A stretch of 34,620 nt of DNA from Candidatus Zambryskiibacteriota bacterium (GCA_023264565.1 JAHFLV010000004.1:13408-48027); one strand, 5' to 3'; shown: positions 1 to 34,620, counted from the stretch's first letter. Notes: generated by a model not told the origin, from the sequence alone. Program-made: numbers and translations.

Positions 1-384
1 TTTTAAGCTTTCTGGAAGAGTGGTTTGAGGTCGGCGAAGGACTGCGTGTATGCGAGCCAGTAGCTCTTGAAATGAAAACGGCTTTGCTACGTAGTCGTCG
101 GCACCCATAGAGAGTAGACGGATCTTTTCTTCGGAATCTGATTTAACTGAAATTAAAATAATGGGCATGGTTTTGCCGGCACCTCGAATTTCTTTGCACA
201 CCTCGATGCCGGTTTTCTTTGGTAAGACGTTGTCGAGCAAAATAATGTCGTAGTCGTTTGTGCGGGCGGTGTATGAACCACTCTCGCCATCATTTGCTGT
301 GTCTACAGAAAACATTTCTGCCTCAAGCCCGACTCTCAATAATTCTCTGATGTCTTTGTTGTCTTCGATGATGAGTATACGCAT
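1..384 (-). CDS. OmpR/PhoB-type response regulator, receiver domain. This is the 5' part of the gene; the DNA-binding domain lies beyond the window start.
   Basis: Reverse-strand translation from ATG 384-382 reads MRILIIEDNKDIRELLRVGLEAEMFSVDTANDGESGSYTARTNDYDIILLDNVLPKKTGIEVCKEIRGAGKTMPIILISVKSDSEEKIRLLSMGADDYVAKPFSFQELLARIHAVLRRPQ. This is a receiver fold with the acidic pocket, phospho-acceptor D and conserved K. The frame is open to the window edge, so it is missing from the ORF track. Confidence 0.85.
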   Translation of the reverse strand, partial: MRILIIEDNKDIRELLRVGLEAEMFSVDTANDGESGSYTARTNDYDIILLDNVLPKKTGIEVCKEIRGAGKTMPIILISVKSDSEEKIRLLSMGADDYVAKPFSFQELLARIHAVLRRPQTTLPESLK

Positions 385-472
385 AAAAGTAATTTGTTGT
401 TAATACCTGACAACAAAATAGAATATACGTTTCTTTTACGCAAAATTAAGGATGGGGAAAAACTGTGGAAAA

Positions 473-1288
473 CTAGGGTATAAGAACCAGTATGTATCCA
501 AGGAACAGAACGGCGGCTATGATCCTGTATATACCAATTGCTTTAAATGAATGCTTTTGAACATACGAAAGGAAGAATTTTATGCTAAAAATTGCGGCAA
601 TAAACGAAGTAATAAAACCGACAGCAAGAATACCCAAGTTTCCACTCTCGCGGATTGTGCCGAAATTTTTGAGAATGTCATACCCAGCTGCGGCAGCGAC
701 CGTTGGAATAGCTAGTAAAAAAGAAAACTGAGCAGCAGCCTTGCGGCTTGAACCAAAAAGCATTGCGGGAATGATTGTGGCTGCAGCACGTGAGATACCG
801 GGTATAACTGCCAAAGATTGCACGGTTCCAATAATAATTGCTTGTTTGGTGGTGATATTTTGGAGTCCTGACTCATCGGAGCCTATAGATCCATTCTGAG
901 TATTTTTTGCCATTCGTTTTGTATATAAAAGGTCGACAAGAATGAGGGCGATGCCGCCGACAATTAAGCTGATTGCTGCTAAAACGAGATTACCAACCAG
1001 GTATGTTTTAATAGTTTTATAAAGAACAAAACCAATAACCGCCGTTGGAATAAAAGCCACGGTAATCTTTTTCCAAAGCCAAGTATTTTTTAAGAGAAAA
1101 GAACCGAACATAACGATAACAGCCAAAATCGCACCAAGTTGAATGATTATTTCAAAACTCTTAACAAAATCACTTTGCGCAATGTTGAGAATTTTAGAGG
1201 CGAACATGAGATGGGCAGTAGACGAAATCGGCAAAAATTCCGTAAAACCTTCCACGAGTCCCATGATGATTGCTTGTACGAATGTCAT
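473..1288 (-). CDS. uppP: Undecaprenyl-diphosphate phosphatase (BacA/UppP)
   Basis: The ORF 473..1429 contains the motifs GLVEGFTEFLPISSTAHL and IPGISRAAATI and is polytopic and hydrophobic. I trimmed the start to ATG 1288 (MTFVQAIIMG...), because the upstream 47 codons are not UppP-like and would overlap the divergent gene at 1344. Confidence 0.85.
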   Translation of the reverse strand: MTFVQAIIMGLVEGFTEFLPISSTAHLMFASKILNIAQSDFVKSFEIIIQLGAILAVIVMFGSFLLKNTWLWKKITVAFIPTAVIGFVLYKTIKTYLVGNLVLAAISLIVGGIALILVDLLYTKRMAKNTQNGSIGSDESGLQNITTKQAIIIGTVQSLAVIPGISRAAATIIPAMLFGSSRKAAAQFSFLLAIPTVAAAAGYDILKNFGTIRESGNLGILAVGFITSFIAAIFSIKFFLSYVQKHSFKAIGIYRIIAAVLFLGYILVLIP

Positions 1289-1328
1289 ATTCAATAATGG
1301 TATCACGTCGGATGTGGTGCTGTGGCTG

Positions 1329-1337
1329 TGATATATT
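1329..1337 (+). promoter_or_regulatory. Extended -10 box TGATATATT, 6 nt upstream of ATG 1344 (candidate leaderless promoter)
   Basis: Sequence tgatatatt-ctgtat-ATG. No SD and no recognisable -35. Confidence 0.5.
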
Positions 1338-1343
1338 CTGTAT

Positions 1344-1910
1344 ATGAGAACAAAAATTATATTAGGAATTCTTGCGCTTCTCTGTATTCTGGGAGTTTTG
1401 TTTTGGTTTCTTTCTGAGAAAAGATCCATTGATCGTATTACAACCTTTGATGAATGTATTCAAAATGGGTTTCCGGCAAACGGACTCAATCCAAGTCACT
1501 GTACACTGCCAGACGGTAGGGTTTTTGATGAAATAATCGAACCACCAACTCAAAATGAATCTGGTACAAGTACGCCAAGTCATCCGCTGGTGTCAGTCGA
1601 CAAAATAAAGAATGGCCAGGTTGTGACAAGCCCACTGACCATAACCGGCAAGGCTCGAGGATACTGGTATTTTGAAGCCTCGTTTCCTGTTGAGCTTTTG
1701 GATGCCGCCGGCAAACAAATTGCTGCTGGCCCTGCGCAGGCTCAAGGTGATTGGATGACCGAAGATTTTGTGCCGTTTACTATTACTCTGAACTTCGAAA
1801 ATAAAACCGAACAAAAGGGAACTCTTGTATTACACAAAGACAATCCATCTGGTTTGTCAGAAAGAGAAGATACACTCAGCATCCCGGTTGTGATTGGTGT
1901 CTCGGAATAG
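1344..1910 (+). CDS. Membrane-anchored protein with a Gmad2-type immunoglobulin-like domain
   Basis: N-terminal hydrophobic anchor (ILGILALLCILGVLFWFL). The C-terminal segment VTSPLTITGKARGYWYFEASFPVELLDAAGKQIAAGPAQAQGDWMTEDFVPFTITLNFE...GTLVLHKDNPSG matches my recollection of the Gmad2 Ig-like domain pattern. Confidence 0.7.
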   Translation: MRTKIILGILALLCILGVLFWFLSEKRSIDRITTFDECIQNGFPANGLNPSHCTLPDGRVFDEIIEPPTQNESGTSTPSHPLVSVDKIKNGQVVTSPLTITGKARGYWYFEASFPVELLDAAGKQIAAGPAQAQGDWMTEDFVPFTITLNFENKTEQKGTLVLHKDNPSGLSEREDTLSIPVVIGVSE

Positions 1911-1928
1911 TTATATAAGTTTCTCATT

Positions 1929-1988
1929 AAAAAAACCACACCCCCTTTGTAGCGATTAGCCGTAGCGGAAAAGGAGGTGTGGTTTTTT
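1929..1988. terminator. Long bidirectional terminator hairpin between convergent genes, carrying a conserved 20-nt loop motif
   Basis: A-run, stem aaccacaccccctt / aaggaggtgtggtt (one mismatch), then a T-run. The loop is gtagcgattagccgtagcgg (1949-1968). Confidence 0.7.
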
Positions 1989-1994
1989 GTATTC

Positions 1995-3875
1995 TTACAT
2001 TCCCAAAATAACTGGAATGACAATCGGTTTCTTGGCGGTTTTCTGGAAGAGGAAACGGCTGACTGCGTCTGTAACGCTCGACTTTACGTATTCGAAGTTG
2101 ATTGGGTTCATGCCCTCGGTAGTAGTTTCAACTGTTTTCTTGATGATCAAGCGAGCTTGCTGGAGCAAATCCTGAGATTCTCGCAGATACACGAAACCTC
2201 GAGAAATAATGTCTGGAGACTTTCGGAGCTTTCCAGTGCGAGCATTGATGGTTGCGATGATGACGAACATGCCTTCTTCGGCAAGCATCTTTCGATCTCG
2301 AATGACGACCTCTTGCATATCACCGATTGTGAAGCCTTCAACCATCATGTCATCAGATGGTGCTTTTTCCTTGAGAACCATGATCTTGCTTGCGTCTGGG
2401 GCGATTTCAACGATTGAACCGTTGTCTGGTACGACAATGTTTTCTTTCGGTGTGCCCAAAATATGCGCGAGTTCAGCGTGCATTTTTACTCTGTAGTGCT
2501 GACCGTGGACAGGCATAAAGAATTTGTATGGAATCTGTTTGTGAATCCATTCGAGCTCGCCGCGTTTACCGTGACCAGATGCATGAACGTCTGAGTCGAG
2601 GTAGGTAATGATCTTTGGATCATGGCGATACAAATTGTCCTTGAGCTTGTCGACCGCCTTTTCATTTCCAGGAATAACTGAAGAAGAGAAAATGATAGTG
2701 TCGGTTTTGTTGAGCTTCACTTGCTTATGAGATTTGTTGGCCATTCGCATAAGGGCAGCGAATTCTTCACCCTGAGCACCGGTTGAGAGAATAAGAATTT
2801 TGCTTGGCGGATACTTGTCGATGTCTTCGATTGGCACGATGTGGTCGACTTCAACGAGGTTCAAGTGTTTGATGATGTCGACGTTGGTTTTCATGCTTCG
2901 TCCCTCGATGACAACTTTCTTGCCATACTTTTTAGCCATTTTGATGAACTCAATAATGCGTTCAACCTGAGACGCAAAGGTTGCAATAACGAGACGACCA
3001 GGAACATCGGCAACTATTTTGTCGATGGTGTTCATGACGTGAGTTTCAGACATTGAGAAACCCGGGCGATCGATACCAGTTGAGTCCATAGCCAAAAGAA
3101 GAATATTTCGGTCTTTGAACATTTTGTACTGTTCGATTTCGCGAGGGTTCGGCACGCCGTCTTCGTTGTCGACACGTACGTCTCCAGTGTTCACAATGTC
3201 TCCAAATGGAGTCTCGATGATGATACCGGTTGAATCTGGAATCGAATGAGTAAGACCGAAGAATCGAACCTTGAGATTTGGACTCAAAGGAACTGCTCCG
3301 TCATCTGCGCCGATGATTTTAATATCGAGCGGTGCCAAATGAGCAAATTCTTCTTGTCGCTTTTTAATCAAAAGTGCGCCGAATTCACGAGTATAAATTG
3401 GCGGATTGCCAAGGCGTTCGATGAGGTAGGGAATGCCTCCGATATGATCCAAATGACCGTGCGTAATAACCAACGCTCGGATTTTGTGCTTGTTTTCTTC
3501 GAGGTATTTGATGTTAGGTAAAATGTAGTCGACGCCCGGAGTTTCGGTGTCGCTAAACTGCACGCCGGCATCAATAACAATGATGTCGTTTTTGTATTCG
3601 ACGAGCATCATGTTTTTGCCGATTTCTTCAACTCCACCCAAAGGAATGATTCGGATATTGTCGCCGGATGAAGGAATTTTTACGGTTTCGTTGCGTCGGT
3701 CAGCACGGTCGCCACGCTTTTCGGGTGGGCGACTCTGGTGCATACCTCGTGGTGGTCGGTGACCATGACGTCGTCCCGTTCCACTGTGTCCGGCCGGTCC
3801 GCCAGTTCTGGCTGGTGCTCCTGACACTCCTGTTGCTACTGGTCCGCGGTTATTTCGTTCTGTTTTTTCTTGCAT
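1995..3875 (-). CDS. rnj: Ribonuclease J (metallo-beta-lactamase / beta-CASP) with a roughly 70-aa Arg/Gly/Pro-rich N-terminal extension
   Basis: Contains IIPLGGVEEIGKNMMLVEY, the HGHLDHIG motif, beta-CASP region motifs and a C-terminal domain. 626 aa. Confidence 0.9.
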   Translation of the reverse strand: MQEKTERNNRGPVATGVSGAPARTGGPAGHSGTGRRHGHRPPRGMHQSRPPEKRGDRADRRNETVKIPSSGDNIRIIPLGGVEEIGKNMMLVEYKNDIIVIDAGVQFSDTETPGVDYILPNIKYLEENKHKIRALVITHGHLDHIGGIPYLIERLGNPPIYTREFGALLIKKRQEEFAHLAPLDIKIIGADDGAVPLSPNLKVRFFGLTHSIPDSTGIIIETPFGDIVNTGDVRVDNEDGVPNPREIEQYKMFKDRNILLLAMDSTGIDRPGFSMSETHVMNTIDKIVADVPGRLVIATFASQVERIIEFIKMAKKYGKKVVIEGRSMKTNVDIIKHLNLVEVDHIVPIEDIDKYPPSKILILSTGAQGEEFAALMRMANKSHKQVKLNKTDTIIFSSSVIPGNEKAVDKLKDNLYRHDPKIITYLDSDVHASGHGKRGELEWIHKQIPYKFFMPVHGQHYRVKMHAELAHILGTPKENIVVPDNGSIVEIAPDASKIMVLKEKAPSDDMMVEGFTIGDMQEVVIRDRKMLAEEGMFVIIATINARTGKLRKSPDIISRGFVYLRESQDLLQQARLIIKKTVETTTEGMNPINFEYVKSSVTDAVSRFLFQKTAKKPIVIPVILGM

Positions 3876-3942
3876 GTGTTTGTAATTAATTGTTGCTACT
3901 TATAATTTGAAATTGATAATTTTCTAAAATCTTGCTGTTGGA

Positions 3943-5748
3943 TTAGTACGCAAAGAATTTCCATACCTTACTTGTTTCTGTATACCATTCATGAACATTA
4001 AGGAATCGTTCGCCTGGATCCGTAATATTGCCGATCGTTACGTTTTGCAATCGTTTTGGAATGACGTAAATGAAATGAGGCGAATAAATGAATGCTGCTG
4101 GCAAATCTTTCTTAAACAAACCCACAAAATCTTCTGTTTTAGCAATGCGATCGTCTCGATCTTGGGTTAGTCGCAAACTCTCGAGAATCTTGTCCGCTGT
4201 GATATTGGTGTACAAAGCGATATTCAAGCCTGGATCATTTCGCTGCGATGAATGCCAAAATGGATAGAGATCAAACTCACGGCCAACAACTTCTCCGAAA
4301 AGCAAAGCGTCAAACTTTCGAGGTCGAATGACATTCTGGTTGAGGTCGCCGATCTCAAAAACCTTGAGAGTAACTGACGCGCCAATTTTTTCCCAGTCTG
4401 CTTTTATGAGTTCAGCCGCACGTTTAAGCTCTTCCGCGTCTCCGGTAGAAAGTGTGAATGAAAGGGGAATCACATTCGTTCCAACTTTTTTCTCCATAAT
4501 TCCTGTCTTTGAATTAAGTGTCCAACCGGCTTTTGTTAGGATGGCAATTGCTCGATCGACTCTCGACAGATCGTTTGCAAACAAGGTTGTGCTGGTGCTT
4601 GTTGTTGGGGTTGTGCTTGCCTGAACCATCGGACTGCTGGTTGAGTCAGTCAAACCAAGTGCGTAATCTGGTACTGGAGAATCGATCGCTGTCGCGTATC
4701 CCAAAAATACATCGTTAATAATTTTATTTTTATCAATCACAACAGAAAGTGCTTCTCGAACTTCTTTATTAAGAAATACGCCAGCTTGGTTTTGGTTAAA
4801 GAAAACTCCGAAGACTCTCGGCAATGGCGAAGTAACAATCTGGCTTTGAGCGAGATCAACTTTCTTGAGATTCTCAGGCGATACACCGCTCATGCTGTCG
4901 ATCTCTTCGTTAGCAAACGCGTCGATAACCTCGCTTTCATTTTGGTAAAAGTTAAGAGTGATGGTTGAAAGGAAGGGTTTACCCAATGCATAGTCTCCAA
5001 AGGCCTTGAGAGTGTAAAGGGTTGGTAAGCCGTATGAATTTCTTTTTACTTTTGAAATCTCATATGGTCCGCTGCCCGGCGCGTTGACGTTTAATTCGCT
5101 AAATGAAAATTCATCAGAAGGAATGTCTTTCCAAACATGCTCGGGAATAATACCAACGGTGAAGTTTTCAATAAAAGGCGCATATGCCTGCTTTAATGTA
5201 AAAGTGATTTTATGTGAATCGATTTTTTGAATAGAAACACCCTCCCAAGTTGGGCGTTGTGGGCTTTTTACCGTTGGATCCTGAATTCGCTGAACAGTGA
5301 ATTCAATATCGTCGGTAGTGATTCTTTCTCCATCATGAAAATAGACATCGTCTTTGAGTGTAAAAGTATATGTTCGGCCGTCACTGGAAATTTGGTAGTT
5401 GTCAGCGAGATCGCCAACAAGCTTGCCTTCAGGTGTAGTTTTTAAAAGGCCTGAAAAGACGAGCGATGTAAGATCTTTGTCAGCGTCAGAAATTGCGAGT
5501 ACTGGATTTACAAAGCGGGGAACACCAACAATGCCTTCGGTAATGTCACCCCCATGATCTGGCACCTCAACCATAAAACGGTTGTTGAGGTTAGACAAAA
5601 GAACCAAACCGGTTGCGACTGTAAGCAAGACAAAAGCAAAGAAGACCACGCGTTCTGTTACAGAAAATGTACTGATCGCCTTATAAAATGATCTGAGAAA
5701 TGGCCCACGCTGGGCGCTGTTTGGAGTTATTGAGCTGTTTTGGTCCAC
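3943..5748 (-). CDS. ABC-transporter family-5 (peptide/nickel, OppA/DppA-like) solute-binding protein with an N-terminal membrane anchor
   Basis: 601 aa with an N-terminal TM helix (VVFFAFVLLTVATGLVLL) and SBP_bac_5-like length and motifs (e.g. YTFTLKDDVYFHDGERITTDDIEFT). The start is apparently GTG at 5748. No permease or ATPase genes are adjacent. Confidence 0.7.
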   Translation of the reverse strand: MDQNSSITPNSAQRGPFLRSFYKAISTFSVTERVVFFAFVLLTVATGLVLLSNLNNRFMVEVPDHGGDITEGIVGVPRFVNPVLAISDADKDLTSLVFSGLLKTTPEGKLVGDLADNYQISSDGRTYTFTLKDDVYFHDGERITTDDIEFTVQRIQDPTVKSPQRPTWEGVSIQKIDSHKITFTLKQAYAPFIENFTVGIIPEHVWKDIPSDEFSFSELNVNAPGSGPYEISKVKRNSYGLPTLYTLKAFGDYALGKPFLSTITLNFYQNESEVIDAFANEEIDSMSGVSPENLKKVDLAQSQIVTSPLPRVFGVFFNQNQAGVFLNKEVREALSVVIDKNKIINDVFLGYATAIDSPVPDYALGLTDSTSSPMVQASTTPTTSTSTTLFANDLSRVDRAIAILTKAGWTLNSKTGIMEKKVGTNVIPLSFTLSTGDAEELKRAAELIKADWEKIGASVTLKVFEIGDLNQNVIRPRKFDALLFGEVVGREFDLYPFWHSSQRNDPGLNIALYTNITADKILESLRLTQDRDDRIAKTEDFVGLFKKDLPAAFIYSPHFIYVIPKRLQNVTIGNITDPGERFLNVHEWYTETSKVWKFFAY

Positions 5749-5804
5749 AAAGTGAGAATCAATGGCGCTACGTACGCCAGATTTTGAATTACGCTAGTAA
5801 GTTT

Positions 5805-6041
5805 CTAGTGAAAAAACAAAGTGATGAGGGCAGAAAGGGCGAAGAGTATGCCGAGAATGATCGTGCTGTAAAACAAGGTTTTTTCTAAACCGCGTCTTTC
5901 ATGAAAGCCAGCTGAAAAGCCGTCCGCGCCGAATGCGCTTCCGAGGCCCGCTTCAGATCTCTGGAGCAAAATTGCTGCCATGAGTAGAACCGAGAGGATG
6001 ACTTGAATGATCGGTAAAACCGAACTGATGAAAAACGCCAT
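5805..6041 (-). CDS. secG: Preprotein translocase subunit SecG
   Basis: MAFFISSVLPIIQVILSVLLMAAILLQRSEAGLGSAFGADGF... has two TM segments, and the LLQ...GLG..FG motif is typical of SecG. I trimmed the start from the track ORF (6143) to ATG 6041. Confidence 0.8.
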   Translation of the reverse strand: MAFFISSVLPIIQVILSVLLMAAILLQRSEAGLGSAFGADGFSAGFHERRGLEKTLFYSTIILGILFALSALITLFFH

Positions 6042-6048
6042 TTGCACT

Positions 6049-6076
6049 ATTATACCTGCGAGCTTTGAAATGGCAA
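6049..6076 (-). promoter_or_regulatory. secG promoter: TTGCCA (6076-6071), 16-nt spacer, TATAAT (6054-6049), 7 nt before ATG 6041
   Basis: The minus strand reads ttgcca-tttcaaagctcgcagg-tataat-agtgcaa-ATG. The -35 box lies inside the left arm of the 28-bp inverted repeat. Confidence 0.55.
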
Positions 6077-6214
6077 GGTTGTAAAAAAGAGCACGCGTCA
6101 GAATTCCCGACCGGGAATTCTGCGCTCCCTCTCGTCCTCGCATCTTTTTTGTATCACACGGTAGTAGCTGCTCGGACCGCGACAGTCTCTTTTTTACAAC
6201 CTTGCCATTTCAAA
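6064..6214. repeat. 151-bp palindromic element with perfect 28-bp inverted-repeat arms. It could be a MITE-like element, an operator or a structured RNA; its function is unknown.
   Basis: The arm tttgaaatggcaaggttgtaaaaaagag (6064-6091) is exactly the reverse complement of 6187-6214. The 95-nt core contains a second 13-bp hairpin (6095-6125). Confidence 0.8.
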
Positions 6215-6228
6215 CTCCTTAACCCAGG

Positions 6229-6256
6229 CAAAGAAAAACGCCCTTGAAAGGGCGTT
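6229..6256 (-). terminator. Rho-independent terminator for the minus-strand orphan operon 6969..6275
   Basis: The minus strand reads acgccct-ttca-agggcgt followed by tttttcttt. Confidence 0.7.
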
Positions 6257-6274
6257 GTAAACGTGGATCGAGAA

Positions 6275-6427
6275 CTAGTGGATGCAGCAACTACCGATCA
6301 GGGTGATCAGTACGAGGCCAACGGTCCAGGTTGTGATCCTAAAACCTTTCCAGAAGCGCCTCCAAAAGCGTTCCTTTTTGGCAAGATACTCCTGATGCCT
6401 TCTCCTTCTCTCCTGATGAGACAACAT
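6275..6427 (-). CDS. Small (50 aa) tail-anchored basic membrane protein, hypothetical
   Basis: Below the track's size cut-off. My own translation is MLSHQERRRRHQEYLAKKERFWRRFWKGFRITTWTVGLVLITLIGSCCIH, stop TAG. GGAG sits 8 nt upstream (ggagtaaaaagaATG). The gene lies between the 166-aa ORF and the terminator. Confidence 0.5.
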   Translation of the reverse strand: MLSHQERRRRHQEYLAKKERFWRRFWKGFRITTWTVGLVLITLIGSCCIH

Positions 6428-6468
6428 TCTTTTTACTCCATGGGGTTTTGGATTTGTCGTTGTGACGC

Positions 6469-6969
6469 TTATTTATCGGGAGTCTCGGAACCGAACCTGA
6501 TGCCCATGCTTGCTGGCTTGAGCCGTGTGAGCTGTGCGAGGAATTTCTCTTTCGCGTCGGCGATTTCGGCGGCTGTGCTTTTGTTGTGGCCGGTTGCCAT
6601 GACGACGGTAATCTTCGTGTTTTTCCACAGCTTCGCCAGTTCGTCGACGTGGATCTTTTTGACCACGCCTTTTTGGACCAGTTCGAGCTGATAGTGGTTG
6701 GCATGTCCAACTGTGTACCAGCCGTAGGGGATTCCGAGATCGAATGTGTCATCTGTTTTTTCAAAACAGATGTAGTCGTCCGGCATGATCGTGCCCGAGA
6801 CGTGTGTTGTTGGGTTCATGAAGGAGACACCGTCGTCTTCTGGTCCGTTGTATGTCCACCAGAACAAAAATGTAACAGCGAAGACTATAAACACACAGAG
6901 CATGCTTTCCCATGGCCCCATTTTTGCTTGGGGATAGGGGTATTGCGACGTCGCTGTTGTTGTGACCAT
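6469..6969 (-). CDS. Hypothetical membrane-anchored protein (166 aa), no family recognised
   Basis: This is the only frame of four overlapping ORFs with protein-like composition: an N-terminal TM helix (MLCVFIVFAVTFLFWW) followed by a mixed-charge domain. It has a weak SD (aaggaactcagaaATG) and its own promoter. Confidence 0.55.
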   Translation of the reverse strand: MVTTTATSQYPYPQAKMGPWESMLCVFIVFAVTFLFWWTYNGPEDDGVSFMNPTTHVSGTIMPDDYICFEKTDDTFDLGIPYGWYTVGHANHYQLELVQKGVVKKIHVDELAKLWKNTKITVVMATGHNKSTAAEIADAKEKFLAQLTRLKPASMGIRFGSETPDK

Positions 6970-7037
6970 TTCTGAGTTCCTTTTCCAAAGAGCTTGTTTG
7001 TTTTCAATTAGCCCAGCGCCATTGACATCTGGAAAGT

Positions 7038-7065
7038 ATTATGATGATTTTGCTGAAAAAGTCAA
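7038..7065 (-). promoter_or_regulatory. Candidate promoter of orphan operon 6969..6275: TTGACT, 16-nt spacer, CATAAT
   Basis: The minus strand reads ttgact-ttttcagcaaaatcat-cataat, about 60 nt upstream of ATG 6969. Confidence 0.45.
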
Positions 7066-7112
7066 GTTTTGTCAGACCCGTCGCGATTTAAAAACTGAGC
7101 ATATATAAAAGC

Positions 7113-7143
7113 TTGATAGCAAGATCATGGGTGCTGGTATACT
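7113..7143 (+). promoter_or_regulatory. Candidate groES promoter: TTGATA, 19-nt spacer, TGgTATACT (extended -10)
   Basis: ttgata (7113-7118) and tggtatact (7135-7143). No CIRCE inverted repeat is seen. Confidence 0.45.
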
Positions 7144-7175
7144 GCTGTCACGATTATTCGTTTACACTTTTTTAT

Positions 7176-9231
<2,056 letters not shown>

Positions 9232-9300
9232 ACCGGCGGTGGATTATCAAAGATTTCACAGGTTTTGTTCGAAGAATTAAAATAAAAAAAGCGGATTTTG

Positions 9301-9309
9301 TGCTATAAT
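9301..9309 (+). promoter_or_regulatory. Extended -10 box TGCTATAAT upstream of lemA
   Basis: tgctataat, about 40 nt upstream of ATG 9349. Confidence 0.45.
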
Positions 9310-9348
9310 TCTCGCGTTATATTTAACTATATTTAACCCCTAAAACAC

Positions 9349-9897
9349 ATGTATATTATTCTCGCAATAATTATTTTAGCTGTGCTTTGGATTGCGTTTG
9401 CGTACAACAACTTTGTTCGTAAGGTTAATCGTTCAAAAGAAGCGTGGGCAGATATCGATGTTCAGCTCAAACGCCGCTATGACCTTATTCCAAATCTCGT
9501 AAATACCGTGAAGGGTTACGCGGCCCACGAATCCGGCACGCTTGAAAAGGTTATTGCTGCTCGAAACACTGCTATGAGCGCGACTGGCACCGCTGCCAAG
9601 GGCGCCGCTGAGCAAGGCCTCGCCGGTGCTTTGAAATCCGTATTTGCTATCGCTGAACAATATCCTGACCTCAAGGCCAATCAGAATTTCCTTGCTCTCC
9701 AGACCGAACTTTCTGACACTGAAAATAAAATTCAGGCTGCTCGACGCTTCTACAACACAAACGTTCGTGACCTTAACACCGCCGTTGAATCTTTCCCTGG
9801 AAATGTAATCGCTAAAAAGTTTCATTTCGAAAAGATGGAATTCTTTGATCTCGAACCAACCGACGCTGCACGTGAAAATGTCCAAGTGAAGTTCTAA
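9349..9897 (+). CDS. lemA: LemA family protein
   Basis: N-terminal TM helix, then NNFVRKVNRSKEAWADIDVQLKRRYDLIPNLV...YPDLKANQNF..LQ.EL..TENKI..AR..YN, the typical LemA pattern. Confidence 0.85.
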   Translation: MYIILAIIILAVLWIAFAYNNFVRKVNRSKEAWADIDVQLKRRYDLIPNLVNTVKGYAAHESGTLEKVIAARNTAMSATGTAAKGAAEQGLAGALKSVFAIAEQYPDLKANQNFLALQTELSDTENKIQAARRFYNTNVRDLNTAVESFPGNVIAKKFHFEKMEFFDLEPTDAARENVQVKF

Positions 9898-9910
9898 GTG
9901 CCTATATTTT

Positions 9911-10012
9911 ATTCTGCAGTCTATTGAGAAGACCCGCAGGCAAGTTTGCTTGGTCCTGCGAAGACTTTAGTTGAGCCGGAAACTTTCCGGTCTTCGAAAT
10001 AGACTGCAGGAT
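9911..10012 (+). promoter_or_regulatory. Structured intergenic element (three helices with alternative pairings) between lemA and htpX. It could be a terminator, attenuator or thermosensor; function unknown.
   Basis: P1 pairs 9911-9934 with 9989-10012 (22 pairs including one G-U, plus a 2-nt internal mismatch). P2 pairs 9935-9940 with 9955-9960 and includes caag/cttg. P3 is ccggaaactttccgg (9976-9990). gaagac occurs twice (9928, 9960), and both copies are complementary to gtcttc (9990). Confidence 0.5.
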
Positions 10013-10022
10013 AATAACTTTT

Positions 10023-10949
10023 ATGTACGCTCAACACGACTCAAACATCCGAAAAACTTGGTTTCTCATGACGACATTTTTTGTCGTAGTGATTGGTCTT
10101 GGTTGGATCTTTAGTTATTTCTACCAAGACCCGTCTATTCTCTATATATTCGTAGTCGTGAGTATCTTCATGAATATCATTAGTTATTGGTATTCCGACA
10201 AGGTTGTGCTTTCGATGTACCGTGCGGTACCTGTCACAAACGAAAGCCATCCTGATCTTTATAATCTAGTCGAAAATCTTTCGATCACTGCTGGCTTGCC
10301 GATGCCAAAAGTCTACGTGATTCCAGATGGTCAGCCAAACGCATTCGCCACAGGGCGAAATAAAAATCATGCGGCTGTCGCCGTGACCTCTGGTCTTTTG
10401 CAAATCATGAACAAAACCGAACTCGAAGGCGTCATCGCCCATGAAATGTCGCATATCGGTAACATGGATATGTTGCTTTCAACCGTTGTGGTGGTCCTCG
10501 TTGGTTTTATTACCCTCATTTCTGATTTCTTTATTCGTAGCCGTGGCATGATGCGCGGTCGTGATGAGCAGGGAAATCAGGTCCAGGGAATTCTGTTTTT
10601 AATTGGTATTATTTTGGCCATTCTTTCACCAATCGCCGCGACTCTTATTCAGTTGGCAATTTCTCGAAAACGAGAATTTTTGGCGGATGCTTCAGGAGTA
10701 CTTTTGACCCGATATCCAGAAGGTTTGGCAAGCGCGCTTGAAAAGATTGGACAATATGGAACAATGCCGATGGTTCACGCAAGCAATGCGACAGCACATT
10801 TATTTATTTCGAATCCATTTGGTGCTGGCCTCGCTCGGCCGGGCACTGCTGGTGTGCGGGCTCTAAGCAAGGTGAGCAAACTGAGTCGACTCTTTATGAC
10901 TCATCCACCAATCGAAAAACGAATCGAAATTTTGCGGGGGATGAATTAG
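10023..10949 (+). CDS. htpX: Zinc metalloprotease HtpX (peptidase M48)
   Basis: Two N-terminal TM helices, the HEMSHIGN zinc motif, further TM helices and a C-terminal THPPIEKRI. Confidence 0.9.
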   Translation: MYAQHDSNIRKTWFLMTTFFVVVIGLGWIFSYFYQDPSILYIFVVVSIFMNIISYWYSDKVVLSMYRAVPVTNESHPDLYNLVENLSITAGLPMPKVYVIPDGQPNAFATGRNKNHAAVAVTSGLLQIMNKTELEGVIAHEMSHIGNMDMLLSTVVVVLVGFITLISDFFIRSRGMMRGRDEQGNQVQGILFLIGIILAILSPIAATLIQLAISRKREFLADASGVLLTRYPEGLASALEKIGQYGTMPMVHASNATAHLFISNPFGAGLARPGTAGVRALSKVSKLSRLFMTHPPIEKRIEILRGMN

Positions 10950-10963
10950 GCGGTGACGTTTTT

Positions 10964-11048
10964 GGAAGGTTCGCATAGTGGTCTAGTGCGCACGCTTGGA
11001 AAGCGTGTGTGGGGCAACCCACCAGGAGTTCGAATCTCCTACCTTCCG
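10964..11048 (+). tRNA. tRNA-Ser (anticodon GGA), class II with a long variable arm. CCA is not encoded.
   Basis: Manual fold: acceptor GGAAGGT/ACCTTCC; 3-bp D stem; anticodon stem CACGC/GCGTG with loop TTGGAAA; variable arm GTGGG-GCAA-CCCAC; T arm AGGAG-TTCGAAT-CTCCT; discriminator G. Confidence 0.93.
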
Positions 11049-11080
11049 CTTTGAGTTTGCTGGAGATCAAACGGTATTTT

Positions 11081-11109
11081 TTGCTAGTCATCAGCCTTTC
11101 GACTATAAT
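11081..11109 (+). promoter_or_regulatory. Promoter TTGCTA, 17-nt spacer, TATAAT, ending 6 nt before ATG 11116 (candidate leaderless)
   Basis: ttgcta-gtcatcagcctttcgac-tataat-tctctc-ATG. Confidence 0.55.
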
Positions 11110-11115
11110 TCTCTC

Positions 11116-14100
11116 ATGACAAAAAAAATTCTGACACTTGTATTTTTTGTTCTTATACCGTTTTCATTTTCTTTCAAAATCACCTCCGCTGCAGTGATAG
11201 ATGCTACCGGAATGCTTGGACATTATGACAATAATGGCAATCCTCAATACGATGCGATAGCGTTGCCGAATAACGCTCAAGGATTCGCCACACCAGCATC
11301 TTCTTGTGTCGATACTGCAAATCACTTTATTTTTGTTGCTGATAGCGGCGGTAATCGAGTACTTGTATTTGGACTTACCTCTTCTAACGTTCTAAGTACA
11401 ACGACCGCCTCATACGTTCTTGGTTTTACTAATTTCACCGACACCCCTCCAGGAGGTCTGTCCCAAAGTCTTGTGCATAATCCGTATGGTCTCGCCTGTG
11501 ATCCAGCCAACAACCGTGTTTTTGTCTCTGACAGAACGAATAATCGGGTGCTCGTGTTCAACACCGCTTCTACCACTATCGCTAATGGTGAGAGCGCAGA
11601 CTACGTTTTGGGTCAGAGTAATTTTTCCTCAGGTTCATCGGCGAACACTCAGGGTGGTTTGAGTGCTCCACACGGACTTTCATACGACTCTGTGAGCTCT
11701 CGACTTTTTGTGGCGGATTCAGGAAATAATCGTGTTGTGGTGTTTGATGTTTCCACCTCTACCATTTCAAATGGGGAACTCGCATCTAATGTGCTCGGAC
11801 AGACACTTTTTACTACCAGAACTACGGCGGTATCCGCTACGGGGATGAATACCCCCTACGGACTTTCGTACGAAGCAAGTAGTACCAGACTTTTTGTTGC
11901 GGACACCTTTAACAGCCGTGTGACAGTATTCAATGTTGCTACTTCGACAATATCTAACGGAGCGAGTGCTGCATATGTCCTGGGGCAAGTTGATGCGAAC
12001 AGCAATGATTCTAGTGCTACCACGGCCACATCGATGGGTAATCCCGAAGGAGTAATTTCAGACCCGGTTAATAATCGAGTTTTTGTTGCCGACAGCACCT
12101 ACAACAGAGTGACTGTGTATAATTCCGCAACATCAACCATTGCTACAGGAGAAACCGCGCTGAATGTTTTGGGGCAGACAAATTTTACCGCTTCGTCACG
12201 AGGAACCACACAAAGTAAAATAGACGGGTCCGTTGGATTTCTTGGTCTCGATTATGATCCTGCGAATAATGCACTTTACGTCGCTGATGCGGGAAATAAT
12301 AGAATCATGGTATTTACCACGACATCCGTCATCACTAATGGTCAGAATGCTACGTATGAAATAGGTCATGCTGATACTACTACAGGCAATCCCGTATATA
12401 CCGCCTACGATACTTATAATAATCCGCGTCCACAATCTGCATACAATATCCATGGAAGTGTTATAGATACAAAAAATCACAGAATGTTTATAAGTGATTA
12501 CAGTGATGCGACTCCTGGCGCTCGTGTTCTTGTCTATAACCTTGATTCCAATAACAACATAAATACCAGTACTCCATCATACGTTCTTGGATGGACCGAT
12601 TTCTACACAGCAAAAAGTATCGCTTTTACACAATCTGGATTTAACAAGATCGTTATGATTGGTCCAGCATATGACTCTGTAAATGAGAGGCTTTTTGTGT
12701 CCGACACTTCAAACAACAGAGTTCTTGTTTTTAACGTTAATCCATCCTCAATCGCTAATGGCGAGAATGCAACCGCGGTTCTCGGTCAAACAAATTTTAC
12801 CAATCATTCAGGAGCAACAACCCAAGCGGGTCTTCGTGCGCCAAGCTACCTCAATTATGACTCCGCTACTAGCCGGCTTTTTGTTGCCGACAGTGGAAAT
12901 AACCGCGTGATGGTTTTTAATGCGACATCTACCATAACCAACGGTCAGGCTGCCATTAATGTTCTTGGTCAGTCGTCATTTACTGTGAGTACGGCAGCTC
13001 TGACCAGTAGCGGTATGAATTCTCCTTGGGCTGTGACATATGACGCTACAAGCTCAAGACTTTTTGTGGCAGATCGAGGTAACAACCGCGTTCTTGTGTT
13101 TGATGCTGGCACATCGACTATTTCAGATGGAAAGACTGCTTCAAACGTTCTTGGTCAATCTAGCTTTACAACAAATTCTAGTGCCCTCAGTCAGAGTGGA
13201 CTTAATAATCCAAAGGGGGTGATTTACGACTACAAACACGATCTTCTTTTTGTGGGTGATTATGGTAACAATCGTGTAATGATGTTCGATGTTTCGACCT
13301 CAACTATTGCGAATGGAGAAAATGCGAGAAATCTCATTGGTCAGTCAACATTCACATCTTCAGATAACAACAGTTTCAGTATTCATGGATCTGGTGGTTC
13401 AGAGCAGGGAACGTATAACCCCGCGAATAATACGTTTTTTGATGCCCAGTACTATCCAGATCGTGTGATGCAATTTCCCCTAGTCTTGATAAACTCGACT
13501 TCAGTACCAAATGGAAACGTCGGTTCATCATATTCTTCTAGTATTAGTGCCACACAAAACCAGGGAACACTTAGTTACTCTATAGCCTCCGGCTCTTTAC
13601 CCTCCGGTCTCACACTCTCAACTGCGGGTGCAATAACGGGAATACCGACAACGTATGGCACCAGTACTTTTACTGTTGAAGCAGACGATACTTTCAGCTC
13701 GGGGTCATTTCCTGATCAACGATCCTTCTCTCTATTTATCGACAATGCTATTCCTGATACCGTGGCGCCAGTCATTTCTTCAATTGCAACTTCAACCACC
13801 CAGACATCGGCAATCGTTACTTTCCTGACCGACGAAGTTGCAAGTTCGACCATTAGTTATGGCCCTAGTACTACGTATACCAATACATCTTCAGTACACT
13901 CTTTTTCAACATCAACATCAATTACCATCACGGGTCTTTCTCCGGCAACAACGTACCACTTTCAAATTTTAGCTTCAGACGCATCTCTCAATCTCTCAAA
14001 CTCAACAGACCTCGTCTTCGTGACACGCAACAAAACACACCAGTTGACTGGGTACCAACCAATAGTTCCTGTTGCGGACACCGCTCCCGCGCTACCGCTG

Positions 14101-14649
14101 CTTCCTGTTGAGGCCACTTCGTCCCCAATCATATTTTCCTTTTCAAGAGATCTTTTCTCGGGATCGTCAGGTGATGACGTAAGACAGTTGGAGAAATTTC
14201 TAAATTCAAATGGTTTTTTTGTGGCAGCTTCTGGCCCAGGATCCCCTGGAAAAGAAAAAAATACATTTGATTCTGCGACCAAAGCTGCTCTTATTAAATT
14301 CCAAATTGCAAATGGAATTGTTCCAGCTGTCGGATATTTTGGCTTTATTACGAGAGCTGTAATTGCAGGTAAGAGTCGGACTGTTTCTTTACCAGTAGCC
14401 GTTACCCCTCAAATTCAAAGAGACCTTACTGTTGGCTCTTCTGGACCCGATGTTGTGGCTCTTCAAAATGTTCTTGTCTCAAAGGGGTATCTCTCAATTC
14501 CAAATGGAATTTATTTCGGATATTTTGGAACTTTAACAAAAGAGGCGCTAGCAAGGTTTCAGGCGGCACATGCAATCTTTCCTGCTGTTGGTTACTACGG
14601 AGCGGTAACCAGAGCATTCGTTCAGACAACCTCAAATACTGAGTATTAA
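11116..14649 (+). CDS. Large secreted or surface protein. Domains in order: signal peptide, about 12 NHL-type beta-propeller blades, a putative Ig (He_PIG/cadherin-like) domain, an Fn3-like domain and two PG_binding_1 peptidoglycan-binding domains.
   Basis: Start trimmed to MTKKILTLVFFVLIPFSFSFKITSA, because the track start 10996 lies inside the tRNA. There are twelve (G/T)NNRV(L/M/V)VF(N/D)-type blade motifs. SYSIASGSLPSGLTLSTAGAITGIPT is Ig-like. TYHFQILASD is Fn3-like. Two segments, GSSG(D/P)DV..L...L...G, ending in ..FQ.A(N/H).I.PAVGY(F/Y)G..TRA, are PG-binding. Confidence 0.85.
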   Translation: MTKKILTLVFFVLIPFSFSFKITSAAVIDATGMLGHYDNNGNPQYDAIALPNNAQGFATPASSCVDTANHFIFVADSGGNRVLVFGLTSSNVLSTTTASYVLGFTNFTDTPPGGLSQSLVHNPYGLACDPANNRVFVSDRTNNRVLVFNTASTTIANGESADYVLGQSNFSSGSSANTQGGLSAPHGLSYDSVSSRLFVADSGNNRVVVFDVSTSTISNGELASNVLGQTLFTTRTTAVSATGMNTPYGLSYEASSTRLFVADTFNSRVTVFNVATSTISNGASAAYVLGQVDANSNDSSATTATSMGNPEGVISDPVNNRVFVADSTYNRVTVYNSATSTIATGETALNVLGQTNFTASSRGTTQSKIDGSVGFLGLDYDPANNALYVADAGNNRIMVFTTTSVITNGQNATYEIGHADTTTGNPVYTAYDTYNNPRPQSAYNIHGSVIDTKNHRMFISDYSDATPGARVLVYNLDSNNNINTSTPSYVLGWTDFYTAKSIAFTQSGFNKIVMIGPAYDSVNERLFVSDTSNNRVLVFNVNPSSIANGENATAVLGQTNFTNHSGATTQAGLRAPSYLNYDSATSRLFVADSGNNRVMVFNATSTITNGQAAINVLGQSSFTVSTAALTSSGMNSPWAVTYDATSSRLFVADRGNNRVLVFDAGTSTISDGKTASNVLGQSSFTTNSSALSQSGLNNPKGVIYDYKHDLLFVGDYGNNRVMMFDVSTSTIANGENARNLIGQSTFTSSDNNSFSIHGSGGSEQGTYNPANNTFFDAQYYPDRVMQFPLVLINSTSVPNGNVGSSYSSSISATQNQGTLSYSIASGSLPSGLTLSTAGAITGIPTTYGTSTFTVEADDTFSSGSFPDQRSFSLFIDNAIPDTVAPVISSIATSTTQTSAIVTFLTDEVASSTISYGPSTTYTNTSSVHSFSTSTSITITGLSPATTYHFQILASDASLNLSNSTDLVFVTRNKTHQLTGYQPIVPVADTAPALPLLPVEATSSPIIFSFSRDLFSGSSGDDVRQLEKFLNSNGFFVAASGPGSPGKEKNTFDSATKAALIKFQIANGIVPAVGYFGFITRAVIAGKSRTVSLPVAVTPQIQRDLTVGSSGPDVVALQNVLVSKGYLSIPNGIYFGYFGTLTKEALARFQAAHAIFPAVGYYGAVTRAFVQTTSNTEY
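11330..13480 (+). repeat. About 12 degenerate coding repeats (roughly 175-200 bp each) encoding NHL-like blades
   Basis: The aa(t/c)aa(t/c)cg.gt... (NNRV) motif recurs near 11349, 11541, 11725, 11900, 12100, 12296, 12510, 12712, 12898, 13081, 13267 and 13460. Confidence 0.7.
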
Positions 14650-14672
14650 AAAACCGGGTATGTACCCGGTTG
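14650..14672. terminator. Hairpin terminator shared by convergent genes. The T-run is better on the minus strand.
   Basis: aaaaaaccggg-tatgta-cccggtt. The minus strand continues with tttttt. It resembles the hairpin at 25627-25658. Confidence 0.6.
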
Positions 14673-14702
14673 CTGCGTGCGTTTTTTCGATGAGTCGTTG
14701 TG

Positions 14703-15140
14703 CTATGCGCCGACAGGTTGCATGTCTTTTGTTACGACAATTTTTCTGCTTTGAAGCGCATCGAGAATTCGGTTAATAAGCTCGGGGCTTAAGAACCTGT
14801 GCTCATCCAACGGCTCTTTGTTCGGACTGAGCCTCAGCCTGAGCCTCAGCATGACGGCGTCTGATTTTTCAAGCTCTTCGCACAAGGATTTCCAGATCCC
14901 CTCCAGAATTTCTCGTACCTTGTCCTGGGCGTCACAAAACCTTTCGAAGAACGATTCGTTACTGATCAGTGGCTTGTTGCCATTTTCCGTCTCGAGACTA
15001 ATGGAAAAACCAAAACCACCACTGAGTTTGTCGTCACAGATCTCAAATACGAGGCCATAAGGGTTCGAAAAGATGTCTATAGCCCTGAGCATAAAACATT
15101 CACCGTGTGTGTCCAATTTCATGGGGGTGCCTGTGTCCAA
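14703..15140 (-). CDS. Hypothetical cytoplasmic protein (145 aa), no family recognised
   Basis: AAGGAGG (15154-15148) lies 7 nt upstream of TTG 15140. An in-frame ATG at 15123 is too far from the SD. The gene has its own promoter and terminator and contains an (LR)3 tract. Confidence 0.55.
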   Translation of the reverse strand: MDTGTPMKLDTHGECFMLRAIDIFSNPYGLVFEICDDKLSGGFGFSISLETENGNKPLISNESFFERFCDAQDKVREILEGIWKSLCEELEKSDAVMLRLRLRLSPNKEPLDEHRFLSPELINRILDALQSRKIVVTKDMQPVGA

Positions 15141-15182
15141 TGCTTGTCCTCCTTTAAATATTTGTTTTCATTTCTGCTGGAC

Positions 15183-15210
15183 ATACTAGCGTCCATATTT
15201 TAAATTGCAA
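15183..15210 (-). promoter_or_regulatory. Candidate promoter TTGCAA, 16-nt spacer, TAGTAT for ORF 15140..14703
   Basis: The minus strand reads ttgcaa-tttaaaatatggacgc-tagtat. Confidence 0.4.
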
Positions 15211-15235
15211 CTTGTCTCAAAAATACACGGAAAAA

Positions 15236-15264
15236 TTGACTTCATTGATTCAAACGTTTACTAT
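15236..15264 (+). promoter_or_regulatory. Candidate promoter TTGACT, 17-nt spacer, TACTAT for the RRM protein gene, implying a leader of about 120 nt
   Basis: ttgact-tcattgattcaaacgtt-tactat. A second TATAAT at 15361-15366 is an alternative. Confidence 0.4.
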
Positions 15265-15392
15265 TCTCGCCGTAAGTGTCTCGTATAAGTTTTCTGTTTT
15301 GAGTTGGGTGTTTCACTCGTTCAGCGGAAAAGGATAAGGGGAGAGTCTAGTCGCTTACGGTTATAATAAAAACTAGCGTTATAGTAGCCACA

Positions 15393-15671
15393 ATGGCAAA
15401 GAAATTGTATGTAGGAGGCATTCCTTACAGCTCTACAGATGCAGGACTTAAGGAAGCGTTCTCAAAGGCTGGAAACGTCGTTTCCGCAAGCGTTATCACT
15501 GACCGCATGACTGGTCGCTCAAAGGGCTTCGGTTTCGTCGAAATGTCTTCTGACGAAGAAGCTATGGCTGCGATCGATATGTGGAACGGAAAGGACTTCG
15601 AAGGCCGCATGCTCACCGTAAGCGAAGCTCGCCCAATGACAGACCGCCCTCCACGTCGTGGAGATATGTAA
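15393..15671 (+). CDS. RRM-type (RNP-1/RNP-2) RNA-binding protein
   Basis: RNP-2 is LYVGGI and RNP-1 is KGFGFVEM. 92 aa with a short Arg-rich tail. Confidence 0.9.
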   Translation: MAKKLYVGGIPYSSTDAGLKEAFSKAGNVVSASVITDRMTGRSKGFGFVEMSSDEEAMAAIDMWNGKDFEGRMLTVSEARPMTDRPPRRGDM

Positions 15672-15715
15672 TTCAATCGGAAATCGCGAGCAATCAACAT
15701 TTCCACAGAATCACT

Positions 15716-15747
15716 CAAAAAACCTCACCCTCTTGGTGAGGTTTTTT
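15716..15747 (+). terminator. Rho-independent terminator
   Basis: aaaaaa-cctcacc-ctctt-ggtgagg-tttttt. Confidence 0.85.
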
Positions 15748-15775
15748 GTTACCGAGTATCGTATACTTATCTCAT

Positions 15776-16297
15776 ATGGATGAAAATAAAAGCTTTGAAC
15801 GGTATAACAAATTGGGAATCGCGGCTTTAATAGTAGTGGGTATTGGAATCATTTTGTTTATCGGTTCCGTTTTTCTTTTTCCGAGTGTTCGGAGCTTTGT
15901 TTTTCCACCTAAGCCTATTGCTCAACAAACATACGCAACATCTACCATCGAAATTTCTGGCACAAAGATTATTGTCGAACTGGCGGACACACCAGCGTTA
16001 CGAACCCTTGGCCTTTCTGGCCACAAGAACCTCGAAAATGGTCAGGGTATGCTGTTTCTTTTTGATGAATCAGGAAATTATGGTTTTTGGATGAAGGATA
16101 TGAAGTTCTCAATTGATGTTATCTGGATTGACGCTGCGAAAAACATTGTTCATATCGAAAAAAATATCACCCCGGAAAGCTATCCAACTGTTTTTGAATC
16201 AAACGCGCCGGCTAAGTATGCACTTGAAGTTCCGGCGGGTTTTTCTGACACTCATTCATTTACACAAGGAGACTCGGTCAAGTTTTTTATTAAATAG
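15776..16297 (+). CDS. DUF192 (COG1430) family protein with an N-terminal membrane anchor
   Basis: GLSGHKNLENGQGMLFLFDESGNYGFWMKDMKFSIDVIWID..KNIVHI...YALEVPAG is the typical DUF192 core. I trimmed the start to ATG 15776, because the track's TTG start lies inside the upstream terminator. Confidence 0.75.
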   Translation: MDENKSFERYNKLGIAALIVVGIGIILFIGSVFLFPSVRSFVFPPKPIAQQTYATSTIEISGTKIIVELADTPALRTLGLSGHKNLENGQGMLFLFDESGNYGFWMKDMKFSIDVIWIDAAKNIVHIEKNITPESYPTVFESNAPAKYALEVPAGFSDTHSFTQGDSVKFFIK

Positions 16298-16327
16298 GTC
16301 TAAGGCCTGTGTATAACTCAAGAAATT

Positions 16328-16351
16328 AGAGCAATTCAATGCTCTTTTTTT
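16328..16351 (+). terminator. Rho-independent terminator
   Basis: agagc-aattcaat-gctct followed by tttttt. Confidence 0.7.
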
Positions 16352-16630
16352 GTATAGATTCCCACTTCAAAAATAAAATTTAAAAAATTTCCCACCGAGA
16401 ATGTGGTGCACTATAAGCATTTCAGAGAATCTTTAGAGTGCGTTCACTTTACAGTGGGTTCTTGCTGTTTTCTAACGGCTTTTTTTCTTAATTTTTTCTT
16501 CAATATGAATTTATTTACGGTAAAATAGTCATTACTTTAGCAATTGTAATGTGTACGTGATACAGGGTGTGCAAGAGTGTGGTTTTGAGAAAAATTTACA
16601 AGCAAGTAAAGAGAAAACTTCATCGACTTT

Positions 16631-19459
16631 ATGCAAATTTCAATCAAAAAACGAGACGGCACAAAAGAACTGTTCAATGCCGACAAAATCAACCGTTCAA
16701 TCGAACGTGCCTGCGAAGGTCTTTTTGATCCAGTCAGCAAAGTCACACAAGTTGCTCTCGAAACTCAACTCACGCTCTACGATGGCATTACTACAGACGA
16801 AATGGATCAGGCAACTATCAATGCCGCGGTCCAAAATATCAAAGAAGATATTGAATTCGACAAAATCGCTACTCGTTTGCTTCTCAAAACTGTCTATCGA
16901 CGCGTAATTGGCGATTTCGACAACGACACCGAAACCCTTCGTCGCAAACATCGCGAAGAATTCATTGGTCATATCAAGCGGGGAGTCGAATCTGGCCTCT
17001 TGGATACTCGAATGGTTGAAAAATACGACCTCCAAAAGCTTTCTGAGGTTTTAGATATTCGTCGAGATGATCTTTTTCAGTACGCCGGCCTTTCTGGTTT
17101 GCTCAACCGCTACATGTTGAAAGACAAAAACCAAGAGCCTTCAGAAACTCCGCAGTATTTCTTTATGCGTTTGGCTATGGGCCTTTCTTACAACGAAGCT
17201 GATCCAACAGCGATGGCCAAAAAGTTCTACAACAAAATGTCTCGCTTCGAGTACATTCCTGGTGGTTCGACAAACCTCGGCGCAGGAACGAGTCGTCCAG
17301 CGCTTTCAAACTGTTTCCTCTTGGAAATTCACGACGACATGAAGCATATTGCAAAGTCTGTTGCTGATGTGCTCCTTCTTTCAAAAGATTCAGGTGGTAT
17401 TGGCGCTTCTATTACCAAACTCCGAGCATCTGGCTCACCACTGAGCTCAAGCAACACGACTTCAAGTGGTCCAACTCCGTTTGCCAAAATTATCGACACC
17501 GCAATCCGTGCAGTGCAGCGAGGAGGTAAGAAAAAAGGAGCGCTCTGTTTCTATATGGAAAATTGGCACATTGATTTCCCAGATTTCCTCAACTGGAAAC
17601 ACAATGCCGGCGATGATTATCTCCGAATGCGAACTGCAAACACCGCAGCATGGCTTTCTGATGAATTCATGAACCGCGTCAAAAAAGGTGAGGACTGGTA
17701 TATGTTCGATCCGAACGAAGTAAAAGATTTAAATGAGCTGTATGGAAAAGCGTTCAGCAAGCGCTATGCAGAATACGTAGCTCAGGCAGAAGCTGGCCAG
17801 CTCCGAATGTTTAAAAAAGTGCCCGCACGAGAGCAGTTCCGTCAGATGCTTGTCTCTTTGCAGACTACATCGCATCCATGGATTACATGGAAAGATTCAG
17901 TCAACAATCGTGCGTTGAATAACAACACGGGTACGATTCATATGTCGAATCTTTGCACCGAAATTTGTTTGCCTCAGGACAAAGATCATATTGCGGTCTG
18001 TAATCTTGCGTCTTTGAACCTTGCAGCCCACATCACCAACCGCGAAATCAACTGGCCGCGCCTCGAAGAATCAGTCAGACTCGCTATTCGTCAGCTCGAC
18101 AATTTGATCGACATCAATAAACTGGCAATTCCAGAAGCGACTCGATCTGACCAAGAAAACCGCGCAGTTGGTTTGGGTGTTATGGGTTTTTCAGACACAC
18201 TCGAACAACTCGGCATGCCGTACGACAGCGAACATGCATGGGATTTTGCAGACCGAATTTTTGAGTTCATTAGCTACATGGCAATCGACGAAAGCGCAAA
18301 CCTCGCCCGCGAACGCGGTGTCTACAAAAACTTCGAAGGTTCTGGTTGGTCAAAAGGCATGGTGCCAATCGACACCATCAAACGCCTCGAAGAAGACCGC
18401 GGTCATGCTGTGACTGTTGCTAAAGAAAGCCGACACAAGGGTTTGAACTGGGATATTTTGCGAGAAAAGGTTCGAAAGGGAATGCGAAATGCGACTTTGA
18501 TGGCCGTTGCTCCAAACGCAAACATTGGTTTGCTTGCCGCAACCACTCCAGGTATCGATCCTCGTTTTGCCCAGGTCTTTTCTCGAAATAAAATTTCTGG
18601 AAAATATCTCGATCTCAATCACAATCTCGTGAAAGATCTCAAGAACATGGGTATTTGGGATAAGGTAAAAGGAGACATCATCGAACAGCAGGGAGATATC
18701 TCAAATATCGACGGCATTCCTCAGCACATCAAAGATATTTACAAAACTTCTTTCACCACCAACCCATACGCATTTATCGAAGTCGCGGCTCGTGCACAAA
18801 AATGGATCGACCAAGCGTTATCTCGAAACATGTATCTCGAAACTCGAGACATTGATGAAACCATGAAGATTTATTCAACTGCATGGGAGAAGGGTGTCAA
18901 AACTACCTACTACCTCCACATGAAGCCTCGACACACCGCAGAGCAAAGTACTGTGTCAGTAAACAAAGCCAAGAAAATTGGTAAGCTCGGTTTCGGTGCA
19001 GTTGCTTCTCTTGCCCAAAAGTCAGCGGCTCCAGCGTCATTCAGTATGCCTTTGCAAACAACTCTTACTTCCATTCCAACTCCGTCACCAATCACTGTCG
19101 ATGAATTGCAGAAAGAACTTGTGATGGCAAAACCGGCACCTATGGCAACAAAAGAAGAAGATAGCTCATTTGCAAATATGCCAGAAGAACCTCGTCCGAT
19201 GGAAATGGAAATGCCTAGCGTACAGCAGCCTGTAATGCAGCAAGTTGTTATAGAAAAGACTACCCCTGTTTCTTCTGTACAAACCGAAGCCCTTACTCCT
19301 TCAAAACCAGTCGCCTCTGTAGGTTTCGGCGCGGTTAGCAGCGGAATGAGCGGGGGAGTCGCATCACGTCCAATGCAATCTGCTCCAGAAGCGCCAAAAT
19401 TGAAAGTGCATGCACCGAGCGACCCAGCTGAAGAAAATATTTGCGACTCGTGCCAATAG
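16631..19459 (+). CDS. nrdA: Ribonucleotide reductase class I alpha subunit. It has an N-terminal ATP-cone and a roughly 150-aa low-complexity insert before the C-terminal CxxC tail.
   Basis: ATP-cone (IKKRDGTKELFNADKINRSIERA), active-site NLCTEI, YY dyad (TTYYLH, aa 760-761) and terminal ICDSCQ. The adjacent nrdB argues for class I. Confidence 0.92.
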   Translation: MQISIKKRDGTKELFNADKINRSIERACEGLFDPVSKVTQVALETQLTLYDGITTDEMDQATINAAVQNIKEDIEFDKIATRLLLKTVYRRVIGDFDNDTETLRRKHREEFIGHIKRGVESGLLDTRMVEKYDLQKLSEVLDIRRDDLFQYAGLSGLLNRYMLKDKNQEPSETPQYFFMRLAMGLSYNEADPTAMAKKFYNKMSRFEYIPGGSTNLGAGTSRPALSNCFLLEIHDDMKHIAKSVADVLLLSKDSGGIGASITKLRASGSPLSSSNTTSSGPTPFAKIIDTAIRAVQRGGKKKGALCFYMENWHIDFPDFLNWKHNAGDDYLRMRTANTAAWLSDEFMNRVKKGEDWYMFDPNEVKDLNELYGKAFSKRYAEYVAQAEAGQLRMFKKVPAREQFRQMLVSLQTTSHPWITWKDSVNNRALNNNTGTIHMSNLCTEICLPQDKDHIAVCNLASLNLAAHITNREINWPRLEESVRLAIRQLDNLIDINKLAIPEATRSDQENRAVGLGVMGFSDTLEQLGMPYDSEHAWDFADRIFEFISYMAIDESANLARERGVYKNFEGSGWSKGMVPIDTIKRLEEDRGHAVTVAKESRHKGLNWDILREKVRKGMRNATLMAVAPNANIGLLAATTPGIDPRFAQVFSRNKISGKYLDLNHNLVKDLKNMGIWDKVKGDIIEQQGDISNIDGIPQHIKDIYKTSFTTNPYAFIEVAARAQKWIDQALSRNMYLETRDIDETMKIYSTAWEKGVKTTYYLHMKPRHTAEQSTVSVNKAKKIGKLGFGAVASLAQKSAAPASFSMPLQTTLTSIPTPSPITVDELQKELVMAKPAPMATKEEDSSFANMPEEPRPMEMEMPSVQQPVMQQVVIEKTTPVSSVQTEALTPSKPVASVGFGAVSSGMSGGVASRPMQSAPEAPKLKVHAPSDPAEENICDSCQ

Positions 19460-19506
19460 GTCTTACAATTGTCGAACATTAATCAGGATTATTTAAGTAA
19501 AAATAC

Positions 19507-20544
19507 ATGCTACTAGGAAAAGCGTCACCGGAAGATATGTCACTCCACCCACTTCGATACAAGTGGGCGTATGATCTCTACAACACCGCAGTCAGAAATA
19601 CCTGGTTCCCGCACGAAATCGCGCTCAAAGAAGATTTGGATGACTATGCAAAAATGACCGACGATGAACGTCATGCGGTGAAGTTTTTAATGGCCTTTTT
19701 CAACCCAGCAGAGCTCATTGTGAACCGCTCAATTGCGCTCGGAATCTATCCATATCTCAAGTCACCCGAGTGTCATTTGTATCTCGCGAAGCAGATGTGG
19801 GAAGAGGCCAATCACTGTGTGGCCTTTGAATATGTTTTGGAAACGTTTCCATTTGACCGCGCTGGTGTTTTCAATATTCATCTCGAAACCCCATCAATGG
19901 TCGCAAAAGAAGGCTACATCAATAAATATTTGAAGCGCATGACCGAAGAAACCCTCGATATTACGACCGTCGAAGGCAAAAAAGATTTCGTGAGAAACTT
20001 GGTGGCGACAAACATCGTCATGGAAGGAGTTTGGTTTTACTCAGGCTTCATGGTGGCCCTTTCTTTCCGTCAGCGAAACAAACTCCGAAATTTTGGCTCA
20101 ATGATCAACTGGGTGTTGCGAGACGAAAGTTTGCATCTTCAGTTCGGTATCAACCTCATTCACAACATCTTGGAAGAAAATCAGGAACTTTTGACCCAAG
20201 AATTTGCCGATGAAATTCGAAACATTGTTATCGAAGGTGTGAACCTCGAAACTAATTACAACCGAGACTTGTTCCCGAACGGAATTTTGGGTCTCAATGC
20301 CGACTATGTAAATCAGTATGTGCAGTATGTGGCTGATCGCCGTTTGGAAGAACTTGGAATGCCGAAGTACTACAACGTTTCTAATCCTGCAAAATGGATG
20401 TCGACTGCTTCTGACGTCTTCGAGCTCGTGAATTTCTTTGAATCACAAAATACCAGCTATGAAGTCGATACTCGAGCACATACTACTGGAAGTACTCATG
20501 GTGAAAAAAAAGAGGAGACGAAAGTAGAAATGGGTGGGGAATAA
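19507..20544 (+). CDS. nrdB: Ribonucleotide reductase class I beta subunit with a class Ic-like (R2c) signature
   Basis: Ligand motifs: FFNPAE(69)L, EE(100)ANH(103)CVAF(107)EY, MEGVWFYSGF, RDESLHLQ. C-terminal NFFESQNTSYEV. Confidence 0.9.
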   Translation: MLLGKASPEDMSLHPLRYKWAYDLYNTAVRNTWFPHEIALKEDLDDYAKMTDDERHAVKFLMAFFNPAELIVNRSIALGIYPYLKSPECHLYLAKQMWEEANHCVAFEYVLETFPFDRAGVFNIHLETPSMVAKEGYINKYLKRMTEETLDITTVEGKKDFVRNLVATNIVMEGVWFYSGFMVALSFRQRNKLRNFGSMINWVLRDESLHLQFGINLIHNILEENQELLTQEFADEIRNIVIEGVNLETNYNRDLFPNGILGLNADYVNQYVQYVADRRLEELGMPKYYNVSNPAKWMSTASDVFELVNFFESQNTSYEVDTRAHTTGSTHGEKKEETKVEMGGE

Positions 20545-20575
20545 GGATAGAAAGTTTTCTTTAAAAGACAGAAAA

Positions 20576-20598
20576 GCCCTCGTTGTGAGGGTTTTTTC
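20576..20598 (+). terminator. Rho-independent terminator after nrdB
   Basis: gccctc-gttgt-gagggt followed by ttttt. Confidence 0.8.
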
Positions 20599-20602
20599 AT
20601 GC

Positions 20603-20632
20603 TTGACAAAACGCATAAAAACATGCTATAAT
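20603..20632 (+). promoter_or_regulatory. Near-consensus promoter TTGACA, 18-nt spacer, TGcTATAAT
   Basis: ttgaca (20603-20608) and tgctataat (20624-20632). Confidence 0.7.
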
Positions 20633-20704
20633 GGTAGAAGTAAATCAAGTGGTCGCTACAGTTGTGGCCGCATACCCGTTCTTTGATTCTTCAAGGAGAT
20701 TGTC

Positions 20705-20896
20705 ATGTTGGATAATGGTCGTCGTGCGTATCGGAACGCTCTGAGTGTCTTCATCCTGCTGTTTGTTGTTTTCATTGCTTTCGCTTGGGCGAAGACCTCG
20801 GGCGACAAGAGCAAGGCAGCATACGAAGCAGATGTCGTTGCACGCGAGTTCGGTACGTCCTCGGCACAAGACAGCTCAGCTTCGGAGAATCGGTGA
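20705..20896 (+). CDS. Small (63 aa) single-pass membrane protein, hypothetical
   Basis: AAGGAG (20693-20698) lies 6 nt upstream of the ATG. The sequence is MLDNGRRAYRNALSVFILLFVVFIAFAWAKTSGDK... with a TGA stop. It is flanked by its own promoter and terminator. Several overlapping ORFs in other frames lack start signals. Confidence 0.55.
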   Translation: MLDNGRRAYRNALSVFILLFVVFIAFAWAKTSGDKSKAAYEADVVAREFGTSSAQDSSASENR

Positions 20897-20918
20897 AGAG
20901 ATTCACCAACAAAATGCG

Positions 20919-20953
20919 AACACCTAAACCTCACGGTTTGGGTGTTTTTCTTT
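20919..20953 (+). terminator. Rho-independent terminator
   Basis: acacctaaacc-tcac-ggtttgggtgt (one G-U pair) followed by ttttctttg. Confidence 0.75.
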
Positions 20954-20973
20954 GCGTTTTTGTGCCGCCGATT

Positions 20974-20982
20974 TGCTATACT
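20974..20982 (+). promoter_or_regulatory. Extended -10 box TGCTATACT upstream of gap
   Basis: tgctatact, 37 nt upstream of ATG 21020. Confidence 0.45.
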
Positions 20983-21019
20983 TAGTCCATTAAAAAGCAA
21001 AAAATTTTAACATTACCGT

Positions 21020-22054
21020 ATGAGTAAAATCAAAGTAGCGATCAACGGGGCGGGAAGAATTGGCAGAGCGTTTTTGAAAGTTGCGCGAGAACGAAAAGAA
21101 ATTGAAGTAGTGGCCATTAACGACCTCGGCAGCATCGAAAGTATTGCCTATCTTTTGAAATACGACACAGTCTACGGAAATTCTGATTTTACTGTTGAAG
21201 TAAGTCAAGATAAAAAATCTCTCTTGATCGACGGCAAGTCTGTAGCTTTTGTGAGCGAAAAAGAACCGGCTAAACTTCCATGGGGAGCGCTTGGTATCGA
21301 TGTGGTGGTTGAATCAACCGGTTTCTATACTTCATACGAAAAATCCAAAGCTCATTTGGATGCTGGCGCAAAACGTGTAGTTATTTCTGCTCCGGTCAAA
21401 GACGAACCAACTGCTGGTATTCGTGGTGCAACCGTCCTTCTCGGTATTAATGATGAAAAACTCGAAACTTGTGATATCAGTTCCAACGCATCGTGCACAA
21501 CAAATGCCGGCTCTCCGGTCATGGCGATTTTGAATGAAACAATTGGTATCGAAAAGGCCATCCTCAACACCGTGCACGGCTACACTGCCAGTCAGTCACT
21601 CGTCGACGGTCCAAGCAAAAAGGACCTTCGCGAAGGCCGAGCAGCGGCGCAGAACATCGTGCCGTCTTCGACTGGTGCGGCGATTGCGGTTACTCAAGCA
21701 CTGCCAGAGCTCAAGGGAAAATTTGACGGTATTTCTATCCGTGTACCAGTTCCGGCTGGTTCAATTGTAGATATCACCTTCCTCGCTAAAAGAAATACTA
21801 CCGTAGAAGAAATCAATTCTATTTTAACTAAAGCTTCAGAAGAAAAACGTTGGGAGCGAATTTTTACGGTCACAAATGAACCCCTTGTTTCTTCAGATAT
21901 TTTGGGTAACAGTCATGCTTCGATCGCTGATCTCGCATTGACTCGTGTTGTCGACGGAAATCTCGTGAAAGTCATGGCTTGGTACGACAATGAAATGGGG
22001 TACACACATGCGCTGGTGGATCATGTTGTGAAGACTGGTGGTTTTGTTAAATAA
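21020..22054 (+). CDS. gap: Glyceraldehyde-3-phosphate dehydrogenase, type I
   Basis: INGAGRIGR Rossmann motif and SNASCTTN active site. Confidence 0.95.
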   Translation: MSKIKVAINGAGRIGRAFLKVARERKEIEVVAINDLGSIESIAYLLKYDTVYGNSDFTVEVSQDKKSLLIDGKSVAFVSEKEPAKLPWGALGIDVVVESTGFYTSYEKSKAHLDAGAKRVVISAPVKDEPTAGIRGATVLLGINDEKLETCDISSNASCTTNAGSPVMAILNETIGIEKAILNTVHGYTASQSLVDGPSKKDLREGRAAAQNIVPSSTGAAIAVTQALPELKGKFDGISIRVPVPAGSIVDITFLAKRNTTVEEINSILTKASEEKRWERIFTVTNEPLVSSDILGNSHASIADLALTRVVDGNLVKVMAWYDNEMGYTHALVDHVVKTGGFVK

Positions 22055-22059
22055 ATTTC

Positions 22060-22548
22060 ATGGAAACAATACTCATCGCCTCAGATCACGCAGGTTTCGA
22101 ACTCAAAGAAGCACTTATGCCGTTTTTGCGCGACATGGGCTATGAAGTCAAAGATTTTGGTGCCTATGAATTTAACGCGGACGACGATTACCCAGATTTT
22201 ATGGCTCCACTTGCTCGAGAAATCTCTGAAAGCGGCGGCGTGAAGCAGGGGATTATCATTGGTGGATCGGGCCAGGGTGAGGCGATTGTTGCCAACCGAT
22301 TCCGCCACGTGCGCGCGGTTGTGTTTAATGGTCAGTATCATCCAGAGCACGCCGAAGCAGGCCGACACGTGCCACTCGAAGTCAAAACTGCTCGCGAACA
22401 CAATGACGCCAACGTTCTTTCTCTTGGCGCACGCTTTCTTTCAAAAGAAGAAGCTGAAGCCGCTGTTAAAACATTTCTCACTATTCCATTTAGCGAAGGC
22501 GAAAATCACGTTCGACGTCTCAAGAAACTCGACGAAATAAAAATGTAG
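22060..22548 (+). CDS. rpiB: Ribose-5-phosphate isomerase B (the Glu-type found in actinobacterial RpiB)
   Basis: IASDHAGFELKE and GIIIGGSGQGEAIVANR, where the E. coli enzyme has a catalytic Cys (ICGTGVG). Confidence 0.85.
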   Translation: METILIASDHAGFELKEALMPFLRDMGYEVKDFGAYEFNADDDYPDFMAPLAREISESGGVKQGIIIGGSGQGEAIVANRFRHVRAVVFNGQYHPEHAEAGRHVPLEVKTAREHNDANVLSLGARFLSKEEAEAAVKTFLTIPFSEGENHVRRLKKLDEIKM

Positions 22549-22593
22549 CCGCAATGTGCGCCGCAAAATTGTGCGTATTGTAAAACCAAAGCA

Positions 22594-23325
22594 ATGATCG
22601 AAATCATTCCAGCGATAATGCCAAAAAACTTCGAAAACTTGAACGAAGATTTGTCGTTGGTCTCTGGGCTTGTGCCGTTGGTGCAGATCGATGTTATGGA
22701 CGGTGCGTTTGTTCCGAACAAAACCTGGCCGTATATGAAAAGCGCTCCAGGCAGTGAACCTGCAGGCGATCCTGATTTTGCCAAAATACTTCATGAAGAA
22801 GGCGGCTTTCCATTGTGGGAAGAATTAGATTTTGAGGCAGACCTGATGGTCGCAAATCCGGGTGCCGCCGCGAAAGAGTGGATCACTGCGGGTGCCAAAA
22901 GAATTATTCTTCATGTTGAGTCTATGGGCGACGCGGGTGCCGCCAAAGCTTTTGTGCAGGAAATCAAAAATTCTTTACCAAGTCGCGATTCTTTTTTCTA
23001 CACGGAAATCGGTGTGGCGCTAAATCCCGAAACTTCAAACGAAGTCCTTGAGCCGCTCATGGAATATATCGACTTCGTGCAGTTTATGGGAATCGCTAAA
23101 ATCGGTTTTCAAGGCCAGCCGTTTGACGAACGCGTTTTGGAAAAGATTTCTCGTTTGCGGGCAGCACATCCAAACGTTACAATTAGTGTCGACGGAGGTG
23201 TAAATTTTGAGACTGCTAAAAAACTTATTGAAGCCGGTGCGAATCGTTTGGTAATCGGCTCTGCGATTTTTGAAAGCGACGACATTCCGGCCGCGATCGA
23301 TGAATTTTTCCACCTCGTCTCCTAA
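22594..23325 (+). CDS. rpe: Ribulose-phosphate 3-epimerase family protein, divergent: both His metal ligands are replaced
   Basis: Motifs QIDVMDGAFVPNKT, DLMV, KIGFQGQPF, SVDGGV and VIGSAIF align to the Rpe motifs HFDVMDNHYVPN, VHLMV, NPGFGGQSF, EVDGGV and VAGSAIF. Confidence 0.75.
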   Translation: MIEIIPAIMPKNFENLNEDLSLVSGLVPLVQIDVMDGAFVPNKTWPYMKSAPGSEPAGDPDFAKILHEEGGFPLWEELDFEADLMVANPGAAAKEWITAGAKRIILHVESMGDAGAAKAFVQEIKNSLPSRDSFFYTEIGVALNPETSNEVLEPLMEYIDFVQFMGIAKIGFQGQPFDERVLEKISRLRAAHPNVTISVDGGVNFETAKKLIEAGANRLVIGSAIFESDDIPAAIDEFFHLVS

Positions 23326-23373
23326 AAATATTCATAGGCCGTCGCAAGTTTCAATAAAGAATTTTTAAAGAAA

Positions 23374-24243
23374 ATGCCCGAAATCACTGACAAAGAAATA
23401 AAAACTCTCGAAATCAAAGCAAATGAGATTCGTCAATCGATCATTACTATGCTCCTTGAAGCTGGTTCGGGTCATACAGCAGGACCTCTCGGTATGGCCG
23501 ACGTTTTCACCGCTCTCTTTTTTCATATTTTAAATCACAACCCAAAGCGTCCTGACTGGGCTGACCGCGACCGAGTTGTGCTTTCCAATGGCCATATTTG
23601 TCCGGTGTTGTACGCGACTATGGCTCACGCTGGATATTTCCCAATGGAAGAGCTACAGACTCTTCGTAAGTTCGGTAGTCGCCTCCAGGGCCATCCACAC
23701 CGAGAATATCTGACAATGCTTGAAACTAGTTCTGGTCCGCTCGCTTCTGGGCTTTCACAGGCTGTTGGTATGGCACTCGCAGACAAAATCGACAATGGTG
23801 TCGAAAGTCACAAAACCATTTACGCACTTTTGAGCGACGGTGAACACGACTCTGGCCAAATCTGGGAGGCGGCGATGTTGGCGGGAAAAAATCGACTCAG
23901 AAATCTGATTGCGATCGTCGACCGAAATAATATTCAGATCGACGGTTTTACTGAAGACATTATGCCACTCGAACCTTTGGCAGATAAATGGCGAGCGTGG
24001 AACTGGCATGTGCAGGAAATCGATGGGCACAACATGGAAGAGATAATTGATGCTGTGGGCAAGGCAAAAGCTGTTTTTGAAAAGCCATCAGTGATTATTG
24101 CCCGCACGATTCCTGGCAAAGGCGTGCCAGATTTCGAACGCAAATTCGAATGGCATGGCAAACCGCCAAATAAAGAAGAAGCGGCGATGGCGCTGAATGC
24201 GTTGCGAACGTTGGGAGGGAAGATTCGAAGTGAACATGAATAA
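23374..24243 (+). CDS. tkt: Transketolase, N-terminal (TPP-binding) subunit
   Basis: SGHTAGPLGMADV, LSNGH and GDGE-like LSDGEHDSGQIWEA motifs. 289 aa. Confidence 0.9.
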   Translation: MPEITDKEIKTLEIKANEIRQSIITMLLEAGSGHTAGPLGMADVFTALFFHILNHNPKRPDWADRDRVVLSNGHICPVLYATMAHAGYFPMEELQTLRKFGSRLQGHPHREYLTMLETSSGPLASGLSQAVGMALADKIDNGVESHKTIYALLSDGEHDSGQIWEAAMLAGKNRLRNLIAIVDRNNIQIDGFTEDIMPLEPLADKWRAWNWHVQEIDGHNMEEIIDAVGKAKAVFEKPSVIIARTIPGKGVPDFERKFEWHGKPPNKEEAAMALNALRTLGGKIRSEHE

Positions 24244-24274
24244 CTGCGGATAATAATGTGTAATAAAAACTATC

Positions 24275-24580
24275 ATGAGTAAGTGGATACTTGGAACGCC
24301 AATCGTTTTCTTCGCAATCTGGGGAGGAGCCTTTGTTCTGACTCTTCAGGCAAAAAGTGACAGTATTATTGTTAATCTTGCTGTAATAATTCGCATACTT
24401 ATCGAGGTTGTTGCTGAGAAGCTCAGTCCGTTTATAAGTCCTCTAATCGGTACAACATTATACAAATCCTCTTTTTTCTTTGGTGAACCTACGTCCGCAG
24501 GGTTTATATGTCTCATAATTTTTTACCTCATTGTTACTGTTATTGTCGGAGCAATTCTCGGTGCGTTGTTTGGAAAATAA
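24275..24580 (+). CDS. Hypothetical small integral membrane protein (101 aa, about 3 TM helices) between the transketolase halves
   Basis: An open frame that exactly fills the gap between tkt-N and tkt-C. The sequence is strongly hydrophobic, with no recognisable motif and no SD. Confidence 0.5.
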   Translation: MSKWILGTPIVFFAIWGGAFVLTLQAKSDSIIVNLAVIIRILIEVVAEKLSPFISPLIGTTLYKSSFFFGEPTSAGFICLIIFYLIVTVIVGAILGALFGK

Positions 24581-24622
24581 AGAGATGTTTACCAGGAAAA
24601 TTTTATAAACCATTTCACAATC

Positions 24623-25624
24623 ATGCTCAACTCTAACCTCAATCAAAAAGTTTTCGACACAGACGTCGAGCAACAGCCAATCCGAAAAGGGTATGGTGAA
24701 GGACTTTTGGCTGCGGGTGAAGCTGATTCACAAGTTGTGGCTTTGTGTGCCGACCTTACTGAATCCACCCAAACTCATTTGTTTGCGAAAAAATTTCCAG
24801 AGCGATTTATTGAAGTCGGCGTGGCTGAACAAAACCTGGCATCTGTTGCCTCTGGTATGGCGGCGATGGGGAAGATTCCGTTTATTACTTCCTACGCCAT
24901 GTTTTCTCCTGGCAGAAATTGGGAACAAATTCGCACCACTATCTGCTATAACAATCAGCCGGTAAAAATTGCCGGTTCGCATGCAGGAATTTCTGTGGGT
25001 CCTGATGGAGGCACGCATCAGGCTGTCGAAGACATGGCCATCACTCGTGTTATTCCACGAATGGTCGTCATTTCTCCATGCGATTCTGTTGAAGCAAAAA
25101 AAGCGACCGTCGCTGCGGCAAAAACTGACACCCCGGTCTACATTCGTCTCGCTCGAGAAAAAACGCCGATCATGACGACTGAAGAAACTCCTTTTGAAAT
25201 TGGCAAAGCAGAACTTTTTTATGAAACCAAAAAGCCGGAAGTAGTCATTATTTCAACCGGCGCGCTCACACACAAAGCGCTTGTTGCGGCCCATGAACTC
25301 GGCCAAGCTGGCGGCTCAAACGGTGCAGGTATACAGGTAAACGTTTTAAATCTTTCTACTATCAAACCCCTCGACGAAGCGGCGATCATTAAACAAGCCA
25401 AACTTGCTGGCGCGGTTATAACAGTCGAAGAACATCAAATTCGTGGCGGCATGGGTAGCGCGGTTGCCGAATGTCTCGCAAAACATGTGCCAACTCCAAT
25501 GGAATTCATTGGTGTTGATGATCAATTCGGTCAGTCTGGAAAAACAGACGAACTCCTCGAACATTATGGAATGACTGTCGAAGCTATTAAAAAAGCTGTT
25601 AAGAGAGTGATCGAAAGAAAATAA
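24623..25624 (+). CDS. tkt: Transketolase, C-terminal (pyrimidine-binding plus C-terminal domain) subunit
   Basis: RKGYGEGL, VGVAEQN, GPDGGTHQAVEDMA and TVEEHQIRGGMGSAV motifs. Confidence 0.9.
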   Translation: MLNSNLNQKVFDTDVEQQPIRKGYGEGLLAAGEADSQVVALCADLTESTQTHLFAKKFPERFIEVGVAEQNLASVASGMAAMGKIPFITSYAMFSPGRNWEQIRTTICYNNQPVKIAGSHAGISVGPDGGTHQAVEDMAITRVIPRMVVISPCDSVEAKKATVAAAKTDTPVYIRLAREKTPIMTTEETPFEIGKAELFYETKKPEVVIISTGALTHKALVAAHELGQAGGSNGAGIQVNVLNLSTIKPLDEAAIIKQAKLAGAVITVEEHQIRGGMGSAVAECLAKHVPTPMEFIGVDDQFGQSGKTDELLEHYGMTVEAIKKAVKRVIERK

Positions 25625-25626
25625 AA

Positions 25627-25658
25627 TAAAAAAACCGGTTATATGTACCGGTTTTTTT
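25627..25658. terminator. Symmetric bidirectional terminator between convergent tkt-C and the kinase gene
   Basis: aaaaaaa-accggt-tatatgt-accggt-ttttttt. Confidence 0.85.
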
Positions 25659-25671
25659 ATTTGGTTACCAA

Positions 25672-26712
25672 TTAAATTTTCTTTGGCACATACTCCGCCG
25701 GAGCATTTTTCAAATATTCCAACAACTTTTCTTGTGTGAGCAATCCTTTCTGTGCGCCGATTTCTTGCACAACAGACATAGAGTTAATCGGAGCCCATTT
25801 CATGGCTTCAGGAATACTTTTTCCAAGTACGAGAGCGGCCGTGAAGGTCGATGCGAATGCGTCACCGGCACCTGTGCGTTCATACGGCGGTTTTGGGTCT
25901 GGATATGTTGGCATGAACCAAACTTCGCCTGCGCCACCTGTGCCGCTCGTGCTGCTGTCAGAGGCATACGCACCTTTTGGTCCGTTGGTGATCACGACAA
26001 TCTTTGGTCCAAGTGCATGCATGCCAGCGATCAATTTTTTAACAACTTCTTCTAAAGAACCGCTCATTTCTTCCGCAGGCATTTTCAAAATTCGTTTTGC
26101 TTCTTCGACGTTGCAGAAAAAGATTTCCGCTCGTTTATAAAACGCTGCGAGTTTTTCGTGCCCTGCGTTCATCTGAAATGTACCCGGCTGAAAGGCAAGT
26201 TTGATATCGGGATTTTTTTCAAGCCATGCGCCGATTTCCAACTGATAGTTCAAAGAATTCGCACCCAAAGAAGTCACATATACCCAACGTGGATTCTTGC
26301 GAGGTGCCATAAAACGATAGGGGAAATCCTCATGCTTCACTAGAATTGTGCGCTCGTCTTCAAACCAGAGCACATAGTGATAGTTGGTTTTGAAACCTCG
26401 ATGGCGAGAAATATATTTAGTAGAAACCCCATTCCTTTTTGTGGTCTCGATACAATCTTTGCCATTTTGATCACCACCAATATCGGTCATGATCGCAGAG
26501 TTCAAACCAAGACGTGCAGCAGAGACAGCGGCGTTCGGTCCATTACCAACCGCGCTCACAACCTCGACAAACTCAAAAGGAATTTTATCGCCAAAAGCCA
26601 TACAGAGTTCGCAGTCGTCACGGTTTACGTTGCAGTGAACAGAAGCTTCCTTCAATCTGATAAATGCGTCGATCACAATGTCGCCGATGGCGAGAAAATC
26701 AATTTGTTTCAT
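25672..26712 (-). CDS. PfkB-family carbohydrate kinase (ribokinase-like fold); substrate not assignable
   Basis: N-terminal DFLAIGDIVIDAF and C-terminal TGAGDAFASTF anion-hole motif. The start is set to ATG 26712; the track uses TTG 26718. Confidence 0.8.
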   Translation of the reverse strand: MKQIDFLAIGDIVIDAFIRLKEASVHCNVNRDDCELCMAFGDKIPFEFVEVVSAVGNGPNAAVSAARLGLNSAIMTDIGGDQNGKDCIETTKRNGVSTKYISRHRGFKTNYHYVLWFEDERTILVKHEDFPYRFMAPRKNPRWVYVTSLGANSLNYQLEIGAWLEKNPDIKLAFQPGTFQMNAGHEKLAAFYKRAEIFFCNVEEAKRILKMPAEEMSGSLEEVVKKLIAGMHALGPKIVVITNGPKGAYASDSSTSGTGGAGEVWFMPTYPDPKPPYERTGAGDAFASTFTAALVLGKSIPEAMKWAPINSMSVVQEIGAQKGLLTQEKLLEYLKNAPAEYVPKKI

Positions 26713-26718
26713 GCACAA

Positions 26719-26727
26719 AGTATATCA
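26719..26727 (-). promoter_or_regulatory. Extended -10 box TGATATACT, 6 nt upstream of ATG 26712 (candidate leaderless promoter)
   Basis: The minus strand reads tgatatact-ttgtgc-ATG. Confidence 0.5.
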
Positions 26728-26770
26728 AGTAATATTTCAGACCGCTTAATTCCTTCGCATATTCTTGGGG

Positions 26771-26798
26771 TTGACATTTCATTAAAAAATTCTATTGT
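26771..26798 (+). promoter_or_regulatory. Candidate promoter TTGACA, 16-nt spacer, TATTGT
   Basis: ggttgacatt... The same 10-mer, GGTTGACATT, heads the cassette at 29694. Confidence 0.5.
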
Positions 26799-26841
26799 TA
26801 TGAAAGAGTAGATCACATAAGCATACGCACAGGAGTTCACC

Positions 26842-27051
26842 ATGAGTGATTTTAATCTCGGACCACCCATTGGCCTTCAGCTTGTTCGTGTTGTTGCCGG
26901 AGCCTTTAGTGCTGACAGACGACAAGGTCAGGACCAGAAGCAGGAACAGGGGAGTTGGTCCGCTGTCCGCAACCCGCTGGACCCTACACCGTCCACTCAT
27001 TACACGTCTCTTCTTCCTGATGTGCCGCTGCCCGCACGTACCAACCCCTGA
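26842..27051 (+). CDS. Hypothetical small protein (69 aa, Pro/Gln-rich, probably disordered). The coding status is uncertain, and the unit could be a non-coding RNA.
   Basis: AGGAG (26831-26835) lies 6 nt upstream of the ATG, with a TGA stop and its own promoter and terminator. Composition is low-complexity, and all frames are open in this region. Confidence 0.35.
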   Translation: MSDFNLGPPIGLQLVRVVAGAFSADRRQGQDQKQEQGSWSAVRNPLDPTPSTHYTSLLPDVPLPARTNP

Positions 27052-27080
27052 CCCCGTGTTCCTTGTTCGAGTCTTCCACA

Positions 27081-27114
27081 CCGCCGGTACAAATTCTGTA
27101 TCGGCGGCTTTTTT
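27081..27114 (+). terminator. Rho-independent terminator
   Basis: ccgccggtac-aaattct-gtatcggcgg (one G-U pair), then c and tttttt. Confidence 0.8.
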
Positions 27115-27119
27115 ATGCA

Positions 27120-27128
27120 TGATATAAT
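27120..27128 (+). promoter_or_regulatory. Extended -10 box TGATATAAT, 6 nt upstream of ATG 27135 (candidate leaderless promoter)
   Basis: tgatataat-ttcgca-ATG. The position where a -35 box would sit is occupied by the preceding terminator. Confidence 0.55.
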
Positions 27129-27134
27129 TTCGCA

Positions 27135-28001
27135 ATGAAAACACTTGCAGAATATATTCAGGACGCACGAAAAAGAAAGGTCGCGGTTGGTCATTTTAAT
27201 ATTTCAAATATCGAGGGAATGTGGGCGATTTTTAACGCCGCTCGAAAGCTCAACGTACCGGTGATTACCGGTGTTTCAGAAGGTGAGCGAGAATTTTTAG
27301 GAGTTCGTCAGGTTGCGGCGCTTGTGAAAAGCCTTCGCGAAGAATATTCGTACCCAGTTTTTCTTAACGCTGACCATACCTACACAGTCGAAAAAGTAAA
27401 AGAAGCACTTGATGCTGGTTTTGACGCAGCAATTTTCGACGGCGCAAAACTTTCGTTCGAAGAAAATGTTGCTAAGGCAAAAGAATGCGTCGAGTATGCG
27501 CGAACTCTCAGCCACAAGCCGCTTATCGAAGGTGAGCTTGGTTTCATTGGCCAATCTTCAAAAGTTTTAGATGCTATCCCTGAGGGTGTCGATCTTGAAA
27601 AGGGTCTCACAACAGTCGAGCAGGCAAAGGTTTTTGTTGAACAAACTGGCGTTGATTTGCTAGCTCCTGCGGTCGGAAATTTCCATGGCATGCTTCGTGG
27701 TGGTGTTGACCCTAAACTCAATATCGATCGCATCAAAGAAATTTACGATGCCGTTGGCATCCCGCTCGTCCTTCATGGTGGCTCTGGAAATTCTTCAGAA
27801 GATTTTTCTGCGGCAATCGATGTCGGTGTTTCTATTGTGCATATCAACACCGAACTTCGCGTTGCTTTCCGTGACGCTCTCAAACTTTCTCTTCAAGAAA
27901 ACCCAGAAGAAGTGGCTCCATATAAAATTCTCAAAAATTCTGTCGCGGCTATGGAAAAACTCGTTGATACAAAACTTCGCGTGTTCAATAAGATGAAATA
28001 A
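27135..28001 (+). CDS. fba: Class II fructose-bisphosphate aldolase
   Basis: VAVGHFN, LNADHT and LVLHGGSG motifs. 288 aa. Confidence 0.9.
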   Translation: MKTLAEYIQDARKRKVAVGHFNISNIEGMWAIFNAARKLNVPVITGVSEGEREFLGVRQVAALVKSLREEYSYPVFLNADHTYTVEKVKEALDAGFDAAIFDGAKLSFEENVAKAKECVEYARTLSHKPLIEGELGFIGQSSKVLDAIPEGVDLEKGLTTVEQAKVFVEQTGVDLLAPAVGNFHGMLRGGVDPKLNIDRIKEIYDAVGIPLVLHGGSGNSSEDFSAAIDVGVSIVHINTELRVAFRDALKLSLQENPEEVAPYKILKNSVAAMEKLVDTKLRVFNKMK

Positions 28002-28023
28002 TGCTTGTTTTTAAAAGTTTTTT

Positions 28024-29694
28024 ATGACACTCAAAGAAGAAATTAAATTATTTTTTAAGGGCGACGTGATGGGGGACGATGCGACCCTCACAACATACAG
28101 CCATGATGCCAGTCTTTTTGAAGTGCGCCCAAGGCTTGTAGTGTTCCCAAAAGATGCCCAGGACATCAAAGAACTCGTGAAGTTTGTGAATGAAAAGAAA
28201 GCCGCCGCAGAGGCCGGTGGTGCCGATGTTGACCCAGAATATCAGTCACTTTCTATTACTGCGCGTTCAGCAGGTACTTGTATGTCTGGTGGCTCGCTCA
28301 ACGAGTCAATAATTGTCGATTTCACCAAATACATGCACGGCATCAAATCTCTTACGAAAGAGCAGGCTGTCGTGTTGCCCGGCACTTTTTATCGCGATTT
28401 TGAAGTCGAAACTTTGAAACTCGGTGCGATTTTGCCATGTTTTACTGCGTCAAAAAATCTCTGTGCCTTGGGCGGCATGGTCGCCAACAATGCGGCTGGA
28501 GAAAAAACCCTGCAGTACGGCAAAATGGAAAATTACGTTATGTCACTCAAGGCAATTTTTGCTGATGGAAATGAATACACTGTGAAGCCTCTTACAAAAG
28601 CTGAACTCGACGTCAAAATGGCTCAAGGAAATTTTGAGGGTACTTTTTATAAACAGATTTTTGCTCTCATTACTGCAAACCAGGCAGAAATTATGGCGGC
28701 CAAGCCAAAAGTTTCTAAAAATTCTGCTGGATACTATTTGTGGAATGTGTGGGATGGAAAAACCTTTGACCTTACCAAACTTATTGTTGGTTCGCAGGGA
28801 ACTTTGTGTATCGTAACAGAAGCAACTCTCAAACTTGTGCCAGTCAAAAAGATTTCAAAACTGTTTGTGGTATTTATGCCGAACCTTACGCGCCTTGGAG
28901 AACTGGTAAACGAAATTTTAGCTTTCAAACCAGAAAGTTTGGAGTCATACGATGACAGCACCATGAAAATGGCCATGCGTTTTTTACCAGAAATGATGAA
29001 AACCATGCACGCAAGCAGTTTCTTAAAACTCATGCTGAGTTTTATTCCAGAGGTGTTGATGATTTTGACTGGCGGCATTCCAAAACTAATTTTGCTCGTG
29101 GAATTTGCGGGGGATAGTGAACAAGAAATTCACGACCACATGGTGGCACTCCAAAAAAAGATAGCGCCCTTTAAATTCAAAACTCGCCTGATTCGTTCAG
29201 AAAATGAATCCGAAAAATATTGGACGATTCGTCGTGAAAGTTTTAACCTTCTTCGCAAACATGTCCGCGGTATGCGCACTGCTCCTTTTATAGACGACGT
29301 GATTGTTCGTCCAGAATTCTTGCCAGAGTTTCTCCCAAAGATGCGAGCGATTCTCGACGACTATGACTTGCTCTACACAATCGCCGGTCATGCGGGTAAT
29401 GGTAATTTTCATATCATTCCGCTTATGGATATGAAGAAACAAAAGAATCGGGCGCTCATTCGCACGGTGTCAGATAAAATTTATGATCTTGTTTTGAAGT
29501 ATGAAGGTTCAATAACCGCAGAACACAACGACGGCATTGTCCGCACCCCGTATTTACCAAAAATGTTCGGTCCAAAAATCTATTCGCTTTTTGTTGATGT
29601 TAAAAATATTTTCGATCGAAAAAATATGTTCAATCCTGGAAAAAAGGTCGGTGGAAGTCTCGACTATATGGAGAAACATATCGTGAAGAGCTAG
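28024..29694 (+). CDS. FAD-linked oxidase / dehydrogenase (FAD_binding_4, GlcD / D-lactate dehydrogenase-like)
   Basis: PCMH-type FAD domain (ITARSAGTCMSGGS, GGMVANNAAGEK, GSQGTLCIVTEATLKL) and a C-terminal oxidase domain (AGHAGNGNFH, GSITAEHNDG). Confidence 0.8.
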   Translation: MTLKEEIKLFFKGDVMGDDATLTTYSHDASLFEVRPRLVVFPKDAQDIKELVKFVNEKKAAAEAGGADVDPEYQSLSITARSAGTCMSGGSLNESIIVDFTKYMHGIKSLTKEQAVVLPGTFYRDFEVETLKLGAILPCFTASKNLCALGGMVANNAAGEKTLQYGKMENYVMSLKAIFADGNEYTVKPLTKAELDVKMAQGNFEGTFYKQIFALITANQAEIMAAKPKVSKNSAGYYLWNVWDGKTFDLTKLIVGSQGTLCIVTEATLKLVPVKKISKLFVVFMPNLTRLGELVNEILAFKPESLESYDDSTMKMAMRFLPEMMKTMHASSFLKLMLSFIPEVLMILTGGIPKLILLVEFAGDSEQEIHDHMVALQKKIAPFKFKTRLIRSENESEKYWTIRRESFNLLRKHVRGMRTAPFIDDVIVRPEFLPEFLPKMRAILDDYDLLYTIAGHAGNGNFHIIPLMDMKKQKNRALIRTVSDKIYDLVLKYEGSITAEHNDGIVRTPYLPKMFGPKIYSLFVDVKNIFDRKNMFNPGKKVGGSLDYMEKHIVKS

Positions 29695-29695
29695 G

Positions 29696-29723
29696 TTGAC
29701 ATTGCCCTGAAAACGTGTATTAT
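29696..29723 (+). promoter_or_regulatory. Candidate promoter TTGACA, 16-nt spacer, TATTAT
   Basis: ggttgacatt-gccctgaaaacgtg-tattat. The leader contains the hairpin agaacc-gcagcgtgt-ggttct. Confidence 0.5.
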
Positions 29724-29777
29724 ATACGCAGAACCGCAGCGTGTGGTTCTTTTGTACCTTGTTGTAAGGAGGCAACT

Positions 29778-30158
29778 ATGGACCTTTTGTCACAGCGTCT
29801 GCTTAGTCTTTTGGACCGTCAGCCCAACCCCACCTCGTTGGTGGTTGTCGTGTACGACATGATGTCGGCGGCAGGGCTCTCCGAATACCGGACCGATGAG
29901 TGTACCTCGTCAGTACTCGGTGGTGAGCTTCGGTGGGATTTCGACAAGGGGTGCTGGCGTTATGAGCATCCTGAATTTGGTTCGGACTGGTTGAAAATCG
30001 GCCTGGAAGGTCGCAATCCAGTCGGAGGTGCTGGTACCAGCATGGGGGTGGCATTCGTCTACGATCCGCACAATGTTTCGCATCGGATCGCGTACGACAT
30101 GTTCCTCGAGGAGCTTCAGACCGGGCTTCGTCTGGTTCGGCCGCCCTTGGCTGCCTAA
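29778..30158 (+). CDS. Hypothetical protein (126 aa), no family recognised
   Basis: AAGGAGG (29766-29772) lies 5 nt upstream of ATG 29778; the track's GTG 29715 lies inside the promoter. The sequence looks globular (LVVVVYDMMSAAGLSEY...GVAFVYDPHNVSHRIAYDMFLEEL). The gene has its own terminator. Confidence 0.6.
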   Translation: MDLLSQRLLSLLDRQPNPTSLVVVVYDMMSAAGLSEYRTDECTSSVLGGELRWDFDKGCWRYEHPEFGSDWLKIGLEGRNPVGGAGTSMGVAFVYDPHNVSHRIAYDMFLEELQTGLRLVRPPLAA

Positions 30159-30185
30159 GCTCACAATATGTTCGCTGTGCTACTG

Positions 30186-30213
30186 CACCCCGTCGGAGAC
30201 GGGGTTTTTCTTT
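30186..30213 (+). terminator. Rho-independent terminator
   Basis: ccccgtc-gga-gacgggg followed by tttttcttt. Confidence 0.85.
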
Positions 30214-30263
30214 GCCAAATTTTAATAAAATCGGTTGTCAGGGCAGAAAACCGGCCGCACGTA

Positions 30264-30291
30264 TTGATTTTTTATCAGTCTCGAATATAAT
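30264..30291 (+). promoter_or_regulatory. Promoter TTGATT, 16-nt spacer, TATAAT, ending 6 nt before ATG 30298 (candidate leaderless)
   Basis: ttgatt-ttttatcagtctcgaa-tataat-agccgg-ATG. Confidence 0.55.
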
Positions 30292-30297
30292 AGCCGG

Positions 30298-30978
30298 ATG
30301 CTTAGCTTAAAAGTAAAGGCCCGCGATGTCGGGGAAAGTCTCTATAAAGTTCGTGACGAAGGCTTCATGCCTGCTGTTTTTTACGGCAAAAAAGAAAAGT
30401 CCACTCCGGTTTCTGTCGGAATGGCAGATTTTATGAAAGTATGGAAACAGGCGGGTGAATCTTCTGTTGTTGTTTTGAACAGCGACAAGGGTGATCTTGA
30501 ATCTCTCATTCATGATGTGGATATCGATCCAATCACCGAAATGCCTCGCCACGCTGATTTTTATGTGTTCGAAAAAGGTCACAAACTCGAAATCGACATT
30601 CCTCTGGAATTCGTTGGTGTTTCTCCTGCGGTCAAAGATCTCGGTGGTATTCTCATCAAAGTTCTCCACAATTTGAAGATCGAAGCAATGCCAAAGGATT
30701 TGCCTAAGAAAATCGAAGTCGATATTTCTTCTCTTACATCTTTCGACAGCCAGATCGCTGCAGGCAGCATTAAGCTCCCAGAAGGCGTAACTCTTATTGA
30801 AGACGCAGCCGAAGTCATTGCTCTCGTTTCTGAACCAAAAGAAGAAGTTGAAGAAGTTGCAGCTCCAGTGGACCTCTCAGCAATCGAAGTCGAGAAGAAG
30901 GGTAAGAAAGAAGAAGAGGGTGAAGAAGGTGCCGCTGCTCCAGCAAAAGGCGAAAAAGCCGAAAAGTCAGACAAATAA
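30298..30978 (+). CDS. rplY: Ribosomal protein L25 (Ctc form) with a charged C-terminal tail
   Basis: LRDEGFMPAVFYGK..., a two-domain Ctc-type length (226 aa) and a Glu/Lys-rich tail. Confidence 0.85.
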   Translation: MLSLKVKARDVGESLYKVRDEGFMPAVFYGKKEKSTPVSVGMADFMKVWKQAGESSVVVLNSDKGDLESLIHDVDIDPITEMPRHADFYVFEKGHKLEIDIPLEFVGVSPAVKDLGGILIKVLHNLKIEAMPKDLPKKIEVDISSLTSFDSQIAAGSIKLPEGVTLIEDAAEVIALVSEPKEEVEEVAAPVDLSAIEVEKKGKKEEEGEEGAAAPAKGEKAEKSDK

Positions 30979-30986
30979 AACTACAT

Positions 30987-31047
30987 AAAAAATCCAATCT
31001 TCTTTTTCCGCTTCGGCTAACCGCTACAAAAGAAGATTGGATTTTTT
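30987..31047. terminator. Long terminator hairpin carrying the same conserved 20-nt loop motif as 1929-1988, in the opposite orientation
   Basis: aaaaaatccaatcttctttt / aaaagaagattggattttttt. The loop ccgcttcggctaaccgctac (31008-31027) is the reverse complement of gtagcggttagccgaagcgg. Confidence 0.75.
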
Positions 31048-31091
31048 TATTATACGCGTGAGTAAGTACACGGTGCCTCGTTCGTCTCACA

Positions 31092-31100
31092 TGATATAGT
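31092..31100 (+). promoter_or_regulatory. Extended -10 box TGATATAGT, 6 nt upstream of ATG 31107 (candidate leaderless promoter)
   Basis: tgatatagt-atgcat-ATG. The first ATG (31101) directly abuts the box. Confidence 0.5.
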
Positions 31101-31106
31101 ATGCAT

Positions 31107-32501
31107 ATGCGTTTTTTCCAAAAAAGAGCTTTGGTTTTTTTGTCAGCAATACTTCTCATTGCTTTCTCTTTTACTACCTATTTTTCTGCTCTTTCTGCGA
31201 TAGCGGCGACCAAAACAATTCCAGCCTCTACAAGTGCTTCAGACACTGCTGACCGCGAAGCCGCTCTTCGTGCCGAGCTCGCAAAGACCGAAGCTGAAAT
31301 TGCTCAATGGACAGTTGTGCTCGACGCTAAGCGAAAAGAGACTGGCTCCATAGAACGCGACGCCGCTATTTTGGCTGCAAAAATCGAGCAGGCAAAGCTC
31401 GTTATTAAGGCAAAAAATTTAGCCATCCAAACACTCGGTAAAGATATTACTCAAAAAGAACAAACTATCGGCCAGCTGAATTCTAAAATTGCTCGTGGAA
31501 AGGAGTCGCTTTCAGAGCTTATTAGAAAAACCAATGAAATCGATGAATATTCGGTTGTCGAAGTTGCTCTTTCTGACAAAAAACTTTCTGACTTTTTCTC
31601 TGACGTAGATGCGTATAATTCAATTAAGCTTTCGATGCAGGATTTGTTTGCCGATGTGCGTACTGCAAAAAGCCAGACTGAAACCGAAAAGGCTGTTTTA
31701 AATTCGAAAAAAAATCAGGAAACTGATGCAAAGGCGGTAATCGAAACTCAAAAAAGTAGCGTTGAAAAAACCGAAGCTGAAAAACAGGCTTTGCTCAAAA
31801 TCAGTAAAACTCAGGAAAAATCATATGAGCAAGTCTTGGCGGATCGTCAGCAAAAGGCCGCCCAAATTCGTTCTGCCCTTTTTGCTCTCCGAGACACCGC
31901 AGCGATTCCATTCGGCACAGCGTTGACCTATGCCAATGCTGTTTCAAAAAAAACCGGCGTTCGACCAGCATTTATTTTGGCGATTTTGACTCAAGAATCC
32001 GACCTCGGACGAAACGTTGGTCAATGTTACGTCAAAGATCCAAAGACCGGTGATGGTGTTGGTAAAAATACAGGTACACCGTTCAAAGGTATTATGCATC
32101 CGACCCGTGATGTACCTATTTTCCTTGCGATTGCTCAGCGACTTGGTTTCGATCCATTCAGCCAGCCGGTTTCATGTCCGCAGCCAGGTGGTTACGGTGG
32201 TGCAATGGGTCCATCACAGTTTATTCCTTCAACCTGGGTTACATACGAAGCGCGCATTGCTGCCGCGAACGGTATCAAAACTCCAAACCCATGGGATCCA
32301 AAGGATGCGTTTATGGCAACCGGTCTTTTCTTGGCTGATTTGGGTGGTGTGAACGGCAGCTATACCGCAGAACGTGAAGCCGCAGGCCGATACTATGCCG
32401 GTGGTGCCTGGGCAACCCGTGGTTTGGCGTATGCCGACAGTGTGTTGAATCATGCAAAAGTCATCCAAGAGACAATGATTGACCCACTTCAGGGCCTCTG
32501 A
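31107..32501 (+). CDS. Secreted coiled-coil protein with a C-terminal lytic transglycosylase (SLT_2/MltB-like) domain
   Basis: Signal or anchor sequence (ALVFLSAILLIAFSF), about 230 aa of heptad-rich Ala/Lys/Glu sequence, then ILTQESDLG (catalytic Glu) and GGAMGPSQFIPSTW. The start is either 31107 or 31101. Confidence 0.75.
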   Translation: MRFFQKRALVFLSAILLIAFSFTTYFSALSAIAATKTIPASTSASDTADREAALRAELAKTEAEIAQWTVVLDAKRKETGSIERDAAILAAKIEQAKLVIKAKNLAIQTLGKDITQKEQTIGQLNSKIARGKESLSELIRKTNEIDEYSVVEVALSDKKLSDFFSDVDAYNSIKLSMQDLFADVRTAKSQTETEKAVLNSKKNQETDAKAVIETQKSSVEKTEAEKQALLKISKTQEKSYEQVLADRQQKAAQIRSALFALRDTAAIPFGTALTYANAVSKKTGVRPAFILAILTQESDLGRNVGQCYVKDPKTGDGVGKNTGTPFKGIMHPTRDVPIFLAIAQRLGFDPFSQPVSCPQPGGYGGAMGPSQFIPSTWVTYEARIAAANGIKTPNPWDPKDAFMATGLFLADLGGVNGSYTAEREAAGRYYAGGAWATRGLAYADSVLNHAKVIQETMIDPLQGL

Positions 32502-32507
32502 TATAGT
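32499..32507 (+). promoter_or_regulatory. Extended -10 box TGATATAGT upstream of rpmE. Its TGA is the stop codon of the preceding gene.
   Basis: ctc-TGA-tatagt, 15 nt before ATG 32523. Confidence 0.45.
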
Positions 32508-32522
32508 ATCCAGCACAAATAT

Positions 32523-32825
32523 ATGAAAGCAGAAATTCACCCAACATATTTTCCAAAAGCGACCGTAGAATGCGCATGCGGCAACAAATTCACCGTTGGC
32601 TCTTCAAAAGAGTCTATTCGAGTTGAAATCTGCAGCAAATGCCATCCTTTTTACACAGGTCAGGAAAAGAGTCTCGACAGCGCCGGCCGAGTTGAAAAGT
32701 TCAAGAACCGCCGAGCTGCAGCCGCTCCAAAGGTCTCAAAGAAAAACGCAGAAGTCGTTTCTTCTACTCCAGAACAAACTCCATCTGATGCTTCAGCTTC
32801 AAACGCGCAGGAATCTGCAGCGTAA
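32523..32825 (+). CDS. rpmE: Ribosomal protein L31 (Zn-ribbon type) with a roughly 35-aa C-terminal extension
   Basis: MKAEIHPTY...CACGN...[11 protein letters not shown]...GRVEKF. Confidence 0.9.
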
Positions 32826-33823
32826 TGAACCTCGATAGTTTTAAACAAAATTCCAAGACCTCGTTTCTTGCTGAACTTTACTCTAAGCTCGAAAAAGAAG
32901 AGGCAGAAGTAAAAAAGATGGCCGAATCCGACCCGTCTTTTGTCGAACTTTCTAAAGATGAACTCGAAAGCATTGTTGCTCAAAAAGAGTCACTCATGAC
33001 TCAAATGAAGGAAATTGTGGCCAAGGACTTTGCCGAAGAAGAATTTCCAAATGAAATCATTCTGGAAGTTCGCGCAGGTGCCGGTGGCGACGAAGCGGCC
33101 CTTTTTGCGGAAAAATTGGCTACTATGTACCGCCGATATGCCGAACGTCGCGGTTGGACTGCTCGAGTGTTGGAAGAGGCGAAAAATAGCCTTGGTGGCT
33201 ACAAAGAAGCTTCTTTTGAAATAAAAGGAAAGGGAGTCTACAAAGATTTACGATACGAATCCGGCGTGCATCGCATTCAGCGCGTTCCAGCGACCGAAAA
33301 GTCTGGACGAGTTCATACATCTACTGCGTCAGTAGCGATTTTGCCTATTCGCAAGAAAACCAAAATCGAAATCAATCCAGCGGACATCGAAATGGAATTT
33401 TCACGATCGGGCGGCGCTGGCGGTCAGAACGTCAACAAAGTCGAAACTGCGGTCCGCTTGATTCACAAACCAACTGGTATTGATGCAAAATGTACGTCTG
33501 AACGCAGTCAGTCTGCCAACCGTGAAAAGGCTATGCAGGTTTTGCAGGCTAAACTCGACGTCGCTCATCAGGAAGCTGAGGCAAAAAAACATTCAGCAGA
33601 GCGAAAGGATCTTGTCGGTACCGCTGACCGTTCTGAAAAAATCCGTACCTACAACATTTTGCAGGATCGAATTACCGACCATCGTTTGAAAGAGTCATGG
33701 CACAATATCGAAAATATTTTTGCCGGGGACATGGATGCGATTATTGAAAGCTTGCAGGAGCGAAGTGCTGGGAAGGGGATTTCTTCTGGTGAGGGAGGTG
33801 AGGTGGAAGGCGATAGCGAATAA
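32825..33823 (+). CDS. prfA: Peptide chain release factor 1
   Basis: PAT tripeptide ([14 protein letters not shown]) and GGQ motif ([17 protein letters not shown]). The start overlaps the rpmE stop (TAATG). Confidence 0.92.
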
Positions 33824-33836
33824 TTTTTAAAAAAGA

Positions 33837-33863
33837 AAGCCCCTTGATGTTATCTCGGGGCTT
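33837..33863. terminator. Hairpin between convergent prfA and the orphan ORF. The T-run is better on the minus strand.
   Basis: aagcccc-ttgatgttatctc-ggggctt. The minus strand continues with tcttttttaaaaa. Confidence 0.6.
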
Positions 33864-33875
33864 GTGATTTGAATC

Positions 33876-34223
33876 TCATTCTTGTTTTCGGGCTAAACCG
33901 TACGAAAGAAGTGCCTTGACGGCTCTGACTGCTGCGAGCACATCCTCTGCTGACTTGGGGACGTCGAGTGTCACGGATTGAATGTTGTATTGACCCCAAT
34001 GCGGTAGGAACTCAACTTGTACTCCTTCGATCTTGTATCGGCGAGGTAGTTTGTACCTATCGTCACGATCCTCACCGCGTTCCCAGGCTGTAACCGTGCC
34101 CAGTTTTGTGAGCATTTTGACTACCTCAACATTGCGTTTCCATGCCCGGGGGTTGCTGAGGTGGGGCTCTTTTGGCCACACGATCTTGTCCATGTCCCTG
34201 CCTGCGTCTGTCGGGTTTGCCAT
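33876..34223 (-). CDS. Hypothetical protein (115 aa), no family recognised
   Basis: AGGAGA (34235-34230) lies 6 nt upstream of ATG 34223, with a TGA stop. The gene has its own TTGACA promoter and terminator. Confidence 0.6.
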   Translation of the reverse strand: MANPTDAGRDMDKIVWPKEPHLSNPRAWKRNVEVVKMLTKLGTVTAWERGEDRDDRYKLPRRYKIEGVQVEFLPHWGQYNIQSVTLDVPKSAEDVLAAVRAVKALLSYGLARKQE

Positions 34224-34293
34224 CGTTGATCTCCTAAATTATGGGTGAGAGTGCAGATGAGGAAAGAGCGAGGTGCTCCAAACGTCTGAATAT

Positions 34294-34322
34294 AGAATAA
34301 AATAAAGTATTAGTTTTGTCAA
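34294..34322 (-). promoter_or_regulatory. Candidate promoter TTGACA, 17-nt spacer, TATTCT for ORF 34223..33876
   Basis: The minus strand reads ttgaca-aaactaatactttattt-tattct. Confidence 0.5.
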
Positions 34323-34390
34323 ATTTTATATTCCATATCCTGCACTCAAAATGACGACTTTGCTGCCTGTTTGCAAAAAACCACCCATTT

Positions 34391-34399
34391 TGTTAGACT
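34391..34399 (+). promoter_or_regulatory. Extended -10-like box TGTTAGACT upstream of rpsB
   Basis: tgttagact, about 37 nt upstream of ATG 34436. The short leader contains the hairpin gcgttt-tctaagg-aaacgc. Confidence 0.35.
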
Positions 34400-34435
34400 T
34401 CCCAAGCGTTTTCTAAGGAAACGCCTTTTAATTTA

Positions 34436-34620
34436 ATGACAACAGAAACTACAAAAAACAAAGATTCAGCTATCGTCACCGAGCTTTTTAAGGTCGGTGC
34501 ACATTTCGGTTTTGTTAAATCAAGGCGCCATCCTTCTACTAAGCCATTTATTTTCGGTGTTAAGAACCGTATCGAAATCTTCGACCTCGAAAAGACCATC
34601 AAGACTCTCGAAGTCGCGCT
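34436..34620 (+). CDS. rpsB: Ribosomal protein S2 (5' part; runs off the window end)
   Basis: My own translation is MTTETTKNKDSAIVTELFKVGAHFGFVKSRRHPSTKPFIFGVKNRIEIFDLEKTIKTLEVA, which matches the S2 N-terminal signature (GxHFGH..RRW.P.M..YIFG.RN...IIDL.KT). It has no stop in the window, so it is absent from the track. Confidence 0.85.
   Translation, partial: MTTETTKNKDSAIVTELFKVGAHFGFVKSRRHPSTKPFIFGVKNRIEIFDLEKTIKTLEVA

Follow-up and report, generated by a model that had tools for sequence, protein, structure and literature searches.

The window analysed here, that is, the whole stretch of 34,620 nt, is one fragment of the genome of an uncultured bacterium of the Patescibacteria (CPR). Its promoters, together with those of three genes used for comparison, are listed below with the number of nucleotides between the -10 box and the ATG.

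1286-1305, minus strand: uppP/bacA promoter; weaker extended -10 box TGATACCAT (1305-1297), 8 nt, ATG 1288
1329-1346, plus strand: gmad2 promoter; extended -10 box TGATATATT (1329-1337), 6 nt, ATG 1344, no -35 hexamer
6039-6076, minus strand: secG promoter; TTGCCA, 16 nt, TATAAT (6076-6049), 7 nt, ATG 6041
7135-7143, plus strand: groES promoter, for comparison; TGGTATACT, candidate starts 7176, 7197 and 7251
9301-9351, plus strand: lemA promoter, for comparison; TGCTATAAT (9301-9309), 39 nt before ATG 9349
11081-11118, plus strand: promoter of an NHL-repeat protein gene; TTGCTA, 17 nt, TATAAT (11081-11109), 6 nt, ATG 11116
15762-15778, plus strand: DUF192 promoter; TATACT (15762-15767, sequence read directly), 8 nt, ATG 15776
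20974-21022, plus strand: gap promoter, for comparison; TGCTATACT (20974-20982), 37 nt before ATG 21020
26710-26727, minus strand: pfkB promoter; extended -10 box TGATATACT (26727-26719), 6 nt, ATG 26712
27081-27137, plus strand: fba promoter; terminator, 5 nt, extended -10 box TGATATAAT (27120-27128), 6 nt, ATG 27135
30264-30300, plus strand: rplY promoter; TTGATT, 16 nt, TATAAT (30264-30291), 6 nt, ATG 30298
31092-31109, plus strand: SLT promoter; extended -10 box TGATATAGT (31092-31100), 6 nt, ATG 31107
32479-32525, plus strand: rpmE promoter; TTGACC, 17 nt, TGATATAGT at 32499-32507 (both elements 32479-32507), 15 nt, ATG 32523

The products confirmed in Pfam are Gmad2, PfkB, class II FBA, SLT_2, L31, NHL, L25/TL5 and SecG. 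The Gmad2-domain gene (1344-1910) starts with an N-terminus, MRTKIILGILALLC, that resembles a signal or membrane anchor, and a longer ORF is ruled out by an in-frame TGA within its box. The uppP/bacA gene (473-1288) is read from a promoter divergent from that of gmad2 and about 20 bp apart from it; its start at 1288 is the same as in the public gene call (271 aa), and its N-terminus MTFVQAIIMGLVEGFTEFLPISSTAH is what we take to be the canonical UppP start. The secG gene (5805-6041, 78 aa) has a promoter with 11 of 12 consensus matches, and in the 78-aa form the SecG Pfam domain runs from residue 9 to residue 74; one public assembly starts the gene at 6143, not 6041, which makes it 34 codons too long. 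The pfkB-family kinase gene occupies 25672-26712 on the minus strand, the SLT-domain transglycosylase ORF occupies 31107-32501, and the fba product is a class II fructose-bisphosphate aldolase, most homologues of which have 288-289 aa.

Terminator-like hairpins or a tRNA lie just 5' of several boxes. For example, the promoter of the NHL-repeat gene, whose N-terminus MTKKILTLVFFVLIPFSF is signal-peptide-like, stands directly 3' of tRNA-Ser (10964-11049), the only Rfam match in the window. A hairpin with a T-run (about 15723-15748) is found directly 5' of the DUF192 box, and an intrinsic terminator (27081-27107) has a T-run that ends 5 nt before the fba box. Likewise, rplY (L25/TL5) has a terminator upstream at 30187-30205, and a perfect 20-bp hairpin (30987-31047) follows the rplY stop, ahead of the SLT box.

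The motif TGATATANT has five matches on the two strands of the window against 0.74 expected (mean of dinucleotide-preserving shuffles). All five are just 5' of genuine start codons and four have exactly 6 nt to the ATG. That at least four of five boxes should share one given distance to the ATG of an ORF of 80 codons or more has a chance probability of about 9e-10. In the same shuffles of the window, TATAAT followed by 6 nt and ATG was observed three times against 0.14 expected, and the wider motif TGNTATANT nine times against 2.3. Seven of these nine lie on the sense strand shortly 5' of a gene start; the other two (7135 and 20624) are further off. The five TGATATAnT boxes and the three plain TATAAT cases (6 nt at 11104/11116 and 30286/30298, 7 nt at 6054-6049/6041) had been listed in an initial annotation of this DNA, and each of them was found exactly where it had been placed. 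That list lacked uppP (ATG 1288) and DUF192 (ATG 15776), both with a spacing of 8 nt. Two further candidates were set aside. GATAAT, 7 nt before the M48 ATG 10023, is not a tenth case, as it does not fit TANNNT and forms part of the 3' arm of a 26-nt inverted repeat, and at gap a TAACAT with 6 nt to the ATG was dropped in favour of the far better TGCTATACT 37 nt upstream, gap orthologues being mostly leadered.

Extended -10 promoters work independently of a -35 element. Four of the five extended boxes in the window have no -35 hexamer at 16-18 bp, so for these the description of the boxes as -35-less holds, the exception being rpmE with TTGACC 17 bp upstream. The plain TATAAT trio also has -35-like hexamers, TTGCCA (secG), TTGCTA (NHL) and TTGATT (rplY). 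The rpmE promoter, with 10 of 12 consensus matches and a TG, falls within the 3'-terminal part of the SLT gene, and the TGA at 32499-32501 is, as had been noted, both the SLT stop and the first three bases of the rpmE box. From the spacing of 15 nt a leader of about 8-11 nt without a Shine-Dalgarno (SD) sequence is predicted, so that rpmE, which had been counted among the leaderless genes, would be short-leadered rather than leaderless.

The lemA, gap and groES genes have the same promoter type 26-40 nt upstream, with SD-less leaders of about 26-33 nt or more, those of lemA and gap being AT-rich. As the element is found at these distances too, it is a promoter and not a ribosome-binding site. 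All nine genes with a box against the ATG start with ATG and have no SD-like motif upstream. A motif scan 3-16 nt upstream of the eight starts listed initially and of groEL, lemA, nrdA, nrdB, gap and rpiB found no GGAG, GAGG or AGGA, which bears out the absence of SD sequences reported for them, and the operon-internal genes of the window have neither box nor SD. The suggestion that core genes are leaderless is thus sustained in part: about nine of some 23 protein-coding transcription units in the window fit the box-against-ATG build, whereas lemA, gap and groES are leadered and the internal genes are boxless. Five small GC-rich orphan ORFs, which the initial annotation had not mentioned, carry strong SDs and are the only SD carriers in the window. 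Their presence suggests that the ribosome can still use SD pairing, and the organism probably keeps its anti-SD; in 80 related loci the conserved 16S 3' region was not found.

Relatives were collected by a metagenome scan with alignment, which gave 80 Patescibacteria contigs of about 1 Mb in all. A scan of genome contigs with fba gave only four loci (Saccharibacteria 58%, Adlerbacteria 47%, an archaeon and a distant bacterium). A motif-first histogram, in which TGNTANNNT was related to any ATG opening an ORF of at least 80 codons, fba excluded, counted 62, 47, 30, 24 and 30 boxes at 6, 7, 8, 9 and 10 nt over a background of about 8. A distance plot of the kind that the initial annotation had called for thus has a sharp peak at 6 nt across about 1 Mb, with a tail to 10. 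No excess was seen in this histogram at 5 nt or less, the reverse-complement control was flat, and GTG and TTG starts in the relatives had no peak at 6-10 nt. Among 936 crude gene starts in the relatives, TANNNT occurs 163 times at 6 nt and 86 times at 7 nt over a background of about 35. Of the 163 boxes at 6 nt, 86, or over half, are extended by TG. The logo of the boxes reads TnTGnTAnAAT, with G at 61% in position -14 and T at 65% in position -15, and the -35 region is without information. TTG at 16-18 bp accompanies 5 of 86 extended and 19 of 77 non-extended boxes.

Where a gene is divergent from its upstream neighbour or separated from it by over 30 nt, the signature is found in 41-51% of cases (13-19% in the shifted-spacing control); among tightly packed same-strand genes it is found in only 24% (control 11%). 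With the control subtracted, the signature belongs to roughly one gene in four overall and to some 30% of the divergent or well-spaced genes; these fractions are approximate, since genes in the relatives were called crudely, by the longest ATG ORF. SD-like motifs precede only about 5-10% of the genes in the relatives (6-10% in each positional class), and the GGAGG peak in these contigs is small. Among the controls of 150 kb each, E. coli gave no peak and Deinococcus radiodurans MP1 gave a peak at 6 nt, the same position as in the relatives. A distant contig of uncertain affiliation within the data set of relatives (L004, 36% fba identity) had the signature in 0% and SD-like motifs in 71% of its genes.

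Orthologues of individual genes keep the box and its distance, and not the spacer sequence. If a strong -10 box at a distance of 6-10 nt from the ATG is required, the box is kept in 75-92% of the relatives for fba (64 of 78, 36 of them at exactly 6 nt), pfkB (48 of 58), rplY (45 of 49, with a conserved TTGAtt/TTGCat -35) and rpmE (24 of 32, in the form TTGCAa-N17-TGcTATAgT, mostly 8-10 nt from the ATG). At secG a strong -10 box stands 6-8 nt from the ATG in six of seven loci, at least three of which are TGCTATA-type. Orthologues of the operon-internal rpe, tktC and FADox are mostly without a box. The SLT orthologue of the closest relative (L007) reads TGGTATAGT-N6-ATGCGTTTT. The start codons used in the closest relatives, at ATGCGTTTT and ATGAAAC, correspond to 31107 and 26712 respectively and agree with the re-annotation of these two starts that had been put forward; moreover, the alternative ATG at 31101 abuts the SLT box and would fall upstream of the predicted transcription start. 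In L007 itself fba stands behind a leader of about 35 nt, and so the architecture is not fixed gene by gene.

The motif, its geometry, its enrichment and its conservation, as well as the controls, are read directly from the DNA. They are best explained if the boxes are housekeeping promoters that abut the ATG and yield leaderless mRNAs in Patescibacteria (CPR), a reading that is likely to be correct. The promoters would be of the housekeeping sigma-70/sigma-A type. A TG before the -10 hexamer (TnTGnTAnAAT) would make a -35 unnecessary, and where the TG is lacking a TTGnnn hexamer 16-17 bp upstream would serve as the -35. Between the hexamer and the ATG there are 6 nt, sometimes 7-8, and RNA polymerase normally starts about 7 nt past the hexamer, so transcription may be expected to begin at the A of the start codon or 1-2 nt ahead of it. 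Transcription start sites centre 7 bp downstream of -10 elements (PMC12641261), and a hexamer at -12 to -7 followed by 6 nt places +1 on the A of the ATG. The resulting mRNA would have neither a 5' UTR nor an SD sequence, and ribosomes, together with initiator tRNA, would assemble directly on the AUG at the 5' terminus, as in Actinobacteria, Deinococcus and archaea. The remaining genes would have the same promoters with AT-rich, SD-less leaders, or would be operon-internal without an SD. The exact start sites and the mode of ribosome loading, and with them the term leaderless, are predictions from this geometry. All the sequence-based and comparative tests that were run agree with the leaderless reading advanced in the initial annotation, the scope of which was too broad.

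It is improbable, at a level that still deserves attention, that the promoters are real and the transcripts not strictly leaderless, with a 5' UTR of 1-10 nt and SD-independent leadered initiation, relying, for instance, on a 5' end that is AT-rich and unstructured and on a short bS1. The tail at 7-10 nt in the relatives speaks for it, as does rpmE, at 15 nt in the window and mostly at 8-10 nt in the relatives; boxes at 7-10 nt, like that of rpmE, would indeed imply leaders of a few nucleotides, not none. The leadered genes of the same genome are also without SD, and hence an SD-independent leadered route must exist. However, the mode is exactly 6 nt, so that +1 coincides with the A of the start codon, and the lack of enrichment at 5 nt or less is expected if the AUG must lie within the transcript. 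Leaderless initiation is AUG-dependent, and the absence of enrichment at GTG and TTG starts fits this dependence.

Leaderless transcription from these promoters also has to be weighed against an action of the box in the mRNA, as a non-SD ribosome-binding or translational-enhancer motif similar to that of group B genomes, with leaders made from promoters further upstream. The fixed short distance to start codons in an almost SD-free genome would suit such a motif. It is nevertheless very unlikely, because the motif is the extended -10 consensus, occurs at a variable 26-40 nt before lemA, gap and groES, is accompanied by TTG at 16-18 bp when not extended, is much rarer ahead of tightly packed operon-internal genes, and has terminators or a tRNA immediately upstream; Deinococcus, in addition, has the same peak at 6 nt.

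A role of TGATATA as operator for one specific transcription factor with a small regulon is extremely unlikely. The five short-spacing boxes in the window have A after the TG and the four leadered ones C or G, a split of five versus four with a chance of roughly 1e-3 in a post hoc test. The relatives, in contrast, have no base preference (A50/C35/G33/T43 at short spacing, A27/C20/G19/T20 at distant boxes), on which counts the A was rejected as the mark of a special class or operator; the genes are functionally unrelated, and the promoter consensus already explains the motif. A chance or compositional artefact, which AT-rich intergenic DNA and the looseness of TANNNT might suggest, is rejected by the shuffles, the shifted-spacing and reverse-complement controls, E. 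coli and the orthologue conservation.

The promoter build preferred here has its closest likeness in group C of GeneMarkS-2, the hallmark of which is that the Pribnow box and the start codon are 6-8 nt apart, and in whose genomes 25-60% of transcripts are leaderless (PMC6028130). In Deinococcus deserti and D. radiodurans, Mycobacterium tuberculosis and most Actinobacteria, as here, the box stands 6-8 nt before the first gene of a unit and those genes are without SD; the signal in the present lineage is likewise on first genes of units rather than operon-internal ones. In M. tuberculosis, an example of group C, RBS sites are predicted 6-8 nt ahead of the start in leadered operons (PMC6028130), whereas here leadered and internal genes are without SD as well, SD-like motifs standing before about 5-10% of genes. 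Further differences from group C are the lineage itself, Patescibacteria/CPR with small and AT-richer genomes, and the extended TG type of over half of the boxes at 6 nt. Group B (Bacteroidetes/FCB) is alike in that SDs are scarce and the sequence upstream of leadered and internal genes is AT-rich. Its motif precedes all genes, operon-internal ones included (PMC6028130), whereas the motif here is a promoter concentrated on first genes and does not precede all genes. The extended -10 promoters (TGn/TRTGn, the '-16 region') of E. coli and Gram-positive bacteria share TnTGnTAnAAT and the lack of a -35 with extended boxes, but theirs usually drive leadered mRNAs with an SD, whereas +1 here would be on the start codon.

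The mechanism is known, and it is the lineage for which no leaderless report was found in the literature: a full-text search found no paper on leaderless transcription in Saccharibacteria, Patescibacteria/CPR or Parcubacteria. A wider reading, to which somewhat better than even confidence can be given, is that the Patescibacteria (CPR) as a whole form a third large leaderless clade after Actinobacteria and Deinococcus-Thermus, in which first genes would be mainly leaderless through extended -10 promoters and, in contrast to those two clades, SDs almost abandoned for leadered and operon-internal genes, in connection with reduced ribosomes. This CPR-wide reading invokes ribosomes in which bS1 is short, bS21 has often been lost and, in some Parcubacteria, the anti-SD is gone. 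Tsurumaki et al. (2022) detected the anti-SD motif in only 48% of Parcubacteria and found bS21 often absent and bS1 short in CPR (PMC9297842). These reductions fit with SD-independent initiation; leaderless mRNAs are not mentioned in that paper (0 occurrences of 'leader'), and in the present window five strong SDs remain.

If the reading is true, a simple and checkable start-codon rule would be available for CPR genomes, and if its CPR-wide form is true, standard gene callers would systematically misplace CPR start codons. Constructs for Saccharibacteria, of which few are cultivable, would need TGnTAnAAT 6 nt before the ATG and not an RBS. A very large, deep-branching lineage with reduced ribosomes would then join the leaderless-rich bacteria, which would have a bearing on the question whether this mode of initiation is ancestral or arose through genome streamlining.

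Counting both strands, the window contains the extended -10 box TGATATANT exactly five times (0.74 expected from shuffles), always on the sense strand and shortly upstream of a genuine gene start. It lies exactly 6 nt before the ATG codons at 1344, 26712, 27135 and 31107, and 15 nt before ATG 32523; the probability that at least four of five random sites would fall at one given spacing before the ATG of an ORF of at least 80 codons is about 1e-9. Likewise, TATAAT-N6-ATG occurs three times in the window (0.14 expected), and secG has TATAAT-N7-ATG. The coordinates in the initial annotation were all correct on re-check, and its report of absent Shine-Dalgarno (SD) sequences holds as well: no SD-like motif was present 3-16 nt upstream of its box-bearing starts or of groEL, lemA, nrdA, nrdB, gap and rpiB.

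A relaxed pattern, TGNTATANT, matches nine times in the window against 2.3 expected, and the four extra matches are TGCTATAAT 39 nt before lemA, TGCTATACT 37 nt before gap, TGGTATACT at 7135 upstream of groES, and TGCTATAAT at 20624 as part of a textbook TTGACA-N17-TATAAT promoter. Since the element is found at variable distances from start codons, it behaves as a promoter and not as a ribosome-binding site. The boxes had been described as lacking a -35; this is true of four TGATATANT boxes, as expected for extended -10 promoters, but upstream of the fifth, that of rpmE, TTGACC is found at a 17-bp spacing. For the three plain TATAAT boxes, -35-like hexamers lie 16-17 bp away, namely TTGCCA (secG), TTGCTA (NHL) and TTGATT (rplY). 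In the TGATATANT-N6-ATG geometry, the TGA within the box invariably shares the reading frame of the ATG and forms a stop 15 nt before it; hence, a longer ORF is impossible and these starts are nearly unambiguous. All five short-spacing extended boxes in the window (1329, 26727, 27120, 31092, 32499) carry TGA, whereas the four leadered ones (7135, 9301, 20624, 20974) carry TGC or TGG. This split by spacing is absent from related loci, and is either chance or specific to the window's organism.

The window (34.6 kb, GC about 44%) contains housekeeping genes, identified by Pfam as uppP, a Gmad2-domain protein, RNase J, an SBP_bac_5 protein, secG, groES/EL, lemA, an M48 peptidase, a large NHL-repeat protein, DUF192, nrdA/B, gap, rpiB, rpe, a split transketolase, a pfkB kinase, class II fba, an FAD oxidase, rplY, an SLT-domain protein, rpmE and prfA, along with a single tRNA-Ser. 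The best database homologues of the fba protein share 67-79% identity, and those labelled belong to the Patescibacteria or Parcubacteria group; its counterparts in a Candidatus Saccharibacteria MAG and an Adlerbacteria MAG are 58% and 47% identical. These matches place the window in an uncultured member of the Patescibacteria (CPR). The transketolase (23374-25624) consists of separate N-terminal and C-terminal genes, between which lies a 101-aa hydrophobic ORF (24275-24580) with no family match. A census divides the genes as follows.

Transcription units of the window (d, nt between the end of the -10 hexamer and the A of ATG)
Leaderless type, box beside the ATG: gmad2 1344; uppP 1288, d=8; secG 6041, d=7; NHL 11116; DUF192 15776, d=8; pfkB 26712; fba 27135; rplY 30298; SLT 31107
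Short leader: rpmE, predicted leader about 8-11 nt
Leadered without SD: lemA, gap, groES
Operon-internal without SD: groEL, nrdB, rpiB, rpe, tktN, 24275 ORF, tktC, FADox, prfA
SD-led: five small orphan ORFs
In no census class: response regulator at 384, rnj, SBP gene, 6969 ORF, nrdA

The proposal that core genes are leaderless thus applies to about 40% of the transcription units in the window, not to all. The rpmE stop overlaps the start of prfA, which has no SD, in TAATG (32823-32827), and this arrangement suggests translational coupling through termination and re-initiation. The groES start is ambiguous (ATG 7176, 7197 or 7251, within 7135-7270), and only ATG 7251 gives what we take to be the usual N-terminus; with this start, the TGGTATACT promoter at 7135 implies a leader of about 100 nt.

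Several boxes lie directly behind other elements, which leave little space for a promoter further upstream.

Elements upstream of boxes
27081-27107: strong intrinsic terminator with T-run, ending 5 nt before the fba box
30987-31047: perfect 20-bp hairpin after rplY, ahead of the SLT box
30187-30205: terminator before the rplY promoter
tRNA-Ser: ends 32 nt before the NHL -35
Hairpin and T-run before the DUF192 box, read directly from the sequence

Two inverted repeats also adjoin starts. A perfect 28-bp repeat (6064-6091 / 6187-6214, arms 95 nt apart) lies directly upstream of secG, with an internal palindrome cagaattcccggtcgggaattctg in its spacer and the secG -35 (TTGCCA) inside its proximal arm; the longer public secG call (112 aa, ATG 6143) begins inside this element, which could be MITE-like or structured. 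The other, of 26 nt (9909-9934 / 9989-10014, 88% complementary, arms 54 nt apart), occupies the lemA-M48 intergenic region, its 3' arm ending 8 nt before the M48 ATG 10023, and could form an RNA structure controlling M48 translation. GGATAAT before this ATG was rejected as a -10 box, being part of the 3' arm.

For comparison, an alignment of 36 fba homologues served to retrieve 80 related metagenomic loci (about 0.96 Mb, 57-78% fba identity), all sampled around this one gene. TGnTAnAAT stands 5-7 nt before the fba ATG in most loci, including Saccharibacteria and Adlerbacteria genomes, and the spacer and flanks are unconserved. The box-to-start distance plot proposed in the initial annotation, run on these loci, gave a sharp peak at 6 nt. 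With fba left out and no gene calls used, distances between TGNTANNNT and the ATG of an ORF of at least 80 codons numbered 62, 47, 30, 24 and 30 at 6-10 nt over a background of about 8, and spacings of 5 nt or below were not enriched; the reverse-complement motif gave a flat profile in the related loci, and GTG and TTG starts gave no peak. Upstream of 936 gene starts from crude calls, TANNNT had 163 occurrences at 6 nt and 86 at 7 nt, over a background of about 35 at other distances. Boxes at 6 nt yield the logo TnTGnTAnAAT, in which A is favoured at -6 and the -35 region carries no information; a TTG spaced 16-18 bp away was seen with 19/77 non-extended boxes versus 5/86 extended boxes.

A box at 6-9 nt (the signature) was scored against shifted-spacing controls. 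Among genes divergent from their upstream neighbour, or separated from it by more than 30 nt, 41-51% have it (control 13-19%), compared with only 24% of tightly packed same-strand genes (control 11%). It was seen in every one of the 39 CPR-like loci that contain 12 or more genes (median 31%, against 12.5% in the control; SD-like motifs 5%). The one distant contig of the set (JAQYOU010000108.1; 36% fba identity, affiliation uncertain) served as internal negative control, and had the signature in 0/14 genes and SD-like motifs in 10/14 (71%). With the same script, 150 kb of E. coli K-12 showed an SD peak and no 6-nt peak, and 150 kb of megaplasmid MP1 from D. radiodurans, whose genus is known for abundant leaderless mRNAs, peaked at exactly 6 nt (12 vs about 2). 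In the related loci, those genes whose box lies at 6-7 nt are richer in A at +4 to +7, and AAA is the second codon in 23% of them versus 13% of others.

The box is also conserved gene by gene.

Orthologues with a strong -10 box 6-10 nt before the ATG
fba: 64/78, 36 at exactly 6 nt
pfkB: 48/58
rplY: 45/49, conserved TTGAtt -35
rpmE: 24/32, mode 9-10 nt, conserved TTGCAa -35
secG: 6/7

Orthologues of gap are mostly leadered (27-39 nt), like gap in the window, and those of operon-internal rpe, tktC and FADox in most cases lack a box. The re-annotated starts find support here: the SLT orthologue of the closest relative, L007 (78% fba identity), reads TGGTATAGT-N6-ATGCGTTTT at the position equivalent to 31107, and pfkB orthologues of the closest relatives begin ATGAAAC at that equivalent to 26712. 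The fba gene of L007 (about 9950-10003) has no box beside its ATG and has TATAAT about 37 nt upstream, compared with 27120-27135 in the window; hence, whether a given gene is leaderless or leadered can differ between close relatives.

The opposite expression design is seen in the orphan ORFs.

Orphan ORFs
14703-15154, minus strand: 145 aa
20603-20950, plus strand: 63 aa
26771-27114, plus strand: 69 aa
29696-30213, plus strand: 126 aa
33876-34322, minus strand: 115 aa

All five have a strong SD (AGGAGG, AAGGAG or AGGAG) 5-8 nt before the start, and at least four (those other than 15140) have a canonical TTGACA-N16/17-TAnnnT promoter, followed by a leader of some 35-65 nt; a terminator of their own is present in most. 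GC in these ORFs is 0.47-0.57 versus 0.40-0.46 in the housekeeping genes next to them, no Pfam, PHROG or NCBIfam family matched them, and the four searched with tblastn gave no match among the 80 related loci. They could be cassettes of recent acquisition, and their strong SDs suggest that the anti-SD is intact.

A lower bound of 6 nt, enrichment at AUG only and the lack of SD are what leaderless expression would predict. With the -10 hexamer at -12 to -7, six more bases would place +1 on the A of ATG, and TSSs are reported to centre 7 bp downstream of -10 elements (PMC12641261). That study used 188 RNA-seq TSSs of N. lyticus and does not discuss 5' UTRs. Ribosomes would presumably load at the 5'-terminal AUG, by analogy with Actinobacteria and Deinococcus. 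The signature is exactly that of GeneMarkS-2 group C, with the Pribnow box 6-8 nt ahead of the start, which is common in Actinobacteria (90%) and Deinococcus-Thermus (97%); in D. deserti, 167 of 262 mapped genes were leaderless (PMC6028130). Unlike group C as described there, the remaining genes here are SD-poor as well. An earlier study of CPR could detect the anti-SD motif in no more than 48% of Parcubacteria and reported frequent absence of bS21 and a short bS1, with no mention of leaderless mRNAs (Tsurumaki et al., 2022; PMC9297842). A full-text literature search, with most subscription journals outside its scope, returned no report of leaderless transcription in the CPR lineage, and such a report may exist elsewhere. 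The mechanism itself is already known; what would be new is the lineage, together with the SD-poor state of its remaining genes.
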